Shown here: positions 1 through 64,000 of the stretch, piece after piece
Position numbering within the stretch: position 1 is the first letter of the stretch
Layout of the letters: every line of letters begins with the position of its first letter
Origin: a virus
Length of the DNA stretch: 64,000 nt
Virus record (IMG/VR): IMGVR_UViG_3300027804_003127
Strand: one strand, 5' to 3'
Program-made: the position numbers and the translations under genes
The notes under the pieces: generated by a model
Databases searched by the model: none
Told to the model about the DNA's origin: nothing
The model's input: the letters and a program-made list of their open reading frames with translations, nothing else

Positions 1-2
1 AC

Positions 3-476
3 ACGAAGTCGGCTCACAATCGACTGACCGAGGCGAAGCGCATTCTTGGCATCACCTGTGCTGCCTTTGATAAGGCAGACGAGGAGATGCAGGCTTTGAT
101 CGCAAAGACTCTCACCGACGCAGAGGTGAAGTCTTACTACGACAAGATCATGCCTTTCGAGCCTCTGCCTGTCATGTCTGTTGGACAGAGTGCAGATGCC
201 TACGAGAGCGCAGTCGAGAAGGTCGAGCGAGCCAATCGTAAGGTTGAGCGAGCGCGTGACTCTTGGATCGCAACGCTTGAGATGGAGCGTATCGCTCTTG
301 GAGGCGGTTCGCCTACTCTGTGGCTCGCCATGAACAGCGTCACCAAGTGGACGCAGCATGAGCGCACCGTGCGTGGCGAGTCTACCGACCCCACGATGCG
401 GCTGTGGAGCAACCGCTTCTCTGACGGCTACGACCGTACCAACGAAGCGCATGACATCGCTGTGGCGATGCTCTGA
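3..476 (+). CDS. DUF932-family protein, C-terminal part (5' truncated by window)
   Basis: The frame is open from the window start (TKSAHNRLTEAKRILG). The TLWLAMNSVTKWTQHER...RLWSNRF motif is typical of DUF932. Confidence 0.75.
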   Translation, partial: TKSAHNRLTEAKRILGITCAAFDKADEEMQALIAKTLTDAEVKSYYDKIMPFEPLPVMSVGQSADAYESAVEKVERANRKVERARDSWIATLEMERIALGGGSPTLWLAMNSVTKWTQHERTVRGESTDPTMRLWSNRFSDGYDRTNEAHDIAVAML

Positions 477-555
477 TAGGACGATGGGGGGGGAGGGGCG
501 CAAGCCTCTCCCCCTTCCCATTCCCGAATCCCGAAAACGGGAAAGGAGTTAGAGC

Positions 556-1203
556 ATGAGCAACGAATGGAACTACGAAGCGTGGTTCGCCTCGCCTGAA
601 GGCATGAAGGCTATCAAGTCGATTGGGGAGCGTCACGGTCTTGACTTGAGTGAGATCAATGATCCGCGACTGATTGCCTGCATTATCGTGAACGCTGTTC
701 CGCAGTCATCGGCTTGGTTGCCAAAGTCTCTTGTCAACAAGGATGACGAAAGGGACGCCAAGCAACTGCTTGGACAGTTGGCTGGCGACTATCCCGATGA
801 GAATGAGATGTGTGGATGGCTTGCCCTACTGAAGCATGGTGTGTCCGATGTGTCTGTTCCATACTACGGTGGCACAGATCAGATTGATCTTGGAGATGAC
901 TTCGCCTTCTCTACGATTCACGGTAATACTGTGGACTCCAACGCTATTCTTGATGACTTCAAGAATGCGTCTGGGTCAAGTCTAGAGGACTACTTTTGGA
1001 ACGCCATTGACGACTCTGGAGCGGGAGATGGCACAACTTACTCATCGACTTGGATTACTTGCTTGATTCCCGAGTTCTCGCAGCACACTACTGATCCCGT
1101 TTGGGACGAGAACGAGCCTGATGAGTACGATGACTTTGAGATGGACTCGCCTACTGAAACTCCGCTTGGGGAACAGTTAGACGAGAACAATCCAACTGAA
1201 TAA
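556..1203 (+). CDS. hypothetical protein with acidic C-terminus
   Basis: 215-aa ORF directly after repeat copy 1, with an AAGGAG SD. Confidence 0.8.
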   Translation: MSNEWNYEAWFASPEGMKAIKSIGERHGLDLSEINDPRLIACIIVNAVPQSSAWLPKSLVNKDDERDAKQLLGQLAGDYPDENEMCGWLALLKHGVSDVSVPYYGGTDQIDLGDDFAFSTIHGNTVDSNAILDDFKNASGSSLEDYFWNAIDDSGAGDGTTYSSTWITCLIPEFSQHTTDPVWDENEPDEYDDFEMDSPTETPLGEQLDENNPTE

Positions 1204-1278
1204 GACTTATCGGGGGCGGTGGTTTCGGATAGCCGAGCCACCGCTCCCGAATCCCGAAAACTGTAGGGAGGTTAGGGC

Positions 1279-1479
1279 ATGGCTGCGAACTGTCAAAGAT
1301 GTTGGAAAGAAGCCAACTGCACTCAAATGAGTTTCTTCAACACGCAAATGTGTTGCATGAAGTGCATTGAGGAAGAGCGGAAGCATCCGAAGTACGCAGA
1401 AGCCAAAGCCGCTGAAGAGGCTGCTTTGAAGGCTGGCAACTTCAACTTTCAAGGGATTGGATACCCAAGCAACCGATAG
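1279..1479 (+). CDS. small Cys-rich (CxxC...CxxC) phage protein
   Basis: CQRC...CCMKC, GGAGG SD, follows repeat copy 2. Confidence 0.75.
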   Translation: MAANCQRCWKEANCTQMSFFNTQMCCMKCIEEERKHPKYAEAKAAEEAALKAGNFNFQGIGYPSNR

Positions 1480-1487
1480 GAGCCGAT

Positions 1488-2012
1488 ATGCCTAACTGGT
1501 GTGAGAACAAACTGACGATCTACGGAACGAAGGAAGAGCGCGCAGCGATCCGCGAGGCGGTCAAGGGATGCGTGGTTTCTGAAACCGCAAATGGGCATTT
1601 CAATATTTTGCCGCAAGATTTTGCGCTAGATGCGATTGTTCCAATGCCTGACCATATGCGATCAAAAGAAGATCCGCGCTGGAAGCCCGCGCCTCCGATG
1701 ACTTCAGATGAACTTCTTGATTCTATCGCGCAGGATGGAAAAGAGGTCTTTCCTGACTGGTATATGTGGAGGACGAACAACTGGGGAACCAAGTGGGAGG
1801 TCACTAATCCCATCGTCGTAGAGGAAAAGTCGAGATTGGTCATTGACTTTGAGACTGCGTGGTGTTATCCTCTACCGTGCATCACAGCACTGTCGCGCAG
1901 GTTTCCGACAGTCAAAATGAAGATTGCCTTCTACGAACCTGGATGTATCGGTCGCGGGAGTGCAACTCTGTTGAACGGATTTGTTATCCGTGAAACAGGT
2001 GTTGGCGTCTAA
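1488..2012 (+). CDS. DUF1281/YubB-like ferredoxin-fold protein
   Basis: MPNWCEN start, WYxWRxNNWGTKW, FETAWxxP and FYEPG motifs. Confidence 0.8.
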   Translation: MPNWCENKLTIYGTKEERAAIREAVKGCVVSETANGHFNILPQDFALDAIVPMPDHMRSKEDPRWKPAPPMTSDELLDSIAQDGKEVFPDWYMWRTNNWGTKWEVTNPIVVEEKSRLVIDFETAWCYPLPCITALSRRFPTVKMKIAFYEPGCIGRGSATLLNGFVIRETGVGV

Positions 2013-2157
2013 TACAAGATCTTTTCCCCCATGCGCTCCCCCGCTTCGCAAGAGGTGGGGTGAGCGTTTTTTCATTGAGTCGCTCCCCGCTCCCGAATCC
2101 CGAAAACTGGAGCGGGGTTAGGTCATCAGCGGCACAGCCGCAGAAAGGCAGACGAAC

Positions 2158-2574
2158 ATGGCTTTGCATTTTGATCTGACGGGAATCAGCGATCACGAGA
2201 ACATCTGCTACTACAAGAATGATGGCAACTACCTGATGGAGCCGACCACCAAGACCATCATCTTCTACATGATGGCTATTGAGGTGAGCAAGATCACGGC
2301 AGACAACATTCCCGAGGTGTTTGCTCGCATCTCTACTCTTGAGAAGTTGCTTGGCACATCTCTCTCAAAGGGCTTTGACGAGAATGGAGTCAGGATTCCC
2401 GTCTACATCACGCTTGATGATGTCTGCAAGCATGAGGGACTGATTACGAACGCATCCAACAGTTCTCGCACCGAGTTCTTGAAGAAGTGCAAGGACTGGA
2501 TCAAGAGAGACATCGACGACATCTTCAGTCAGACCAAGAAGAAGTTGGTTGAAAAGACTGCTATCTCTGCATAA
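2158..2574 (+). CDS. hypothetical phage protein
   Basis: 138-aa ORF after the conserved leader. Confidence 0.8.
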   Translation: MALHFDLTGISDHENICYYKNDGNYLMEPTTKTIIFYMMAIEVSKITADNIPEVFARISTLEKLLGTSLSKGFDENGVRIPVYITLDDVCKHEGLITNASNSSRTEFLKKCKDWIKRDIDDIFSQTKKKLVEKTAISA

Positions 2575-2584
2575 AGGAAGCAAA

Positions 2585-2953
2585 ATGCGCCCAAATGGAT
2601 ACCTGCCTTTCGACAGCGTTGACGGCTTGAACTGGGGTCAAGGTCTGTTCAATGCGGACTTTTGGAACAAGATCCTGTCCACATTGGACGGAGACAATAC
2701 GAGCGAAGTCCGCGCAGCCGCGCGAATCGTAGCCGCCATTGGAGGGCAAGAGCCAAGTCTGCTGCCATTCAATATGCTTCTTGTTGCGTCGAACAAGTTG
2801 AGGACGATGGTTGCTGATGAAGATTACATCAAGTCTTTTGACGATCCGATTGCTGCTCGCTATTCGATCCAAATGGACATTGATTGGCTTTCTACGATCA
2901 ACGACTACGCGAGGATGAAGCGCAATGATTGCGTGGTGACGCCGCAATCTTGA
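2585..2953 (+). CDS. hypothetical protein
   Basis: ATG at 2585 with an AAGGA SD. Confidence 0.7.
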   Translation: MRPNGYLPFDSVDGLNWGQGLFNADFWNKILSTLDGDNTSEVRAAARIVAAIGGQEPSLLPFNMLLVASNKLRTMVADEDYIKSFDDPIAARYSIQMDIDWLSTINDYARMKRNDCVVTPQS

Positions 2954-3000
2954 TGATCGCCACGCCCCCGAAACCCGAAAACTGGAACGGGGTTAGGGCG

Positions 3001-3070
3001 TGGGCTGAACGAACCTTTCTGCGGCGGGGCGGGGCGACTCAATCGGCGGGTTGCCCCGCCCCTCCCTTTT
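3001..3070 (+). ncRNA. candidate small RNA antisense to the cassette leader/SD
   Basis: Follows repeat copy 4. AACCTTTCTGCGGC (3012-3025) is the reverse complement of the leader GCCGCAGAAAGGTT. It is followed by a 13-bp hairpin (3026-3062) and TCCCTTTT. Confidence 0.6.
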
Positions 3071-3080
3071 GGAGCAGCAA

Positions 3081-3290
3081 ATGAACGAAAAGAGCAAGGA
3101 ACTGCTAGATGCGCTTTCAATGGCGAACATCCATCGTCGTTGGGCTAACTTGTACGAGAGGGTGATAGAGAGTCATCCCGACAGCACGATCACCTGCTGC
3201 GAGTGCGGATACACGATCTTGGGAGATGATCCCGCGATCACCGTTGTCTGCCTTCCATGCTTTGAAAAGAAAAACGGAGAAGATCAATGA
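3081..3290 (+). CDS. small Zn-finger-like protein
   Basis: CCECG...CLPC, GGAG SD. Confidence 0.65.
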   Translation: MNEKSKELLDALSMANIHRRWANLYERVIESHPDSTITCCECGYTILGDDPAITVVCLPCFEKKNGEDQ

Positions 3291-3529
3291 AGGACTACAC
3301 GGACATCTACCTCATCGGAAAGAGCCTCACATCTATGGTTCACGAGATTGAGGCTCTTCGTTCTGAAGTGCAAGCACTAACTGCGGAGCGCAACAAGTAC
3401 GAGCGTCTTTACAACGCTGCTGCTCGCGACTGTGATCGCCTTCATCAGACTTGGTGCGCTCACATTATGAACGGCGAAGTCAAGTTCGCTGAACCTGTGA
3501 ATCCATCAAAGGTCAACGATCAGTTCTAG
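3287..3529 (+). CDS. hypothetical coiled-coil protein
   Basis: ATGA overlap with the upstream gene. Confidence 0.7.
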   Translation: MKDYTDIYLIGKSLTSMVHEIEALRSEVQALTAERNKYERLYNAAARDCDRLHQTWCAHIMNGEVKFAEPVNPSKVNDQF

Positions 3530-3599
3530 CACCGCTCCCGAAACCCGAAAACTGGAGCGTGGTTAGGGCATGAGCGGCACAGCCGCAGAAGGGAATGTC

Positions 3600-3743
3600 A
3601 TGGAAGTCACCTTGACCTACTGTTTGATAGGTTCCAACATGGCGGTACTGCTTGCCTTCCTTTACGAGAAGCGCAACTTCCGTCTTACAAAGCGCGCCTC
3701 AAGTCGAAAGCGCGCGCCAAAGCGCAAGGAGGACGGCAAGTGA
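3600..3743 (+). CDS. 47-aa membrane peptide with basic tail (not in ORF track)
   Basis: MEVTLTYCLIGSNMAVLLAFLYEKRNFRLTKR..., directly after the conserved leader. Confidence 0.65.
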   Translation: MEVTLTYCLIGSNMAVLLAFLYEKRNFRLTKRASSRKRAPKRKEDGK

Positions 3744-3898
3744 GCAACGCATTTGACTGGTTGGCAGAGCAGGCAGACAGACTCATGGAGATGTTCGTGA
3801 TGCTGTACCTGTTGGCAGTATGCGCATTTGCATTCCTGTCCATCCCGTTCTCGCTGGCATTGATCGCCTTCGCATTGATGAATGGAGGTACATCGTGA
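3740..3898 (+). CDS. 52-aa hydrophobic peptide (not in ORF track)
   Basis: GTGA coupling, AAGGAGG SD, long hydrophobic stretch. Confidence 0.6.
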   Translation: MSNAFDWLAEQADRLMEMFVMLYLLAVCAFAFLSIPFSLALIAFALMNGGTS

Positions 3899-4131
3899 AA
3901 GACACAGACATCATTGCGGCGATTGCGCCCGATGCAGTATCGCTGATGGACAAGGCAATCGCGGAGATCAAGCGACTGCGGCAGGAGAACGCAACCCTCA
4001 CCGCCGAGCGCGATGAGGCGAGGCGGGAACTTTGCCGCATCGAAAGTAGTGCATCAGGAGATCCAAACATGACGAGCCGTGCCGTTGCAGCGGATTGTGG
4101 TTGGGACTGCTTCAAGGAGGACGGCAAGTGA
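3895..4131 (+). CDS. hypothetical coiled-coil protein
   Basis: GTGA coupling, GGAGG SD. Confidence 0.65.
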   Translation: MKDTDIIAAIAPDAVSLMDKAIAEIKRLRQENATLTAERDEARRELCRIESSASGDPNMTSRAVAADCGWDCFKEDGK

Positions 4132-4499
4132 GCGACAAGCAGGCGGCGTGGATCGACCGCCTTGTGGATGAGGCGAAGAATCCCGTCGAGATTCCCGACC
4201 TGACTCCGATCATTGAGGCTTTCAAGACTACCTCTGTGAAGTTCCCCAAGATCAAGGGAGTCATTGACGGTACTGAAGTCGTGATCTCGTGGACTGCGCC
4301 TGATTCGGCGCATCCGAAGGTCAAGGACGAGAACCGTGGCACTTGCGCGATCAATACGGGCAAGTACGGCGACCCGAACGCGAAGTTCTACGGTCGCATC
4401 AAGACAGACGGATCGCTTGCCGCAGGTCGTGACCTGAACGCAGCGGTTGTGTCTTGGCTGAAGGAAGTTGCGGAGAATCCGCAGCCGCAGGGCAAGTGA
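4128..4499 (+). CDS. hypothetical protein, N-terminally shorter paralog of 11036..11509
   Basis: Shares WIDRL.DEA.NP, FPKI.G..DG.E, GRI..DGS...GRDL and VAENPQP.GK with that ORF. Confidence 0.8.
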   Translation: MSDKQAAWIDRLVDEAKNPVEIPDLTPIIEAFKTTSVKFPKIKGVIDGTEVVISWTAPDSAHPKVKDENRGTCAINTGKYGDPNAKFYGRIKTDGSLAAGRDLNAAVVSWLKEVAENPQPQGK

Positions 4500-4574
4500 C
4501 CGAACAAGGGTAGGGAGGGGAGCGATCCTCTCCCTACCCGCATTGTTTCCGAATCACGAAAACGGGGGACAAAA

Positions 4575-4889
4575 ATGACTCTTGAATGCAATCAGTTCTT
4601 CATTGACATCATTGAGAAGGAGCATCATCCCGTGTGCTGCTATGTCATCACGGCATACGATGTCATGGTTGAGTTGAATGTGACGGAGGAAGTTGCTTCC
4701 GTCATTGTCGAGAGGATGCGGGAGTCAAATGACGCCGTGTGGCAGTCCATTTGGCGTGATGCACACTTTGAGTACGATCAAATCAAGGCTCAAGACCCGC
4801 TTCTTGAGTTGATTGACACGGTAAGGGACTCCCCGCCCCCGAATCCCGAAAACGGGGAAGCGGTTAGCGAGTCGGGGAAGATCAAGTAG
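4575..4889 (+). CDS. hypothetical protein (C-terminus reads through a repeat copy)
   Basis: ORF track; its PPNPENG segment is the translated repeat. Confidence 0.6.
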   Translation: MTLECNQFFIDIIEKEHHPVCCYVITAYDVMVELNVTEEVASVIVERMRESNDAVWQSIWRDAHFEYDQIKAQDPLLELIDTVRDSPPPNPENGEAVSESGKIK

Positions 4890-5045
4890 CGTATTCGCGG
4901 CGGCGAATACACCCTCCCAAGTTGCGTGGTGGCTTGGGGTCTGGAGGGCTAAACACCTGTGCAATCCCGTAATGAGCCGCAGCGGGATAAGATAAAGGCT
5001 CCCATGCCTGTTGGCGGTATCCCGTCATCAGGCATTTCCATTGAC
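4870..5045 (+). ncRNA. candidate structured RNA cassette (four hairpins)
   Basis: No SD-led ORF between repeat copies 7 and 8. Stems at 4891-4910, 4912-4948, 4964-4988 and 5004-5035. Confidence 0.55.
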
Positions 5046-5124
5046 AAGGCTCCCCGCTCCCGAATCCCGAAAACTGGATCGGGGTTATGTCATCAGCGGC
5101 AAAGCCGCAGAAAGGCAGATAGAC

Positions 5125-5496
5125 ATGGCTGACAAGAAGATGCTGAAGATCGGCGCGAACGGCAAGATCGAGGTGGTCGCCTACACGGGATACGAGTCTC
5201 TGCGCGATGGCGTTGGCGGCTACATCGAGTGCATCAGTCTCTCTGATACTGTTTCTCTGTGGTGTAACGAGAACGGCAAGTTGGACGGACTGCCACCGAA
5301 TATGTTTGCCACCATGCTGTTCGCAGAGGTCTTTGGCAATGCAGACATCATCGTTGGCGATTGCTGCGTTCTAGGTGGAGTCGATGAGGAAGGCGAGAGC
5401 CTGGAATGTCCGCAGGATGTCATCGACAAGGTGAAGCGTTGGGCTGATAAGTTGCAGCCCATGTGGGTGGTGAGCGGAGCGGGCGGACGCGAGTGA
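5125..5496 (+). CDS. DUF3846-family protein
   Basis: LRDGVGGYIE, LWCNENGKLDGLPPN and IIVGDC motifs. Confidence 0.8.
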   Translation: MADKKMLKIGANGKIEVVAYTGYESLRDGVGGYIECISLSDTVSLWCNENGKLDGLPPNMFATMLFAEVFGNADIIVGDCCVLGGVDEEGESLECPQDVIDKVKRWADKLQPMWVVSGAGGRE

Positions 5497-5565
5497 GGCG
5501 CGCCCCCGAATCCCGAAAACTGGAATGAAGTTAGGGTGTAGCGAGAACACTCGCAGAAAGGACAG

Positions 5566-5973
5566 ATGATGCAGACGACGAATATCGCGCTAGATGTCAA
5601 GTCGAGTGCAGCCGCCGCAATCGTGAAGGAGATCGTTGAGCCTACCGAGGGCTTTACGAGCGGCAAGATCACGGTGGAGTTTGACTTCACCTGCGACAAG
5701 GGTGCAGACGAGACTTACACGGCTGTGCAGGAACTTTGCCCGTGGACTCTCGTGGCAGTCCTCATGTCGAAGATCAATGGAGTCACGCAGGATGTCGTTC
5801 TCGACATGATCCCCGAGATCATGGCTATGTCCGACAAGCAGCGCAAGGTGCTGCGCGAGACTCTCAAGGACACCACCACGCAGCGTCTTGAGGAGATGGG
5901 TGCGATGGTGCAGAAGGTGCGCGCTGGCAAGTGCCGTATCGAAGTGATCGGCTCTGCTACCGTGCAGAAGTAG
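5566..5973 (+). CDS. hypothetical protein
   Basis: 135-aa ORF after the conserved leader. Confidence 0.8.
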   Translation: MMQTTNIALDVKSSAAAAIVKEIVEPTEGFTSGKITVEFDFTCDKGADETYTAVQELCPWTLVAVLMSKINGVTQDVVLDMIPEIMAMSDKQRKVLRETLKDTTTQRLEEMGAMVQKVRAGKCRIEVIGSATVQK

Positions 5974-6063
5974 GACGAAAGATGGGGGAGGGGAGAAATC
6001 CTCTCCCCCGTCTTATTCCCGAAACCCGAAAACTGGAACGAAGTTAGGTCACAGGAGGCAACC

Positions 6064-6240
6064 ATGCGAATCCGAGAGTGTACCTGCGATAGTGGGGAAT
6101 GGGGTACTGAACAGTACGATGCAAGGGGTATCTACCTCTGCATTACCTGTCCCGAGTGTCACGATAAGAAGATGTCCGCTTATCGTCCTGAAGTCCTCAC
6201 AGACTCTAACTACGAGTGTTGTGAGGACATTGAACCGTAA
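6064..6240 (+). CDS. 58-aa Cys-rich protein (not in ORF track)
   Basis: MRIRECTCDSGE...YDARGIYLCITCPECH..., AGGAGG SD. Confidence 0.75.
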   Translation: MRIRECTCDSGEWGTEQYDARGIYLCITCPECHDKKMSAYRPEVLTDSNYECCEDIEP

Positions 6241-6318
6241 GGCTCCCCGTCCCCGAAACCCGAAAACGGGGAAGCAGTTAGGTCATCAGCGGGGCAATCC
6301 CGCAGAAAGGACAGACGC

Positions 6319-6600
6319 ATGAGTTTCTACGCAAGCGACACGGGATGGGCAATCTCGTACAAGAACGGATGGTCGGTGTCCGTCAAGTTCAGCGAATCCC
6401 ACTATTCGGCGCAAGCCGCAGGAAAGTGGGTCAGCGCAGAAGTCGCGGTCTTTAGACCGAACGGCGACTTCTATCCCTTGACGGAGGATGACGATGTCAA
6501 GGGATGGCAGACTCCCGAAGAGGTCACGCAGATCATGCTGTGGGCTGAAAGTCAGCCCAATAGCAGCGGTGACTACAAGGTGGAATCTGTGTCCTACTGA
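6319..6600 (+). CDS. hypothetical phage protein
   Basis: NGWSVSV...AEVAV...DDVKGWQTPEEV pattern; follows the leader. Confidence 0.75.
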   Translation: MSFYASDTGWAISYKNGWSVSVKFSESHYSAQAAGKWVSAEVAVFRPNGDFYPLTEDDDVKGWQTPEEVTQIMLWAESQPNSSGDYKVESVSY

Positions 6601-6716
6601 ATACTGAAGGGGGGAAGGCGAAGCCTTCCCCCCTTCACCCCCCCGCCGCCCCCGAATCCCGAAAACTGGAGCGGGGTTAGGGTGTGGCGAGAACACTCGC
6701 AGAAAGGTTGGCGCAG

Positions 6717-6908
6717 ATGCACATTCAGTTGTTTGCCAAGAAGGACTGCAAGTTGTGCAAGGGCAAGGGCGAAGTTCAGGAACCGCACGGTGAGGTTCTT
6801 GACTGCGACTGCATCTACGATCAGTCTGCTTACACGGATGAGCAGATTGACGAGGCAATCGCGAAGGGTACGATTGAGATTGTTTCAGCCTACTGGGAGG
6901 GCAAATGA
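6717..6908 (+). CDS. small Zn-ribbon-like protein
   Basis: CKLCKGKG...CDC; ATG after the AGAAAGG leader. Confidence 0.7.
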   Translation: MHIQLFAKKDCKLCKGKGEVQEPHGEVLDCDCIYDQSAYTDEQIDEAIAKGTIEIVSAYWEGK

Positions 6909-7216
6909 GCGAATACAACGGATGGAGTAGCCGCGCCACATGGAACATCGTCCTGTGGCTGACCAACGACGAGCGCGCTTACAACGCCGCTCGCGCTCGC
7001 ATCGGTGCTTTCGAGCAGCCGTTGAGCAAGGGTGACGCGCGACACATCGTGCAGTTCGCTCTTGGTCACATGACGCCCGATGGCGTCAAGACAAGCGATC
7101 CGACGATCTCTTGGGAAGAGATCCTTGAGACTTTGATCGAACTCTCCCCGAATCCCGAAAACGGGAGCGGGGTTGTGTCATCAGCGGCACAGCCGCAGAA
7201 GGGCAGCAACACATGA
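6905..7216 (+). CDS. conserved phage hypothetical protein (YNGW..TW..LW..NDE type); reads through a repeat
   Basis: N-terminal motif and ATGA coupling. Confidence 0.75.
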   Translation: MSEYNGWSSRATWNIVLWLTNDERAYNAARARIGAFEQPLSKGDARHIVQFALGHMTPDGVKTSDPTISWEEILETLIELSPNPENGSGVVSSAAQPQKGSNT

Positions 7217-7437
7217 GCGGAACTAGGACGATCACGAAGCGGTGCGTTCAGACGGGGAAGAACTACAGCGTCACCGTTGACGATGACGCATTCTTCAGGT
7301 GGGTCAACGGGGAACTCGCGCAGCGAGCGTTCCCGAACATGAATCCAGCCGATAGGGAGTTTCTCATCAGCGGAATCTCTCCCGAAGGTTGGCAGCAAAT
7401 CTTTGGAGACAAGGAAGAGGCAGATACGGGGGCGTAA
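7213..7437 (+). CDS. conserved phage hypothetical protein
   Basis: Q.AFP.M...DREFLISGI.PE.W motif; follows the leader. Confidence 0.75.
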   Translation: MSGTRTITKRCVQTGKNYSVTVDDDAFFRWVNGELAQRAFPNMNPADREFLISGISPEGWQQIFGDKEEADTGA

Positions 7438-7500
7438 GCCCCCGTTGTCTGCCTCCCGAATCCCGAAAACTGTAACGAAGTTAGGTCACAGGAGGCAACC

Positions 7501-7731
7501 ATGCGTAATCCCAAGAACGGACTGTGGGTAGTGACCTTTCATCAGGAGCATTGCTACGAGAGCGATGCCGCTACTGAATGGGGCGATGATGTCCCGTACA
7601 TCGAGAGCATTGTTGTGGACGCGAATAGCGATCACGATGCTCGCAAGAAGGCGAAGAACGCAATCGTTGCATACGGGAAGATCACGATTGTGAGCGCGTT
7701 CCCGATGACCTCAATCTTCCATCGCGCATAA
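7501..7731 (+). CDS. hypothetical protein
   Basis: AGGAGG SD; leader identical to that of 6064. Confidence 0.7.
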   Translation: MRNPKNGLWVVTFHQEHCYESDAATEWGDDVPYIESIVVDANSDHDARKKAKNAIVAYGKITIVSAFPMTSIFHRA

Positions 7732-7828
7732 AAAACGCGGGAATCAATAGAGCACCGCCCCCGAATCCAGAAAACTGGAGCGGGGTTAGGGTGTAAGCGG
7801 GGCAATCCCGCAGAAAGGCAGACTGAAC

Positions 7829-8239
7829 ATGAGTTATGGAGAAGATCGTCCTCTTGTTGGTATCAAGGGCATCGTGATCGCAGCATCCATCATCATTTCG
7901 TGCATCGGTGGGTGTACGATTGGCTATCCTCACTACAAGGTGTGGAGCGCCACGATGGATGGCGAAGCAGAGTACGCTCAAGCCGAGCAGAACCGCAGAA
8001 TCGCGGTTCTTGAAGCCGAAGCGGAACTACAGTCGGCAAAGGCACTTGCCGCTGCGGAAGTCGAGCGAGCGAAGGGTGTTGCTGAAGCCAACGCCATCAT
8101 TGGACAGAGCCTCAAGGACAACGAAGCGTACCTGCGCTGGCAGTGGATCAAGAACCTCGAAAGCGGTTCTAATAGCGTGATCTATGTTCCTACAGAAGCG
8201 GGGCTTCCCATCCTTGAAGCGGGGAAGCGAGACAAGTAA
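7829..8239 (+). CDS. membrane-anchored coiled-coil protein (SPFH/band-7 C-terminal-like)
   Basis: N-terminal TM segment, EVERAKGVAEANAII...YLRW and VIYVPTEAGLPILEA. Confidence 0.7.
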   Translation: MSYGEDRPLVGIKGIVIAASIIISCIGGCTIGYPHYKVWSATMDGEAEYAQAEQNRRIAVLEAEAELQSAKALAAAEVERAKGVAEANAIIGQSLKDNEAYLRWQWIKNLESGSNSVIYVPTEAGLPILEAGKRDK

Positions 8240-8364
8240 CCTTTCCGAAGAGGGCGCGCTCCACAGGGGGTGCGCCCTCTTTGTTTCGACGCCAGCCCCC
8301 GAATCCCGAAAACGGGAGCGGGGTTAGGGTGTAAGCGGGGCAATCCCGCAGAAAGGACAGACGC

Positions 8365-8673
8365 ATGAAGGAAGTCAGTCTTTCAGAGCGTCCCGCTGAT
8401 TACAGCGCGGACAACGGCAAGGGTGCGCCAACCCATGTCCAACTCAAGTCCACGAAGCGGTGGGTCAAGACTCCCGAGGGCTACCATCGTCGCCCAGAGG
8501 GATGGATGAGTCACATCTACTACAGGTGTGAGGATGGATACGAATGGATCGAGACTCCAAGCATCGACTTGCTTGAGGAATGGCAGTCGGATTGCGTGTG
8601 TGAGACTCCAACGGGTGAGATGGTCGAGCCTGACCATCCCCGTTCATGGTTGTTCATCCTGGGACTCATCTAA
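8365..8673 (+). CDS. hypothetical phage protein
   Basis: C-terminal VEPD...SWL..LGLI motif; follows the leader. Confidence 0.75.
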   Translation: MKEVSLSERPADYSADNGKGAPTHVQLKSTKRWVKTPEGYHRRPEGWMSHIYYRCEDGYEWIETPSIDLLEEWQSDCVCETPTGEMVEPDHPRSWLFILGLI

Positions 8674-8719
8674 ACGAGCAATGTGCGGGGGGAGGGAGCG
8701 CTACCTCTCCCCGCACGAG

Positions 8720-8777
8720 ACTGAAGCGCACCGCACCGTGCCGCACCGCGCTACTGAAGCGCACCGCACCGTGCCGC
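8720..8777 (+). repeat. 25-bp direct repeat x2 (ACTGAAGCGCACCGCACCGTGCCGC)
   Basis: Copies at 8720-8744 and 8753-8777. Confidence 0.9.
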
Positions 8778-8867
8778 GCAAATGAAACGCCCCTCGCTCC
8801 CGAAACCAGAAAACGGGAGCGAGGGGCATACTCTTTAGCAACATAGTTGCTGGAAAGGTGGAGAGTA

Positions 8868-9095
8868 ATGGACGAATACGATGACTTCATCATCGGACCT
8901 CAATGCGAAGAGTTGTCCATCTATGTTGGCTACAACATCATGGACGAGGACGCTTGTGAGATTGATTGGTGCGTCGATTGTTGCGACGACGACGACGACG
9001 ACGACCATGACGACGACCATGATGGCGACCATGACGCGCCAAACCCACAATCCCCGCCCCCGAATCCCGAAAACGGGAGCGGGGTTAGGGTGTAA
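8868..9095 (+). CDS. very acidic Asp/His/Cys-rich small protein
   Basis: A GAC-repeat tract encodes DDDDDDDHDDDHDGDHD. Confidence 0.6.
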   Translation: MDEYDDFIIGPQCEELSIYVGYNIMDEDACEIDWCVDCCDDDDDDDHDDDHDGDHDAPNPQSPPPNPENGSGVRV

Positions 9096-9125
9096 GCGGG
9101 ACAATCCCGCAGAAAGGTTGGTGCG

Positions 9126-9449
9126 ATGACTCAAGCAGAACTCATCGCGAAGGTAGGGTTCGGATGTGGTGGTGATCGTGAAGAAATCCTGTTCCGTGCA
9201 GGGTATCGTCCGATCAGGTGGTCGCCGTTCAACCGCGACACGAAGGAGTTTGTGTCGTGGACGCGACTCGACCGCTCCGCAGAGGAAGAGGGAATCGCCT
9301 TCTGGCGTTCGCGCGAACTGCGGTCAGGATCGCGCCACTACCTTTCCACCTCCGATGCCACCATGCGTGGCGAGGACGGAAGTGGATGGACGCGCACCCG
9401 CGCTCTGCGGAACGCAGATGCGCTCCGATGGGAACGCGCAAGTCGGTGA
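9126..9449 (+). CDS. hypothetical protein, paralog of 12188..12469
   Basis: Shares GFGC.GD..E...RAG.R.IR.SPF and FVSWTRLD. Confidence 0.8.
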   Translation: MTQAELIAKVGFGCGGDREEILFRAGYRPIRWSPFNRDTKEFVSWTRLDRSAEEEGIAFWRSRELRSGSRHYLSTSDATMRGEDGSGWTRTRALRNADALRWERASR

Positions 9450-9537
9450 ACAGCAATAGGGGGGAAGGGAGAGGCGAAGCCTCTCCCTTCCCCCCTCTCT
9501 TCCGAAACCCGAAAACGGGGAAAGAAAAGGAAAAACC

Positions 9538-9702
9538 ATGAAAACAATCTTCTTGCTTACGATCACCCTGCTCGCCGCATTCGCATTCAACGCTGGCATC
9601 ATGTGGTGCTGCGTTGAACTGTTCGGATGGAATCCCGCGATCATCGCTGGCGTGGTGGGAATGGGTCATGCTGCGAATGCTCTTGTGAAGAAACCAAAGT
9701 AG
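9538..9702 (+). CDS. 54-aa membrane peptide (not in ORF track)
   Basis: MKTIFLLTITLLAAFAFNAGIMWCC..., AAGGA SD. Confidence 0.65.
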   Translation: MKTIFLLTITLLAAFAFNAGIMWCCVELFGWNPAIIAGVVGMGHAANALVKKPK

Positions 9703-9794
9703 CACCGCACACCGCACACCGCACACCGCCCCCGAAACCCGAAAACTGGGACGCGGTTAGAGCGTAAGCGGCACAGCCGCAGAAAGGTGGTTCG

Positions 9795-9959
9795 ATGAAC
9801 AAGGGAATCCAAGACCAAGCGCGTCGAGCCAAAACGCTGGCTTGGCAGCGTGCGCGCGACATTCGCGCTGCGGGACGCATTGCGCGACCCGCTACTTGGG
9901 GCGGCAAGCCAACCGCCAAAGAGTCTCGCCGCGCATGGAATCAGCGCGGAGAGCATTGA
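9795..9959 (+). CDS. 54-aa Arg/Ala-rich basic peptide (not in ORF track)
   Basis: MNKGIQDQARRAKTLAWQRARDIR..., after the leader. Confidence 0.65.
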   Translation: MNKGIQDQARRAKTLAWQRARDIRAAGRIARPATWGGKPTAKESRRAWNQRGEH

Positions 9960-10036
9960 AGCACTCCAGCCCCCGAATCCCGAAAACTGGAACGGGGTTA
10001 GGGCATCAGCGGCACAGCCGCAGAAAGGTTGCGAAC

Positions 10037-10423
10037 ATGAGCATCAGCGCATGTCACATCAGCCGTGACGAGAATGAGGTCGCAGCGGAAATCGCCGCTG
10101 CAACGGCGAACATCCTCGCGGATTCGTCCGCTTGGATCGTCCTGACCCAAGTGATGGAGAACTACGGCGCCCATGCTTGGGATGGCAAGGGTGAGTGTCC
10201 GCAGTATTGGAAGGCGAAGGGCGGCAACGAGTATATCGTTCGCGGTTGCCGCACACACATCGAGGCTATGAGTCTCGTCGCCTCGCGCATGAGCAACAAC
10301 CATGCGTGGAGGGAGTTCCCCGTTGGCTCGCTCGAGCCTGCGGAGTGGATCAAGGACATCGAGGACTACGATGCGTCCTACAAGGCGCATCTCTTGAAGG
10401 GGATTCAAGAGATCAAGCGATAA
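10037..10423 (+). CDS. conserved phage hypothetical protein
   Basis: ENYGAHAWDGKGECPQYWKAKGG motif. Confidence 0.8.
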   Translation: MSISACHISRDENEVAAEIAAATANILADSSAWIVLTQVMENYGAHAWDGKGECPQYWKAKGGNEYIVRGCRTHIEAMSLVASRMSNNHAWREFPVGSLEPAEWIKDIEDYDASYKAHLLKGIQEIKR

Positions 10424-10553
10424 CCTTTCCGAAGAGGGCGCGCTCCGCAAGGGGTGCGCCCTCTTTGTTTCGTTGCTCTTCCCGCTCCCGAAACCCGAAA
10501 ACTGGAGCGGGGTTAGGGCGTAAGCGGCACAGCCGCTAGAAAGGTTGACGAAC

Positions 10554-10676
10554 ATGGAAACTGTGCTCCAAGTCTGTTCGTGGATCGTCCTCACGGGCGT
10601 TGCCATGATTTGGCCAGGGTTTGCCCTAGTTTGTCTCGACTACATCGTTCAAGGGTTGAGGCGGCACAGCCGCTAG
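10554..10676 (+). CDS. 40-aa membrane peptide (not in ORF track)
   Basis: METVLQVCSWIVLTGVAMIWPGFALVCLDY..., after the leader. Confidence 0.6.
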   Translation: METVLQVCSWIVLTGVAMIWPGFALVCLDYIVQGLRRHSR

Positions 10677-10690
10677 AAAGGTTGACGAAC

Positions 10691-10876
10691 ATGGATGAGA
10701 AGATTCGTGAACTGACGGATCAAGTGCAAAAACTCCTGAAGGAGAATGAAGATCTCCGAGGGGGAGTCGATGAGAGAGTCTGTGACCTTGTTGATGAGAA
10801 CAAGGATCTCAAGAGACAACTTGAGAAGGCGCGTATTGAGCGCGACCTACTCATGCGGATCGTGAAAGGCGCGTAG
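10691..10876 (+). CDS. small coiled-coil protein
   Basis: Heptad pattern; preceded by a duplicated leader. Confidence 0.7.
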   Translation: MDEKIRELTDQVQKLLKENEDLRGGVDERVCDLVDENKDLKRQLEKARIERDLLMRIVKGA

Positions 10877-11035
10877 TACGCGCGCATACTACACGCTCCC
10901 GAATCCCGAAAACTTTGCGGCTCGACTTGCATCGGTCGCGCCGTGCATTGCACGAAACACTCCAACCCCCGAATCCAGAAAACTGGAGCGGGGTTAGAGC
11001 ACAAGCGGGACAATCCCGCAGAAAGGCAGATCAAC

Positions 11036-11509
11036 ATGGACAAGAACAAGCAGATTCAGGGACTCGCATCCGTCATCGCAACGAACCCCGCTCGCGCGGA
11101 GTTCGCGTCGTCGCTGCTCGCCGCGCTCGTCAAGGGCAGCGCGTCGGAGAAGCAGGTCGAGTGGATCGACCGCCTCATTGACGAGGCGCAGAACCCTGCG
11201 CCCGTGGTTGGCGATCTCGCCGCTCTCATCGAGGCGTTCCGCGCCTCGAAGGATCGGTTCCCCAAGATTCGGGGAACGGTTGACGGGATCGAGTGGACGA
11301 TCTCGTACACGCCCCGCGACAGCGCGAAGGCGAAGCCCGAGAATTGCGACACTTGCAACATCGCATCGGGCAAGTTCGGGCAACCAGACAATCGGTTCGC
11401 GGGGCGCATCCTCGCGGACGGGAGTTTCAAGGGGGGACGCGACCTGACCCCCGCAGTCGCGGAGTGGATCAAGTCGGTTGCGGAGAACCCGCAGCCGAAG
11501 GGCAAGTAA
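11036..11509 (+). CDS. hypothetical protein, paralog of 4128..4499
   Basis: Direct sequence similarity; follows the leader. Confidence 0.8.
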   Translation: MDKNKQIQGLASVIATNPARAEFASSLLAALVKGSASEKQVEWIDRLIDEAQNPAPVVGDLAALIEAFRASKDRFPKIRGTVDGIEWTISYTPRDSAKAKPENCDTCNIASGKFGQPDNRFAGRILADGSFKGGRDLTPAVAEWIKSVAENPQPKGK

Positions 11510-11631
11510 ATCGCAGGGGGCGCGCTCCACAAGGGCGCGCCCCTATCTGCGTTTCAATCCCCGCTCCCGAATCCCGAAAACTGGAGCGGAGTTAGAGCGT
11601 AAGCGGCACAGCCGCAGAAAGGTTGGCGCAG

Positions 11632-11865
11632 ATGAAGGGACAGAACATGACGCTCGCCCAGCGCATCGCTTGGGCGAAGCAACTCAAGGCGCGCGAGGCG
11701 AACGCTCGCGCCGAGGCGGAGGCGCGCGCAGCGCGCATCGCACAGCAGCGCGAGGTCGCTGCGTCGGTCGCCGCCCACACCTATCAGGGTGGGTCGGGCG
11801 ACTCGCTGGGGTTCCTCATGCACCTCGCAGGGGTGCAGGGGGCGTCCTCGAACGCCCATCGCTAA
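11632..11865 (+). CDS. Ala/Arg-rich helical protein
   Basis: ORF after the leader. Confidence 0.65.
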   Translation: MKGQNMTLAQRIAWAKQLKAREANARAEAEARAARIAQQREVAASVAAHTYQGGSGDSLGFLMHLAGVQGASSNAHR

Positions 11866-11954
11866 CCGCAGGGGGGCGCGCTCCACAAGGGCGCGCCCCT
11901 ATCTGCGTTTCTCTCCCCGCTCCCGAATCCCGAAAACGGTAGCGGGGTTAGAGC

Positions 11955-12062
11955 AGTAGCGGCAAGTGTCGTTCGCAGGTAGAAGCGCGCCCCTAGACGC
12001 GCAGCACGCTACAGCGAACGGCAGGGTTCAGCGTGAACCTTGTGCCGTCAAACATAAACGCC
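11955..12062 (+). ncRNA. candidate three-way-junction RNA cassette
   Basis: No SD-led ORF between repeat copy 26 and the next hairpin. Stems 11959-64/12043-48, 11967-76/12014-23 and 12024-30/12034-40. Confidence 0.55.
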
Positions 12063-12187
12063 GCAAGGGGGCGCGCTCCGCAAGGGGCGCGCCCCTATCT
12101 GCGTTTCTCTCCCCGCTCCCGAATCCCGAAAACGGTAGCGGGGTTAGAGCACAAGCGGGACAATCCCGCAGAAAGGTTGGTGCGCCC

Positions 12188-12469
12188 ATGAAGAGCGCAC
12201 ACGAACTGACCAGCCGAATGGGATTCGGCTGCAACGGCGACCACCGAGAGGTCGCCTATCGCGCGGGCGTCCGCGCGATCCGCCTCTCCCCGTTCGATGA
12301 CGGGGAGGGTACGCCGATCCACGATTTCGTGTCGTGGACGAGGCTCGACTCCCTCGCCGCGAGCGAGGGAGAGGCAGTAGCCTCCGCTTGGCGCATCCGC
12401 GCCGAGCGGGGTGACGGCACGCGCCAAGCCGTGCCAACAATCTTCGGCAAGTTGCCGAAGGGCAAGTAA
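12188..12469 (+). CDS. hypothetical protein, paralog of 9126..9449
   Basis: Direct sequence similarity and the same leader subtype. Confidence 0.8.
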   Translation: MKSAHELTSRMGFGCNGDHREVAYRAGVRAIRLSPFDDGEGTPIHDFVSWTRLDSLAASEGEAVASAWRIRAERGDGTRQAVPTIFGKLPKGK

Positions 12470-12592
12470 ATCGCAGGGGGCGCGCTCCACAGGGGGCGCG
12501 CCCCTATTCTGCGTTTCTACTCCCGCTCCCGAATCACGAAAACTGGAGCGCGGTTAGAGCGCAAGCGGCACAGCCGCTAGAAAGGACAGAAC

Positions 12593-12835
12593 ATGACTGA
12601 AAAGGTTGAATGGACGCGCGAACGCGCGATCGCGCTGCTCTCGATGATCGAGAGCAACCACCCCGACCTGTCTGAAAAGACGGGTTGGGAAGATGAGAAC
12701 TGTCAGGTCGCCTATGTGGGCGGCCTGTTGTGGGCAGCCGCCCACGATGAGGCTGACCTCGACGGCCTCAAGTCGCGCCTCGCGCGCGCGCAGGCCGCAC
12801 GCGCCGCAAGGCGAGCGCGGTACGCAAACTGCTAA
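12593..12835 (+). CDS. hypothetical protein
   Basis: ORF after the leader. Confidence 0.7.
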   Translation: MTEKVEWTRERAIALLSMIESNHPDLSEKTGWEDENCQVAYVGGLLWAAAHDEADLDGLKSRLARAQAARAARRARYANC

Positions 12836-12957
12836 CAGCAAAGGGACGCATCCCACAAGGGTGCGTCCCTTTGCTGCGTTTCAACCCCCGCTCCCGAATC
12901 CAGAAAACTGGAGCGCGGTTAGAGCACAAGCGGCACAGCCGCTAGAAAGGTGGTTCG

Positions 12958-13326
12958 ATGGAAGTTGTGATTGTCACGCGCCACGCGGCGCTGGTGCAGG
13001 TCCTCGCAGAGGACCATGGAATCACGGGTCGCGTCGTGGAGCACGCGCTCCCGACCGACGTGATCGGAAACATCGTCATCGGCGTGCTGCCGATGCACTT
13101 GGCTGCGAAGGCAGCCAAGGTCGGGACGCTCGTCCTCGACCTCCCCGCAGATTTGCGGGGAAAGGAGTTGACTGCCGCCGAAGTGCGGCAGTATACCACG
13201 AACCTTGAGTGGTTCGTGGTGAGGACGGAGGTCCAGCAGCAGTGGCTGCTGGACGACAGCAATCAGGCTGGCCTGCAGGGTTCGCTAGGTCGACTGGCGC
13301 AGGACATGGCTCCTGCGTCGGTGTGA
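12958..13326 (+). CDS. csx16: Csx16-like (Cas_VVA1548 family) protein, putative ring nuclease
   Basis: VTRH, VVEH, VIGVLPMHLAA and LDLPADLRGKELTAAE match the Csx16 pattern SRH...VIGTLPVHLAA...L.LP...RG.EL. Confidence 0.7.
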   Translation: MEVVIVTRHAALVQVLAEDHGITGRVVEHALPTDVIGNIVIGVLPMHLAAKAAKVGTLVLDLPADLRGKELTAAEVRQYTTNLEWFVVRTEVQQQWLLDDSNQAGLQGSLGRLAQDMAPASV

Positions 13327-13375
13327 GAATAGGGGCGCGCTCCACAGGGGGCGCGCCCCTATTCTGCGTTTGTTT
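13327..13375 (+). terminator. GC-rich hairpin family closing cassettes (last copy)
   Basis: GAATAGGGGCGCGCTCC-ACAG-GGGGCGCGCCCCTATTC followed by TGCGTTTGTTT. Related copies at about 8247, 10431, 11513, 11868, 12063, 12473 and 12837. Confidence 0.75.
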
Positions 13376-13673
13376 GGATGCGTCCAAACCAGCAGCGTCA
13401 ACTTGACCCAAGCGAGAGAAACGTTTAAACGCATACCCCCCACCTGGGGGTCTTTTTATAGGTAAAAACTGGCTGCTGGGGGATACCTTACGGGCTTCTG
13501 CGTTTGTTGTAATTTATGATGGATAAAAAAAAGGGGGGGTGTGAAAATTGAAATTTTTAATTATGAAGAAAAGGGATACCTTGGTGAATTGGGGTATTAA
13601 TGACATTATGAATTGATAGAAGGCGTTTAGCAGGTAATGCAATGATATGTAAATAACAAGGAGTAATGAGCTC

Positions 13674-14717
13674 ATGCAGGGTCAAATAAGCAAATCTTTA
13701 TTAAACAATGTTTGTGAAATGTGCAAGAATAGGGCAGTACAGGCAGCAGAAGGCAACGAGTATGCCATGTCTAGGGTTAAAAAAATTCCTAGTATTAGCA
13801 TACTTGGTGAAACAGCCAAGGACATTGACACAGTAAAGCGTTATTGCAATATATTTCTTGATGTTCTTAGAAGTTCTGGGATAGAGGAGTCTTCTATAAA
13901 AAGACTTTTTTTCAATGGTGGAGAGACAGATCCCGAATATCTTGACAAGGCCATGGGATGGAAATCCACTCCTTTTGTTTATAAACCTAGGAGAGGAAGA
14001 AATGAGAATCATACGAACACGAAACGTAAAGATAGCTTTAATTTTAGAAATCTTGTTGACACAGACTGGGGGAGTTACAGGGCAAATGCCATGAGGCATT
14101 ATGAAGAAGGTCTTTCTGACTCTACTGCTAGTAATAAAGATATTTTTATAAAGATGAGTAAAAAAGACTGGCTAAATATTGGTTTCAATTCTGGATGGCT
14201 AAAGGAAGGAGCAAAGCTTGAAGAAGGCGGCAAAGACATGGGGGATGTTTTTGGAGATGCGGACACAGAGCTTGACAGTAGCGGAAACATCGCTGAGTTT
14301 TCCCCATCAAGCGCAGAGAATATTGAATACACAATCGAATGGCTCAAGCCATACGTTAAAGATGATGTAATGAAGAAAATGATGCGCTATGAAAGAAGCA
14401 TAGCAAAAAATAAAAGTCTCAAGCATGACTTAAGCTCTATGGGTATTAAGGGTTTCGATAAGAATTTTTCCGACATGCCTCCTTATAGAATCATTGATGA
14501 AATAAACTCTGGAATATATCTTGCTACAGAGGAATTATGTGAAGAGGAAAATGCAGATGAATCGACGCCGTCATCTTTGACAAGCGATTCCTACTATTGC
14601 AAAGGAATGCTTGAAGATAATCCTCAGTTTGAAAAAATGAAGTACACGAAACATCACACCACATTAATGAGAGAAACAAAGAATTACTTTATTGAATTGA
14701 TAAAAGAAAGCGATTGA
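13674..14717 (+). CDS. hypothetical protein with internal tag-2 motif
   Basis: 347-aa ORF containing IKMSKKDWLNIGFNSGWLKEG. Confidence 0.75.
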   Translation: MQGQISKSLLNNVCEMCKNRAVQAAEGNEYAMSRVKKIPSISILGETAKDIDTVKRYCNIFLDVLRSSGIEESSIKRLFFNGGETDPEYLDKAMGWKSTPFVYKPRRGRNENHTNTKRKDSFNFRNLVDTDWGSYRANAMRHYEEGLSDSTASNKDIFIKMSKKDWLNIGFNSGWLKEGAKLEEGGKDMGDVFGDADTELDSSGNIAEFSPSSAENIEYTIEWLKPYVKDDVMKKMMRYERSIAKNKSLKHDLSSMGIKGFDKNFSDMPPYRIIDEINSGIYLATEELCEEENADESTPSSLTSDSYYCKGMLEDNPQFEKMKYTKHHTTLMRETKNYFIELIKESD

Positions 14718-14988
14718 TAAAATATTAAATCAATTTGCGTACGAGTGGGCAAAGGAATGAATTAAAGCGATCCTCTCCAGTTCATGGTGAATGTTGTATC
14801 AAGTAAAATGATGCTGTCAAAAAAGCTCCTCAACAATTGGTGAGTAGAGTTTTTATAGTCTTTGGGGATGGGGGGGATACCTTATGGTGGTATAATATTA
14901 TAATATTATAAAAATGCAAAATGGGGGGAAGGGGAATACCTTATTGATTATTATATAAATATATAAAAATTGGGGGGTACATAAGAAA

Positions 14989-15393
14989 ATGGTGGATAAG
15001 AACTCCGATTCTGTTGAAGGTCAGCTTATTCAGTACGGTATAGAGATAGGATTCCTTATATCTGGCTTCTTCGGTGCGCTTCTGATGGTGTCGAAGACTG
15101 CTTCCCAGAGGATAGGGCCTACGATTGCGTCGCTGCTTGCGGGCACTGCGTGCGCCAATTATCTTACTCCAGTGATAATGAACGTGATGCCTGAGAGCAT
15201 AAGGGGCCAGGGCAAGTATGCTGTTGCTTTCATGATGGGTTTTATGGGACTGAAGGGCCTGGAGATAGTCATAGACAAGTTCATGAAGGTGAAGAAGGAA
15301 GAAAATGGGGAAAATACGATCTCCAGGACGAAGAGGGTTCCTGGTCGCAAGTTGACTAGTAAAAAGAGGGCTGCAAGAAGGAGGGAGAAATGA
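14989..15393 (+). CDS. putative holin-like membrane protein
   Basis: Three hydrophobic segments and a basic C-terminal tail. Confidence 0.55.
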   Translation: MVDKNSDSVEGQLIQYGIEIGFLISGFFGALLMVSKTASQRIGPTIASLLAGTACANYLTPVIMNVMPESIRGQGKYAVAFMMGFMGLKGLEIVIDKFMKVKKEENGENTISRTKRVPGRKLTSKKRAARRREK

Positions 15394-15728
15394 GCTTTGT
15401 GATGTTGGTGAATCTGCTGGCGAACTGCGTGCTTACGGTTGCATTCGGTGCGTTCCTGATATTCCTGTTCGGCAGGGAGAACTCGTTGATACACAAGATG
15501 AAGGCATGCAACACGATATTTGTGAAGATTGCGCTGAGCATGTGTGCCTCTGGTGCCTTGTACAATGTGCTGACGCTGAGTGATCCTCCTTTGTCCGAGC
15601 TGGTGTTGAATGTGGGAATTGCTATGCTTTTCGCGTGGTCTGCTTACTTTCACTACATGAAGTTTGTGAAGCCGCTGAAGTCAAAGAAGGTAGTTGTGAA
15701 AAAAAAGCGGATTAAGAAGGTATCTTAG
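15390..15728 (+). CDS. membrane protein (about 3 TM, basic tail)
   Basis: Hydrophobic segments and ATGA coupling. Confidence 0.65.
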   Translation: MSFVMLVNLLANCVLTVAFGAFLIFLFGRENSLIHKMKACNTIFVKIALSMCASGALYNVLTLSDPPLSELVLNVGIAMLFAWSAYFHYMKFVKPLKSKKVVVKKKRIKKVS

Positions 15729-15742
15729 ATGGAGGACTGTCT

Positions 15743-15898
15743 ATGCAGTACAAGATGTCGAGGGCGGAGTGGGAGAGGGTTGGTATGAAGGCTGGCTGGC
15801 TGAAGGAGTCGAAGGCTGGCCAGTGCTGGAGCGGTTACAAGATGGTTGGGATGAAGAGGAAAGGGAAGAGGCGCGTTCCTAATTGCGTGCCTAAATAA
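15743..15898 (+). CDS. 51-aa tag-2 peptide with CWxGYK...VPNCVP module (not in ORF track)
   Basis: MQYKMSRAEWERVGMKAGWLKESKAGQCWSGYKMVGMKRKGKRRVPNCVPK, GGAGG SD. Confidence 0.8.
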   Translation: MQYKMSRAEWERVGMKAGWLKESKAGQCWSGYKMVGMKRKGKRRVPNCVPK

Positions 15899-15909
15899 GG
15901 AGATTCTGA

Positions 15910-16734
15910 ATGCATAATGTTATAAATCCGTTGAGAGGAAGATTTGTACATGGAAAGGACGAGACGGACTACTTCGAAAGCGTTATAGCAAATGTTAACA
16001 CTGGGCAAGATCACACGTTTATTTTTTCTGTATGGAATGAGCCGTTGACGGAAGTACCCAAAAACTCCATACTGTTCTCTACTTCCGACGAACATCATCA
16101 GCAGCCGATTGCAAATCACTTGCATGAAAATTTGGCTCTTATATTCAAGCATTACTTTCCACGTGCTCCCATATGTGACAACAGGGTTCATCCTTTTCCT
16201 CTTGGCTATTTGACTGACTTTGGAGGCCACGGCCATACTCCGCTTGCCGAAAGGGCGCTTGACTACTCTTTCTCTGGAACTGCGAATGACAACGGAAGAG
16301 ACAAGATGAAGTCTGCCCTTGAGAGAAGGAGCAAAGATGGTAAGAATAAGTATTGGAAAATTCATCATGACGGATGGGGTAAAGGGCTGAAGATGTGGGA
16401 TTACGGATCTTTGCTTACAAAGACGAGGATTGCCTTATGTCCACCTGGATATACAAGTCATGAATCTTTTAGGATATTTGAGGCAGCGCGATGCGGCTGT
16501 GTGCTGCTGGTGGGAGACAAGCTGCCGACTCATCTATGGTATTATGAAGGATTTCCAGGAATAAGAGTGAGCGACTGGTCAAATCTTTCCATCATAGATG
16601 AGCTTTTGTCTGATCCAGTAAAGCTGCAGAAGATAGGAGACAGAACGCTTGAATGGTATAACCGATGCGTAGACCCTAAGGCTGTTGGCAAATATGTGAC
16701 GGAAAAGATAAAGTCTGCAGGAATTGTTGAATAA
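15910..16734 (+). CDS. exostosin-like (GT47) glycosyltransferase
   Basis: ALCPPG...ESFRIFEAARCGCV motif. Confidence 0.7.
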   Translation: MHNVINPLRGRFVHGKDETDYFESVIANVNTGQDHTFIFSVWNEPLTEVPKNSILFSTSDEHHQQPIANHLHENLALIFKHYFPRAPICDNRVHPFPLGYLTDFGGHGHTPLAERALDYSFSGTANDNGRDKMKSALERRSKDGKNKYWKIHHDGWGKGLKMWDYGSLLTKTRIALCPPGYTSHESFRIFEAARCGCVLLVGDKLPTHLWYYEGFPGIRVSDWSNLSIIDELLSDPVKLQKIGDRTLEWYNRCVDPKAVGKYVTEKIKSAGIVE

Positions 16735-16823
16735 GTTAATAAAACTTATTGGTATGACGTTGGATGTTGAAGAATAATTAATGTGGATCATGAGTATAAG
16801 GGATAGCATGAGGAGAAAAATTC

Positions 16824-17222
16824 ATGGAATATAAGATATCAAAGTCGGATTGGCAGAGGATAGGCAGCAAGTCTGGCTGGCTGAAGGCGGCTTATGAAGG
16901 CGAGTTTATGAGGGTTCTTGACGAGGTAGTGCCTGCTTCTGTTTTTATTGATGATGAAATTGCAGGCGTGAGTCCTGACGAATACATGATAAGGATAGCT
17001 GGGGGGTGGAGTTCATATGACAACCAAGGTCCTGTTCTTACGGATTTTGAAGCTCAATACAAAGACGGAGTCGGAGGTCGTTTCAGGATAGACAAGTTGA
17101 ACGATGCACTTCAAATGTATGTGTTTAAGTCAGGAGAAGTCGCTATGGATAAAATAAGCCACTCTGACCTTAGGATAAGAATAAAAAACTACATAATGAA
17201 GCATGCTTTGCATGCGAGATAA
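16824..17222 (+). CDS. hypothetical protein with N-terminal tag 2
   Basis: MEYKISKSDWQRIGSKSGWLKAA. Confidence 0.8.
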   Translation: MEYKISKSDWQRIGSKSGWLKAAYEGEFMRVLDEVVPASVFIDDEIAGVSPDEYMIRIAGGWSSYDNQGPVLTDFEAQYKDGVGGRFRIDKLNDALQMYVFKSGEVAMDKISHSDLRIRIKNYIMKHALHAR

Positions 17223-17243
17223 TTCATATAAAAGGGAAATAGC

Positions 17244-17711
17244 ATGAATATAAAGATATCAAAGTCGGAATGGCAAAGTATAGGGGCGCAGATGGGCTGG
17301 ATAAAGGAGTCGTTCTCGTCCTTCGACAGGGGGATGTCTGGCCCCGAGCGCGATCACGCTGGTGAAACAGGCAGGGAGTGGGACGCTGTTGCGGAGGGAG
17401 AGGAAGCGGAAGCCGTGATGGGCAAGATCATCGACCACAACGCCAGGGTGAGGGCGAGGCTTGGCGGTGGCGGCAAGCCCGACCCCAGTGACCGCGATGC
17501 GGCCCATAAGATAGTATCAGAGGCTGAAACGCATGGACACGAGGGGTTGGCGGTGAGCTCGGAAGGCATGATCGTGAAGACGACCGTGGTGAATGACTGG
17601 CTGGACAGGGGGACTGAAGTGTGGCTCGATCCCATCAAGGTGGACACCAAGCCGCACTACGAGAAGGGATGGAAGTCCACGAAGACCAACCATCCTGGAT
17701 ATCCGCTGTGA
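17244..17711 (+). CDS. hypothetical protein with N-terminal tag 2
   Basis: MNIKISKSEWQSIGAQMGWIKES. Confidence 0.8.
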   Translation: MNIKISKSEWQSIGAQMGWIKESFSSFDRGMSGPERDHAGETGREWDAVAEGEEAEAVMGKIIDHNARVRARLGGGGKPDPSDRDAAHKIVSEAETHGHEGLAVSSEGMIVKTTVVNDWLDRGTEVWLDPIKVDTKPHYEKGWKSTKTNHPGYPL

Positions 17712-17831
17712 AAAGAAGTTAAGCTTATTAGGGAATGACATGGAGATGATACTGACACTAGCTTCGCTTGTCCTGAGCTTCGCCTGCGGAATAGCCGCAG
17801 GAAAGATTATCGAGATAAAAAGGTCATTGAA

Positions 17832-18365
17832 GTGAACTGGTACAAGGCGGCTCAAGCCAGATATCCGTGGTTCGTCGTGCATCACGGCTTCTGGCACCAC
17901 ACCATGCAGTCCAAGACGTTTTCGGCACGCGGATACGACAAGCTTGACAACGGGATGGGGTATTTCCACATAACGGATGTCTTCAGGGACCCAGAGCGCT
18001 TCGGGCTGACGGATGACAAGCTTGTGGACCTCATATCGCAGGAGTTCGGATACGAAAAGGACAGCTACAAGCTGAAGGAAGTGTACAACAAGCTGCACAG
18101 CGGCGAGCTTGATTACAGCCACTCGGTACTGGAAGAACTTTATAATTTGGGGTGGATAAAGACATCGAAGGAGAGCGCCGAAGGCGCGACATACCTATGG
18201 GGCAAGAACAGAGACACTTTGCGCAAGGCGGTTGGCGACATGACGATGCAGATGAAGCCGAATGTGGAGTACAACATAAAACTGGGCGGAGTTGACAACA
18301 TCATCATCCACGATGTCGAGACTGCAGACAAGTACGCGAGGAGAGGCAAGATCTCGTACTGGTAG
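17832..18365 (+). CDS. hypothetical protein with N-terminal tag 1
   Basis: MNWYKAAQ (GTG start). Confidence 0.8.
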   Translation: MNWYKAAQARYPWFVVHHGFWHHTMQSKTFSARGYDKLDNGMGYFHITDVFRDPERFGLTDDKLVDLISQEFGYEKDSYKLKEVYNKLHSGELDYSHSVLEELYNLGWIKTSKESAEGATYLWGKNRDTLRKAVGDMTMQMKPNVEYNIKLGGVDNIIIHDVETADKYARRGKISYW

Positions 18366-18556
18366 ACGCGCGACGCCAGCGACATCATGTCTGTTTTATC
18401 CCCCCGAAAATTTATATGGGGGATTTTTTTATTATATAATTCATTCTGTCGGAGGTGTCAAAAAAAATTTTGGCGCGTGGCGAGCTTTTTATTGCTGATA
18501 GAAGGGGGGTTGGGAAGGGGATGGCGAATTTTATTAATAAATATTATCTATAGCAA

Positions 18557-18979
18557 ATGAGCGATGGATTGAAATACATAATCTCAAGAGACGAATGGAA
18601 GGCCATAGGAAGGTCAATGGGGTGGATGAAGTCCGCAAATTCTTCCGATGGCAAGGGTGGATTCGATGAAGTTGACGAAGATGGAACCGTGTTTGACGCG
18701 TTTCCATTCAAGGAAGACATGGTTGAGGTGTATTTCAAGCCAAAAGGAGACGGATGGTGGGAGGTAAGCTTTGTGTATGAAGGAGACTTTGGGGCAAAAG
18801 ACGGGACTGATGCGCAAGGGGGAGTCGCTCTCATGTCAAAGATCTCAGATGTAGTGAAGAGGCATATCGAAGCATACGGAGTTTCTGGGTACTATTATTA
18901 TGCCGCGACGGAGAGAAGAAGCAAGATATATGATTGGGTAGGAAAAAGAATAGGAATAAGGATGGTAAGAAAGACATGA
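18557..18979 (+). CDS. hypothetical protein with N-terminal tag 2
   Basis: KYIISRDEWKAIGRSMGWMKSA. Confidence 0.8.
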   Translation: MSDGLKYIISRDEWKAIGRSMGWMKSANSSDGKGGFDEVDEDGTVFDAFPFKEDMVEVYFKPKGDGWWEVSFVYEGDFGAKDGTDAQGGVALMSKISDVVKRHIEAYGVSGYYYYAATERRSKIYDWVGKRIGIRMVRKT

Positions 18980-19407
18980 GCTGGTATAAATGGGCACAGT
19001 CACAGCAGGATGATAAGCCAGAGGATCCGATGGCTCTTACCAAGATAAAGATGAACTTTGACCGTCATCTCCCGCTTTCTAAAACGTCTGAAAAAACAGT
19101 GGTGTCTCTTGATGCAAAAAAGCTTATTAAAAGACTTGCGGAAGACCAACCATGGCAAGACATATCTCTTATGGAGAACAGAATTGACGACAGGGTTGGA
19201 GACGCAAAAAGATTTATCCAGAGGAATATAAATAATCCACAACACCCAAAGTGGGAGCCGAGTAAGGCTGTATTCAACGATGATGGCAAGCTTATGTTTA
19301 TTGATGGCAGACACAGGATAGCGGCTGCGATAGAACTAGGGTATACTTATGTACCTGTAGCAGTTCCTGTAGATCAAAAAGAAAAATTTATAAGAGAATT
19401 AGGTTAA
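18976..19407 (+). CDS. ParB/Srx-like domain protein with tag 1
   Basis: MSWYKWAQ start (ATGA overlap); IDGRHRIAAAIELG motif. Confidence 0.75.
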   Translation: MSWYKWAQSQQDDKPEDPMALTKIKMNFDRHLPLSKTSEKTVVSLDAKKLIKRLAEDQPWQDISLMENRIDDRVGDAKRFIQRNINNPQHPKWEPSKAVFNDDGKLMFIDGRHRIAAAIELGYTYVPVAVPVDQKEKFIRELG

Positions 19408-19408
19408 C

Positions 19409-20731
19409 ATGAACTGGTATAAATGGGCGCAACCTCAAAAAAATAATTCTGACGCTTTTGTTTTCTTTGGAGCTTCTGGAGACCTTGCTTACAAGCAGAT
19501 ATTCCCAGCACTGCAGGCATTAGCGCGCAGGGGCAAGTTGAATATGCCAATCATAGGCGTTGCCAAAGACGAATGGACAACAGACAAACTACTTGATAGA
19601 GCTGAGAAAAGCATCAAGGAAAATGGAAAGATGGATTCTAAAGGCTTTGATGTACTGAAGAAAAACATGAAATATATAAGTGGCGACATAGAGGGAGAGG
19701 AGCTATATAAGAATATACGCAAGGAGATATCCCAGTCAAAATCTCCATTCTACTACCTTGCGATACCTCCATCCCTTTTTGATACCGCAGTAATGCATCT
19801 GAAGACTTCAGGATGCGCTAAAGACGGCAGAGTTGCCGTAGAGAAGCCATTTGGCGAGGACGCGGAGAGCGCGTTGAAACTCAATAAGATATTGCATGCA
19901 GTCTTCCCAGAAGAGTCTATATTCAGAATAGATCATTTTCTTGGCAAGAAGAGGGTGCAGGAGCTTATCCCATTCAGATTTAGCATGGGCATGGACAATG
20001 AAAAATGGAGCAATAAATACATTGAGCACATCCAGATTGGCATGATAGAAGATTTTGGCATAAAAGGAAGAGGGGAATTCTATGACCAGAATGGATGCAT
20101 AAGAGATGTGTTTCAGAACCACTTGATGCAGCTTGTTGGAATAATTGGAATGGAACCATTCAACAAAGACAATCCAGAGACTTTCCGTGCAGAAAAAGCA
20201 AGACTCTTCTCAAGTACTCAAGCGCTTAGACCTCAAGATGTCGTAAGAGGTCAGTTCGAGGGATACGACAAGGAAGATGGAGTGAAGAAAGGTTCACAGG
20301 TCGAGACCTATGCCGCCATAAAACTTTCTATAAATAACAAGAGATGGAAGGGAGTTCCATGGTTTGTCAGATCTGGAAAGATGATGCCCATGACGAGCAC
20401 TGAAATATTGGTAAAGTTTAAGAAAGCCGTTAAAATTCCAATTCCAGAAAATGGCAAGATGGAAGGAAATATACTCAGACTTCAGATGGAAGGAGAGGTG
20501 GACAACATGCTTACATACGAGAGATTGTTCGGCTATGCAATGAAGGGTAGTCCTACTTTTTTCTCGAGACAGGATGAGGTCAACGAGCAGTGGAGGGTTT
20601 TTGATGGAATTCTTGGCAATAAAGTTCCATGTTTAAAATATAAACCAAAGACATGGGGGCCAGATGCTGACAATACAAATGTTGTGCCACCTGGCGGATG
20701 GATTGATCCTTTGGCTGTAAAAGGAATATAA
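19409..20731 (+). CDS. zwf: glucose-6-phosphate 1-dehydrogenase with tag 1
   Basis: FGASGDLA, EKPFG, RIDHFLGK, RDVFQNHL and RWKGVPWFVRSGK motifs. Confidence 0.95.
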   Translation: MNWYKWAQPQKNNSDAFVFFGASGDLAYKQIFPALQALARRGKLNMPIIGVAKDEWTTDKLLDRAEKSIKENGKMDSKGFDVLKKNMKYISGDIEGEELYKNIRKEISQSKSPFYYLAIPPSLFDTAVMHLKTSGCAKDGRVAVEKPFGEDAESALKLNKILHAVFPEESIFRIDHFLGKKRVQELIPFRFSMGMDNEKWSNKYIEHIQIGMIEDFGIKGRGEFYDQNGCIRDVFQNHLMQLVGIIGMEPFNKDNPETFRAEKARLFSSTQALRPQDVVRGQFEGYDKEDGVKKGSQVETYAAIKLSINNKRWKGVPWFVRSGKMMPMTSTEILVKFKKAVKIPIPENGKMEGNILRLQMEGEVDNMLTYERLFGYAMKGSPTFFSRQDEVNEQWRVFDGILGNKVPCLKYKPKTWGPDADNTNVVPPGGWIDPLAVKGI

Positions 20732-20732
20732 A

Positions 20733-21722
20733 ATGAAAAACATCTTTAATATATACCAAAACTCACTCATAAAGAGCGCCGAAGGAAAACCAAAAACTAT
20801 TATTGTCACTATTGCTGGGATGATCGAGCAGAAGGACTTAGGTCCATTAAAGGCTGTCTCCGATGTTAAATATCATGAGGTTAAAAGCATATCTGAAGAT
20901 GCTCTTGCGAAGAAATGCGAGGGATATGACTATTTGATGATAAACATGGATGCGCTGCCGCTGCAAGGAAAAGTTAAGCTTTCAGACAGCTTCTATTCAA
21001 AAGATTCGGTTAAGAATTTGAAGATGATTTCAGTAGACATGACTGGAATGGACTATTTCAGTCCAGATGCTGCAGAAAAAAACGAAGTTAAACTTAAGGG
21101 CATAAGTGATTATTCCACGGAAAGTGTCGCTGAATCGGTGCTTGCAGAAGTATTGCTGCACTCTCGTCAACGCCACATGGCATATATTGATCTTGTAAAG
21201 GGGAAGAAGCAAGAGGCCCGTAAGGGAATAAATCTTCTTAATAAAACGGCTGGCATAATAGGATATGGAAACATAGGAAGCAGGGTTGGAGACCTGCTAA
21301 AAGGAATAGGAATGAACGTAATGGCTTGGGACCCTTTTCCTAAAGCTGGATTAGAGGTTCATTCAATGAAGAAGATATTTGACAAGGCCGATGTCATATG
21401 CGTTCTTGCAAAGACAATACTGGAGGGCAAAGATTCAAATGTTGATCTGGTAGATTATGAGCTAATGAAGAGATCGAATGGCGCTATACTCATAAACTTG
21501 GCCAATCCTAGTTTGGTAAGCAAGGACGGTCTTTATCGCGCAATCAAGTCAGGTGCAATATCCGCATATTCATACCAGAAGGAATATGGGTCCGACAAGA
21601 AGGACAAGATTGACTCTTTGCCAAACGTGCATGTGTGTCCACCTAACGCATGGGACTCCGACGAGTCGAGGGAAGAGCTCAAAAAGGAATGGATGAACAA
21701 TATAATACAGGATATTAAATGA
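20733..21722 (+). CDS. D-isomer-specific 2-hydroxyacid dehydrogenase-like protein
   Basis: TGMDY, YSTESVAE, GIIGYGNIG and AWDP motifs. Confidence 0.85.
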   Translation: MKNIFNIYQNSLIKSAEGKPKTIIVTIAGMIEQKDLGPLKAVSDVKYHEVKSISEDALAKKCEGYDYLMINMDALPLQGKVKLSDSFYSKDSVKNLKMISVDMTGMDYFSPDAAEKNEVKLKGISDYSTESVAESVLAEVLLHSRQRHMAYIDLVKGKKQEARKGINLLNKTAGIIGYGNIGSRVGDLLKGIGMNVMAWDPFPKAGLEVHSMKKIFDKADVICVLAKTILEGKDSNVDLVDYELMKRSNGAILINLANPSLVSKDGLYRAIKSGAISAYSYQKEYGSDKKDKIDSLPNVHVCPPNAWDSDESREELKKEWMNNIIQDIK

Positions 21723-23908
21723 ACTGGTATAAGTGGGCACAAAAAAAGACTTTTGATGAACTTATTGCTAGATTGGAGTCTGATCCACGTGTAAGCAGAG
21801 ATCTTGTTGCTTGGATAAAATCTCTGCCAAGGGATAAGATGGGTCCAGCTGCAAACATGTTGATGAAAAATCCATCAGCAACACAAGAAGAATTAGAGAG
21901 AGCATTGCCAAAAGACAGGCAGCTGACGCCTCAGCAAAAATCATACATAGCAAACTTTCCACTCATACAAGATTGGTTGAAAAACATTCTGCTAAGAACT
22001 AGCGAAAAGAATAATGCAGAAGTTTTTAATACAATAAAAGATAAAGCTGCAAGAATTCGCGACTGGCTTGACAGAACAAGCTTAGAAAGAATCGAGGCTA
22101 TTGAAAGAAGAACTGGAAAGAAGCCAAATACTGAACCTCAAGAAGAAGCAAGAAAAATAATACAAGGGATGACCCTCAGTGAAGCCATAAATCAATCTGA
22201 AGAATGGCATAGAGAGCAAGCTGCATTGGGAGCAGGGGAGTACGCGCCTACCAAACCAGAAGACATTGTTAAAACGTATTCAAACGGATGGACATGGCAG
22301 AGAATATCTAGAGGTGTCGATGCCAGAATAGAGGGTAATAAGATGAATCATTGCGTAGGAAACTATTGCGATGATGTAGAGGATGAAAAGATAGACGTAT
22401 TTTCTTTAAGAGATGAAAAAAATAGGCCTTTAATAACCGCAGGAATGAATGTTAAAGATGGCTCTGTCCAGCAAATGAAGGGGTATAATGACACAAATGT
22501 TACTGATAAATATCTATCATATATTAAAGACATTATAGATATCAATAATGTATTTATGAACGACGGTGAAGAATATCTTCACGGCGACAATATGGAGAAG
22601 TTGGGACTACATAATATTTCAGATCCAATTGACTTTTCGCTACCAAAAAATAAAAGATTTATTGATATTGCACACAGAAAAATTATTGCTAATGGCTTCC
22701 CGCCAAAATGGGCTTTGCCGTGGGCTGAAGAGATATTGTTTGCGGGAAATGCTCCTAAAGAATGGTTCACAAATTTAGCATCATCTTTTAAAAGTGATAT
22801 TGAAAATAATGTTAAAAATAAGGAATTAAGGATATGGGTTGATTATGTCTTGGCAGGTAAGTCGTCTCCAATAAGTGTTGTACAAAAAATAGCTGACTTA
22901 ATAATAGAAGAAGCATCTGAACGTATAAAAAGTGCTAGCCCATGGTCATATAGTGATCGCTGGATATTAGATAAAATTGAACGAATGATGTTAGATGGCG
23001 ATGTCCCAGAAGAATTTTTTGAACTCGCCCATAAGCAAATATCGGAAACTGGTATCGCGCCAACATGGGCAGAGTCTTGGGCGATCAAAATTTTGAATGG
23101 ACCAAATCCTCCACAAGAATGGATTAATAAGATATCTTATTTTATGAAAAAACTTCCTAATAGTATTCCATCTTGGACTAACTCATGGACTGGCAGGCTA
23201 TTTAGTCGACCAGAAGGGCCTCCAAAGGATTTTGAAGAAGCAGTGATTGAATCCGTTGCCAAAAACGGGACACCCCCTGATTATGCCTATTACTGGGCAA
23301 TATCAAAGCTTAATTCACCAAATCCACCAAAAGGATGGATTAATATAATAAATAATTTTATAAAAAGAGACGGCATTGTTCCCATGTTTGCCCAAGAATG
23401 GGTAAGAGTAAAGCTTGCAACAGGTAATATTCCAAAAGAATGGGAGGACAAAATCATCACATATACTAAAGAAAATAATGCCCCTCCTAAATTCGCTGCA
23501 AAATGGATAGCAGATTCCTTGGAGTCGGAAAATCCTCCTAAAATAATTGTAGACCTTATAAATTCATTTATCACATCACCAGCAGGAGTGGTTCCACCAT
23601 TTGCCGCAAGATGGATAGATATGAAATTAGATTCAGGGGATTTTCCTGAAGAATGGATGATTAAAATAAATGAATATATTAAAACTTATGGGAAGCCTCC
23701 ACAATTTGCTCATAATTGGGCTAGTAAAATATTGAATTCAGGACAGGCTCCTAAGGAGTGGATAGAAACAATAAATAGAAGTATTGCAAAAACAGGCGAT
23801 GTGCCCGACTTTGCCTTTACTTGGGCTCGTAAAATATTGAACTCAGGACAAGCTCCCAAGGAGTGGATAGAAGCAATAAATAGAAAAAAAATGGATCTTA
23901 TAAATTGA
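21719..23908 (+). CDS. PcfJ-like domain plus 35-aa helical repeats, with tag 1
   Basis: EGNKMNHCVGNY...VFSLRD.KNRPLIT; repeats of G..P.FA..W..K.L.SG..PKEWI..IN. Confidence 0.7.
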   Translation: MNWYKWAQKKTFDELIARLESDPRVSRDLVAWIKSLPRDKMGPAANMLMKNPSATQEELERALPKDRQLTPQQKSYIANFPLIQDWLKNILLRTSEKNNAEVFNTIKDKAARIRDWLDRTSLERIEAIERRTGKKPNTEPQEEARKIIQGMTLSEAINQSEEWHREQAALGAGEYAPTKPEDIVKTYSNGWTWQRISRGVDARIEGNKMNHCVGNYCDDVEDEKIDVFSLRDEKNRPLITAGMNVKDGSVQQMKGYNDTNVTDKYLSYIKDIIDINNVFMNDGEEYLHGDNMEKLGLHNISDPIDFSLPKNKRFIDIAHRKIIANGFPPKWALPWAEEILFAGNAPKEWFTNLASSFKSDIENNVKNKELRIWVDYVLAGKSSPISVVQKIADLIIEEASERIKSASPWSYSDRWILDKIERMMLDGDVPEEFFELAHKQISETGIAPTWAESWAIKILNGPNPPQEWINKISYFMKKLPNSIPSWTNSWTGRLFSRPEGPPKDFEEAVIESVAKNGTPPDYAYYWAISKLNSPNPPKGWINIINNFIKRDGIVPMFAQEWVRVKLATGNIPKEWEDKIITYTKENNAPPKFAAKWIADSLESENPPKIIVDLINSFITSPAGVVPPFAARWIDMKLDSGDFPEEWMIKINEYIKTYGKPPQFAHNWASKILNSGQAPKEWIETINRSIAKTGDVPDFAFTWARKILNSGQAPKEWIEAINRKKMDLIN

Positions 23909-23940
23909 ATGGCTATGAAAAACGAATAAAAGGTGGCTAA

Positions 23941-24807
23941 ATGAACTGGTATAAATGTGCACAAAATTCTCTTATAGGTAGCGATTTGTCCAGTCGCAGC
24001 AGCTCATGGCTTAATTACATCGCTATAAGAGAAAAAAAGAATAGTTTAAAACCTGAAGATCCAAATTTAGACAAAAAATGGACTGAGACTATAAGGTCAA
24101 TCCCTGGATATGATTCAAGAAAATCTTCTAGTAGTTGGGCTTATTTTGATCCAAATCCTGCACTTAGAAAAGACTCTAGTAAAAAAAGCAATTTATACTT
24201 AAAAGGTATAGATTGGAAAATGTACTTTACGATTGACGCAAAAGACGGCAGTGAAGAAAGCATGAATAAAATACTTGAAGCATTCAAGAGCTTGCCTCAA
24301 ACTATGGCGGCAAATTTTGATAAATACAATTTCTCTTTATTATATAAAATACCCAGTCAATGGAGCAAATTTTTAAATGAAAATGACACTATCGTAATTT
24401 ATCATCCCTTCGAACCTCAAAGTCCATGGACATCATATATATCTAATTTAATTAGGGCGTGGATCGGACATCATGGACTACAGGAAGGGAAAAGGTCATA
24501 TCATGAAGGATTTGATTGGTTTGAAAACACTGAAGCAACTGACAGGTCAAAAAACGAAAAAGTATTGATAAATCATGATAAAACCAAAGAAAAATTAAAT
24601 TGGCTAAAACCAGACACGTCTCTTGGAAAAGACAACGGAGGAAGCTACGGTCAATCCTTAGCGCAACTTATGTCAATAATATCTAAAGATCCACAAAATC
24701 CCAAATGGCAAGGTTTGATAGTCAATGGTCAAATAAGTATTAAGGCAGTTTCTGACTGGCTCATGAACCATGCAAAGGAAGCTGCTGAAGAAATACGTAA
24801 AAGCTAA
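23941..24807 (+). CDS. hypothetical protein with tag 1
   Basis: MNWYKCAQ. Confidence 0.8.
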   Translation: MNWYKCAQNSLIGSDLSSRSSSWLNYIAIREKKNSLKPEDPNLDKKWTETIRSIPGYDSRKSSSSWAYFDPNPALRKDSSKKSNLYLKGIDWKMYFTIDAKDGSEESMNKILEAFKSLPQTMAANFDKYNFSLLYKIPSQWSKFLNENDTIVIYHPFEPQSPWTSYISNLIRAWIGHHGLQEGKRSYHEGFDWFENTEATDRSKNEKVLINHDKTKEKLNWLKPDTSLGKDNGGSYGQSLAQLMSIISKDPQNPKWQGLIVNGQISIKAVSDWLMNHAKEAAEEIRKS

Positions 24808-24849
24808 AAGATAGATTATATTTATATTAACTTAAATATGGAGGATTTT

Positions 24850-26166
24850 ATGAAAAATGCCATGTCTTTGATATTGAGTTTGTTTTTTGCAACTGTGTCT
24901 TTTGCACAGAATGAACCAGCAAAGGTTTCACAGCCAGATGGAACAATTCAACTGGTTCCTGTTCCGCCAGCAACAGTTCTTACTCCATATTTCATTGATC
25001 CTTCAATGACTTATCGAATACTGCTAGAATCACAGTGGTCCAACAAAGATTGGGACGGAAAGAACAAGAATGGAAAAGTTGCCAAGAAAGGCGATACTGT
25101 AGAAGTGCGCATTCTTGCTCAACCAATTTCAAAAACCAAAGTCGTAAACGGCAAGACCGTCAGCATGTGGAGCATATTCCGTGGTGGAGACTTCATTGTG
25201 TCTTGGGATAGTAATATTTTTGAACTGCTTCCTCCAGCAGTCGGTGGATTTGGATACGACACTACTGTTATGAATGCAGCAAAAAGCGGACTAGTTGCAC
25301 CTGAACTATCTGGTGGAGTAAATGAATCAGCATTGCCACAAGACGGAACTTTGTTGTTCCATGCTGAAGCACTACCTGTGCCAGAAAAAAGAATTCCAGC
25401 ACTAAAACCAATGTACTATCAGTGGAATTTTGATGGATACATGTGGGCAAACGCATTTAGGTTGATGGGTACACTTCGTTTCAAGGTAAAGGGTGATTTC
25501 TACTATCCTACTAGTCAATTGACCGACATCAAGATTCTCCCAAGCGTAACTGTAAATGGGATTGAAACAAAAACAAAGATTGATGGTAGTCCAACAATCG
25601 GAACAAATGTTCTGAGTGAAACAAGAAATGGTGTAAACGCAATCAAGTTTGGTGTTGGTGCAGAATACAAAGTTTCTCACACCCTTTCTGCTCCTACAAC
25701 CAAATTCAAAGTTGGTGATATTGTTCCAGTAAAGATTCTAGTAAAGAACGAAACTCTTCCTCAGAGAATTTCTAGCGTATGCACATTATTCTCTTGGGAT
25801 ACAACCAAGTTGGAATTTATGGGATTGAATAAGACAGGAGCAAGAGCAGCGCAGTCAAGTTCCATGTATATGGCTGGCGCAGGCAGTATAAACGAATCAT
25901 CCGTACCAAAAGACGGAAATGCAGCACACAATTGGCTTTCGCTATTGGGTGATCAGACTTTTATTGACAAAGAAAATCTCATAGTCACTCTGAACTTCAA
26001 AGTAGTTTCTGATTTTGATTTCACAACTGTGTCTATGTTGGAACAAAATGATCCATCCTTGGCTGGTCTTTTTGTGATTGATGAGTGTGGTATTCTTGGA
26101 AGCAGCGTGCCTGGAGCATTCGTGACGGGACAAAAGACAAACGCAACAATTTTAGGTCAAAATTAA
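24850..26166 (+). CDS. secreted protein with two cohesin-like beta-sandwich repeats
   Basis: Signal peptide (VSFA-Q); duplicated GD.V.V.IL...SWD...(L/F)E...G.(V/I)NES..P.DG...L.FKV. Confidence 0.6.
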   Translation: MKNAMSLILSLFFATVSFAQNEPAKVSQPDGTIQLVPVPPATVLTPYFIDPSMTYRILLESQWSNKDWDGKNKNGKVAKKGDTVEVRILAQPISKTKVVNGKTVSMWSIFRGGDFIVSWDSNIFELLPPAVGGFGYDTTVMNAAKSGLVAPELSGGVNESALPQDGTLLFHAEALPVPEKRIPALKPMYYQWNFDGYMWANAFRLMGTLRFKVKGDFYYPTSQLTDIKILPSVTVNGIETKTKIDGSPTIGTNVLSETRNGVNAIKFGVGAEYKVSHTLSAPTTKFKVGDIVPVKILVKNETLPQRISSVCTLFSWDTTKLEFMGLNKTGARAAQSSSMYMAGAGSINESSVPKDGNAAHNWLSLLGDQTFIDKENLIVTLNFKVVSDFDFTTVSMLEQNDPSLAGLFVIDECGILGSSVPGAFVTGQKTNATILGQN

Positions 26167-26167
26167 A

Positions 26168-27562
26168 ATGTTAACTGGAAAAGAACTATTTGATAAAAAA
26201 TTTATTGTTAGATTTAACTTTGATGGAAGCGTTTCAACAAATCAAAATTCAAATGCTCAAGAAAAAAGAAGAGCTGTTGGATTTGATGGTGACAAAAGCA
26301 CTTTTACATGGAAGAGATTCATAACACTAGAGGACAGCTACAATCCCTATCCTGGAGAATTAAACCCTTGGAGTCTTAAAAAATGGTATCAATGGGGCTG
26401 TAGGAGATTTCACTTTCATAATCCATTTGGAAAAGTAGCTGCTGGAAACTCTCAAGAACTTGTATATGAAGTAGATCAGTTTTTGAATGCAAAAAATGGA
26501 TTAACAATTAATGGTGTCGTTCAAAACACACCCATGCCATGGTTAGTAAATGACTTTGTCAGTGTTATCAAGGCATTGACAACTGGGCAGCAGGGCACTC
26601 TAGACAGTCAGACTTGGTTAGACTGGACATCTGGACCTAATGCCTGGTTCAATCCTTCTCAGCCTATAGATTTAATTGTGTATATAGGTGGAATGGCAAA
26701 TCCTGGAAATGACAGTGCTTATAAGATATACGTTGACAAATGGAACTCTCTCTTCACAGTAACACCAATAGTTGCAGCAAGAAGATTAAAAGATGCTGTT
26801 GCTCCTTTGATAGAGGCTAAATGCAGGATAGGTTTTGATGCAGCGGTAGCTAGCCCTGGAGCAGTTCCTGGAGATCATGTGCCACTAACTGTTCAAAACG
26901 AAAGATTGCAAAAAGGATGGTGGACATTTTTCAAATGGGTAACTACAACTATAGGTAAAGATAGAGTATATGTTGAATCTCATCCATTTTATATAAACAA
27001 TAAAGCTAATTCTTATCTGGGATATAATGTAATTGCAGATGACGATTGGTCGTATACTCCAGTTGTCCCTAGTGGCATGCACATGACAAGTGAGATGGGA
27101 GATATAGAGTTTTTGAGAGCTATTTGGCAGAATACAGACATTACGACTCCTCTTATAAGCTCAGAGAAAAACAATCAACTAGTAAAAGAAAGATATTGGT
27201 TTCTGCACAATTCTCATTACGCATTAAAAAATGAAAATACAAAAGAAGTTCGTCTTTCTCCTGCGGATTGCTGCGAAAAAGGACACAACTACTATTGGGC
27301 AACATTATATGATAAAATCATTGCATATCATATGATTGAAAAACAAAACACCAGAAATGAAATCAATGAAAGAAAAAATGTAACTAGTAGCACTATTTTA
27401 GTGCCAAATACACTTTTACAAGTATTGCCATCTTCTTATAATGAAGATCCAAATTGGAAATTGCAATTCGGTAATTTGTATAAGACAAGCGAAGATTTTA
27501 TAAATTATTTAGATAAAGTAATAGATAATCGTAAAACAGTTGAAGACATGATCTATATATAA
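26168..27562 (+). CDS. hypothetical protein
   Basis: 464-aa ORF coupled to the upstream gene. Confidence 0.75.
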   Translation: MLTGKELFDKKFIVRFNFDGSVSTNQNSNAQEKRRAVGFDGDKSTFTWKRFITLEDSYNPYPGELNPWSLKKWYQWGCRRFHFHNPFGKVAAGNSQELVYEVDQFLNAKNGLTINGVVQNTPMPWLVNDFVSVIKALTTGQQGTLDSQTWLDWTSGPNAWFNPSQPIDLIVYIGGMANPGNDSAYKIYVDKWNSLFTVTPIVAARRLKDAVAPLIEAKCRIGFDAAVASPGAVPGDHVPLTVQNERLQKGWWTFFKWVTTTIGKDRVYVESHPFYINNKANSYLGYNVIADDDWSYTPVVPSGMHMTSEMGDIEFLRAIWQNTDITTPLISSEKNNQLVKERYWFLHNSHYALKNENTKEVRLSPADCCEKGHNYYWATLYDKIIAYHMIEKQNTRNEINERKNVTSSTILVPNTLLQVLPSSYNEDPNWKLQFGNLYKTSEDFINYLDKVIDNRKTVEDMIYI

Positions 27563-27624
27563 TAATAGATTAATTTATATTCAAAAATGTATTTAATCCA
27601 CTATTATCTATGATTAAGCCAGAT

Positions 27625-28338
27625 TTACTTAATCATAGATAATAGTGATTCTATACACATGCTAATTGTTTCTTCTTTTTCTTCTTTTGAAGACAGCTCT
27701 CTGACTTTACTTAAAGAGTACATTCCCTCTTCTCCTACTATTTCTAGCAATATGTGTTCATAATGAGTCCTATAAGAGCCTCCAAATTCATCATTTATAA
27801 TTTTTTTATTTATTCCTGATGCTTCTTCTATCTTAAGAATTTCTGACCACCAAAAATTAGTTTGTTCTTTGGTTATATTTTTACCATCAATTGTAGATAT
27901 AAGGTTGCATTGTTGTCTTGTGTCTGGGTATAATATTTTTAATTTTTCATATCTTGGCTTAAATTCTTCTTCTGGTATTATGCCATAAACTCTACAATTA
28001 TATGGCCTATTTTCATGAAATGAGCATTTATTATTTTGTGTGTTTAAAATAACGCACGATTTTCTGTGTTCTTCAAACAAATATGCATATAGACTTTTTC
28101 TTATTAAATCTATAAACTGATCTTTATTAATTTTTTTTACTGCGTTTTCCCATAAGTATTTAAATTCAGAATAAAGAAGATGCGGGTGTTGTTGAGAGCA
28201 ACACCATGCTCCACATCCCCCTTCTGATTTGCTTATCCAATCTAGACACCCTTTTGTATTAGTAATAGATTCATATAATTTTCTTATCTTTTCAAAGCAT
28301 TCTTCCCATTTTTTTATATCTTTTGTGGAATTATACAT
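27625..28338 (-). CDS. YkgJ-family Cys-cluster (Fe-S/Zn) protein
   Basis: GCGAWCC...CVIL...CSFHENRPYNCRVY. Confidence 0.8.
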   Translation of the reverse strand: MYNSTKDIKKWEECFEKIRKLYESITNTKGCLDWISKSEGGCGAWCCSQQHPHLLYSEFKYLWENAVKKINKDQFIDLIRKSLYAYLFEEHRKSCVILNTQNNKCSFHENRPYNCRVYGIIPEEEFKPRYEKLKILYPDTRQQCNLISTIDGKNITKEQTNFWWSEILKIEEASGINKKIINDEFGGSYRTHYEHILLEIVGEEGMYSLSKVRELSSKEEKEETISMCIESLLSMIK

Positions 28339-28459
28339 GATTATGTATATCGAATATTTTATATCTTATTTTAATATGGTTTTAACCAAAAAGAAATAGC
28401 AATAATGTCAAATTTATTACTAAAAAGGATATATTGAAATATTAACCTATTATAAATAT

Positions 28460-28960
28460 ATGAATTGGTATAAAATAGCTCAAAACGATAGTGTAGAGGA
28501 AATATTTTCTAAATTACAGTTCAGGCCTGTAAAAAAGAAAGCATCGCAATATATTTTTATAAAAGTTAATTCAAAAGAAGACATAGATGCAATGCCTGAA
28601 TATTCCTATGGACAATATAGTGGTCCCAGTACTACTATAACTACAATTGTATCTAGTGGAGAAGAAACTTCTAGAAATATTTCAGATGGAATGATTATCA
28701 TAAGCGGAGTAAACAAGGAAAAATACTTCATGACTCCAGAAAAGTTTAAGAAAAACTATACTGGAGACATAGGTTCTACTGTGGCTCCAGAGCAGTCAGA
28801 GAGATTAGTTGCAAGATATGACGGCAACAAAAACCTAGAATTCATGGCTTCTTACGGAAGTCCAACTAAGCTTATGCCTGGAGATTATTTGGTCAAAGAA
28901 GGCAACGGGTACTACCGAATAGCAAAAGAAGAATTTGAAAAAACGTATGAAACATTTTAA
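28460..28960 (+). CDS. PGDYG-like domain protein with tag 1
   Basis: MNWYKIAQ; PGDYLV...F.KTYE duplicated fold. Confidence 0.65.
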   Translation: MNWYKIAQNDSVEEIFSKLQFRPVKKKASQYIFIKVNSKEDIDAMPEYSYGQYSGPSTTITTIVSSGEETSRNISDGMIIISGVNKEKYFMTPEKFKKNYTGDIGSTVAPEQSERLVARYDGNKNLEFMASYGSPTKLMPGDYLVKEGNGYYRIAKEEFEKTYETF

Positions 28961-29005
28961 AAGTTATGAGTATAGGATTAATTGAACATTAATTAAGGGA
29001 AATAT

Positions 29006-29407
29006 ATGCAATATAAAATATCGAAATCTGATTGGACAAATATAGGTATTCAAATGGGGTGGGTAAAGCAGTCTCAGGATCTATCTGGAAAAAACCCAGC
29101 AGAATTTAAATTACCGATGTTTCTGAGAGGGGCTAAGCCAAAATATGGGTACTCTGGCTCATTATTTGATATTCAATTTAACTCTGATTGGGACAAGGCT
29201 TCTTTTATATTACATAGCGCAAGTGTAAAGGGCACACCAAGTAAGAGCCATGATGCATATGTTCAATCAATAGAAGCTTTTGGTCTTTCTGAGGCAGAAG
29301 CAGTAGCTCATGGAGCAAAAGTAAAAGAATATGTTAAATCAGTGGCTAGAGAAATGGCTTCAAGAGGTCAAAATAATGGAATAATAAATGTTCCATCTCA
29401 AGGGTAA
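29006..29407 (+). CDS. hypothetical protein with tag 2
   Basis: MQYKISKSDWTNIGIQMGWVKQSQ. Confidence 0.8.
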   Translation: MQYKISKSDWTNIGIQMGWVKQSQDLSGKNPAEFKLPMFLRGAKPKYGYSGSLFDIQFNSDWDKASFILHSASVKGTPSKSHDAYVQSIEAFGLSEAEAVAHGAKVKEYVKSVAREMASRGQNNGIINVPSQG

Positions 29408-29502
29408 AAATAAGAGACAAGCATAGAAGGAAATCCGATATTTAAAAAGTAACTATTATTTGATAGTTGTCAAAAACTTATATAAAAAAGGAGAATTTGA
29501 CT

Positions 29503-29700
29503 ATGATGGAAAATAGAAACACGACAATCGCAGGCATAGGTGCCATACTTGTTGCAGTTGGTGCTGGCCTTAAGGCTTGGTTTGATGGAGATCCAACTAC
29601 AACCGTAGATTTTGCCGCTACGATTGCTGCTGTAATCGCAGGCGTTGGACTCATAATGGCTAAGGATGCCAATAACAACACAAATCCTCCAGCTGCTTAA
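29503..29700 (+). CDS. small 2-TM holin-like protein
   Basis: TTIAGIGAILVAVG...AVIAGVGLIMAKD, AAGGAG SD. Confidence 0.6.
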   Translation: MMENRNTTIAGIGAILVAVGAGLKAWFDGDPTTTVDFAATIAAVIAGVGLIMAKDANNNTNPPAA

Positions 29701-29709
29701 TGAGGTATA

Positions 29710-29979
29710 ATGCTTGAAAAAATTGTTGCACAATTTGCACTTGTTCTCGTTAATTGGCTTGACAAAAGGATTGCAATGTCCAAGACTGCACGTGATGCAG
29801 ACAAGGACGTTGAGCGCTTGCGTCGTGCTGGCTCTAGGATTGATGCCTGGTTGCGGGAACAGAACCGTATTCATACCAGAGGACAGTCCGATGCGGCTGG
29901 GGCCGCAGGCAAAGATGCGAGTATACACCCTACAGCAGGGGGAGTGGATACTGAGCGACAATCAAGTAGCTCTACCTGA
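29710..29979 (+). CDS. putative i-spanin (Rz-like)
   Basis: Hydrophobic N-terminus then a helical region; overlaps a lipoprotein gene. Confidence 0.45.
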   Translation: MLEKIVAQFALVLVNWLDKRIAMSKTARDADKDVERLRRAGSRIDAWLREQNRIHTRGQSDAAGAAGKDASIHPTAGGVDTERQSSSST

Positions 29980-30049
29980 GGGGTGGTATGTTGTTCCACC
30001 TTCTTATGTAAGTGAGATTGACCCGCTAGGTGGTCCTCCGAAAAAGTAA
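29795..30049 (+). CDS. lipoprotein, putative o-spanin (Rz1-like), overlapping in the +1 frame
   Basis: MQTRTLSACVVLALGLMPG-C lipobox, Pro-rich mature part, AAGGA nearby. Confidence 0.55.
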   Translation: MQTRTLSACVVLALGLMPGCGNRTVFIPEDSPMRLGPQAKMRVYTLQQGEWILSDNQVALPEGWYVVPPSYVSEIDPLGGPPKK

Positions 30050-30102
30050 AATACAATTTATTTAGTAATATAAGATCAGTTGAAAGACTGATCTTATATT
30101 TT

Positions 30103-30648
30103 ATGTTTTTAGAAATATTAACAACAGCAATAACCATGTTTATTTCAAGCGGCATAGCTGCAACTGCAGTTTCTATATTGACTTTAAGAAAAACAAAGCT
30201 AATAGAAGAATCTATTAAAGTAGTTTATGAAAAAAAGATGGAAGAATTTAGATCAACCAGAGAAAAGAAAGAAGAGATGCTATCTGACCTACTTGGACCT
30301 GTGGTTATGCACTTGCATAGAACATCTAGAGCATTTAATAGATATAAAGATAAGAATGAATTTTTGGAAGCAGAAATATTATACAAAGGAAATTTAGCTG
30401 TTAGAGATATACTTTTAAATAAAGGCTATCTATTAGATCATGTTATGATGAAGCACGCGATTGACTTAATAGAACACTATGATGCATGGATGGAGGAATT
30501 TGAAAGACATAAGTTTGATGTAGTTGAATTTGTTTTCGCTGGACCTAAGGGGTATCCATTCCCAAAAATGGCTGAAATAGCTTTCAAAAATGCTTGCGAA
30601 ACATTAAAAACAGAACTCTATGGAGATGAGCTAAAGGAAAGTTTATAG
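30103..30648 (+). CDS. membrane-anchored hypothetical protein
   Basis: N-terminal TM segment and coiled coil. Confidence 0.7.
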   Translation: MFLEILTTAITMFISSGIAATAVSILTLRKTKLIEESIKVVYEKKMEEFRSTREKKEEMLSDLLGPVVMHLHRTSRAFNRYKDKNEFLEAEILYKGNLAVRDILLNKGYLLDHVMMKHAIDLIEHYDAWMEEFERHKFDVVEFVFAGPKGYPFPKMAEIAFKNACETLKTELYGDELKESL

Positions 30649-30688
30649 CATAATATGTATATATATTTATACTTTATAAGGAAATTAT

Positions 30689-31534
30689 ATGAATAGAAAA
30701 TTAGCATCATCTTTATCTAGAGTGTGGCAATTTATTGAGGATAAAAACAGGTCATTTGGAATAGTAAGTGCCTTTAGAAACGATCACATTAAGATGGACA
30801 ACAAGAGTCCAACGGAAGATGAAGTAAAAAGTAATAAAAAACAAAACATTATAGCAAGCAAGAAAAAGCATAAAGAATTAAAAGAAAAAATTAGAGACAT
30901 GGGTCTTGGGTATGTAGAACTTGCAGGTGGAACTCAAGAGACTAATCAGCAAGGACAAACAATAAGCGTATTAGAAGATAGTCTTTTTATTCCTAATATA
31001 AGTAGGGATGATTTATTGAATCTTGGTAGAGAATACAATCAAGATAGCGTCATATATAAAAATGGCGATCAATTTGCCATGCTTATAACAAAAGGTCCAA
31101 ATTTTGGCAAATCTGACATGGATTTTGGCAGCTCACAGCAAAGCAAAAACATAACTTTCGATCCTGAATTGATTAAATCTGTCGGATCTTTTTCTGCACT
31201 TAAAAAAGGACCCGATTCTGGAGAAAAGTTTTTGTTTCAACCACCTGTTGACCCACTTGAGGAGCTTATTAAGCAAGTTAAAGATAAAAAAGATGAAGAC
31301 AAAAGTGCTTCTGAAAATACAGTGTTTAAAATGTCAAAATCTGACTGGGAAACAATTGGCCTATCCATGGGGTGGATAAAATTGGCTCAACCTAAAGAAG
31401 AAGATGATAATGAAGAAGCTGATGAAGATTATGATAATGAAGAAGAAACTGAAGAAGATGATGAAGATTCAGATGATGCGTTTTTTGATGATAGAGATGA
31501 AAGAAGAAGAAATTTCCAAAAAGATCATTGGTGA
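30689..31534 (+). CDS. conserved phage protein (SSLSR...SAFR...YNQDSV type) with internal tag 2 and acidic tail
   Basis: KLA-SSLSRV start; FKMSKSDWETIGLSMGWIKLAQ. Confidence 0.75.
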   Translation: MNRKLASSLSRVWQFIEDKNRSFGIVSAFRNDHIKMDNKSPTEDEVKSNKKQNIIASKKKHKELKEKIRDMGLGYVELAGGTQETNQQGQTISVLEDSLFIPNISRDDLLNLGREYNQDSVIYKNGDQFAMLITKGPNFGKSDMDFGSSQQSKNITFDPELIKSVGSFSALKKGPDSGEKFLFQPPVDPLEELIKQVKDKKDEDKSASENTVFKMSKSDWETIGLSMGWIKLAQPKEEDDNEEADEDYDNEEETEEDDEDSDDAFFDDRDERRRNFQKDHW

Positions 31535-31546
31535 ACATTTTGCGAT

Positions 31547-32245
31547 ATGACTTGGTATAAAAAAGCACAAAATAAAGATTCAGATATCCCTTTAGAAACC
31601 GTTTGTCAAGACGGTTTCTGTTATAGGATAGATAGGGAAAAAATTTCAAATTTTACACGTAATCCATACATTATGACCCCTGAAGGAAGCTCTCAGATTG
31701 CCTCAGAGCACGATAGAGGCACGTCCCTTCCTAAGAGTAAAAAGTTTTTTGAAGGCTTATATGCTGGAGATAATCTAGGTTTAATTGCTGCATATGCTTT
31801 GCCTAAAGGAATACCTTGGGTGCTTGTTTATTTTGATCACACAAAAGAGAACCCATTAAACTTGAGCACAAATAAGCCGACTCTATATGTTGATAAATCG
31901 CATATGGATAAGGATCATCCTCCAGCGTATTTGTCTAAATTTCATAAAAAAGACTTTAAGCCAAGACGCGAGATTACAAATGATCTTTTTGGCGAAGAAA
32001 GTACTGACACTGGGGATGATGAATGGTTGTCTATTGACCCCAAAGCTCCTCAATATATAGAGCAAATAAAAATAAAAAATATAGAGACATTTCTTAGAAA
32101 ATATGTTGACTTACATTTGGTCGAATCTAATCAAAATCAATTACAAAATATTGTAAGAAGTATAGAAAATATTAATTCTAAATATCATGTTTACTCTATG
32201 ATAGTCACAGATGGTAGAGGAAGTACTGAAATAATTAATCCATAA
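31547..32245 (+). CDS. hypothetical protein with tag 1
   Basis: MTWYKKAQ. Confidence 0.8.
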   Translation: MTWYKKAQNKDSDIPLETVCQDGFCYRIDREKISNFTRNPYIMTPEGSSQIASEHDRGTSLPKSKKFFEGLYAGDNLGLIAAYALPKGIPWVLVYFDHTKENPLNLSTNKPTLYVDKSHMDKDHPPAYLSKFHKKDFKPRREITNDLFGEESTDTGDDEWLSIDPKAPQYIEQIKIKNIETFLRKYVDLHLVESNQNQLQNIVRSIENINSKYHVYSMIVTDGRGSTEIINP

Positions 32246-32296
32246 AATGAAATATAAGTTTTTACGATAACCATATATAATCCATAAGGAGGACAT

Positions 32297-32440
32297 ATGG
32301 CTAAAAATAACGGAAGTGGCAAGGGACGTGGAGGGCTTGGAAGACCTAGTATGAGACATAAAAAGCATGCTATTATGATAAAGACTGCTCACAGAAAAGA
32401 AGACATTGCGCGTAATGCCAATAAGAATAAGTGCGAATAA
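32297..32440 (+). CDS. 47-aa basic peptide (not in ORF track)
   Basis: AAGGAGG SD; MAKNNGSGKGRGGLGRPSMRHKKHA... Confidence 0.65.
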   Translation: MAKNNGSGKGRGGLGRPSMRHKKHAIMIKTAHRKEDIARNANKNKCE

Positions 32441-32472
32441 AAGGCAGTAGTGACCGACTAATATGTGTAGAC

Positions 32473-32513
32473 AAAATAATAAAGACAGGCAAATTGCCTG
32501 TCTTTATTATTTT
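32473..32513. terminator. bidirectional intrinsic terminator
   Basis: AAAATAATAAAGACAGGC-AAATT-GCCTGTCTTTATTATTTT, between convergent genes. Confidence 0.85.
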
Positions 32514-32527
32514 TATTTTGCACTATA

Positions 32528-33307
32528 TTAGAACTTCAGGGAAGCGCCTACAGTGAAGACATCATCCACTTGAGATCCATCGAACTCAGAGAACGGGATA
32601 TCCCAGCCAAACTCCATATCAAAATTAGAGCTAAAATGAACTACGAAAGATGGACCAATCGTATGAATTTCACCAGTTCCATCAAGATTCCAATAGTTGT
32701 AGTTAGCTCCAACGCAGAACTTGCCGTCTGCAAAAGAATGCCCGAGCATTGCATTGGCATTGAAGATGTCTCCTTCCACTAATCCACCAAATAATGGAGC
32801 GTAAGTAGCATCAGTGGTCCACTGATTGCTAACTCCAGCGCCCCACTTTAGATCTGCAATTCCAACCTTGCCGTCTAAATCTGCACTAACAATCGTGTTA
32901 ACGCTATTTCCTCCAAAATCTGCATTAGCAGTTGGAAGCTCAAGATCTAAGCCGATTGAGAAAGAGTCAACAAACTTGCATAGATTGCTGGCAACCAAAA
33001 AGTCTGCGCCAACCTCAAGCATGCCTGTGCTAACGCTATCCTGATTTATAACTGGAAGAGAAACATGGGCGTTCCACTCTTTTGAAGGCGTGAATGTCAA
33101 GGTGGAATTAAACTCTGTAATAGAGTTATCTCCATCAAAATTGTATGCCTTTATTGTCTCTGAAAACCCAAAATTCTCCAACTTAAAAAGGCAAGAATTG
33201 CCGCAATCATTGTTGGCTGGAGCAGGGGTATCATCTGCATATGCAGCAAACGACACTACTGAAGCAGCCAAACATCCACAAATAAACATACGATCACTAT
33301 TCATCAT
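32528..33307 (-). CDS. outer-membrane beta-barrel-like protein
   Basis: Signal peptide (AYA-D), alternating beta pattern, C-terminal Phe (VGASLKF). Confidence 0.65.
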   Translation of the reverse strand: MMNSDRMFICGCLAASVVSFAAYADDTPAPANNDCGNSCLFKLENFGFSETIKAYNFDGDNSITEFNSTLTFTPSKEWNAHVSLPVINQDSVSTGMLEVGADFLVASNLCKFVDSFSIGLDLELPTANADFGGNSVNTIVSADLDGKVGIADLKWGAGVSNQWTTDATYAPLFGGLVEGDIFNANAMLGHSFADGKFCVGANYNYWNLDGTGEIHTIGPSFVVHFSSNFDMEFGWDIPFSEFDGSQVDDVFTVGASLKF

Positions 33308-33487
33308 AAAATCTCCTTGTTAAGGGGTTGAAGCTTTCTTTTCGTCAAAACGGACTCAAAATCCTTCTGTTGAAGCAATCTATATCCACGTATGAGACTG
33401 ATAGGGAAGCTTTATGTTATCAATTTTTAAAGACTATAAAGGTGTGTATGTGTATATTAAAGTATTTATTATTAAACTGGAGGAAAT

Positions 33488-34123
33488 GTGAATAGCTCGA
33501 AAACACTTTATGTGATGAGAGGACTGCCTGGTAGCGGAAAAAGCGCTGTAGCAGAACAATTAGCTGATGGAAATGTTTACGCTGCAGACGATTACCCTGG
33601 CTTGTATGGAGAAGACATGAGCTTCAACCCATCTCTTCTTGGTAAAGCTCATGAATCAACCAAAAACAAAATTATAGAGGCAATGAAGCGGGGAGAAAAC
33701 AAAATTGCATTAGCAAATACCAATACTCAGCACTGGGAGATGTCTCCTTATGTAAAAGCAGCTCAAGAACATGGATATTACGTGACATTTGTGCATGTAG
33801 AGGGCACCATTGGACCATCTGGAGAGATGACAAAGAATATACATAGAGTCCCTGATGAAGCCTTGGGTAGAATGAAAAGCAGATTTGAGCCGTTCGACCC
33901 TTCTAGAAAATTTGAAGAAAGAAAACCTTTGAGTCCATTGCCTAAAAGCGAAGAAAAGAAAGAAAGCAATGTTAACATGAACTGGTATAAAAGTGCTAAA
34001 AAGGAAAAAGAATGGGACCCTAATCCTTGGGCTGTGTGCACAGAATCTGTAGGTAGAGAAGATAAGAAAAAATACGAAAGATGCGTTATGAAAGTTAAGA
34101 AAAAGCAAGGTGGTAAAAAATGA
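33488..34123 (+). CDS. P-loop kinase (AAA_33/N4BP2-like) fused to a tag-1 module
   Basis: MRGLPGSGKS, NTNTQHWEM.PY and NIHRVP; internal MNWYKSA. Confidence 0.8.
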   Translation: MNSSKTLYVMRGLPGSGKSAVAEQLADGNVYAADDYPGLYGEDMSFNPSLLGKAHESTKNKIIEAMKRGENKIALANTNTQHWEMSPYVKAAQEHGYYVTFVHVEGTIGPSGEMTKNIHRVPDEALGRMKSRFEPFDPSRKFEERKPLSPLPKSEEKKESNVNMNWYKSAKKEKEWDPNPWAVCTESVGREDKKKYERCVMKVKKKQGGKK

Positions 34124-34329
34124 CACAAAAAAATATATTCAAACTTTCTTCTGAAAACGCTAATGGAATGGCGAAGGAAAAGATCAGACAGATATTGCTT
34201 ATGGCACATATCTTAAATAAGCATTTAGATTCAGTTGAAGTTGAGGCATGGATGTTTGAACATATAACAACAGCTCATGACGATCTTCATGAAGTCGCGA
34301 GCTATATCGGTCAACAAACTTCTAAATAA
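34120..34329 (+). CDS. hypothetical protein
   Basis: ATGA coupling. Confidence 0.65.
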   Translation: MTQKNIFKLSSENANGMAKEKIRQILLMAHILNKHLDSVEVEAWMFEHITTAHDDLHEVASYIGQQTSK

Positions 34330-34412
34330 AAAACCCGCACTCCAGGGGAAGAGGCGGGCGCTCTGGCAACTTGCGCTCAACCTATTGGGAGCGCGCAAGT
34401 ATTTCATTTGCT
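34328..34412 (-). ncRNA. candidate small RNA
   Basis: GC island with two hairpins and a T6 tail on the minus strand, downstream of TAGG-N18-GTAT. Confidence 0.4.
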
Positions 34413-34500
34413 ATATATAGATACTACTATTTTTTATTTTTACCTACGTCAAAGGCTTTATAATTTAAATTTAGTAATTAAATAAAATAGGAGATAACTT

Positions 34501-35517
34501 ATGTCAAAAAATATACCCTCTTTAATTAATTGGTCAAATCTTAAGAATATAGTTAACCGAAATGGTTTGATAAAAGTAGCCGCCAAAGAAGATTTAGTAA
34601 TGGATGAATCTGGTAATATGAAGCAAGTTACAGACCGTGAGGGCAAAGAGTTTAATCCAAGAAAAGGCCTAGAAGGTCCATACCTAAATAAAGACAGGAA
34701 AGCTTATTATTATGACAACAAAGAAGGCAAGTATTATTGCCCCTATATGGACATGCATCTAGATGCGCCTCCTGAAAGAGAAAAAGCTGCTAGTGTAAAA
34801 GATCTTAACGCATTTAAATTTGCTTGTAAAATAAATGGCCACTCTTTTGATGGAATAATTCTAGAAAAAACAGCCAAACAAGCTATATCAGAATTTTCCA
34901 AAATGATTAAAAATGCTGGAATAGACTATAGTGCGATGGAGTATGATGTCAAACCTTTTAAATTGAATATTTTAGAAGTTTTAAAGACAGCATACAGGGC
35001 AGATATGCCAAAGATGAGCTTACAGGATGTAGCTGACAGATTGATAGAGGCAACTATGACTGGAAAAATGGAAACGATGCCAGTTGATGAATCTAATAAG
35101 ATTTCTCAGTTAATATCTCAATTGAATATTTTAGTAGACACCATGTCTAAGGTGGTTGGAGAGCCCCTGGATGAAGAAGAGGTAATAGAGGCGCTGAACA
35201 ATGCAGCTAAAAACAGAGGAGCTGAAGTTGAAATAGGTTCTTTAGGTTCTGGGCCAGAAGAGGCTTATTTAAACTTTGATAAGTCTAAATTGATAGATAA
35301 TCCAAAAAAAGCACAATCAGATGATATAACAAAAGAGGCAAAGAAGAAAAGTAAAAATCAAGCTCTGGAAGAAAACCCGACTAAGCCAAGTCTTTGGTCT
35401 AGGGCAAAATCAATGGCCAAGAAAAAGTTTGACGTGTATCCATCAGCATACGCAAATTTGTGGGCTAGCAAATGGTATAAGCAACATGGGGGCGGCTGGA
35501 GAAAATCTAGTAAATAA
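34501..35517 (+). CDS. phage protein with C-terminal YPSAYAN.W..K.YK..GG.W module (DUF5872-like)
   Basis: C-terminal motif; many KxA sites. Confidence 0.7.
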   Translation: MSKNIPSLINWSNLKNIVNRNGLIKVAAKEDLVMDESGNMKQVTDREGKEFNPRKGLEGPYLNKDRKAYYYDNKEGKYYCPYMDMHLDAPPEREKAASVKDLNAFKFACKINGHSFDGIILEKTAKQAISEFSKMIKNAGIDYSAMEYDVKPFKLNILEVLKTAYRADMPKMSLQDVADRLIEATMTGKMETMPVDESNKISQLISQLNILVDTMSKVVGEPLDEEEVIEALNNAAKNRGAEVEIGSLGSGPEEAYLNFDKSKLIDNPKKAQSDDITKEAKKKSKNQALEENPTKPSLWSRAKSMAKKKFDVYPSAYANLWASKWYKQHGGGWRKSSK

Positions 35518-35523
35518 AATACT

Positions 35524-36306
35524 ATGAATAATATTTTCTGCATTGAAGACATATTAAAATATGCACAATCAAGTGATTTTGTTAGCAATTTTAATAACAC
35601 ACTAGATTATCTCAATGCTAAAAATAGAGCAGTATTTGTGACCACCTCTAATCGGTTTCAAATAAAAGGCAAGCAAGAAGATATTCCAAAGTCTACTCAA
35701 ATAGCTCACGCTCTTTCTAAAAGAATGAAAGCAGAGCCAGTTATTATACATGCAGACTCTCTAAACATTGCCATGTGTGAAGGAAATATATCTCGAATGG
35801 ATGGAAATAGCTGTGGAGTAAAAGATAGTTTATTAAAAGATAAAGAAAAGAATCCAAGCGGCAATCATAGATGTTGGGCATCTATAAACGTAAAGGATGA
35901 TGAGCTATGGAAGATAACAAAACCACTCTTTGATAGTGATTGTATATTGTTTTTTGGCTCTATCAGATGGGGTCAGGCAAATGGTTTGTATCAAAAAATT
36001 ATTGAAAGACTCAGCTGGATAGAAAATATAAATGTAACATTAAAAGAGAAAAATATAGTAAAAGGCATAGATGCTGGATTTATATGCACTGGACACAACT
36101 GGAGAGGCTCTGATGTTGTAAAGATACAGAAAGAGGTTTTATCATATTTTGGATTCAATACGCCTGAGAGTTTATTTTGGAATTGGCAATGGACAAAAAA
36201 TTCTGAAGACGAAGACCTACAGGGCTACAAAAAAGATGCCGCAGATTTTAAAAAATTAATTAAATTAACAGTCAAAGGAAAAAACATAGATGAAAGGCAA
36301 GAGTAA
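35524..36306 (+). CDS. flavodoxin-like / NADPH-dependent FMN reductase-like protein
   Basis: LNIAMCEGN, DDELWKI...LFDSDCILF.GSIRWG...YQKIIERL. Confidence 0.7.
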   Translation: MNNIFCIEDILKYAQSSDFVSNFNNTLDYLNAKNRAVFVTTSNRFQIKGKQEDIPKSTQIAHALSKRMKAEPVIIHADSLNIAMCEGNISRMDGNSCGVKDSLLKDKEKNPSGNHRCWASINVKDDELWKITKPLFDSDCILFFGSIRWGQANGLYQKIIERLSWIENINVTLKEKNIVKGIDAGFICTGHNWRGSDVVKIQKEVLSYFGFNTPESLFWNWQWTKNSEDEDLQGYKKDAADFKKLIKLTVKGKNIDERQE

Positions 36307-36532
36307 TAAAAATAGACGTGGAAGGCAGGCTGAAAAATATATCTATATAGCAGCTTTAGACGAAAATGGTATTGTTAATAAATTGTTGTTAACAGAGAGA
36401 GAATTTGATTCAGCTAAGAAAAGAGCAAAGAATAACCCAGAAGACACATTTGGGGACGTTATTGCCTTTCAAGTGATTAATGATATAGTAAAAGAAAAGA
36501 TATGTGAAATTAAGCCATCTAATCTTGATTAG
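36290..36532 (+). CDS. hypothetical protein
   Basis: ORF track; LLLTE.E...A.KRA..NPED pattern. Confidence 0.6.
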   Translation: MKGKSNKNRRGRQAEKYIYIAALDENGIVNKLLLTEREFDSAKKRAKNNPEDTFGDVIAFQVINDIVKEKICEIKPSNLD

Positions 36533-36743
36533 AGCAAGTATTGGTGTAATTATCAGGATCTGGAGGATTGCCTATTGATCCGTAATTTAAAAGACCATTT
36601 GCTGCTCTAAATTGTCTTAACATTTTTATTGAATTATATCCTTTTCTGGCATTATTGAAATCTTCCCAGCAATTTGCATTACTAGGAAGAGTGTTCATTT
36701 TTGTATTTAAGCAGTATGCTTTGAAGGATTCAGTCCAATTCAA
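36519..36743 (-). CDS. hypothetical protein
   Basis: Coupled to the helicase stop; GGAG SD. Confidence 0.5.
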   Translation of the reverse strand: MNWTESFKAYCLNTKMNTLPSNANCWEDFNNARKGYNSIKMLRQFRAANGLLNYGSIGNPPDPDNYTNTCSNQD

Positions 36744-39700
36744 CTTGATCTCCCTAAATTATATAGGAATAATGATTGGGCTAGCTTGTACCAGCCTATA
36801 TCTGAATTGGCCTTTTTTCTTCTACTTTTGCTTGGTTTTTTCCCAGAAGGAGTATTTTCAGGAACTGCGTTATTAACAACTTCCATTTTGATTCTTTCAA
36901 ACTCTGCTTCTTTTTCTTTCATCTTCTTATGTTCTTCTACGATTTTTTGTAACAACTTTCTTCTTTCATCAGAGTTTGCATATAGCCCCATAGCAATATA
37001 TTCCCTGTCTTGCTCTTCAAGATTTGCAATCTCTCTCGCTATTTGCTTTTTCGCCTGTAAATTATCATAAAACTTTTCATCAGAACTTATTTGTGGAGCT
37101 ACCACATATACGGCTTGAACATCGCTTTCTGTGTTAATTCTGAAGAAACGACCGAGTGCCTGATCGTCTTCTGAAACTGAAATTGGCAAATCATTGAATA
37201 CAGAGAAATTAGCCGTGTTCTCTAGGCTTATTCCTGTTCCTCCAGCTTTTATGTTAATTACGGCTGCTCCAAAACTACTATCCTTAATTGATTTTTTAAA
37301 CTCATTAACATCTGCAAATCTGTCCTCTAAATTTTGACCTCCAACTATTTTTAAAACTGATTTACCAGAAAGCGGAGAGCTGTCTAGCATTTCCTGTATG
37401 CCTTTGACAAGCATCTCTACGGCCTCTGAGGACGCCGTAAATACTCCAACTCTTTCTCCCCTATCTATGTATGGCTTTATTAGAGCAAGAGTGTTAGGAA
37501 CCTTTACTTCTGCTGCAGCAAATCTATAGTGAGTAAAAGCAGCTAATCTTAGGTTTGGACCAATCACTCCTTTACTCATTGTAATTTCCATTCTTTCTCT
37601 AAACCTCTTGTCAAAGTCTTCTTTAACAGAGCTTTCAATAGCGACTTCATCTTTGGCATCTACTACGCTTACTTTTTGTTCTACATTATCAGGATTGAGG
37701 CTTATTAAACTTTTAATAACACTATCGTTAATATTTTTACCTAACAAACTCTTAATGTTTTCTTTTAAAAGAGAAGCATCTAATTTATTGGTTGATTTCA
37801 TTTGTCTTAAAAGATCAAGTATGCTCTTTGCTTGAGAGTCTTTTATACTTACTCCTGAAGTATTCTTTACTATTAGTTTAATTTCATCTGATTTTTTCTT
37901 ATCCCATATCTGATTTTTGGTTCGCTGTAGATAAACGCCTTGCTGGACTAAGGCATCTCTGATCGCTCTTCCTGTGCCTGCAGCTCCACTCATACCTGGT
38001 ATGCCAGAAGAAACACTGCCTATAAAGCTATCATATCCTAAATCGCCAAGTGGATTGTTGACTGCTTGCAGCTGATTAAATAAGTCTATAGGTTTATTAG
38101 CCACTACTGTTGCAGAAGCTCCCCATACATTTGAAACATTATTGGTCACTTCTTGTATATTGAAAGTAGTGTAATTTTCTTCGTGCTCAAGATCTCCAGA
38201 GATGTCTTGTTTGTCGGGATCGCCATTTTTTACAGTATGAATTTCATCCAGGGCGGTTAATGTAAGATATCCGCTTTTCGCCATATGTTCAAGATATTTT
38301 GTAAGTATAGCTCTTTTGCCTCCATCTAAATATCTATATCTCATTTCTTCAAGTACGTCCCATTCTTCTCTTGCTGCTTCTATCTCTTCTGTTGAAGAGT
38401 TGGGATTATTTATTATTTGCATTTTTTCCGCTTGTTTCACTGGAACTTCTTGACGTGAAACTATTCTTGCAATTGCATTATTAGTCTTTTTGTCTTCGTT
38501 TGCGAATAAGGTGTTTTGATAAACTTCTAGTTCTTTTAGGATTCTTAAAAACTTACTTGCATTTACCTTGATATAATCTCCGTCTTTTTCTTTTATTGAT
38601 TTCATTTTTTCTGCAGCTATAGATTCAGCCTGAGATCTGGGCATTTTTTGCACACTAGTGCGACTTTTGTCAAACATCAAATCATACATAATTCTAGACT
38701 TAATGTCTTCAAAATTTACTTTAAAAAACACGTCTACAAGGCTTAGTGCTACTGATTTTATATCTGGGTGAATGCCTGGAGTATTCTTAATCCCTTCTAT
38801 CAGTAATGATGCAGGCTTGTCTTCTCCTGAACCATAAATCTTTTGCATGAAATCTGAAAGTAAATTGCGAGCGTTTAAATGATTGGACTTAAATGCATTT
38901 CTTTTTGCTTCTAAATTAGCTTTTTTACGCTCTGGATCTGCGGGTGGGATAGAGAATTTCTCATAGTTTATTACACACCACCTCCATGGAGGAGGAACGG
39001 GAGCGCTAGCTGCTCTTTCTTTTTCATCTAAACGATTCCTTTTTATATAATCAAATAGCATGTCTCCATCCCACACTTGGTTTGCATTAAAGCCAACCAC
39101 AGAGCCTATGTCAGCAAGTCCATTTATCATCTCTTGTACAACAGCATTTTTGGTTAGAATCAGACCTCCCTTACCTACGCCTGTCTTGTCTTTTGCCTGT
39201 TCTCTTAGAATTCTCATCTGAGCTGCAGTTAGTAATTGGACTGTTTTTCCGTATCCTGTTTCGTCACCTAAGATAGCGTTCGTCTTTGAGTATAAAAATT
39301 TTATACCATCTATTTGAGCATCATATAGACCAAGCTTGGAAAACTCGTCTGGATGACTTTCTGCTGTTTTGCCTTTTCTACGCAATGCTCCTTGTAGCTG
39401 TACTTTAGCTATTTTCTGAGCAGCATCTATAAAGTCATCTTCATTACTATAGCCATCAAGATCTCCCTCAAATCGCAATTCATCTGGACTTATATAAGAG
39501 TTTTTACGACCATCAAAAAACTTACCAGCCAGTCCGTATTCGTGAATTGCTCTATTGAATTTTTCTAGAGATTTTGGTTCGAAAGCTTTTCTGGTTTTTG
39601 ATAAATTAATAAATCTGGCAAAATCAGAAGGGGTTCCTCTTACATATATGCCGCTTTTTAATACTACTGCATCTGCAACAACGGCAACAGGACATCTTCT

Positions 39701-40657
39701 ATATTGGTATCCTCTCGTTAATTCATTGTTTTCTGGATTAACATGTTCTCCTCTACCAAGATTTTTGTTAGTAGTCTCTCCAACAAAACATACGGACACA
39801 ATCTCATTTACGTGTTTCATTTTATCAATATCTAATGTATCAATATCTGGAGCTTTTATTAGAAAATCAAAAGAATTGTTTGTTTCATCTAAAGCTATCT
39901 TGAACTCTAGTCTTGTTTCCGCATAATTCTTCTTATTAGAAAGTGATTCTTTGGAAGGAAGCTGGTCTCCTAATTCTTTAAGACCTTCTGTATCCCAGCC
40001 AGCGCTCTTAAGATCTTCAATTAAAGCATTATATGAATCTTGATTTAATTTAGATACTGTAAATATATTGCCTATAGCAAATGTTATATTTTTTGAATGT
40101 TTCTTTATTATTTCTTTTACTTTATCAGAAACATTTTTACTCAAGGAAGGCTGAATTGTCAGCTCTCCTTTTTCTACCTTAAACATTAGGAATTTTTTGT
40201 CTGCAGTTGATACGGGAGTGGTAACAGAAGTGCTTGGTTTTGTGTCAACTATGGTAGGCTTTGACTCTTCTGTGACTGGCTGAGATGTAGGTGTCTTTTC
40301 AGGCGCGGGAACGTCTATTGTCATTTTTTCTTTTACGCCAATAGCATCTGTACCTTTTTCTAAGACAGACTGACTACCTTTAGATATAAAATTAATCCCT
40401 TCGTCTATCAGTTTTTGAAAATTAGCAGTTTTGTTTTTAATATCATCTGAAAGACTTGACTGCAACCATTTAAAATCTTCTAAAGTCATATTCCTCATGG
40501 TTTTGCCAATTATGGAAACTATTCTACTTCTTTGATTTGGAGTTGGTCCAAAAATGCCTTTTGGATCATTGTTTAACGTCAACATCCTTTTTAAGAAAAA
40601 TATTATATTTTTGTCTTCTTGTATATTTAGATCTGCTAGTTTAAATAAATTAATCAT
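36740..40657 (-). CDS. SNF2-family helicase/ATPase
   Basis: ILGDETGYGKT, DEIH, SAT, GGTGISL and QALGRFFR motifs. Confidence 0.9.
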   Translation of the reverse strand: MINLFKLADLNIQEDKNIIFFLKRMLTLNNDPKGIFGPTPNQRSRIVSIIGKTMRNMTLEDFKWLQSSLSDDIKNKTANFQKLIDEGINFISKGSQSVLEKGTDAIGVKEKMTIDVPAPEKTPTSQPVTEESKPTIVDTKPSTSVTTPVSTADKKFLMFKVEKGELTIQPSLSKNVSDKVKEIIKKHSKNITFAIGNIFTVSKLNQDSYNALIEDLKSAGWDTEGLKELGDQLPSKESLSNKKNYAETRLEFKIALDETNNSFDFLIKAPDIDTLDIDKMKHVNEIVSVCFVGETTNKNLGRGEHVNPENNELTRGYQYRRCPVAVVADAVVLKSGIYVRGTPSDFARFINLSKTRKAFEPKSLEKFNRAIHEYGLAGKFFDGRKNSYISPDELRFEGDLDGYSNEDDFIDAAQKIAKVQLQGALRRKGKTAESHPDEFSKLGLYDAQIDGIKFLYSKTNAILGDETGYGKTVQLLTAAQMRILREQAKDKTGVGKGGLILTKNAVVQEMINGLADIGSVVGFNANQVWDGDMLFDYIKRNRLDEKERAASAPVPPPWRWCVINYEKFSIPPADPERKKANLEAKRNAFKSNHLNARNLLSDFMQKIYGSGEDKPASLLIEGIKNTPGIHPDIKSVALSLVDVFFKVNFEDIKSRIMYDLMFDKSRTSVQKMPRSQAESIAAEKMKSIKEKDGDYIKVNASKFLRILKELEVYQNTLFANEDKKTNNAIARIVSRQEVPVKQAEKMQIINNPNSSTEEIEAAREEWDVLEEMRYRYLDGGKRAILTKYLEHMAKSGYLTLTALDEIHTVKNGDPDKQDISGDLEHEENYTTFNIQEVTNNVSNVWGASATVVANKPIDLFNQLQAVNNPLGDLGYDSFIGSVSSGIPGMSGAAGTGRAIRDALVQQGVYLQRTKNQIWDKKKSDEIKLIVKNTSGVSIKDSQAKSILDLLRQMKSTNKLDASLLKENIKSLLGKNINDSVIKSLISLNPDNVEQKVSVVDAKDEVAIESSVKEDFDKRFRERMEITMSKGVIGPNLRLAAFTHYRFAAAEVKVPNTLALIKPYIDRGERVGVFTASSEAVEMLVKGIQEMLDSSPLSGKSVLKIVGGQNLEDRFADVNEFKKSIKDSSFGAAVINIKAGGTGISLENTANFSVFNDLPISVSEDDQALGRFFRINTESDVQAVYVVAPQISSDEKFYDNLQAKKQIAREIANLEEQDREYIAMGLYANSDERRKLLQKIVEEHKKMKEKEAEFERIKMEVVNNAVPENTPSGKKPSKSRRKKANSDIGWYKLAQSLFLYNLGRSS

Positions 40658-40735
40658 TCGAAAGGTTTCTCCTGTGCTTTGACGTATTATATTTTATCTA
40701 TTTTTAATTTAAATCCTTTTGACAACGGAGAGGCT

Positions 40736-42172
40736 ATGGCAAGAATAATAAAAAAAGCAAGCGGTGAAAATAAGCTTAAATTAACGTCAGAAGAATGGGC
40801 AATTCAAGGTCTTGCTAATGGTTGGATTGGTGACAGTCATATGAAAGCAATGTCCAAATTTGCTCAAGAAGAAATAAGTGACAATCAAGAATTTATAAAT
40901 ACTATTGATAATATTGACAGTCAAATAAAAATTGCCGAATCTGCATATGAAGAAAACTTACTAGCCAAATTTTCTCAAAGATCACCAGCACCAGCAACAA
41001 GGGGGTCAAGAACTCCAGCGCAAATAGCTGCGACTGAAAGAATGCAAGCAGCAAATCGTGCACGAAATGCTGCAAAGCAAATAGCTGTCTCAGGTCAAGC
41101 TTCTTCAGTTCCGCTTGCAGACACTTCTACTGTTAGATTAACACCTAAGTCTTTACTAAATCAATTTGGAACATTACCAGCTGCAGTCAATCCGTCTGGG
41201 CCAATTGGAGTCAGTCGAAGAAGGGGAGCGGCAGCAGTACCAGCAGCAGTACCAGCAGCAGTACCAGCAGCAGTACCAGCAGCAGTACCAGCAGCAGTAC
41301 CAGCAGCAGCAATGCCTAATGTTATTCCAAGAAGCGGAAACATAACTCCATATGAGATAGCGTCAGATAGTCCTCAATCTACATCTGCAGCGCAGTCAGC
41401 AAGAGCGTCTGCTCCTAGAGCATCTGTTATGGATCAAAGATATGTTGTAAATGATCCTAGAACTGGCAAACAAGTGTACACAACTCCTAACAATTTAATC
41501 AAGAGTTTGGAAAAAAACAGATTTGGAGATGCAGCGAGAGTTAATTTTCAAAGAATAGAAAGTTTGCCACCAGATCAAAAACAGGCTTTTTATAGACAAT
41601 TATCTAAGACAAAAAAAGGGCAGGAAACACTTCGGGCTTTGGGGGAATTTAGAGCAAAAGGAATAGGTGCTCCAAAAGGAGGATTTGTTCAGCGTATAGA
41701 TCCAGCAACTGGAAAACCAATATCTCAGATAGGAGCTTTAGGCCAAAAAATAAAAGGAATGCCAGGACAGGCGGTAGGTGCATTGGGTAAAAAATTTCCA
41801 CAAGGGATGCAAAACGTAAAAAGCGTTGCTGGAGGGCTTAAGCCATCTTTGGGCGTTGGAGGAATGGTTGCAGGACTTGGCGGCGCTGCCCTTGGGGTAG
41901 GGGCCTACCAGTGGCTAAAGAGTAGAGAAGTTAATAATCAGCAGATAAACCCAAAATTTATGGTAGATCCAAATGCTGCACAAAAAGCGTTTATGGCATC
42001 AGCTCAAATAAAAAATTTAAATTCATTAAGAGGAGTGTCGTCCTCTATAGATTCTTCTTTAGATAAATTAAACGCCATGCTTGTGGGTGCTGTTTCAAAA
42101 ATACAACAAGGACAGGCTGGACAGGGCATAATGGCTAGATATCAAGCTCAGCAAAATCAACCAGCAAGATAA
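40736..42172 (+). CDS. low-complexity Ala/Gly/Gln-rich protein (possible internal virion/ejection protein)
   Basis: GGAG SD; degenerate tag 2, KFAQ, Gly-rich TM-like segment. Confidence 0.7.
   Translation: MARIIKKASGENKLKLTSEEWAIQGLANGWIGDSHMKAMSKFAQEEISDNQEFINTIDNIDSQIKIAESAYEENLLAKFSQRSPAPATRGSRTPAQIAATERMQAANRARNAAKQIAVSGQASSVPLADTSTVRLTPKSLLNQFGTLPAAVNPSGPIGVSRRRGAAAVPAAVPAAVPAAVPAAVPAAVPAAAMPNVIPRSGNITPYEIASDSPQSTSAAQSARASAPRASVMDQRYVVNDPRTGKQVYTTPNNLIKSLEKNRFGDAARVNFQRIESLPPDQKQAFYRQLSKTKKGQETLRALGEFRAKGIGAPKGGFVQRIDPATGKPISQIGALGQKIKGMPGQAVGALGKKFPQGMQNVKSVAGGLKPSLGVGGMVAGLGGAALGVGAYQWLKSREVNNQQINPKFMVDPNAAQKAFMASAQIKNLNSLRGVSSSIDSSLDKLNAMLVGAVSKIQQGQAGQGIMARYQAQQNQPAR
41231..41302 (+). 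repeat. 12-bp tandem repeat (GCAGCAGTACCA)x6 encoding AAVP
   Basis: Read directly from the sequence. Confidence 0.95.
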
Positions 42173-42181
42173 GGGTAAAAA

Positions 42182-42733
42182 ATGAATAATAAAAAAATTA
42201 AATACACAAAAAAAGCGTGGGTAGAAGCTGGACTCAAAAAAGGCTATCTTGTCAGAAACGGCAAGGATGGATATGATATAAAAAAAGAAGCGCTTGCCCC
42301 TTTAGTGACTGGAGTTATTGGAGGAGCTTTAGGGATGGCTGGAAACTGGGCTTACGACAAAGCAAGACAAGGAGACTGGTGGCAAAGACTTAAGGGTGGA
42401 TTTGGATTCAGAGGATACGCTGTACCACAAGAAAAGCTAAATCAAATGAAGCAGCAACTTCAGCAAGCTGAAGCTGTTTTCGCAAACATGAGAGGGATAT
42501 CTCCAGAGCTTGATAGAACAATAGAAGAGTTTAAAAATAATACAACTCAAGCAATACAAAGAGCAGAAGCCGAAAACGTACAGCACGGTCAAGGAAATGC
42601 TCAAGCCTATGGTCAGCAAATGATTGACAAGCAAAATCAGCAGGCTCAGAATCAGTCTCAGCCTCAGGCCAATCAGCAGGCAGATAAAAATAACCAACAA
42701 AGCGAATCAAATCAAGGCAGTGAAAATAAATAA
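42182..42733 (+). CDS. Gln-rich protein with glycine-zipper TM segment
   Basis: Degenerate tag 2, then KEA-LAPLVTGVIGGALGMAG. Confidence 0.7.
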   Translation: MNNKKIKYTKKAWVEAGLKKGYLVRNGKDGYDIKKEALAPLVTGVIGGALGMAGNWAYDKARQGDWWQRLKGGFGFRGYAVPQEKLNQMKQQLQQAEAVFANMRGISPELDRTIEEFKNNTTQAIQRAEAENVQHGQGNAQAYGQQMIDKQNQQAQNQSQPQANQQADKNNQQSESNQGSENK

Positions 42734-42741
42734 ATTATATT

Positions 42742-43830
42742 ATGTATGATTATGTAATTGTAGGATCTGGTCTTTTTGGATCTGTTTTTGCTAGAGAGTT
42801 AACAAATTTTGGCAAAAAATGTCTTATTATAGATAAAAGATCGCACATAGGCGGCAATTGTTATACTTATACTGAAGATAGCATACATGTACACGCATAT
42901 GGTCCTCATATTTTTCATACTAGCAGTAAAAGAATTTGGGAATATGTTAATAAATATACAGAATTTAATAATTACATAAACAGACCAAAAGTATCATACA
43001 AAAATAATTTATATTCTTTTCCTATAAATCTATTTACATTATACCAGCTATGGGGAGTCAAGTCTCCAGAAGAAGCTAAATGCAAATTAGAAGAAGTAAA
43101 AGTCAGAAAAGAAACCTGTGAAAATCTAGAAGACTGGATTTTGGCGCAAGTTGGACAAGAAATATATGAAAAGTTTATATATGGATATACAAAAAAGCAG
43201 TGGGGAAAAGAGCCCAGAGATTTACCGTCATCTATTATAAAAAGACTACCCATAAGATTGACAATGGATGACAATTATTTTGAAGATGAATATCAGGGAA
43301 TACCGAAGCTTGGATATACCGATTTGTTTACAAATCTTCTTGCAGACATTGAGCATGAATTGGGAGTTGATTATTTTTCAAACAGAGACAGATTCAACAA
43401 GATGGCAAAAAAAGTTGTGTACACTGGACCTATAGATGAGTTTTTTGAGTATGAGTATGGAGAATTGGAATGGAGAAGTTTAAAGTTTGAGACTAAAAAA
43501 TTAGCTCTGCAATATTTTCAAGGATCTGCCATAACAAACTATACAGAAGAAAATTGTCCTTATACTAGGATAGTAGAGCATAAGCATTTTAATTTTCTAA
43601 AAAATAATTCCACTATAATAACTATGGAATATCCTCAAAAATGGGATAAAAGTAAAGAAAAGTTTTATCCGATTAATGATGAAAAAAATAATGTACTATT
43701 TAAAAAATATCATTCATTAATAGACCACGATAAGTTTATCTTTGGTGGCAGGCTTGCTAACTATAAATACTACGATATGCACCAAGTAATAGGATCTGCC
43801 TTATCTGCTGCTGACAAAGAGACTAAATAG
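42742..43830 (+). CDS. glf: UDP-galactopyranose mutase
   Basis: VGSGLFG, HIGGNCY, YGPHIFHT and GRLANYKYYDMHQ motifs. Confidence 0.97.
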   Translation: MYDYVIVGSGLFGSVFARELTNFGKKCLIIDKRSHIGGNCYTYTEDSIHVHAYGPHIFHTSSKRIWEYVNKYTEFNNYINRPKVSYKNNLYSFPINLFTLYQLWGVKSPEEAKCKLEEVKVRKETCENLEDWILAQVGQEIYEKFIYGYTKKQWGKEPRDLPSSIIKRLPIRLTMDDNYFEDEYQGIPKLGYTDLFTNLLADIEHELGVDYFSNRDRFNKMAKKVVYTGPIDEFFEYEYGELEWRSLKFETKKLALQYFQGSAITNYTEENCPYTRIVEHKHFNFLKNNSTIITMEYPQKWDKSKEKFYPINDEKNNVLFKKYHSLIDHDKFIFGGRLANYKYYDMHQVIGSALSAADKETK

Positions 43831-43863
43831 AGGTAATAAAGTTTTACTTTAAGTATAAACACT

Positions 43864-44853
43864 ATGCACAAAAACTGGTACAAATTATCTCAATCTTCAT
43901 CTCAATACACTGTAAAAGATAAGGACACCCTTTCTTCTATTGCACAAAATGTATTGGGCAGTTCTTCTAGATGGGTTGAAATCGCTAAACTAAATCCTAA
44001 TATTAATCCAAATCAAATTAAGGCAGGAATGGTTTTAAATATGCCATCTCAGAACGATTCCTTGTCTGCATCTGTACCAGCGAGTACTAGTCAAGGGGCA
44101 CCAGTTAGATCTCAGACTAATCCTAGTAATAATGTTAAAAGTTACATAATACAACAAAACGACACTCTTTCTGGAATAGCTGAAAAAACATTAGGAAGTG
44201 CAGCAAGGTGGAGGGAGATAGCAGCACTAAATCCTGGGTTAGATCCCAAAAATTTAAAAATAGGAACTGAAGTTATAATACCTGATATATCTAAAAAAGA
44301 AGAAACTACGAATGAGACTACTACGGCAATTTCAAGTCCTCTTGATGCTTTGAAAAATGAAATAGCAAAAGGAGAGGGTGGATATAATTCATATAATAGG
44401 GGAAAAGCTGGAGATACTCCAAATCCAGCGATTGATATCACAAAATTAACTGTTGGAGAAGTAATGCAAAGACAAAAGGGAAGTCCAGGAAGACCAAGAG
44501 ACTTTTTTGCTGTCGGTAAATACCAGTTTGTGCCACAAACCCTAGCAGCTGCCGTAAGATTTAAGCGATCTGGAGTAAGCAAAACTGACTTATTTTCTCC
44601 AGAAACGCAAGAAAAGCTTTTCCCATATTTACTATACAAGCAACCTGCTGTTATGAATTACTTAAACGGAACTTCGAATAGTATAGAAGATGCTGTAAAT
44701 GGATTAGCTGCTGAATTTGCATCTTTACCAAATACTTCTGGCGTTGGAAACTATGACAAAAAGGCTGGGAATAAGGGCAAGGGTGGATTGGGCAGGGTCG
44801 AAAAAATCAAAACAATACTTATACAATTAAGAAATTCTGGAATGTTTAAATGA
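43864..44853 (+). CDS. LysM x2 plus lysozyme-like domain protein with tag 1
   Basis: Two Y.(V/I)...DTLS.IA...LG...RW.EIA.LNP LysM repeats; GEGGYN...AVGKYQF...LAAEFASLP. Confidence 0.85.
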   Translation: MHKNWYKLSQSSSQYTVKDKDTLSSIAQNVLGSSSRWVEIAKLNPNINPNQIKAGMVLNMPSQNDSLSASVPASTSQGAPVRSQTNPSNNVKSYIIQQNDTLSGIAEKTLGSAARWREIAALNPGLDPKNLKIGTEVIIPDISKKEETTNETTTAISSPLDALKNEIAKGEGGYNSYNRGKAGDTPNPAIDITKLTVGEVMQRQKGSPGRPRDFFAVGKYQFVPQTLAAAVRFKRSGVSKTDLFSPETQEKLFPYLLYKQPAVMNYLNGTSNSIEDAVNGLAAEFASLPNTSGVGNYDKKAGNKGKGGLGRVEKIKTILIQLRNSGMFK

Positions 44854-45959
44854 AGCATGATATAATTATATCAATGTTGGCTACAAGCAGTAAGCAAAAA
44901 TATGTTGATAGAATAAGTGACTTAGAGCCATATCTGATAGTAAATAGCTTCAAAAATGCCAAAATAGATTTAATTGGAGACAATTGTGATAAACCAAAAG
45001 TTGTACCTGACAGTTACTATTGGTTTAAACCAAAATATGACAAAGTCTATCAAAAATTCTGGTGTTATCTTGATTCTTTAAATATTGAAAATTTACCTAA
45101 ATGGCTAATTCAATGCGATGATGATTGTGCAACGGATGTTGGAAAACTTTATGAGTTATTAAATAGTTATTATGATTATAATGATCCTGTGTGTTTAGAA
45201 GCAACTCAGAATTACGACTTTTCTCACCCATATCACCCTATTGTGAAAAATTTTATGCCCAAATCTATCCATTATACGGCTAATGATTGGCAAAGTTCAA
45301 ACATGATACATCATCACAGCTGGGGATCTCATGTATTCAGTTATGGTATGCTTAGAAAAATGAAAGAATGGAACAGATTTCACGATTGGTGCAACAGCAT
45401 ATATCGTTTGGGTCCATCATTTGGAGATCATTTACCCTCAATGCTCGCTCTATCCTTAAAAGTACCATGCTGTGAGGTAAAATTTATACATTCTTTTTTT
45501 AATATGAATGAATTTACTGGAATAAATGAAAGTGGCCATTATGCGCAAATACATTATGTGCATAGACTTATCCCTGAATGGGGAAAGTTTACTTCACTTA
45601 TTAATAATAAAAAACCAAAAGTAAAAGTAAAAAACGATAACCAGAGGATAGATGAAATACCCAAATTAATTAATAGGCAAACTTTTAAAAAGAAAAAAAT
45701 ATCAATCAGAGCTTATAGTAAAATTAGACCAAGAGAACATCACATAATAGAGTTGCACAATGATGGAAACGCTGAAATAAGTGGAAATATTAATTTGATG
45801 TGGAATTTGTCTAATAACGGAGAAATGTTAGTATTAGATAAAGCAACAAAAAAAAGGATGGCAGAAATAAAGCCTCTAGGCTCTAAAGGTGATTTTATTA
45901 TAAAAATGAATTTACATAATAGTGATTTCAATTTGATATGGAATGGGCAAGAAATATGA
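44850..45959 (+). CDS. putative glycosyltransferase (GT-A, DDD motif)
   Basis: KWLIQCDDDC, a fringe/GT31-like motif. Confidence 0.5.
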   Translation: MKHDIIISMLATSSKQKYVDRISDLEPYLIVNSFKNAKIDLIGDNCDKPKVVPDSYYWFKPKYDKVYQKFWCYLDSLNIENLPKWLIQCDDDCATDVGKLYELLNSYYDYNDPVCLEATQNYDFSHPYHPIVKNFMPKSIHYTANDWQSSNMIHHHSWGSHVFSYGMLRKMKEWNRFHDWCNSIYRLGPSFGDHLPSMLALSLKVPCCEVKFIHSFFNMNEFTGINESGHYAQIHYVHRLIPEWGKFTSLINNKKPKVKVKNDNQRIDEIPKLINRQTFKKKKISIRAYSKIRPREHHIIELHNDGNAEISGNINLMWNLSNNGEMLVLDKATKKRMAEIKPLGSKGDFIIKMNLHNSDFNLIWNGQEI

Positions 45960-46215
45960 TTATAATAAAGACATCTTCATTTGATGACATAAAAAAACAT
46001 CCCGCTATTGTTCATTATGAAACAACGCAAAATCCTTTAGATAAAAGTAATTGGGAATATGTTGATGAGTATTTCTTAGAATCAAATAATATAGAAGAAG
46101 AAATAAGAAATATTTTAGGAAAACTTTCCAATTCACACAGCATACAAAAAGTAAATGATAATTTATATTACGCTAAAGACTCTAATGAAAAATATGAAAT
46201 ATTCAAGGTAACTAT

Positions 46216-47220
46216 ATGAGCGGAAAAATAAGATACTCACATGGCCATGTTGAAATAAATGGAATAACTTTTCCTATGGAAGTTTTGCAAAAAGCTCAAA
46301 GTATTGCAAATAGTAAAAACGAACATGTGGGAATATGGGAAGCGGACAGAATGAGTAATGGATTTATGGGCTTTATAATTATACCAATGAAATATAAGAA
46401 TACTGACAATAAAAAAACATTAATTAGAGGATACACGCCTGCATTAGGGGGGTCTGGAGAAAAAATTCCAGAACCAATCCATATTGTTGAACACGATGAA
46501 GAACACAGCGGAATGGAGATGTTTCCCAGTAAAATATTAAGAGAAAGATCATATACACATGTAGATAGGTTGTCAAATCCTGAATGGGACATGTCTGCTT
46601 TTGCTGAAAATAAAAAAATAATGATGAAAAAAGCAGATTGGATCAATATTGGGATTAAATCTGGATGGATAAAAGATTCAGATATAGCAAAAAATAAATT
46701 ACTTTCGCAAGAAAATTACAAACAAGCTATTCCAGTAGCTCCACTACTTATGATAGCCGTACCTGCGATATTATCTGCAGCTCCTCAAATAATAGAAATG
46801 TTTAGTGGAAATAAAGAAGAGGCCGAAGCTCACGTACAAGAAGCTTTGAAAAATCCTCAAATGATACAACAACAAAATCAGGAAGCAAGTGTGATACAGC
46901 AAAGGATTCAAGGATTAATAAATAACTTACAGATCTATGCTGAAAAGATAATGCTACCATGCGCTAAGATGACTCCTCCAGAAAAATGCTCTGGAAAAGT
47001 TGTAAACGATATTAATATGCTAAAAAACAAAATATCTTCAATAGAGCAAAAATACAACACTTTATCTAAAACAAAAAACGGAGATGTTTGTGCTATATTA
47101 AAAGAAGCTCACGATTTAAACGTGTGCGCCCAAGGCGTTATTCAACTTAATGCTACTTTGTCTAAAGAAATTGAATATCTTCAAAGTGGTAATTTTGATT
47201 TTTCTGGGTACGGAGCATGA
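46216..47220 (+). CDS. hypothetical protein with internal tag 2
   Basis: MMKKADWINIGIKSGWIKDS. Confidence 0.75.
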   Translation: MSGKIRYSHGHVEINGITFPMEVLQKAQSIANSKNEHVGIWEADRMSNGFMGFIIIPMKYKNTDNKKTLIRGYTPALGGSGEKIPEPIHIVEHDEEHSGMEMFPSKILRERSYTHVDRLSNPEWDMSAFAENKKIMMKKADWINIGIKSGWIKDSDIAKNKLLSQENYKQAIPVAPLLMIAVPAILSAAPQIIEMFSGNKEEAEAHVQEALKNPQMIQQQNQEASVIQQRIQGLINNLQIYAEKIMLPCAKMTPPEKCSGKVVNDINMLKNKISSIEQKYNTLSKTKNGDVCAILKEAHDLNVCAQGVIQLNATLSKEIEYLQSGNFDFSGYGA

Positions 47221-56822: not shown

Positions 56823-59357
56823 ATGAACGCATCAGTTTCGGCAATTAAGCCAAATGCTACTTTTTCACATAATGAAATTAAGACATATACATATGAAGAG
56901 GCACTGCAATCTAGCATAGAGTATTTTAATGGTGATGAATTAGCTGCAAAAGTATTTGTAGATAAGTATGCTTTAAGAAATTCAAACTTATCACTACTGG
57001 AACCTACTCCAGATGAAATGCACAGGCGAATAGCCAAAGAGTTTGCAAGAATAGAGAAGAAGAAATTCAAAAATCCAATTTCAGAAGAAGATATCTATAA
57101 TGCGCTATATTATTTTAGGCGTATAGTTGCTCAGGGGTCTCCAATGTATGGAATAGGAAATAAATACCAATTTATTTCTCTTAGCAATTGTTATGTAGTT
57201 GAATCTCCTCAGGATGCATATGGATCTATAATGGAGGCAGACGAAAATCTTGTCCAAATAAGCAAGAGGCGAGGTGGAGTAGGTATAGATATCTCTCATT
57301 TAAGACCAGCTGGCGCTCCAACAAAAAACGCTGCTAGAACTAGCACTGGTGTTGTATCTTTTGCAGAAAGATACTCCAATTCAATAAGAGAAGTAGGCCA
57401 GGCTGGAAGAAGAGGCGCATTGATGATTACATTGAACGTGCATCATCCAGATATTTTAGAATTTGCACGCGTTAAGAGAAATTTAACTAAAGTAACAGGC
57501 GCAAACATTTCCATTAGTTTAACTGATGAATTTTTGAAGGCTGTTGATACAAATGAGGAATACGAGCAGAGATGGCCTATTGATTCAAAGTCGCCTTCCA
57601 TATCAAGAAAGGTTAGCGCAAAAGAAGTATGGAATGTAATTGTTGAAAACGCTCATCACATGGCGGAGCCTGGGCTTTTATTCTGGGATAATATAATCAA
57701 AGAATCACCTGCAGACTGCTATGCAGACAGAGGCTTTAAGACTATTAGCACTAATCCTTGCTCAGAAATACCATTGTCTGCATTCGATAGTTGCAGACTA
57801 ATGCTTCTTAACGCTTTTGGATATGTTGAAAATCCATTTACCAATGATGCTACATTTAACTTTGATAAATTTAACAAAGACGCCGAGCTGTGTCAAAGAT
57901 TAATGGATGATCTTGTTGATTTAGAAATAGAATGTATTGATAAAATAATCCATAAGATTGAAAGCGATCCTGAACCTGTAGAAGTCAAGGCAAGAGAGAG
58001 ATCTCTTTGGAACAAGATAAAAGACGCTGCACTTAATGGAAGAAGAACAGGCACTGGAGCTACTGCTATTGGAGATACATTAGCTGCGCTTAATCTGTCA
58101 TATACTAGTGATGAAGGTATCGCTATGGCTGAAAAAATATATAAAAATCTTAAGCTTTCAGCGTATCGAAGTAGTGTTGCTATGGCAAAAGAGCTTGGAC
58201 CATTTCCTGTCTGGAATGCTGAAAAAGAGAAAGACAATCCTTTTTTGAATCGCATAAAAGACGAAGACCCTAATCTTTACCATGACATGCAGATATACGG
58301 TAGAAGAAATATAGCTTTGCTTACTACTGCTCCTGCTGGATCTGTATCTATTCTCACTCAGACCTCGAGTGGAATAGAGCCTCAATTCATGATAGATCCA
58401 TATATCAGGCGTAAAAAAGGAAATCCTGGAGATGTTGGTTTCAGGTCGGATTTTGTGGATCAAAATGGAGATCATTGGATGGAGTTTAAAATATATCCTC
58501 CAAAAGTTAACATGTGGATAGAAGTTAGTGGTGAGAGTGATATAAACAAAAGCCCATGGAGAGGATCTACTGCTCCAGAATTAGATTGGAGAAAAAGAGT
58601 TCATTTACAATCAGTTGCACAAAAGCATCTTGATCACGCCATCTCTAGCACTCTTAATTTACCAAACGATGTGTCGGTCGATTCTGTAGACGAAATTTAT
58701 AGAACTGCATGGAAAAGTGGATGCAAGGGCGTAACTATTTACAGAGATGGATGCAGAACTGGCGTTTTGGTTTCAGAAACATCAAGTAAAAAGAATGATA
58801 ATGAAATAGTAAACACAAAAGCTCCGAAAAGGCCGCAAATACTTGATTGCGACATACATCATGCTGTTGTAAAAAACAAGCCTTATTTCGTAATTATAGG
58901 AATGCTGGGAGGTAAGCCGTATGAAGTATTTGCTAGCGAAAACACTGTTGATGATAATGAGATGTTAATACCTAAATCTTTTTGTAAAGGCACCTTGACA
59001 AAAGAGGCTCGCGGTCATTATAGAGCAGATCTATTTGATAAAAATGACAATAAAATGGTCATAAAGAAAATAGGAGACAAACTATCAGAAGATGAAGGAG
59101 CATTGACTCGTATGATATCTACTGCTTTGAGACACGGGGCCGATGTTCAGTTTGTAGTGCATCAGTTGGAAAAAGTAGAAGGAAGCATGTTTGGATTTTC
59201 AAAAAGCGTTGCAAGATCTCTTAAGAAATACATACCTAATGGTACAGAGGTAACTGGAGAGACATGTTCTAATTGCAATACTCAAGACAAGTGCGCTCTT
59301 ATAAGACAAGAAGGATGTGTTATATGCAAATCTTGTGGATGGAGCAAGTGTGGATAA
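56823..59357 (+). CDS. nrdJ: class II (adenosylcobalamin-dependent) ribonucleotide reductase
   Basis: TNPCSE, TAPAGS, SSGIEP and KGVTIYRDG motifs; C-terminal TSCPD-like domain with Cys cluster; no beta subunit nearby. Confidence 0.93.
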   Translation: MNASVSAIKPNATFSHNEIKTYTYEEALQSSIEYFNGDELAAKVFVDKYALRNSNLSLLEPTPDEMHRRIAKEFARIEKKKFKNPISEEDIYNALYYFRRIVAQGSPMYGIGNKYQFISLSNCYVVESPQDAYGSIMEADENLVQISKRRGGVGIDISHLRPAGAPTKNAARTSTGVVSFAERYSNSIREVGQAGRRGALMITLNVHHPDILEFARVKRNLTKVTGANISISLTDEFLKAVDTNEEYEQRWPIDSKSPSISRKVSAKEVWNVIVENAHHMAEPGLLFWDNIIKESPADCYADRGFKTISTNPCSEIPLSAFDSCRLMLLNAFGYVENPFTNDATFNFDKFNKDAELCQRLMDDLVDLEIECIDKIIHKIESDPEPVEVKARERSLWNKIKDAALNGRRTGTGATAIGDTLAALNLSYTSDEGIAMAEKIYKNLKLSAYRSSVAMAKELGPFPVWNAEKEKDNPFLNRIKDEDPNLYHDMQIYGRRNIALLTTAPAGSVSILTQTSSGIEPQFMIDPYIRRKKGNPGDVGFRSDFVDQNGDHWMEFKIYPPKVNMWIEVSGESDINKSPWRGSTAPELDWRKRVHLQSVAQKHLDHAISSTLNLPNDVSVDSVDEIYRTAWKSGCKGVTIYRDGCRTGVLVSETSSKKNDNEIVNTKAPKRPQILDCDIHHAVVKNKPYFVIIGMLGGKPYEVFASENTVDDNEMLIPKSFCKGTLTKEARGHYRADLFDKNDNKMVIKKIGDKLSEDEGALTRMISTALRHGADVQFVVHQLEKVEGSMFGFSKSVARSLKKYIPNGTEVTGETCSNCNTQDKCALIRQEGCVICKSCGWSKCG

Positions 59358-59366
59358 GGAGAATTT

Positions 59367-59840
59367 ATGAATATTGTTTTTGAAAAATTACATGAAAACT
59401 CAATAACACCTGTTAAGGCTAACAGTAATGATTCAGGATGGGACCTGTTTGCATGCAATGATGCAGAAATAGAAACTAGAATAATAAATAATGTTGAATA
59501 TATAGTTAACTTTATTTACGACACTGGCGTAAGGGTTGCTTTTCCAGAAAATATATGCGGATTTGTCTATCCCAGATCTAGTATCAAGAAATATGACTTA
59601 ATATTATCAAACTCAGTTGGAGTTATAGACGAAGGATACAGGGGTAGTGTCAAAGTTGCATTTAGACCTATTGTACCACTTCCAAAATATGGACTAGAAA
59701 TTGATTATAAAATATATCAAAAAGGGGATAGGATAGCTCAGCTCGTAATTACTAGAAGAGAAAATTTCAATCTTGTTGAAGGCACTGTAAGTACAGACAC
59801 TGCTAGATCAACAGGTGGATTTGGATCTTCTGGTGCTTGA
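59367..59840 (+). CDS. dut: dUTPase
   Basis: SGWDL, PRSS, GVIDEGYRG, RIAQL and RSTGGFGSSG motifs. Confidence 0.97.
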   Translation: MNIVFEKLHENSITPVKANSNDSGWDLFACNDAEIETRIINNVEYIVNFIYDTGVRVAFPENICGFVYPRSSIKKYDLILSNSVGVIDEGYRGSVKVAFRPIVPLPKYGLEIDYKIYQKGDRIAQLVITRRENFNLVEGTVSTDTARSTGGFGSSGA

Positions 59841-61663
59841 TGACAATAGACCCAAATAAAGTACTTTATGTATATAATGCTAATGACGAATACAGTGAAT
59901 CCTTAGCATTAGAATACAGCTTAGTTCGACAGATCCCAAGCATTAATTTGCTTGGGATCAATTCTATTACCTCTTCGGTATATCAATCTAGATTAGATTT
60001 TGAACAATCTTTACTTGATCAAATATTAGCAAAAATAGATTCATTAGGATCTTTTCCTAACACTATACATGCTTGTATATTGGGATACAGAGTTCCAGCT
60101 GGATATGTTGAAGAAAATTATGTTATATCTTGCTGCTCAGCTGTTGCTGCAGCATTTACGGGAAAAGACTCTGTATGTTTAAACCCTGCATATAGAAAAT
60201 CTGAAATATCTGCAGAACTATATGATTTCAACGTAATGCCATGCTGCCAACATGACCTACCAGCATATGGTTTGATGAAGAAAAAAATAGCAGAATTTTC
60301 AGGATATAGAAATGGCATACTCTCGAATGGGTATTTATATTTTGATAGATGGAGCTTAAAAGAAGAATATGGATACGATTATTATGCTGAAGAATTAAGC
60401 TCTTTTGAGCAAAATTTTATTAAGAATTATTTCAAATCTTATTTATTGACTTCAGAACCTATAGACAATCTAAGAAGCGACTTCGGATTTGCTTCTTCTG
60501 ATTCTTTTTTCTGGTCTGCTGGTTTACAGAACTTAACTACTAGCTTTTTTTTGACTCAAAATAGATTGAATCGAATTTTTTTCTTTAATGCAGATACTGA
60601 TTCATTTAAAAGTTTTAGATCTGACAATGTCTTTGGACCAGCTATCGCTGCTTTAGACTCAGGATATATATCTGCAGCTGGGATGATGAGCGACTTACCC
60701 GAGACAGAATTGATTCTCGATCAAATAGATCCTTATGATATTAAAACTGCATCAACAGTTTCTTGCTGGCTTAGACCTGAGCCTTTTTTCTACAGCGCTA
60801 GCAAAGACTATACTTTACTGGAATCAATGTATTTTGCTTCACCATTACTATGTTCTCCTATGACTTACTTTTGCGACCCTTTATGTAAGGTTATTTTTAA
60901 TAATGATTTATCAATTCCTAGTAAGTTTTCTCCAAAAGAGTCTTGGTCTAGAATACATGAGATACTAAGTCAATGTTCCGCTCTATTATTAAGAAGAATA
61001 AATTCAGCTACAGCTTTAACAGGAAGAGCGGGTACATATAGAGATGTTAACGATAAAATTTGGGCTTTAGACAGATATAGGGGAATAAGCACCAACAATA
61101 CATTGATACAAATTTCTTCTCAAGTGAACCCCGCTTTTTCTGCATGGAAAAAATTTGCTGAAATAGCATATTTCGATCAGTTTGATGGCTTAAAGCCTTC
61201 TTTTATAGACATAATAAATAATTTAGACTTTAAATTAACTAATGCTTTTATAAGACTTAATATAAATTCTTCTCAACTTAATGAGAAAATTGATACTGTA
61301 AATAAAGAAGTAAAAGGATCTTTTATCATAGAGACATATTTACCTGAAATAAATTTAGGAACTGGTTTTTATCAAATAAAAGCAGATATTTACTTAGACC
61401 AATTAGATTCAAGTCCGTTTATCTCGTCAACATCTTTTGCAGAAAAAACTTCATGGCTTGTGGAAGACTTTGATAAAACATTTAAGAATTTCCCAAACGA
61501 AGGCTTATTTAGTTCTTTAACTTCAAGAAAAATAAAGTTTTACAATAGAAAGGAAATACAAGATAAAAACATCGGAGATAATGTTTGGGTAAAGCTAACA
61601 TTTACTTTAGATTACACTAGATCTTACACAACAGATTTTATAGAGGCTTTGATAATATCATGA
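59837..61663 (+). CDS. TIGR03790-like domain protein
   Basis: VLYVYN.N...S..LA..Y...R.IP..NL.G N-terminus; DPL near the domain end. Confidence 0.55.
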   Translation: MMTIDPNKVLYVYNANDEYSESLALEYSLVRQIPSINLLGINSITSSVYQSRLDFEQSLLDQILAKIDSLGSFPNTIHACILGYRVPAGYVEENYVISCCSAVAAAFTGKDSVCLNPAYRKSEISAELYDFNVMPCCQHDLPAYGLMKKKIAEFSGYRNGILSNGYLYFDRWSLKEEYGYDYYAEELSSFEQNFIKNYFKSYLLTSEPIDNLRSDFGFASSDSFFWSAGLQNLTTSFFLTQNRLNRIFFFNADTDSFKSFRSDNVFGPAIAALDSGYISAAGMMSDLPETELILDQIDPYDIKTASTVSCWLRPEPFFYSASKDYTLLESMYFASPLLCSPMTYFCDPLCKVIFNNDLSIPSKFSPKESWSRIHEILSQCSALLLRRINSATALTGRAGTYRDVNDKIWALDRYRGISTNNTLIQISSQVNPAFSAWKKFAEIAYFDQFDGLKPSFIDIINNLDFKLTNAFIRLNINSSQLNEKIDTVNKEVKGSFIIETYLPEINLGTGFYQIKADIYLDQLDSSPFISSTSFAEKTSWLVEDFDKTFKNFPNEGLFSSLTSRKIKFYNRKEIQDKNIGDNVWVKLTFTLDYTRSYTTDFIEALIIS

Positions 61664-62148
61664 TATTACCTGGAGAATTTAAATTAACTTCTGAATACGC
61701 TGCAGACATTATAGGAGTTACAGATAAAGTTGTTATCTTAATACAAGAGGCCTTAAATATATGCAAGAATCAAACTGACGTAAATCTTGCTGATTACAGG
61801 ATGGAAGAGCTTATAGGAGGACTTAGATTAACAGGAAACACTTTATATAATTCTGTAAATTTTAGTGACAACTATCTTATTAATTTAGTTGCTAACATGG
61901 CGGAAAAAATTAAAATACAGTATGGAATATCATTCGATCAATTTTTAGAAGAGCAATATTTAGAAATAAATCAAGTACTTTATGAGAAGATGCCTATCTT
62001 TGCAATTAATAATCCAACAGAAAGATTTGGAGATAAATATGCAAGGTGGTCTGATATAGATTCTAATATTGATTCTATAAATCTGTCCATGCATTCTAAT
62101 ACGAGAATGACCTGGTCTTTTATAGGCGCTACGAATACTGACATTTAA
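61660..62148 (+). CDS. hypothetical protein
   Basis: ATGA coupling. Confidence 0.7.
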   Translation: MILPGEFKLTSEYAADIIGVTDKVVILIQEALNICKNQTDVNLADYRMEELIGGLRLTGNTLYNSVNFSDNYLINLVANMAEKIKIQYGISFDQFLEEQYLEINQVLYEKMPIFAINNPTERFGDKYARWSDIDSNIDSINLSMHSNTRMTWSFIGATNTDI

Positions 62149-62556
62149 TTAAGTCAAATAGTCTATATTATTTTCTATCTTTTTTATAGTATCTGTATAT
62201 CTATACCACAAAGATGGATCGCCTTCAAATGATGAAACATTTGCTGCTATTATTTTCATAAGTGACATGGCTAGTCTTATGTCTCTTAGAGTATCTGAAG
62301 CTTTTTTGATTTCTTTATCATCTAAAAATTTGTTGAGCTTAAGTATTATTGCTTTGTCTTCTGGATAATTCTTTTTTATATCTCTTGAAATTTCTTCCAT
62401 ATTTTTCTTAATTGATTCTAATATTATCTTATCTTTAAGCATTTCATACTGAAGATTTTCATTTTTTGATATCAGATTAGACATCATATTAATAGCATTA
62501 TTAGTGCTTTCTATGCTTTTTGTAAAAAGTTGCTTTTCTAAATCATTCATGAGCAT
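62149..62556 (-). CDS. hypothetical protein
   Basis: ORF track. Confidence 0.65.
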   Translation of the reverse strand: MLMNDLEKQLFTKSIESTNNAINMMSNLISKNENLQYEMLKDKIILESIKKNMEEISRDIKKNYPEDKAIILKLNKFLDDKEIKKASDTLRDIRLAMSLMKIIAANVSSFEGDPSLWYRYTDTIKKIENNIDYLT

Positions 62557-63131
62557 GTAATCATGTGTGAAAAACTTTTGCTTTCTATCCTATTCATTGC
62601 CCCTGTAAGCCATGGATACATGTTTGACTTCATTCTATCCATCAGTCTCTTGCCTTCCTTAGAAGCGCCTCCAGTGGCCGTTCCCTTGCCTCTTACGATT
62701 ATATCTCTTATTTCGTTAGAAAATATATAGTGATTCATTAAAATTTCAATCATGCTTTCAAAATTTTTGTCGTAATAATTTGATGGCGGACTTTTCTTCC
62801 ATTGACAATATAAGCTTTTTGCTATTTTTGACAGTTCTCCAGGGTCATTTGCATTCATAATTTCTTGACCTAAGTCTTTTGCAAAAGCAGATCCTTTTGG
62901 AGAAAAGAAAGAATACCCCTCAGTCAATCTGTCAATATTTACTTCATCTTGAGTTTTATCAAATAAATTAAGTCCTGTGTCTATAATTTTTCCAGTACTT
63001 GATCCTTCCATCAAGTGTTGAGAAACTGGATTGCTATAGATTGAATCTATTGCTCTCCAGATTGGTCTGGCTAAACTTCCGATAGCCTTTTTACTTAAGT
63101 ATAAAGTTGAGTTGGAATATATTTTAATCAT
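62547..63131 (-). CDS. hypothetical protein
   Basis: ORF track. Confidence 0.7.
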   Translation of the reverse strand: MIKIYSNSTLYLSKKAIGSLARPIWRAIDSIYSNPVSQHLMEGSSTGKIIDTGLNLFDKTQDEVNIDRLTEGYSFFSPKGSAFAKDLGQEIMNANDPGELSKIAKSLYCQWKKSPPSNYYDKNFESMIEILMNHYIFSNEIRDIIVRGKGTATGGASKEGKRLMDRMKSNMYPWLTGAMNRIESKSFSHMITCS

Positions 63132-63137
63132 TTTAAA

Positions 63138-63728
63138 TTACCTTATTTTTGAACAAATTACATATAGCATTTGCATTTTTCTAGCAAAACCTGGATCTAC
63201 TGGTGCAAGCTTGGAGAACAATTTTTCACTATCAAACATATGTTTTATATGATTTAATATTAATATAAAATCTGGTGGATATTTGTTTGACAATACACCT
63301 GCATACTCGTGAGGATGGATAATCTGTAGTTCGAATTTTTTTCTTATAGCATCATTGCTTTTAGACTTCAAAAGCTGTTTTCCCATAAAACTCTTACCTC
63401 TGCGTTCAATCATATTCTGAGTGTGAGTTATATAATGCAAAGACATTCTGTATATACTTTCACACACTTCTTTTATTTCTTTCATGCCACTTATGCTATA
63501 AGCGACTCTAGGGGTAAAATAGATATTCCCCTCTTCTGCTGCTTTCTTTGCAGCCTTGACTGCTTCTAATTGCATTTGTGTTTCTATATCTATTTGTGAA
63601 TCAATATCTCTTATAACTTGGTCCATGAATATATGCATCATATTCATTGAATTAAATTCATCTTCACTTAAAGAATCTTCTAGTGAATGATCAAAAAAAG
63701 AAAAAGTAGATCTTAAAAGGTTTTTCAT
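63138..63728 (-). CDS. hypothetical protein
   Basis: ORF track. Confidence 0.7.
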   Translation of the reverse strand: MKNLLRSTFSFFDHSLEDSLSEDEFNSMNMMHIFMDQVIRDIDSQIDIETQMQLEAVKAAKKAAEEGNIYFTPRVAYSISGMKEIKEVCESIYRMSLHYITHTQNMIERRGKSFMGKQLLKSKSNDAIRKKFELQIIHPHEYAGVLSNKYPPDFILILNHIKHMFDSEKLFSKLAPVDPGFARKMQMLYVICSKIR

Positions 63729-63779
63729 TTATTATTTGTATATAAAATATATTATGTATTTATCGAGGTATATCCTTAT

Positions 63780-64000
63780 ATGAATCTTTTTAATTCTAAT
63801 AGTATAACTTTTAAGAGAAATAGTCAACTTATAAAATTGGCTCAAAGCAATGCATCAGCTGGTGCCTCAGCAAATGCTCAGTCTTACAACAGTGGAAATA
63901 CTCAGTCTAAAAATAATACTCAAACAAATCCACAAACTCCAAGAACAAATACTGCGCCTACAAATACGCCTAGCGCGTCTTCTGGATCAGGAAATGCTCA
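63780..64000 (+). CDS. partial low-complexity protein with KLAQ site
   Basis: MNLFNSNSITFKRNSQLIKLAQSNASAG..., open to the window end. Confidence 0.6.
   Translation, partial: MNLFNSNSITFKRNSQLIKLAQSNASAGASANAQSYNSGNTQSKNNTQTNPQTPRTNTAPTNTPSASSGSGNA

What the first reader, a model, noticed from the sequence alone, without database searches (positions are those of the whole stretch)
480..13375. A 13-kb array of about 29 standardized expression cassettes
Seen: nearly every small gene (or 2-4 gene block) is bracketed by the same composite unit. The unit is a GC hairpin after the upstream stop, then CCCGAAWCCMGAAAACKGGAGCGGGGTTAGRG, then a short stem-loop, AGAAAGG and ATG. All units are co-oriented, spaced about 70-900 bp apart, and carry unrelated cargo, both proteins and apparent RNAs. 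Known: repeated early-promoter/stem-loop units drive gene shuffling in some T4-type phages (PeSL elements), and SPO1-like phages keep host-takeover genes in promoter-dense terminal regions. This element does not resemble a TTGACA/TATAAT promoter. Inference: this is an integron-like but apparently integrase-free, recombination-shuffled early/anti-defence gene library.
Basis: partly seen in the sequence, partly recalled or inferred. Interest (0 to 1): 0.92.

Follow-up and report, generated by a model that had tools for sequence, protein, structure and literature searches.

The report
Private-promoter gene cassette array, huge phage
A huge uncultured lake phage puts the same private start signal, usually behind a stop hairpin, in front of about 40 small genes in a GC-rich arm of its genome, and related strains gain, lose and swap these genes and their leaders at the repeats: a new variant of the promoter-terminator cassettes known from T4-like phages.

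Summary
The core CCGAAWCCMGAAAAC occurs 29 times in window 524-12894. There are 41 copies over 35 kb of the parent contig, all on the + strand. The AT-rich 51 kb has none.

I read it as a phage-specific promoter: a contiguous 16-nt block, then initiating G's. It is fused to modular 5' leaders, often behind a terminator hairpin.
- A 67-91% identical relative keeps the core at orthologous sites.
- Two more distant lineages have the same architecture but a different block. A third has sigma70-like promoters at the same position.
- Truncated units that keep only the block still lead SD-plus-ATG genes.

The polymerase or factor that reads it was not found.

Recombination at the units is real:
- two cassette-precise indels between strains;
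- leader hairpins swapped at orthologous units;
- cargo order permuted in a distant lineage.

This looks like homologous exchange as in T4-type PeSLs, not integron chemistry. The claimed covarying stem around the core is not supported. The anti-defence content is conjecture, resting on one Csx16-like gene.

The array coincides with a sharp codon-usage split (AAA 8% against 74% of Lys codons).

This scan has already reported PeSL-like arrays in other huge phages.

The parts
1..13375 (+). Window part of the cassette array (GC 52-61%). The array continues 21.6 kb upstream of the window.
523..554 (+). unit, short form (ATG 556, 215 aa)
1246..1277 (+). unit, short form (ATG 1279, 66 aa; then 174-aa DUF1281_C gene)
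2092..2123 (+). unit, long form (leader hairpin, AGAAAGG, ATG 2158)
2967..2998 (+). unit heading an ORF-less stretch with an anti-leader 14-mer and a strong terminator, then the ORF at 3081
3537..3568 (+). unit with ATG 3570 at the short-form register, plus a leader hairpin; heads a 4-gene block
4548..4563 (+). truncated unit: core plus GGGGGA, then ATG 4575 (104 aa), behind a strong hairpin
4838..4853 (+). unit inside the 3' end of ORF 4575-4889; heads an ORF-less stretch of about 190 nt
5059..5090 (+). unit, long form (ATG 5125, DUF3846)
5505..5520 (+). unit, long form (ATG 5566); leader type differs in strain L077
6018..6033 (+). unit, ATG at +31 (6064)
6252..6267 (+). unit, long form (ATG 6319)
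6651..6682 (+). unit, long form (ATG 6717); core mutated in strain L076, leader type differs in L077
7147..7178 (+). unit, long form (ATG 7213), overlapping the 3' end of the DUF7249 gene
7455..7470 (+). unit, ATG at +31 (7501)
7760..7791 (+). unit, long form (ATG 7829)
8298..8329 (+). unit, long form (ATG 8365)
8799..8814 (+). unit lacking GTTAG, with its own leader hairpin (AGCAAC/GTTGCT) and ATG 8868
9059..9090 (+). unit, long form (ATG 9126)
9501..9516 (+). truncated unit: core plus GGGG, its own SD, ATG 9538 (54-aa membrane peptide)
9731..9762 (+). unit, long form (ATG 9795)
9972..10003 (+). unit, long form (ATG 10037)
10487..10518 (+). unit, long form (ATG 10554); a second leader copy without a core stands before ATG 10691
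10898..10913 (+). bare core (remnant), 70 nt before the next unit
10968..10999 (+). unit, long form (ATG 11036, 157 aa; paralogue of 4128)
11566..11597 (+). unit, long form (ATG 11632)
11922..12105 (+). unit plus an ORF-less structured RNA cassette (z -5.07, terminator included); absent from strains JACCDW and JACCDX
12118..12149 (+). unit, long form (ATG 12188; paralogue of 9126)
12528..12835 (+). unit plus an 80-aa gene; the whole cassette is absent from strain L076
12893..13326 (+). last unit plus a Csx16-like gene (PF09652, E 6.6e-17)
13326..13451 (+). two terminator hairpins that close the array; after them GC falls to 30-47%
54743..55552 (+). FliA/WhiG-like sigma factor of the phage, in the AT-rich arm; context, not shown to read the units

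Best explanation
The repeat is a phage-specific promoter. It consists of a contiguous invariant block of about 16 nt, (C)CCGAAWCCMGAAAAC, with transcription most likely starting at the G's just after it. The block is fused to modular 5' leaders. The short leader is 17 nt and ends in TAGRGC-ATG. The long leader adds a covarying hairpin and AGAAAGG. A terminator hairpin of the preceding cassette often stands upstream.

The result is a row of insulated mono- or oligocistronic units for small accessory genes, tRNAs and a few small RNAs, filling the GC-rich arm of a huge lake phage. CheckV rates two related IMG/VR fragments as 6% and 1% complete, which would imply about 0.4 Mb if read literally. 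Contigs of 200-245 kb of this phage or near-identical strains overlap the window.

Because the units are long near-identical direct repeats, they also serve as substrates for homologous recombination and gene conversion. This deletes, inserts and re-heads cassettes, as with the PeSLs of T4-type phages.

Shown here: the repeat, its register with start codons, its conservation at orthologous sites, the lineage-specific variants, the cassette indels and the leader swaps.

For: Distribution and orientation:
- 41 of 41 copies are co-oriented with the genes and confined to one arm.
- Start codons sit at fixed registers: +18 in 9 copies and in 8 copies of relative G001; +49 to +55 in about 18 copies.

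Conservation:
- In G001 (67-91% nt identity, colinear over 24 kb) all 18 cores match the core pattern with no mismatch, and most lie at orthologous sites. The flanks differ.

Where the signal ends:
- Truncated units 4549, 9502 and 8800 keep only the block plus G's, yet precede SD-plus-ATG genes, two of them behind strong hairpins.
- The same pattern holds in lineage L080, where truncated units end at GCATCGG.
- So the signal lies in the block and the start site is at or before about +7.

Other lineages at the same position:
- L074 has CCTAAAGTTCCCCCATCAGAGGAAAGCCTAGGGAG (4 copies).
- L080 has GCAGAAAATCCCCCYYGCATCGGAGATGCTAGAG (16 copies).
- L079 has a hairpin plus TTGACT-N17-TAYCAT around homologous cargo.
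- This gives positional equivalence to a canonical promoter, and 'dialects' as between T7, T3 and SP6.

Background signals:
- Sigma70-like sites are not enriched (6 against 5.7). Terminator-like hairpins are (23 against 13.8).
- 19 of 41 units follow a strong hairpin, against 12% of controls.
- The motif is not multi-copy in any of 185,579 species genomes: 13 single hits, about as expected by chance, none related to the phage.

Recombination:
- The 196-bp ORF-less cassette is absent from JACCDW and JACCDX.
- The 80-aa cassette is absent from L076, with the junction inside the shared repeat.
- Leader types are swapped at orthologous units while the cargo is unchanged, and the same A-to-C core change appears in 5 units of L073.
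- Cargo order is permuted in L080 and L074.
Against: - No transcript 5' ends are available.
- No RNA polymerase was found. There is no Pfam RNA-polymerase hit among the hits on record for the called genes of roughly two thirds of the 92 kb read (window about 24.7-44.7 kb is not covered by them), nor in my own scans of selected ORFs. No sigma factor other than the FliA-like one was found either. The rest of the genome could not be searched.
- Published surveys say jumbo phages that carry sigma factors usually lack their own polymerase (PMC7824862).
- Homogeneity within one genome could partly reflect gene conversion rather than selection on every base.
- TAGRG is shared by three lineages and resembles the T7-group TATAGGGAGA. 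This allows an alternative start site 13-14 nt further downstream.
- Not every strain difference is unit-bounded. L056 has an extra ORF bounded by ATGAA microhomology. The L076 replacement ends inside a paralogous gene.
Confidence: 0.72

Rival explanations
1. The unit is an RNA-level signal, not a promoter. Long read-through transcripts are cut or bound at the invariant 16-mer by a phage endoribonuclease or translational regulator. The cut would produce the same 5' leaders, and the upstream hairpins would be 3' stabilisers. T7 early mRNA processing and Cas6-type repeat cleavage are the models.
For: - The consensus flanks are complementary (CCCCGCTCC / GGAGCGGGG, 76% of cells paired), which would present the core as a 15-nt loop.
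- SD-like G's lie in the 3' arm.
- Many upstream hairpins lack a good U-tract.
- Lineage-specific variants would fit a co-evolving nuclease as well as a polymerase.
Against: - Pairing is no better than in column-shuffled controls (76.3% against 75.3%; 85 of 500 shuffles reach the observed value).
- The stem is not kept in G001.
- Truncated units without a 3' arm still head genes.
- Homologous cargo in L079 has canonical promoters at the same position.
- No sigma70-like promoter enrichment exists in the window part of the array (1-14 kb) to feed long transcripts.
Confidence: 0.1
2. The unit is a bipartite promoter read by host core polymerase with an alternative sigma factor. This could be the phage's FliA/WhiG-like sigma or an ECF-type host sigma. 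The -35 would be CGAAT and the -10 GTT(AG), 18 nt apart. The short forms would then be leaderless or nearly leaderless mRNAs.
For: - cGAAT-N18-GTT matches the spacing I recall for the actinobacterial SigH/SigR-type consensus GGAAT-N18-GTT (my knowledge, untested).
- GTTAG is 90% or more conserved.
- The phage encodes a sigma factor.
- Jumbo phages with sigma factors usually lack their own polymerase (PMC7824862).
- The exact ATG register would be natural for leaderless mRNAs.
Against: - The 'spacer' CCMGAAAAC is as invariant as the '-35', both within the genome and in G001.
- Units 4549, 9502 and 8800 lack GTT yet head genes. In 4549 the ATG would lie upstream of the predicted start.
- A different bipartite motif, AAAGG-N16-18-MGTAW, is enriched in the AT-rich arm (8 against 2.0). 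It is the more natural target of the phage sigma.
Confidence: 0.13
3. The units are sites of a dedicated site-specific recombination system, integron-like, whose recombinase is encoded elsewhere. Expression signals would be secondary.
For: - Cassette-precise indels.
- Many unrelated cargos.
- Permuted order in distant lineages.
Against: - No integrase or recombinase appears in the Pfam hits on record for the called genes, which cover roughly two thirds of the 92 kb read.
- There is no conserved palindromic or covarying structure.
- Junctions fall within repeats of about 100 nt, as expected for homologous exchange.
- Other differences are not unit-bounded.
- The fixed register with start codons and the leader modules point to expression.
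Confidence: 0.05

Closest known systems
PeSL (promoter-early stem-loop) cassettes of T4-type phages (Arbiol et al. 2010, PMC2839356; Comeau et al. 2014, PMC4122927)
   Same: - A composite of terminator stem-loop, promoter, SD and start in front of ORFans.
- Dozens of copies, clustered in plastic regions.
- Indels between close relatives that end in the repeats.
   Different: - The promoter part is not sigma70-like. It is an invariant contiguous 16-mer with lineage-specific variants.
- Leader hairpin modules are added.
- All copies fill one GC-rich arm with its own codon usage, instead of being scattered in hyperplastic regions.
- Mini-circles were not tested.
- The phage was not shown to be T4-type.
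Promoters of T7-group single-subunit RNA polymerases (T7, T3, SP6, K11) and the T7 phi10 leader (my knowledge)
   Same: - A contiguous block of about 17-23 bp ending at a G-rich start (GGGAG here, GGGAGA in T7).
- Many near-identical copies per genome.
- Different 'dialects' in related phages.
- A 5' leader hairpin before the SD.
   Different: - No T7-like polymerase gene was found in the 92 kb available.
- There is no sequence similarity of the block.
- The density (41 in 35 kb) is far higher.
- The start site is unmapped.
Host-takeover or pre-early regions of large phages (SPO1 terminal redundancy, T5 first-step-transfer region) (my knowledge)
   Same: A compact block of small genes of unknown function with dense strong promoters, at one side of the genome.
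   Different: - Those regions use host sigma-A or sigma70 promoters.
- Here the signal is non-canonical.
- A terminal position and early timing are not shown.
Start-associated sequences (SAS/ESAS) of cluster K mycobacteriophages (Pope et al. 2011; my knowledge, not read here)
   Same: A short conserved repeat at a fixed distance upstream of many start codons, including the ribosome site.
   Different: - SAS is 13 bp and thought to act in translation.
- Here the conserved block lies upstream of the leader and survives when the leader is replaced.
Integron cassette arrays
   Same: A co-oriented row of small unrelated cassettes separated by a repeated element.
   Different: - No IntI was found.
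- There is no attC structure.
- Each cassette has its own promoter-like unit.
- Exchange looks homologous.

Membership tests
PeSL (T4-type promoter-early stem-loop) | Composite intergenic motif: stem-loop terminator plus promoter plus SD and start of the next gene | tested here: met
   Unit followed by SD and ATG at fixed registers. A strong upstream hairpin stands before 19 of 41 units, against 12% of controls. Terminator-like sites number 23 against 13.8.
PeSL (T4-type promoter-early stem-loop) | The promoter part matches the host sigma70 consensus (-35/-10, AT-rich upstream) | tested here: not met
   There is no TTGACA/TATAAT in the unit. Sigma70-like sites number 6 against 5.7 expected in the array. 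The conserved part is one contiguous GC-rich 16-mer.
PeSL (T4-type promoter-early stem-loop) | Indels and replacements between close relatives end in the motifs | tested here: met
   Two cassette-precise indels and leader swaps. Two other differences are not unit-bounded.
PeSL (T4-type promoter-early stem-loop) | Excised mini-circles formed between neighbouring motifs | not testable with these tools
   This needs reads or PCR across circle junctions.
T7-type single-subunit RNAP promoter | Contiguous conserved block directly upstream of the start site, with a G-rich initial transcribed sequence | tested here: inconclusive
   The sequence pattern fits. The start site is not mapped.
T7-type single-subunit RNAP promoter | A cognate single-subunit RNA polymerase gene (PF00940) in the same genome | tested here: inconclusive
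   There is no PF00940 hit among the Pfam hits on record for the called genes of roughly two thirds of the 92 kb read, nor in my scans of selected ORFs. More than 150 kb of the genome could not be searched.
Integron | IntI tyrosine recombinase next to the array, with one common promoter Pc | tested here: not met
   No recombinase family appears in the hits on record for the called genes, which cover the array and both its flanks. Every cassette has its own unit.
Integron | attC sites: imperfect palindromes conserved in structure, not in sequence | tested here: not met
   The stem around the core pairs no better than shuffled columns (76.3% against 75.3%) and is absent in G001. Here it is the sequence that is conserved, not the structure.
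Bipartite sigma promoter (ECF or group 3) | Two short conserved elements separated by a spacer of free sequence | tested here: not met
   The putative spacer is invariant. Units without the putative -10 still head genes.

The most novel reading that the evidence does not exclude
The phage divides its genome into two compartments. The GC-rich arm has codons suited to a GC-rich host and avoids the codons served by the phage's own tRNAs. It is switched on from about 41 copies of a private promoter by a polymerase or factor that the virion brings in. It also carries the tRNA and tmRNA genes that later allow translation of the AT-rich replication and structural arm, which is read by the phage sigma factor. 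The promoter 'dialect' changes between lineages together with its unknown reader, and one cassette makes a small RNA antisense to the shared leader that tunes the whole array.
Probability: 0.2. Interest if true: 0.8.

Novelty: new variant of a known kind. Interest (0 to 1): 0.58.

Why it matters
- It extends the PeSL idea from host-type promoters in T4-like phages to a private, lineage-specific promoter in a huge uncultured phage. The idea is that repeated regulatory joints both insulate small genes and act as seams for gene exchange.
- It gives a ready-made set of about 40 natural variants of one unknown promoter with interchangeable leaders. These can be used to identify the polymerase or factor that reads them.
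- The coincidence of promoter class, GC content and codon usage points to a temporal division of translation resources. In the array versus the AT-rich arm, AAA is 8% versus 74%, TTA 0% versus 39% and AGA 4% versus 70% of the codons for its amino acid. The phage tRNAs serve the AT-arm codons. This can be tested and would help host prediction.
- The cargo is a concentrated pool of likely host-takeover or counter-defence genes of unknown function.

Tried and rejected
**Searches that found nothing**
- Megablast of the array against 50,697 phage records: no match.
- Rfam on 1-14 kb: only one chance miRNA hit below threshold.
- Literature search for the motif: nothing relevant.
- IMG/VR scan for the L074-type unit: no hit.

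**Motif scans**
- In IMG/VR only two fragments carry the motif.
- In 185,579 species genomes there are 13 single chance hits, none related to the phage.
- So this is neither a host promoter consensus nor a known prophage.

**Attempts to search the rest of the genome for a polymerase**
- Walking by look-ups was too costly.

**Readings rejected**
- Covarying stem with an invariant loop: rejected.
- Sigma54 reading (TGG...TTGC): rejected by eye. The GC dinucleotide is missing and the spacing is off by one.
- Chimeric assembly as the cause of the GC jump: rejected.

**Other checks**
- The ORF-less stretch 4854-5045 is not significantly structured (z -1.56).
- PHROG 9677 looked like a taxonomic anchor, but it is UDP-galactopyranose mutase, an auxiliary gene.
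- One look-up found no record.

Full report
**1. Is it there?**

Yes.
- The 15-nt core CCGAATCCCGAAAAC at up to 3 substitutions finds 29 sites. All are on the + strand, at 524-12894.
- The remaining 51 kb has only one chance hit, on the other strand.

The window is part of ena:ERZ27247887:k141_698292 (97,496 bp; window base 1 = contig 32403). I fetched the upstream 28 kb. The array in fact starts 21.6 kb before the window. It has 41 copies between contig 10750 and 45296, all +.

**2. Genome context**

The contig is a huge phage.
- The arm with the units carries six tRNA genes and a tmRNA.
- The AT-rich arm carries G6PD, a 2-hydroxyacid dehydrogenase, RNR, ThyX, dUTPase, SOD, an SNF2-like helicase, a LysM lysozyme and a FliA/WhiG-like sigma factor.
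- Contigs of 200,733 and 244,792 bp, from this phage or near-identical strains, overlap the window.
- CheckV rates two related IMG/VR fragments as 6% and 1% complete. Read literally, this implies roughly 0.4 Mb.

Composition changes sharply at the end of the array.
- GC is 44-61% in the unit-bearing arm. It falls to 42% within a few hundred bases after 13.4 kb, and to 30-38% further on.
- GC3 is 0.45-0.85 in the arm. It is 0.75-0.85 in the last five cassettes and 0.2-0.3 in the AT-rich arm.
- The junction is spanned by independent assemblies from other samples and assemblers. It is not a chimera.

**3. Anatomy of the unit**

I aligned all 41 copies.
- CCGAA, the C after the W, G-AAAA-C and three G's downstream are invariant in the 38 copies aligned.
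- The flanking C, one further core C, the A of GGA and TTA of GTTAG are 90% or more conserved.
- The consensus is cccgCtC-CCGAAtCCCGAAAAC-tGGAgcGggGTTAGgg.

What follows the core falls into classes:
- ATG exactly 18 nt after the core: 9 copies (...GGAG/GGGG-TTAGRGC-ATG).
- A leader hairpin, then AGAAAGG, then ATG at +49 to +55: about 18 copies.
- ATG at +31: 2 copies.
- Idiosyncratic leaders after only core plus G's: 4549, 9502, 8800.
- A bare core: 10899.
- ORF-less stretches: 2968, 4839, 11923.

The leader hairpin comes in four sequence types that all keep pairing:
- GCGGC-ACA-GCCGC
- GCGGGR-CAA-TCCCGC
- GCGAG-AACA-CTCGC
- AGCAAC-ATA-GTTGCT

MAFFT misaligns these types, so the formal count under-reports the covariation.

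Upstream hairpins are common but not universal.
- A strong hairpin lies in the 68 nt upstream of 19 of 41 units, against 12% of random windows.
- Terminator-like sites are enriched, 23 against 13.8. Sigma70-like promoters are not, 6 against 5.7.

**4. The stem around the core**

In this phage's consensus the flanks are complementary (CCCCGCTCC / GGAGCGGGG). The complementarity belongs to the consensus, not to covariation.
- 76.3% of cells pair, against 75.3% after shuffling partners among copies. 85 of 500 shuffles reach the observed value. Only the count of double changes is marginal (12 against 6.5).
- In relative G001 the flanks are gaCC...GGGGaaag and do not pair.

I therefore do not accept the 'invariant loop, covarying stem' reading.

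**5. Relatives**

(a) Same population. Contigs from several assemblies of other samples (JGI, ENA and Logan) are about 99.8-100% identical.

(b) Strains at 94-99% identity (JACCD* contigs, L073, L076-L078) are colinear but differ in several ways.
- JACCDW and JACCDX lack exactly the 196-bp ORF-less cassette between units 11923 and 12119.
- L076 lacks the 80-aa cassette 12593-12835. Its junction lies inside the shared terminator-unit-leader repeat.
- L076, L077 and L078 carry 1.17 kb with two extra unit-led cassettes where the window has 3745-4127. The right end of that replacement lies inside a paralogous gene.
- L056 has an extra ORF of about 90 aa bounded by ATGAA microhomology, not by units.
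- At orthologous units with unchanged cargo the leader hairpin type differs between strains. W5506 and W6652 differ in L077. W7761, W9973 and W10969 differ in L073. W11567 differs in L076.
- Five units of L073 share the same A-to-C change in the core.
- These last two points are signatures of gene conversion among units.

(c) G001 (IMGVR_UViG_3300049042_000177, 67-91% nt identity) is colinear with contig 10749-34930. It has 18 cores, all matching the core pattern with no mismatch, most of them at orthologous sites.

(d) Distant lineages were found through homologues of the 157-aa cargo.
- L074 has four copies of a different unit, CCTAAAGTTCCCCCATCAGAGGAAAGCCTAGGGAGTAA. One copy is followed by the very same GCGGCACAGCCGC-AGAAAGG leader.
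- L080 has 16 copies in 7.3 kb of GCAGAAAATCCCCCYYGCATCGGAGATGCTAGAG. It has hairpins upstream, a short form ending CTAGAGC-ATG, and truncated units that end at GCATCGG.
- L080 shares 6 of 15 cargo genes with the window, in the permuted order 1488, 5566, 7213, 5125, 6064, 11036.
- By eye, L080 ends in the same junction boxes as the window (accccccacc..gggggtct, ggggataccttac).
- L079 has homologous cargo between a hairpin and TTGACT-N17-TAYCAT.

**6. What it is**

Several features together point to a promoter:
- co-orientation with the genes;
- a fixed register with start codons;
- position behind terminators;
- conservation of the block at orthologous sites while the flanks diverge;
- replacement of the block by other blocks, or by a canonical sigma70 promoter, at the same position in other lineages.

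Truncated units in two lineages show that the essential part ends at the G's after the block. The start site is therefore most likely at AAAAC|GGG. That places GGGAG at +1, as in T7-group promoters (my knowledge).

A contiguous 16-nt recognition block directly upstream of the start is typical of single-subunit phage polymerases, not of sigma factors. However, no polymerase gene was found in the 92 kb I could read, and published surveys find that sigma-bearing jumbo phages usually lack one (PMC7824862). It could be a phage or virion-delivered polymerase, or a factor that retargets host polymerase.

The phage's FliA-like sigma more plausibly serves AAAGG-N16-18-MGTAW. That motif occurs 8 times against 2.0 expected, all in the AT-rich arm.

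TAGRG is shared by three lineages. It allows an alternative start 13-14 nt further downstream. Unit 4549 argues against this, because its ATG lies before that point.

**7. Recombination**

The last cassettes share about 110-130 nt of near-identical terminator, unit and leader. The observed indels and leader swaps are what homologous recombination or gene conversion between such direct repeats produces. This is the PeSL mechanism (PMC2839356; PMC4122927).

It is not integron-like.
- No integrase appears in the Pfam hits on record for the called genes. These cover the array and both its flanks, roughly two thirds of the 92 kb.
- There is no attC-type structure.
- Each cassette has its own promoter-like unit.

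Order is conserved at 67-91% identity and permuted only at greater distance, so turnover is moderate.

**8. Timing and function of the cargo**

Most cargo has no Pfam or PHROG family. The named families are DUF932, DUF1281_C, DUF3846, DUF7249, DUF6011, DUF5983, DUF4241, DUF6915 and a Csx16-like protein (PF09652, E 6.6e-17).

The array avoids the codons that the AT-rich arm prefers, and the phage tRNAs (Lys-UUU, Leu-UAA, Glu-UUC, Gly-UCC) serve those AT-arm codons:

| Codon | Array | AT-rich arm |
|---|---|---|
| AAA | 8% | 74% |
| TTA | 0% | 39% |
| AGA | 4% | 70% |
| GAA | 38% | 78% |

This fits early genes translated with the host's tRNA pool in a GC-rich host, and later genes that depend on phage tRNAs. 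It is an inference, not a demonstration. 'Anti-defence library' remains a conjecture.

**9. Novelty**

Published analogues exist:
- PeSLs for the architecture and the shuffling;
- T7-group promoters for the contiguous private promoter.

This scan has already reported PeSL-like arrays in other huge phages, including ones with phage-specific signals and lineage 'dialects' (unchecked notes).

What is particular here:
- the non-canonical invariant block;
- interchangeable leader modules;
- the exact coincidence of promoter class with a GC and codon-usage compartment;
- the scale, 41 units in 35 kb.

I class it as a new variant of a known kind.

Noticed in passing
window 1-13400 versus 21700-64000 (and the contig upstream): Extreme compositional split within one phage genome. 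GC3 is 0.45-0.85 in the promoter arm and 0.2-0.3 in the AT-rich arm. AAA is 8% versus 74% of Lys codons, TTA 0% versus 39%, AGA 4% versus 70%. The phage tRNAs (Lys-UUU, Leu-UAA, Leu-CAA, Glu-UUC, Gly-UCC, Arg-CCU) lie in the GC-rich arm, and at least four of them serve codons preferred by the AT-rich arm.
   Followed up: partly
window 2996-3072: Behind unit 2968 lies AACCTTTCTGCGGC, the exact reverse complement of the shared leader/SD GCCGCAGAAAGGTT. It is followed by a 15-pair terminator hairpin (13 G-C pairs by eye) and TCCCTTTT. The complement matches 2 leaders exactly, 5 at up to 1 mismatch, 8 at up to 2 and 15 at up to 3, and nothing elsewhere at up to 2. It is a candidate small RNA against the array's own leaders, and it is conserved in strain L056.
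   Followed up: partly
window 12958-13326: The last cassette encodes a Csx16-like protein (PF09652 Cas_VVA1548, E 6.6e-17, above the cut-off). No cas genes are nearby. It is only 87% identical in strain L076, where the rest is 97-99%. A role as a ring nuclease against type III CRISPR signalling is possible.
   Followed up: partly
L025 14788-15127 (contig 19135-19474, about 13 kb upstream of the window): A phage-encoded tmRNA with tag peptide ANSFRMAA lies in the unit-bearing arm, with two HNH endonuclease genes nearby. One of them (contig 17801-18464) is absent from G001 and G002.
   Followed up: no
window 54743-55552 and intergenic sites 33438, 34451, 40661, 52976(-), 56768: A FliA/WhiG-like sigma factor (TIGR02479, E 5.9e-42, below the trusted cut-off). 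The bipartite motif AAAGG-N16-18-MGTAW occurs 8 times against 2.0 expected, only in the AT-rich arm.
   Followed up: partly
window 13380-13600 and 14870-14990; L080 7150-7289: GGGGATACCTTA boxes, some followed by TATAAT-like sequence, and a C-rich hairpin with a T-run mark the end of the array. The same boxes end the array of the distant lineage L080. Several Logan contigs break at 13425. This may be a conserved boundary, origin or end-related site.
   Followed up: no
window 41231-41302: Six tandem copies of the 12-mer GCAGCAGTACCA inside ORF 40679-42172, giving an in-frame 4-residue repeat.
   Followed up: no
L025 8968-11347 (contig 13315-15694): A MoxR-like AAA_5 ATPase is followed by a DUF2201 metallopeptidase/VWA protein. 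Each has its own unit. A KaiC/RecA-like ATPase and ClpS lie just upstream.
   Followed up: no
L076 9265 (orthologue of window unit 6652): In one strain the core reads CCCAACCCCCAAAAC. The G's of both CCCGAA half-sites are changed to C and one base is lost, while the leader and cargo are intact. This may be a natural promoter knock-out.
   Followed up: no
window 10650-10696: A copy of the leader hairpin plus AGAAAGG plus spacer, without any core, stands in front of the second gene (ATG 10691) of cassette 10488. The leader module can therefore move independently of the promoter block.
   Followed up: no
window 19409-21722, 42742-43830, 49244-49873: Auxiliary metabolic genes: G6PD, a 2-hydroxyacid dehydrogenase, UDP-galactopyranose mutase (about 50% identical to bacterial and phage glf genes) and Fe/Mn SOD.
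   Followed up: no

What the first reader, a model, noticed from the sequence alone, without database searches (positions are those of the whole stretch)
3001..3070. One cassette encodes a small RNA antisense to the shared leader/SD of the other cassettes
Seen: after repeat copy 4 the usual leader is replaced by AACCTTTCTGCGGC (3012-3025), then a 13-bp hairpin and TCCCTTTT. This 14-mer is the exact reverse complement of GCCGCAGAAAGGTT at 10017-10030 and 11611-11624. It matches 13 nt at 9107-9119 and 12166-12178. It covers the CGCAGAAAGG core in 13 leaders, plus two AGAAGGG leaders via G-U pairing. Four leaders (10554, 10691, 12593, 12958) have an inserted T (GCCGCTAGAAAGG) that would bulge. 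Inference: a single trans-acting sRNA of about 65 nt occludes the Shine-Dalgarno of most cassettes. It would act as a built-in master off-switch or timer for the array and would explain why the leader is conserved.
Basis: partly seen in the sequence, partly recalled or inferred. Interest (0 to 1): 0.9.

Follow-up and report, generated by a model that had tools for sequence, protein, structure and literature searches.

The report
Phage RNA antisense to shared leaders
A large uncultured freshwater phage keeps one short, conserved RNA element that is the mirror-image complement of the ribosome-binding leader shared by 18 of its clustered small genes; in a relative whose leaders changed, a matching element changed with them, so one RNA probably dampens many of the phage's own messages, though no such transcript has yet been seen.

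Summary
In an array of 29 promoter-headed cassettes, 3012-3025 is the only reverse-complement copy of the leader core. It lies single-stranded before a 15-bp hairpin and pairs 8-14 nt across the Shine-Dalgarno of 18 cassettes.

Six related lineages (71-91% marker-protein identity) each keep exactly one copy of the seed directly 5' of a strong hairpin, although promoter repeat, hairpin and upstream gene changed. The base next to the seed covaries with the leaders. A seventh lineage lost the leader motif and the seed, and has one element complementary to its own new motif.

Best reading: a trans-acting antisense RNA that blocks translation of the leadered class of the phage's early mRNAs (0.65).

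'Master off-switch' is overstated. Eleven cassettes are not targets, one promoter faces 18, a promoter-less operon follows the hairpin, two lineages match only a few leaders, and the RNA data show only a low-depth contig spanning the element, no discrete RNA.

It works like P1 C4 or RsaE but belongs to neither family. This scan noted the same design, unchecked, in four other phages. Cluster K mycobacteriophages have a published single inverted start-associated sequence.

The parts
2968..2999 (+). Copy of the array's promoter-like repeat that would drive the RNA; inferred +1 is G3000
   Evidence: A start codon sits exactly 32 nt from the motif start in leaderless cassettes (5 in this lineage, 6-8 in each of four others; 33 nt in 12 cassettes of lineage G), and the inferred +1 is a purine in 30 of 33 copies. 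It is not a sigma-70 consensus. Promoter function is inferred.
3000..3070 (+). Candidate antisense RNA, about 71 nt (also the 5' leader of the downstream operon)
   Evidence: Fold z = -2.96, with the 5' arm unpaired in the centroid structure. Conserved in lineages B and C. No Rfam family.
3012..3025 (+). Seed complementary to the leader-hairpin 3' strand plus Shine-Dalgarno; the 10-nt core 3014-3023 is invariant in seven lineages
3026..3070 (+). 15-bp GC-rich hairpin and short T-tract (leaky terminator or 3' stabiliser)
   Evidence: In 7 variants 99% of cells pair, with four one-sided pair-keeping changes and no two-sided change. The T-tract is 4 here and 5-7 in lineages B and C.
3071..3529 (+). 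GGAG site and promoter-less downstream ORFs (69 aa, 80 aa) that need read-through of the hairpin
   Evidence: The 69-aa ORF is conserved in L024 at 46% identity. An RNA-library contig spans 2721-3367.
2125..2160 (+). Example target leader (5' hairpin, Shine-Dalgarno, spacer, ATG). The other 17 promoter-headed targets have inferred starts at 3570, 5092, 5538, 6285, 6684, 7180, 7793, 8331, 9092, 9764, 10005, 10520, 11001, 11599, 12151, 12561, 12926
   Evidence: 8-14 contiguous pairs including G-U, start codon mostly 7-11 nt after the motif. Computed binding -9.7 to -16.8 kcal/mol.
10005..10039 (+). Best-matched target leader (14 Watson-Crick pairs)
11599..11634 (+). Second 14-pair target leader
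524..13326 (+). Cassette array: 29 co-oriented promoter-like repeats with small ORFs and ORF-less slots
   Evidence: None on the minus strand or beyond position 13000.

Best explanation
The element is a base-pairing regulatory RNA that acts in trans on the phage's own early mRNAs. SHOWN IN SEQUENCE: one antisense seed per genome, directly 5' of a strong hairpin, complementary to the translation-start region shared by the leadered cassettes, conserved, and tracking the leaders across lineages. INFERRED: it is transcribed from the same promoter repeat as its targets and ends at, or is trimmed back to, the hairpin, giving a stable RNA of about 70 nt, while read-through expresses the operon behind it. 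Its anti-Shine-Dalgarno bases dock on the open Shine-Dalgarno as a toehold. The GC end of the seed then displaces the 5-bp hairpin at the mRNA 5' end, which blocks 30S loading and removes 5' protection. Because repressor and targets share a promoter, this is an incoherent feed-forward loop: targets are translated first, then damped or cleared as the stable RNA accumulates. Leaderless and GGAG-led cassettes escape; T-insert leaders bind at the weaker end of the range. It is a class-selective damper, not a master switch. In lineages D-G the seed sits in a 3' UTR, so there the RNA would be an mRNA end or a processed 3' fragment.
For: Unique antisense copy. Binding -9.7 to -16.8 kcal/mol for the 18 leaders, against -3.7 to -8.1 for the other cassettes and a median of -4.7 for 74 ORF starts outside the array, none of which has the 7-nt core; 0 of 1000 shuffled 5' arms did as well. 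The seed is invariant in B and C, where the upstream 1.1 kb is 67-70% identical. In D1, D2, E and F the promoter repeat and hairpin are different, yet the seed persists once, 5' of a hairpin, behind non-homologous ORFs in D1 and D2. Only four non-coding 10-mers are common to all six arrays tested: two are the leader core and one is its antisense. Flank covariation: the base after the core is T in 13 of 27 A/B leaders, where the element has A, and A in 27 of 30 D-F leaders, where the element has T. Lineage G has 0 old cores, 0 old seeds, 8 copies of a new motif over the start codon and 1 antisense copy 5' of a hairpin; that seed pairs at least 9 nt with 6 of 13 own leaders and 0 of 91 leaders of the other lineages.
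Against: No discrete RNA: the only RNA-library contig over it runs through it at depth 4.3, and contigs cannot show ends or strand. In E and F most leaders carry a variant core and the seed did not follow; at least 9 pairs with only 4 of 15 and 2 of 15 leaders, 7-8 with many of the rest. One promoter against 18. E and F have no T-tract after the hairpin. The flank covariation and the G switch are one event each on the tree. The G seed resembles T-rich terminator tails found elsewhere in that array. Host and chaperone are unknown.
Confidence: 0.65

Rival explanations
1. The RNA is a general anti-Shine-Dalgarno mimic aimed mainly at host mRNAs. Its core copies the 3' end of 16S rRNA, and the phage leaders match only because they use the host's optimal site.
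For: The core equals the 16S 3'-terminal bases of many phyla (own knowledge; the host was not identified). The seed stays fixed in E and F, where most phage leaders drifted.
Against: Pairing extends 3-5 nt beyond the Shine-Dalgarno into the phage-specific leader hairpin. In lineage G the element matches the phage's spacer and start codon rather than a Shine-Dalgarno. The phage would silence 18 of its own genes as a side effect.
Confidence: 0.12
2. It is a cis element: an attenuator or leader controlling read-through into the promoter-less genes behind the hairpin. The seed either pairs with the hairpin's 5' arm as an antiterminator, or senses sibling mRNAs.
For: Promoter-less ORFs follow in A, B, C, E and F. 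In D and E the seed can form a 7-bp alternative hairpin with the 5' arm (-6.6 kcal/mol). RNA spans the element.
Against: The seed did not covary with the hairpin when the hairpin was replaced. The alternative is far weaker than the main stem (-22 to -39 kcal/mol). In D and G a new promoter copy follows at once, so there is nothing to attenuate.
Confidence: 0.1
3. The motif is a DNA operator for a phage repressor, and this copy is simply inverted.
For: In the window the inverted copy lies at +13 to +26 from the inferred start, the same distance as the sense copies.
Against: In D-G the inverted copy lies about 45 to 350 nt upstream of the next promoter copy, with no fixed spacing, but always abuts a hairpin. 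There is always exactly one inverted copy. Sense copies keep Shine-Dalgarno spacing to the start codon.
Confidence: 0.08
4. A neutral relic of a local inversion of a leader, or a chance terminator flank.
For: Complementarity to 11606-11631 extends to 26 nt at 81%, so origin by inversion is plausible. Two other window terminators (8238, 10422) have a similar pyrimidine flank.
Against: Retained letter for letter across lineages 71% identical in the marker protein, while promoter, hairpin and neighbouring genes turned over. The expected number of chance 9-mer hits 5' of any strong hairpin is about 0.001 per array.
Confidence: 0.05

Closest known systems
C4 antisense RNA of phages P1 and P7 (as described in PMC5320573)
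   Same: Phage RNA of about the same size (77 nt), derived from a longer transcript, acting on the phage's own mRNA. One part occludes the ribosome-binding site and an adjacent part gives specificity.
   Different: C4 is a three-stem structure cut out by RNase P, with loop-displayed a' and b' elements, serving lysogenic immunity at one operon. Here there is a linear seed plus one hairpin, 18 separate targets, and no Rfam match.
RsaE/RoxS anti-Shine-Dalgarno sRNAs of Firmicutes (PMC6158497)
   Same: A conserved single-stranded anti-SD-like motif that pairs with the Shine-Dalgarno of several mRNAs.
   Different: These are host metabolic regulators with duplicated C-rich motifs and unrelated targets. 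Here the targets are the phage's own standardised leaders, made from the same promoter repeat. No sequence family match.
Start-associated sequences (SAS) of Cluster K mycobacteriophages (PMC3203893)
   Same: A 13-bp asymmetric repeat at the ribosome-binding site of many non-structural genes. Four K1 genomes carry a single copy in the opposite orientation, not at a gene start. The authors left open whether an RNA or a protein binds it.
   Different: Unrelated sequence and phages, and no antisense RNA was proposed in the passages read. In Anaya the inverted copy is predicted in a hairpin loop rather than 5' of a hairpin (fold z only -1.4).
PeSL promoter/stem-loop cassettes of T4-type phages (PMC2839356)
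   Same: Repeated promoter + stem-loop + Shine-Dalgarno + start units flanking small variable genes. This fits the array as a whole.
   Different: PeSLs use sigma-70-like boxes, and that paper does not mention antisense or small RNA.
[quoted passage not shown]
   Same: Short structured RNAs released from leaders by premature termination in large lytic phages.
   Different: No shared-leader target was named in the passages read.

Membership tests
C4 antisense RNA (P1/P7) | Match to the Rfam covariance model; three-stem fold | tested here: not met
   No hit at the gathering score in the window; no C4 hit at E up to 5 in 1-13600. Single hairpin.
C4 antisense RNA (P1/P7) | RNase P processing from a precursor | not testable with these tools
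   No RNA end data. The 5' end coincides with the inferred start site, so no 5' cut is needed.
C4 antisense RNA (P1/P7) | Occludes the ribosome-binding site of the phage's own mRNA, with a neighbouring specificity segment | tested here: met
   In silico only.
Trans-encoded base-pairing sRNA (class) | Locus separate from its targets, with short complementarity over translation-start regions | tested here: met
Trans-encoded base-pairing sRNA (class) | Conserved, single-stranded seed 5' of a terminal hairpin | tested here: met
   Part of the seed is weakly paired in the ensemble.
Trans-encoded base-pairing sRNA (class) | Exists as a discrete transcript | tested here: inconclusive
   Only assembled contigs of four freshwater metatranscriptomes were available; one spans the element at depth 4.3.
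Trans-encoded base-pairing sRNA (class) | Represses targets in a pairing-dependent way; chaperone dependence | not testable with these tools
   Needs reporters or toeprinting.
RsaE/RoxS family | Sequence and structure homology, duplicated C-rich motifs | tested here: not met
   No Rfam hit; a single motif.
Cluster K SAS | The 13-bp SAS consensus | tested here: not met
   Different sequence.
Cluster K SAS | Many same-orientation copies at gene starts plus one inverted copy not at a start | tested here: met
   13 sense cores and 1 inverted here; 15 sense and 1 inverted in Anaya 30000-60835.
PeSL cassettes (for the array) | Sigma-70-like -35 and -10 boxes | tested here: not met
   6 hits against 4.7 expected in 1-13600, none at the repeats.
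PeSL cassettes (for the array) | Repeat + stem-loop + Shine-Dalgarno + start codon flanking variable small genes | tested here: met

The most novel reading that the evidence does not exclude
Phages with cassette arrays use a standardised leader as an address tag and keep one co-evolving antisense RNA to switch down that whole class of their own genes: an RNA-only regulon whose seed is rewritten when the tag changes and which can move between a 3' UTR and its own promoter. The same logic would explain the single inverted start-associated sequence of Cluster K mycobacteriophages.
Probability: 0.45. Interest if true: 0.85.

Novelty: new variant of a known kind. Interest (0 to 1): 0.72.

Why it matters
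How large lytic phages turn down dozens of strong early genes is mostly explained by proteins. A single RNA addressed to a shared leader would be a protein-free way to do it, and it would give a reason why phage leaders are conserved beyond what ribosome binding needs. That question was left open for Cluster K start-associated sequences in 2011 (PMC3203893). The natural variants found here supply ready-made swap experiments, and phage Anaya offers a cultured system in which the general idea can be tested.

Tried and rejected
- No whole genome is held for the window.
- Rfam: nothing at the gathering score, only chance microRNA-type hits by E-value.
- Minus-strand reading (hairpin, then Shine-Dalgarno, then ORF): no start codon in A or B, ORFs of 23-107 codons with different starts elsewhere, and no promoter repeat on that strand; rejected.
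- Promoter-plus-seed scan of viral contigs gave six unrelated loci without arrays; the seed-plus-hairpin scan gave none.
- IMG/VR relative G001 ends exactly at the cassette; ENA contigs filled the gap.
- Host search failed: no cultured relative, best DUF932 hit 26%, nothing in GTDB contigs, no tRNAs.
- RNA runs X4-X6 hold small shares and are no evidence; depth figures from contigs do not rank expression.
- L062 (distant homologue) has a different repeat and no comparable leaders.
- A second antisense 9-mer in lineage E (L082:16360) looks like a terminator tail and was not counted.
- The pair count on the hairpin shows no two-sided change, so it supports the stem only weakly.
- Literature searches found no described phage RNA that targets a leader shared by many of the phage's own genes; the library lacks most subscription papers.

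Full report
SETTING. The window is part of a large uncultured phage: helicase and ribonucleotide reductase genes lie downstream, RNA holders are freshwater samples, and relatives lie on contigs up to 406 kb. Bases 524-13326 hold 29 co-oriented copies of a repeat, each heading a small gene block or an ORF-less slot. The repeat behaves as a promoter. In six lineages a start codon falls at one fixed distance from it (32 nt, 33 in lineage G) in the leaderless cassettes, and that position is a purine in about nine of ten copies. It is not sigma-70-like. This places +1 of the cassette in question at G3000. Promoter function is inferred, not measured.

OBSERVATION. All stated matches are present. The antisense 10-mer is unique in 64 kb. 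Nine matches at up to two mismatches compare with 0.36 expected. The RNA 3000-3070 folds into a mostly open 5' arm, a 15-bp hairpin and a four-T tail (z -2.96).

TARGET SET. Eighteen promoter-headed leaders pair 8-14 nt with the seed, G-U included; a nineteenth motif, at 10669, has no promoter copy. The pairing runs across the 3' strand of their 5' hairpin and the purine run that mostly lies 7-11 nt before the start codon. Computed binding is -9.7 to -16.8 kcal/mol. The other cassettes give -3.7 to -8.1, and 74 ORF starts outside the array give a median of -4.7; none of the 74 has the core, though three reach below -11. None of 1000 shuffled 5' arms matched the observed mean duplex energy. In four of five cofolds the leader hairpin is opened; in a T-insert leader it stays shut and only the Shine-Dalgarno is covered.

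CLOSE RELATIVES. Same-species contigs carry the RNA sequence unchanged. Lineages B and C (DUF932 marker 91% identical, upstream DNA 67-70%) keep the cassette. The seed and most of the hairpin are invariant, stem changes keep pairing in 99% of cells but are one-sided, and the tail is 5-7 T. Lineage B changed the promoter repeat in all copies, and both lineages lack the gene upstream, yet seed and leaders stayed.

DISTANT RELATIVES. Lineages D1, D2, E and F (71-72%) have unrelated-looking promoter repeats. Each still has exactly one antisense seed, now just after a stop codon and directly 5' of a different hairpin. In D1 and D2 the ORFs before it are not homologous. Of all non-coding 10-mers, four are shared by the six arrays A, B, D1, D2, E and F: two are the leader core, one is its antisense, and one is a hairpin arm. 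The base next to the core covaries. It is T in 13 of 27 A/B leaders against an A in the element, and A in 27 of 30 D-F leaders against a T in the element. In A, B, D1, D2 and G the top-scoring antisense 9-mer of the array is this element (null P 0.007, 0.013-0.07, 0.003, 0.03, at most 0.003). These values are not independent across A-D.

THE SWITCH IN LINEAGE G. Lineage G (67%) has no old leader core and no old seed. Its leaders share a new motif over the spacer and start codon (8 copies). One reverse-complement copy sits right after a stop codon and 5' of a strong hairpin. That seed pairs at least 9 nt with 6 of 13 own leaders (three of the 13 are ORF-less stubs) and with 0 of 91 leaders of the other lineages. 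D-F seeds pair with 0 of 13 G leaders; A and B seeds pair with 3 of 13. It is a single event in near-identical strains, and part of the G seed resembles T-rich tails found after other hairpins in that array.

WHAT COUNTS AGAINST. In E and F most leaders carry a variant core and the seed did not follow: 4 of 15 and 2 of 15 pair at 9 nt or more, many of the others at 7-8. E and F have no T-tract after the hairpin, and promoter-less genes follow in A, B, C, E and F, so the hairpin is at best a leaky terminator or a 3' stabiliser. Four freshwater metatranscriptomes hold pieces of the array. One contig spans 2721-3367 at depth 4.3, which fits read-through or DNA, and contigs cannot show a 70-nt RNA. 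One promoter copy must supply RNA against 18 target promoters, so full silencing needs the RNA to be much more stable than its targets, or to act after early transcription falls.

MECHANISM. Most likely (0.65), the element is a trans-acting antisense RNA. It is co-transcribed with its targets, accumulates because of its 3' hairpin, docks on the open Shine-Dalgarno, unzips the 5' hairpin and blocks ribosome loading. That would give a delayed, class-selective shut-down of leadered early genes while leaderless and GGAG-led ones continue. Complementarity, uniqueness, conservation and covariation are shown. Transcription, stability, repression and timing are inferred. Rivals: an anti-Shine-Dalgarno mimic aimed at host mRNAs (0.12), a cis attenuator for the downstream operon (0.10), an inverted DNA operator (0.08), a neutral relic (0.05).

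COMPARISON. It works like P1/P7 C4 (PMC5320573) and like the anti-SD motifs of RsaE (PMC6158497), but matches neither family. The array resembles PeSL regions of T4-type phages (PMC2839356), for which no antisense copy is mentioned. The closest published pattern is the Cluster K start-associated sequence: many sense copies at gene starts and one inverted copy of unknown meaning (PMC3203893). In Anaya I found 15 sense copies and one inverted copy at about 59870, in an intergenic stretch, predicted in a 10-nt hairpin loop. This is one genome with a weak fold score, so it is a lead only. Earlier unchecked notes of this scan report the same design in four other phage genomes. They are not evidence for this case, but they mean the design is not unique to this DNA.

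VERDICT. A real, conserved element, and probably a multi-target antisense RNA against the phage's own shared leader. New variant of a known kind. Interest 0.72.

Noticed in passing
window 4870-5045: ORF-less structured cassette, conserved in lineage B, with no Rfam match. A related copy gave a contig at depth 285 over 4912-5007 in RNA run X3, far above other contigs laid on the array; it may come from another organism or relative.
   Followed up: partly
window 8238-8246 and 10422-10430: Two terminators have a short pyrimidine flank right after the stop codon that is complementary to 8 nt of the Shine-Dalgarno region, the same stop-seed-hairpin layout as in lineages D-G. Possibly weaker secondary copies.
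   Followed up: partly
L101 (phage Anaya JF704106) about 59870-59882: The single inverted start-associated sequence is predicted to be displayed in a 10-nt hairpin loop in an intergenic region; a candidate antisense RNA in a cultured phage.
   Followed up: partly
L051:6357-6395 and L059:13844-13880: In lineage B some leaders extend complementarity by a second helix of 5-7 pairs, between the spacer before the start codon and the 5' part of the RNA (read).
   Followed up: no
arrays of window, L052, L087, L081, L082, L085, L090: The promoter repeat was replaced across all 25-30 copies in each lineage (concerted change), while gene order and the distance to the start site stayed the same.
   Followed up: partly
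window 12958-13326: The last cassette encodes a Cas_VVA1548 (PF09652) protein, E 6.6e-17; also present in lineage F arrays.
   Followed up: partly
window 11955-12110 and 10915-10965: Two further ORF-less slots behind promoter copies; the first is absent from the close strain L004.
   Followed up: no
L082:16360: A second antisense 9-mer at the end of the lineage E array matches the variant leader core that the main seed misses; it may be only a terminator tail.
   Followed up: no
window 10652-10695: A leader duplicated inside the array without a promoter copy, heading the ORF at 10691.
   Followed up: no

What the first reader, a model, noticed from the sequence alone, without database searches (positions are those of the whole stretch)
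12958..13326. Stand-alone Csx16-like gene as the last cassette: candidate phage anti-type III CRISPR ring nuclease
Seen: TRH, VIGVLPMHLAA and LDLP..LRGKEL motifs, with no cas operon or CRISPR array in the window. Known: Csx16 is a type III CRISPR-associated protein reported to degrade cyclic oligoadenylate, and viruses use an unrelated ring nuclease (AcrIII-1) to neutralise type III immunity. Inference: a host ring nuclease captured as an anti-CRISPR, which supports the array being an anti-defence library.
Basis: partly seen in the sequence, partly recalled or inferred. Interest (0 to 1): 0.75.

Follow-up and report, generated by a model that had tools for sequence, protein, structure and literature searches.

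The report
Phage-borne Csx16-type ring nuclease gene
A huge uncultured freshwater phage carries a small intact gene of the Csx16 family, enzymes shown to destroy the cyclic tetra-adenylate alarm signal of type III CRISPR. It most likely disarms that defence, which makes it an untested new member of a known class of viral counter-defence genes.

Summary
ORF 12958-13326 (+, 122 aa) is a real Csx16-family gene: Pfam PF09652 gives 61.9 bits against a cut-off of 25, and three PADLOC Csx16 models match. It is the last unit of a high-GC array of standardised cassettes inside a low-GC huge phage. The window has no cas gene and no CRISPR array.

The best reading is a cA4 ring nuclease used against type III CRISPR (confidence 0.6). 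It is untested. Csx16 was shown to be a cA4 ring nuclease, and was seen in two cultured phages, by Hoikkala et al. 2025. This scan has already reported phage Csx16 genes in at least 19 other genomes. Capture from a host and the "anti-defence library" reading are not shown. Verdict: new member of a known kind.

The parts
12836..12876 (+). GC-rich hairpin that closes the preceding cassette (terminator-like)
   Evidence: 18-bp stem in the RNA fold of 12836-12960, z-score -7.7. Member of repeat families D4 and D9.
12884..12949 (+). Shared cassette unit: hairpin CGCTCC...GGAGCG, then GTTAGAGC, then the short stem-loop GCGGC-ACA-GCCGC
   Evidence: One of 23-29 co-oriented copies of the array's repeat (families D1-D6).
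12944..12950 (+). Shine-Dalgarno-like AGAAAGG, 7 nt before the ATG
   Evidence: Read directly from the sequence. The same leader precedes most cassettes.
12958..13326 (+). Csx16-family gene, 122 aa. Csx16 domain at res 1-89, plus a C-terminal helix and tail at res 90-122.
   Evidence: Pfam, PADLOC and NCBIfam matches. AF2 model with pLDDT 86.9. Conserved R8, H9, H29, G42, L44, P45, R67, G68, L71. dN/dS 0.23-0.39 against relatives.
13326..13375 (+). 18-bp GC-rich hairpin plus GCGTTTGTTT tail: terminator-like end of the cassette and of the array
   Evidence: Terminator scan. RNA fold z-score -6.9. The core 13332-13371 is 100% identical to 12477-12516 (family D9).
13435..13461 (+). Second terminator-like hairpin (CCCCCCACCTGGGGG) with a T tract, at the switch from high to low GC
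   Evidence: Terminator scan. GC profile. The junction is conserved in L001 and L098-L100.

Best explanation
The gene encodes a small homodimeric Csx16-type ring nuclease. It is made by the phage from one of its standardised expression cassettes. Inferred mechanism: when the host's type III CRISPR complex detects phage RNA and its Cas10 subunit makes cyclic tetra-adenylate (cA4), this protein binds cA4 on the conserved face formed by the T7-R8-H9, G42-x-L44-P45 and R67-G68-x-E70-L71 loops. It then cleaves cA4 to linear products, so cA4-activated effectors (Csx1, Can1/2, Card1, Cam1 and the like) are never switched on. In other words it acts as an anti-type III CRISPR enzyme, as AcrIII-1 does. 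Shown here: family membership, conservation of the family motifs, the fold, a predicted dimer, purifying selection, the phage location, and the absence of type III genes. Inferred only: cA4 binding and cleavage (taken from the one Csx16 tested in PMC12409355), the timing of expression, and the effect on immunity.
For: Family membership:
- Pfam PF09652 gives 61.9 bits against a cut-off of 25.
- Three PADLOC Csx16 models match, and so does the Csx16 part (positions 385-476 of 478) of a CARF-HEPN-Csx16 fusion model, at E 2.4e-13.

Conserved residues:
- R8, H9, H29, G42, L44, P45, R67, G68 and L71 are invariant across 43 diverse members, including the two Methanobacterium virus proteins annotated as Csx16. 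T7 and E70 are at 90% or more.
- TRH, G-x-LP-x-HL and LRG-x-EL also align in Csx16 domains fused to Card1 CARF plus Card1 endonuclease. That links the domain physically to cA4-sensing effectors.

Structure:
- The AF2 model has pLDDT 86.9, with five strands flanked by helices.

Homodimer:
- Score 0.68, best of 3 controls 0.00.
- The mark was reached by 20 of 30 proteins solved as pairs of one chain and by 1 of 23 solved as single chains.
- The runs agree in at least 80% of contacts, and the partner's pLDDT is at least 84.
- Tandem-duplicated forms of about 200 aa exist in the family.

Selection:
- dN/dS is 0.39 and 0.23 against relatives at 77% and 83% identity.
- The identical protein occurs on six contigs from six samples.

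Context:
- The window has phage genes (RNR, ThyX, dUTPase, sigma factor, LysM lysozyme) and no cas gene or CRISPR array.
- All relatives whose context I checked are on phage-like contigs or an integrase/ParB island.
- 76 IMG/VR contigs encode relatives. None of the 76 has a RAMP gene over cut-off, including 18 records that are at least 90% complete, while the control genomes do ring.

Literature:
- Csx16 degrades cA4 but not cA3 or cA6. It was found in 68 type III loci and 2 cultured phage genomes (PMC12409355).
- AcrIII-1 sets the precedent for a viral ring nuclease acting as an anti-CRISPR (bioRxiv 10.1101/778746).
Against: - No activity has been measured for this protein or for any phage Csx16.
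- It is a divergent subfamily. It scores below NCBIfam's TIGR02620 cut-off (30.4 against 46.35 bits), and about 40-70 bits lower on Pfam than the effector-fused canonical domains.
- His29, invariant in this clade, is E or N in the Card1-fused forms, so the active site may differ.
- The host is unknown, so whether it has a cA4-signalling type III system is unknown.
- Expression timing is unknown. In its native virus, the AcrIII-1 homologue SIRV2 gp37 was reported to be expressed too late to act as an anti-CRISPR, and to have another role (bioRxiv 10.1101/2023.01.10.523387).
- RNA-library contigs that cover the ORF are low-depth and cannot prove transcription.
Confidence: 0.6

Rival explanations
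1. It binds a cyclic nucleotide signal but acts differently. Either it is a sponge that sequesters cOA without cutting it, or it targets another signal (cA3, cA6 or a CBASS-type product), so that it counters a defence other than, or in addition to, cA4-signalling type III CRISPR.
For: The clade has its own invariant His29, which the Card1-fused canonical domains lack, and it scores below the TIGR02620 cut-off. Specificity may therefore have shifted. The related Csx15 showed no clear nuclease activity and a sponge role was discussed; Csx20 also cut cA3 at high enzyme concentration (PMC12409355). Crn4 shows that ring nucleases can be broad (PMC12830947).
Against: The only Csx16 tested was strictly cA4-specific and catalytic (PMC12409355). 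The T-R-H and R-G-x-E motifs shared with canonical Csx16 are intact.
Confidence: 0.15
2. The protein has a role unrelated to blocking type III immunity at the onset of infection. It might bind and inhibit a host protein, or be expressed too late to act as an anti-CRISPR, as was reported for the AcrIII-1 homologue SIRV2 gp37.
For: SIRV2 gp37 cleaves cA4 but gave no anti-CRISPR effect in native infection, and it inhibits a host lysine methyltransferase (bioRxiv 10.1101/2023.01.10.523387). This clade has an extra conserved C-terminal helix and tail (res 90-122) not covered by the Csx16 model. Expression timing of the array is unknown.
Against: The C-terminal helix is predicted to form part of the dimer interface rather than a free binding surface. 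The nucleotide-face residues are the most conserved ones. Stand-alone Csx16 genes recur on many unrelated phages, which fits a portable, host-independent activity.
Confidence: 0.12
3. It is the off-switch of a cOA-dependent system that the phage itself carries. That could be a phage-encoded effector used against rival elements. The phage's own RAMP-like (VIPR-type) locus, noted about 13-17 kb upstream by another reader, is a conceivable partner.
For: In cells, Csx16 works as a regulator of the cell's own effectors, and it occurs fused to Card1-type effectors. Another reader noted a RAMP-like gene with a pentamer-coded RNA array upstream of this window (finding e1-5632244). One IMG/VR contig has a sub-threshold RAMP-like ORF about 3 kb from its Csx16 gene.
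Against: No Cas10, CARF effector or RAMP was detected in the window or in 10 kb upstream. The upstream 196-aa ORF matches nothing in Pfam or PADLOC. As described, VIPR systems have no cyclase or cOA signalling, and their paper names no ring nuclease (bioRxiv 10.64898/2026.04.26.720920). None of the 76 viral contigs has a RAMP gene over cut-off.
Confidence: 0.05
4. It is an inert remnant: a captured gene that is no longer expressed or active.
For: It sits at the very end of the array and has a foreign-looking composition (GC 0.63 against about 0.33 for the backbone).
Against: The frame is intact, with the same leader, SD and terminator as its neighbours. dN/dS is 0.23-0.39. All family-invariant residues are kept. 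The protein is identical in six samples. RNA-library contigs match the ORF exactly in two studies, which is only a weak hint.
Confidence: 0.03

Closest known systems
CRISPR-associated Csx16 (Pfam PF09652 Cas_VVA1548 / NCBIfam TIGR02620), the cA4-specific ring nuclease of type III loci (Hoikkala et al. 2025, PMC12409355)
   Same: Same Pfam and PADLOC family. Same T-R-H, G-x-L-P-x-H-L and L-R-G-x-E-L motifs. Same small five-stranded alpha/beta fold, with the same weak structural likeness to AFV3-109. A dimer is predicted.
   Different: It is not next to any cas gene and is encoded by a phage. It scores below the TIGR02620 cut-off. It has an extra invariant His29, which is E or N in the effector-fused canonical domains. 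It also has a C-terminal helix and tail of about 33 aa that joins the predicted dimer interface. Its activity is untested.
AcrIII-1 / Crn2 (DUF1874; SIRV1 gp29, AFV3-109), the viral ring nuclease anti-CRISPR
Phage-encoded Csx16 of Methanobacterium viruses PhiF3 and Drs3
   Same: They are stand-alone Csx16-family genes near a genome end of tailed viruses, and they keep the same invariant residues. They are probably the kind of hit counted as 'Csx16 in two phage genomes' in PMC12409355. That identification is my inference.
   Different: They are archaeal viruses, only 33-37% identical over two thirds of the protein, and they are not in a repeat-bracketed cassette array.
Crn4b and Csx20 homologues on phages and plasmids (PMC12830947, PMC12409355)
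   Same: They are cellular ring nuclease families with copies on mobile elements, and these copies are proposed, but not shown, to be anti-CRISPRs.
   Different: They are different folds and families. Crn4 has broad specificity.

Membership tests
Csx16 (PF09652 / TIGR02620) | Match to the Pfam family model above its gathering score | tested here: met
   61.9 bits against 25, E 6.6e-17, profile positions 2-89 of 91.
Csx16 (PF09652 / TIGR02620) | Match to NCBIfam TIGR02620 above its curated cut-off | tested here: not met
   30.4 bits against a cut-off of 46.35 (E 3.3e-7). This indicates a divergent subfamily.
Csx16 (PF09652 / TIGR02620) | Match to the independent Csx16 models of the CRISPR annotation sets (PADLOC), including the Csx16 domain of CARF-HEPN-Csx16 fusions | tested here: met
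   PDLC01635 5.3e-16, PDLC01062 1.9e-13, PDLC01356 1.7e-10, PDLC01842 2.4e-13.
Csx16 (PF09652 / TIGR02620) | Conserved polar residues (His, Arg, Asp/Glu) proposed for ring nuclease function | tested here: met
   T7-R8-H9 and R67-G68-x-E70-L71 are conserved in 43 members and in Card1-fused Csx16 domains. The published description of conserved His, Arg and Asp/Glu is in PMC8284326.
Csx16 (PF09652 / TIGR02620) | Derived Rossmann/CARF-like core: a five-stranded sheet flanked by helices | tested here: met
   The AF2 model (pLDDT 86.9) has strands at 3-6, 25-27, 39-42, 54-60 and 80-86 with intervening helices. Its weak best matches are ring nucleases and CARF domains.
Csx16 (PF09652 / TIGR02620) | Homodimer | tested here: met
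   Prediction only. Score 0.68, best of 3 controls 0.00. The mark was reached by 20 of 30 proteins solved as pairs of one chain and by 1 of 23 solved as single chains. Tandem-duplicated family members exist.
Csx16 (PF09652 / TIGR02620) | [quoted passage not shown] | tested here: not met
   There is no cas gene or CRISPR array in the window or in 10 kb upstream. This is the expected result for a viral copy.
Csx16 (PF09652 / TIGR02620) | Cleaves cA4 specifically | not testable with these tools
   This needs a biochemical assay such as the HPLC assay of PMC12409355.
AcrIII-1 / Crn2 (DUF1874) | Sequence match to DUF1874 | tested here: not met
   PF09652 was the only Pfam family at E up to 1.
AcrIII-1 / Crn2 (DUF1874) | Shared fold with solved AcrIII-1/Crn2 structures | tested here: inconclusive
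Anti-CRISPR (functional class) | Encoded by a virus or mobile element that lacks the targeted system | tested here: met
   Phage gene content. No type III genes. None of 76 related viral contigs has a RAMP gene over cut-off.
Anti-CRISPR (functional class) | Expressed early enough in infection to act | tested here: inconclusive
   Low-depth contigs from two metatranscriptome libraries match the ORF, but they cannot show transcription or timing.
Anti-CRISPR (functional class) | Inhibits type III CRISPR immunity | not testable with these tools
   This needs a plasmid- or phage-challenge assay.

The most novel reading that the evidence does not exclude
Csx16 may be chiefly a family of viruses and mobile elements, not of CRISPR loci. 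Under this reading there is a large clade with its own invariant second histidine (His29). It includes stand-alone, tandem-duplicated and even portal-fused forms on phages of many kinds. The roughly 68 known CRISPR-linked copies would then be the minority. As proposed for Crn2/AcrIII-1, the flow may have been from virus to host, and Csx16 and DUF1874 may share an ancestor.
Probability: 0.3. Interest if true: 0.55.

Novelty: new member of a known kind. Interest (0 to 1): 0.38.

Why it matters
Ring nucleases are how viruses can silence every cA4-dependent effector of type III CRISPR with one small enzyme, yet only AcrIII-1 has been tested as an anti-CRISPR. If this protein works as proposed, Csx16 becomes another viral ring nuclease family, after AcrIII-1/Crn2, that acts against type III CRISPR. 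It is also far more common in uncultured phages (76 IMG/VR contigs here) than the two cultured phage genomes reported so far. It would also be the one cassette with an assignable function in this phage's 13-kb array of standardised cassettes, and so a first handle on what that array is for. The gain is incremental: the idea is already in the literature, and this scan has met it repeatedly.

Tried and rejected
- **Foldseek against PDB:** no match at E up to 0.001.
- **Profile search of PDB sequences:** only DARPins and ankyrin repeats, matched through the short stretch G-x-LP-x-HLAA. This is a chance motif match, not homology.
- **No solved Csx16 structure was found.**
- **Search for fused forms with the single protein:** nothing. 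The profile search then found them.
- **Whole-genome look-up:** no genome is held for this window.
- **blastn of the region against cultured phages:** one 69-nt match only.
- **Assembly chimera as the cause of the GC jump after the gene:** rejected. The same junction occurs in contigs from three other samples, and the DNA upstream of the array is 45-50% GC on the same contig.
- **Phage-encoded type III or RAMP partner:** the 196-aa upstream ORF flagged by another reader, and its neighbours, match no Pfam or PADLOC family except faint hits below threshold.
- **Cas9, PtuB and CARF4 rows in the PADLOC scan of the window:** weak (E 1e-5 or worse). I attribute them to a generic domain such as HNH, which Pfam finds in the same protein set. 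The scan does not say which protein gave them, so this is an inference.
- **Looking for CRISPR-linked Csx16 in cell genomes for a tree:** over cut-off, only the seed genomes matched among 401 Chloroflexota-group and 401 Bacteroidota-group genomes. I could not build a labelled phylogeny, so I make no claim about the direction of transfer.
- **RNA-library contigs:** parts of the stretch have no cover. I draw nothing from that.
- **My recollection of a conserved Glu88 in AcrIII-1:** the text I could read does not bear it out, so I dropped it.

Full report
**1. The observation**

Window 12958-13326 (+) is an open frame of 122 aa that starts MEVVIVTRH.

- Pfam PF09652 (Cas_VVA1548, that is Csx16) matches residues 5-87 almost end to end, at E 6.6e-17 and 61.9 bits against a gathering score of 25.
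- Three independent PADLOC Csx16 models match (E 5.3e-16, 1.9e-13, 1.7e-10). So does the C-terminal Csx16 part of a CARF-HEPN-Csx16 fusion model (2.4e-13).
- NCBIfam TIGR02620 also matches (E 3.3e-7), but at 30.4 bits, under its curated cut-off of 46.35.

So this is a real but divergent member of the family.

**2. The setting**

The first 13.4 kb of the window hold 23-29 co-oriented copies of one composite intergenic unit. The unit is a hairpin CGCTCCCGAATCCCGAAAACTGGAGCG, then GTTAGGGC, then the small stem-loop GCGGCACAGCCGC, then AGAAAGG and ATG.

- The copy at 12884-12949 is the last one. Its AGAAAGG lies 7 nt before the ATG of the Csx16 gene.
- The gene is followed by an 18-bp GC hairpin with a T-rich tail (13326-13375) and a second terminator-like hairpin at 13435-13461.
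- GC then falls from 0.64 to 0.36.
- The low-GC remainder encodes ribonucleotide reductase, ThyX, dUTPase, a dCTP-deaminase-like protein, a sigma factor, a LysM lysozyme, G6PD, a PcfJ-like protein and a 1305-aa helicase. This is a large phage.
- The window has no CRISPR array and no Rfam match. A PADLOC scan of 39 larger ORFs found no cas gene.

The GC jump is not a misassembly. Contigs from three other samples carry the same Csx16 gene followed, 348 nt later, by the same low-GC 347-aa gene. On the 97.5-kb source contig, the DNA upstream of the array is 45-50% GC.

**3. Is the gene maintained?**

The identical protein is on six contigs from six samples. Two relatives at 77% and 83% identity sit in similar arrays of small co-oriented genes (L001, L003). 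They give dN/dS of 0.39 and 0.23. The gene is therefore under purifying selection, though not a tight one.

In L001 the 150 nt downstream are almost identical to the window, while the gene itself differs at 72 of 369 nt. That looks like allele replacement within a fixed cassette frame.

Contigs from two freshwater metatranscriptome libraries match the ORF exactly (306 nt and 228 nt). They are low-depth, and DNA carry-over cannot be excluded, so this is only a weak hint of expression.

**4. What the protein looks like**

Conservation:
- An alignment of 30 relatives, and a wider one of 43 that includes the two archaeal-virus proteins annotated as Csx16, leave R8, H9, H29, G42, L44, P45, R67, G68 and L71 invariant.
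- T7 and E70 are at 90% or more.

Fold:
- The AlphaFold2 model is confident (mean pLDDT 86.9).
- It has five strands (3-6, 25-27, 39-42, 54-60, 80-86) flanked by helices, then a helix at 91-107 and a loose tail.
- The conserved residues all lie just after strand ends, as expected for the ligand face of a Rossmann-like or CARF-like domain.

Structural matches:
- Foldseek finds nothing in the PDB.
- The Cad1 CARF domain (3.9) and Crn1 Sso2081 (3.4) come further down.

Dimer:
- A homodimer is predicted: score 0.68, best of 3 controls 0.00.
- The mark was reached by 20 of 30 proteins solved as pairs of one chain and by 1 of 23 solved as single chains.
- The runs agree in at least 80% of contacts, and the partner's pLDDT is at least 84.
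- The interface uses the edge strand 84-92, the extra C-terminal helix and residues 45-50.
- Family members that consist of two Csx16 domains in tandem (about 200 aa) fit a dimeric working unit.

**5. Link to cA4 signalling**

A profile search for longer proteins found Csx16 domains fused to the Card1 CARF domain and the Card1 endonuclease domain (P0213-P0216). One of them is named Csx16 by NCBI. Card1 and Can2 are cA4-activated effectors, so these are self-limiting effectors of the kind that led to the ring nuclease prediction (PMC8284326).

Pairwise alignments of the window protein with two of them keep VTRH, G-x-LP-x-HL and LRG-x-EL. His29 is replaced by E or N. His29 is thus a hallmark of the stand-alone clade, not of the whole family.

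The biochemistry comes from the literature. A representative Csx16 fully degraded cA4, but not cA3 or cA6. Csx16 was found in 68 type III loci of 38,742 genomes and in 2 of 28,114 cultured phage genomes (PMC12409355). AcrIII-1 uses a conserved His47 as general acid and closes a loop bearing Arg85 over cA4 (bioRxiv 10.1101/778746).

By analogy, and only by inference, H9 (or H29) and R67 in the loop 61-72 before helix 73-79 could play these parts.

**6. Where the relatives live**

- All eight contexts I examined for relatives at 38-88% identity are phage-like. They hold many small unannotated genes, lysins, a 4379-aa protein, DUF932, GP88 and the like, and none has cas genes.
- The one long cellular contig (a Planctomycetia MAG) has the domain next to a phage-type integrase and a ParB-like gene beside secA. 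That is an integrated element, while the MAG's RAMP genes are on another contig.
- IMG/VR holds at least 76 contigs with a relative. None has a RAMP gene over the Pfam cut-off, including 18 records estimated at least 90% complete, while the same search rings in five control genomes.
- Over cut-off, only the seed genomes matched among 401 genomes each of two phyla.
- The family as a whole has 2,776 clusters at 50% identity with E up to 0.001.
- Among cultured phages, only Methanobacterium viruses PhiF3 and Drs3 match (33-37% identity), and both are annotated as Csx16 family.

Stand-alone Csx16 is therefore widespread on uncultured phages. Whether phages took it from hosts, or the reverse, cannot be decided from these data.

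**7. Best explanation and rivals**

The most likely reading (0.6) is a dimeric cA4 ring nuclease that the phage makes to stop type III CRISPR signalling.

The rivals are:
- a sponge, or an enzyme for a different nucleotide signal (0.15);
- a role unrelated to early CRISPR inhibition, as reported for SIRV2 gp37 in its native host (bioRxiv 10.1101/2023.01.10.523387) (0.12);
- the off-switch of a phage-borne cOA system (0.05), for which I found no partner gene;
- an inert remnant (0.03).

**8.

The array as an "anti-defence library" gains little from this gene. The other 32 cassette products match only DUF3846, DUF7249, DUF1281_C, DUF932 and unannotated PHROGs, plus one 'protease' PHROG. Upstream cassettes match DUF6915, DUF4241, DUF5983 and DUF6011. 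None of these is an established counter-defence family. The Csx16 gene is the only cassette with an assignable function.

**9. Novelty**

The idea that phage copies of cellular ring nucleases act as anti-CRISPRs is in print for AcrIII-1, Crn4b, Csx20 and Csx16 (PMC12409355, PMC12830947). This scan has already reported phage Csx16 genes in at least 19 other genomes. This gene is a new, well-supported but untested member of a known kind.

What this analysis adds is modest:
- the scale of the viral clade;
- its own invariant histidine and its C-terminal dimerisation helix;
- the cassette setting.

Noticed in passing
window 1-13460; L089 1-20648: GC climbs steadily along the cassette array, from about 0.46 upstream of the window to 0.65 at its end. 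It then drops abruptly to 0.36 at about 13.45 kb, where the phage backbone (0.30-0.40) begins. In many other viral loci the Csx16 gene is also much GC-richer than its surroundings, for example L014 0.59 against 0.42, L016 0.67 against 0.44, L088 0.55 against 0.39, and L006 region 0.60-0.64 against 0.34-0.41. This is unexplained.
   Followed up: partly
window 13327-13479 vs L001 8370-8522: The 150 nt downstream of the gene are almost identical in a related phage, although the Csx16 genes differ at 72 of 369 nt (77% aa identity). This suggests allele replacement inside a fixed cassette frame.
   Followed up: partly
L002 7880-8500: Another huge-phage contig, which encodes a 4379-aa protein, brackets its Csx16 gene (64% identity) with a different repeated intergenic unit (GTGTACCTCACCCT...TCCCTTGACGGGG...GGGGTTTCTTTGT.CGATCGCAACCC.AGCATGGAGACAC). 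This is the same cassette logic with a different repeat.
   Followed up: no
protein P0207 (715 aa, metagenome): A phage portal protein (PF06381 Phage_portal_3) carries a C-terminal Csx16 domain (res 621-704). A ring nuclease built into the virion could be delivered with the DNA.
   Followed up: no
proteins P0015, P0060-P0064 and others: Tandem-duplicated Csx16 proteins of about 200 aa, with two matched stretches each. They amount to covalent pseudo-dimers.
   Followed up: no
proteins P0213-P0216: N-terminal Csx16 fused to the Card1 CARF domain and the Card1-like endonuclease. These are self-limiting cA4 effectors, a different arrangement from the Csx1-Csx16 fusions in PADLOC.
   Followed up: partly
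L089 4244-4834 (about 13-17 kb upstream of the Csx16 gene, outside the window); L096 (IMG/VR G420): Another reader flagged a 196-aa RAMP-like ORF with a pentamer-coded RNA array upstream of this window. That description resembles the VIPR systems (GGY/NN vrRNAs) of 2026 preprints. The ORF matches nothing in Pfam or PADLOC. Separately, one IMG/VR contig has a sub-threshold RAMP-like ORF (E 2e-5) about 3 kb from its Csx16 gene.
   Followed up: partly
window 4095-4499 vs 11036-11509; 9126-9449 vs 12188-12469: There are paralogous cassettes within the array (repeat families D11, D12 and D15; the N-termini MTQAELIAKVGFGCGGD and MKSAHELTSRMGFGCNGD). The array therefore grows partly by duplication.
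   Followed up: no
L009 9539-10282 (Planctomycetia MAG): A Csx16 domain sits at the C-terminus of a 247-aa ORF whose roughly 150-aa N-terminal part is unannotated. It lies in an island with a phage-type integrase and a ParB-like gene next to secA. The MAG's type III RAMP genes are on another contig.
   Followed up: partly
window 12893: Two RNA-library contigs begin or break at 12893, the first base of the repeat core. This is probably an assembly break at a repeat rather than a transcript end.
   Followed up: no
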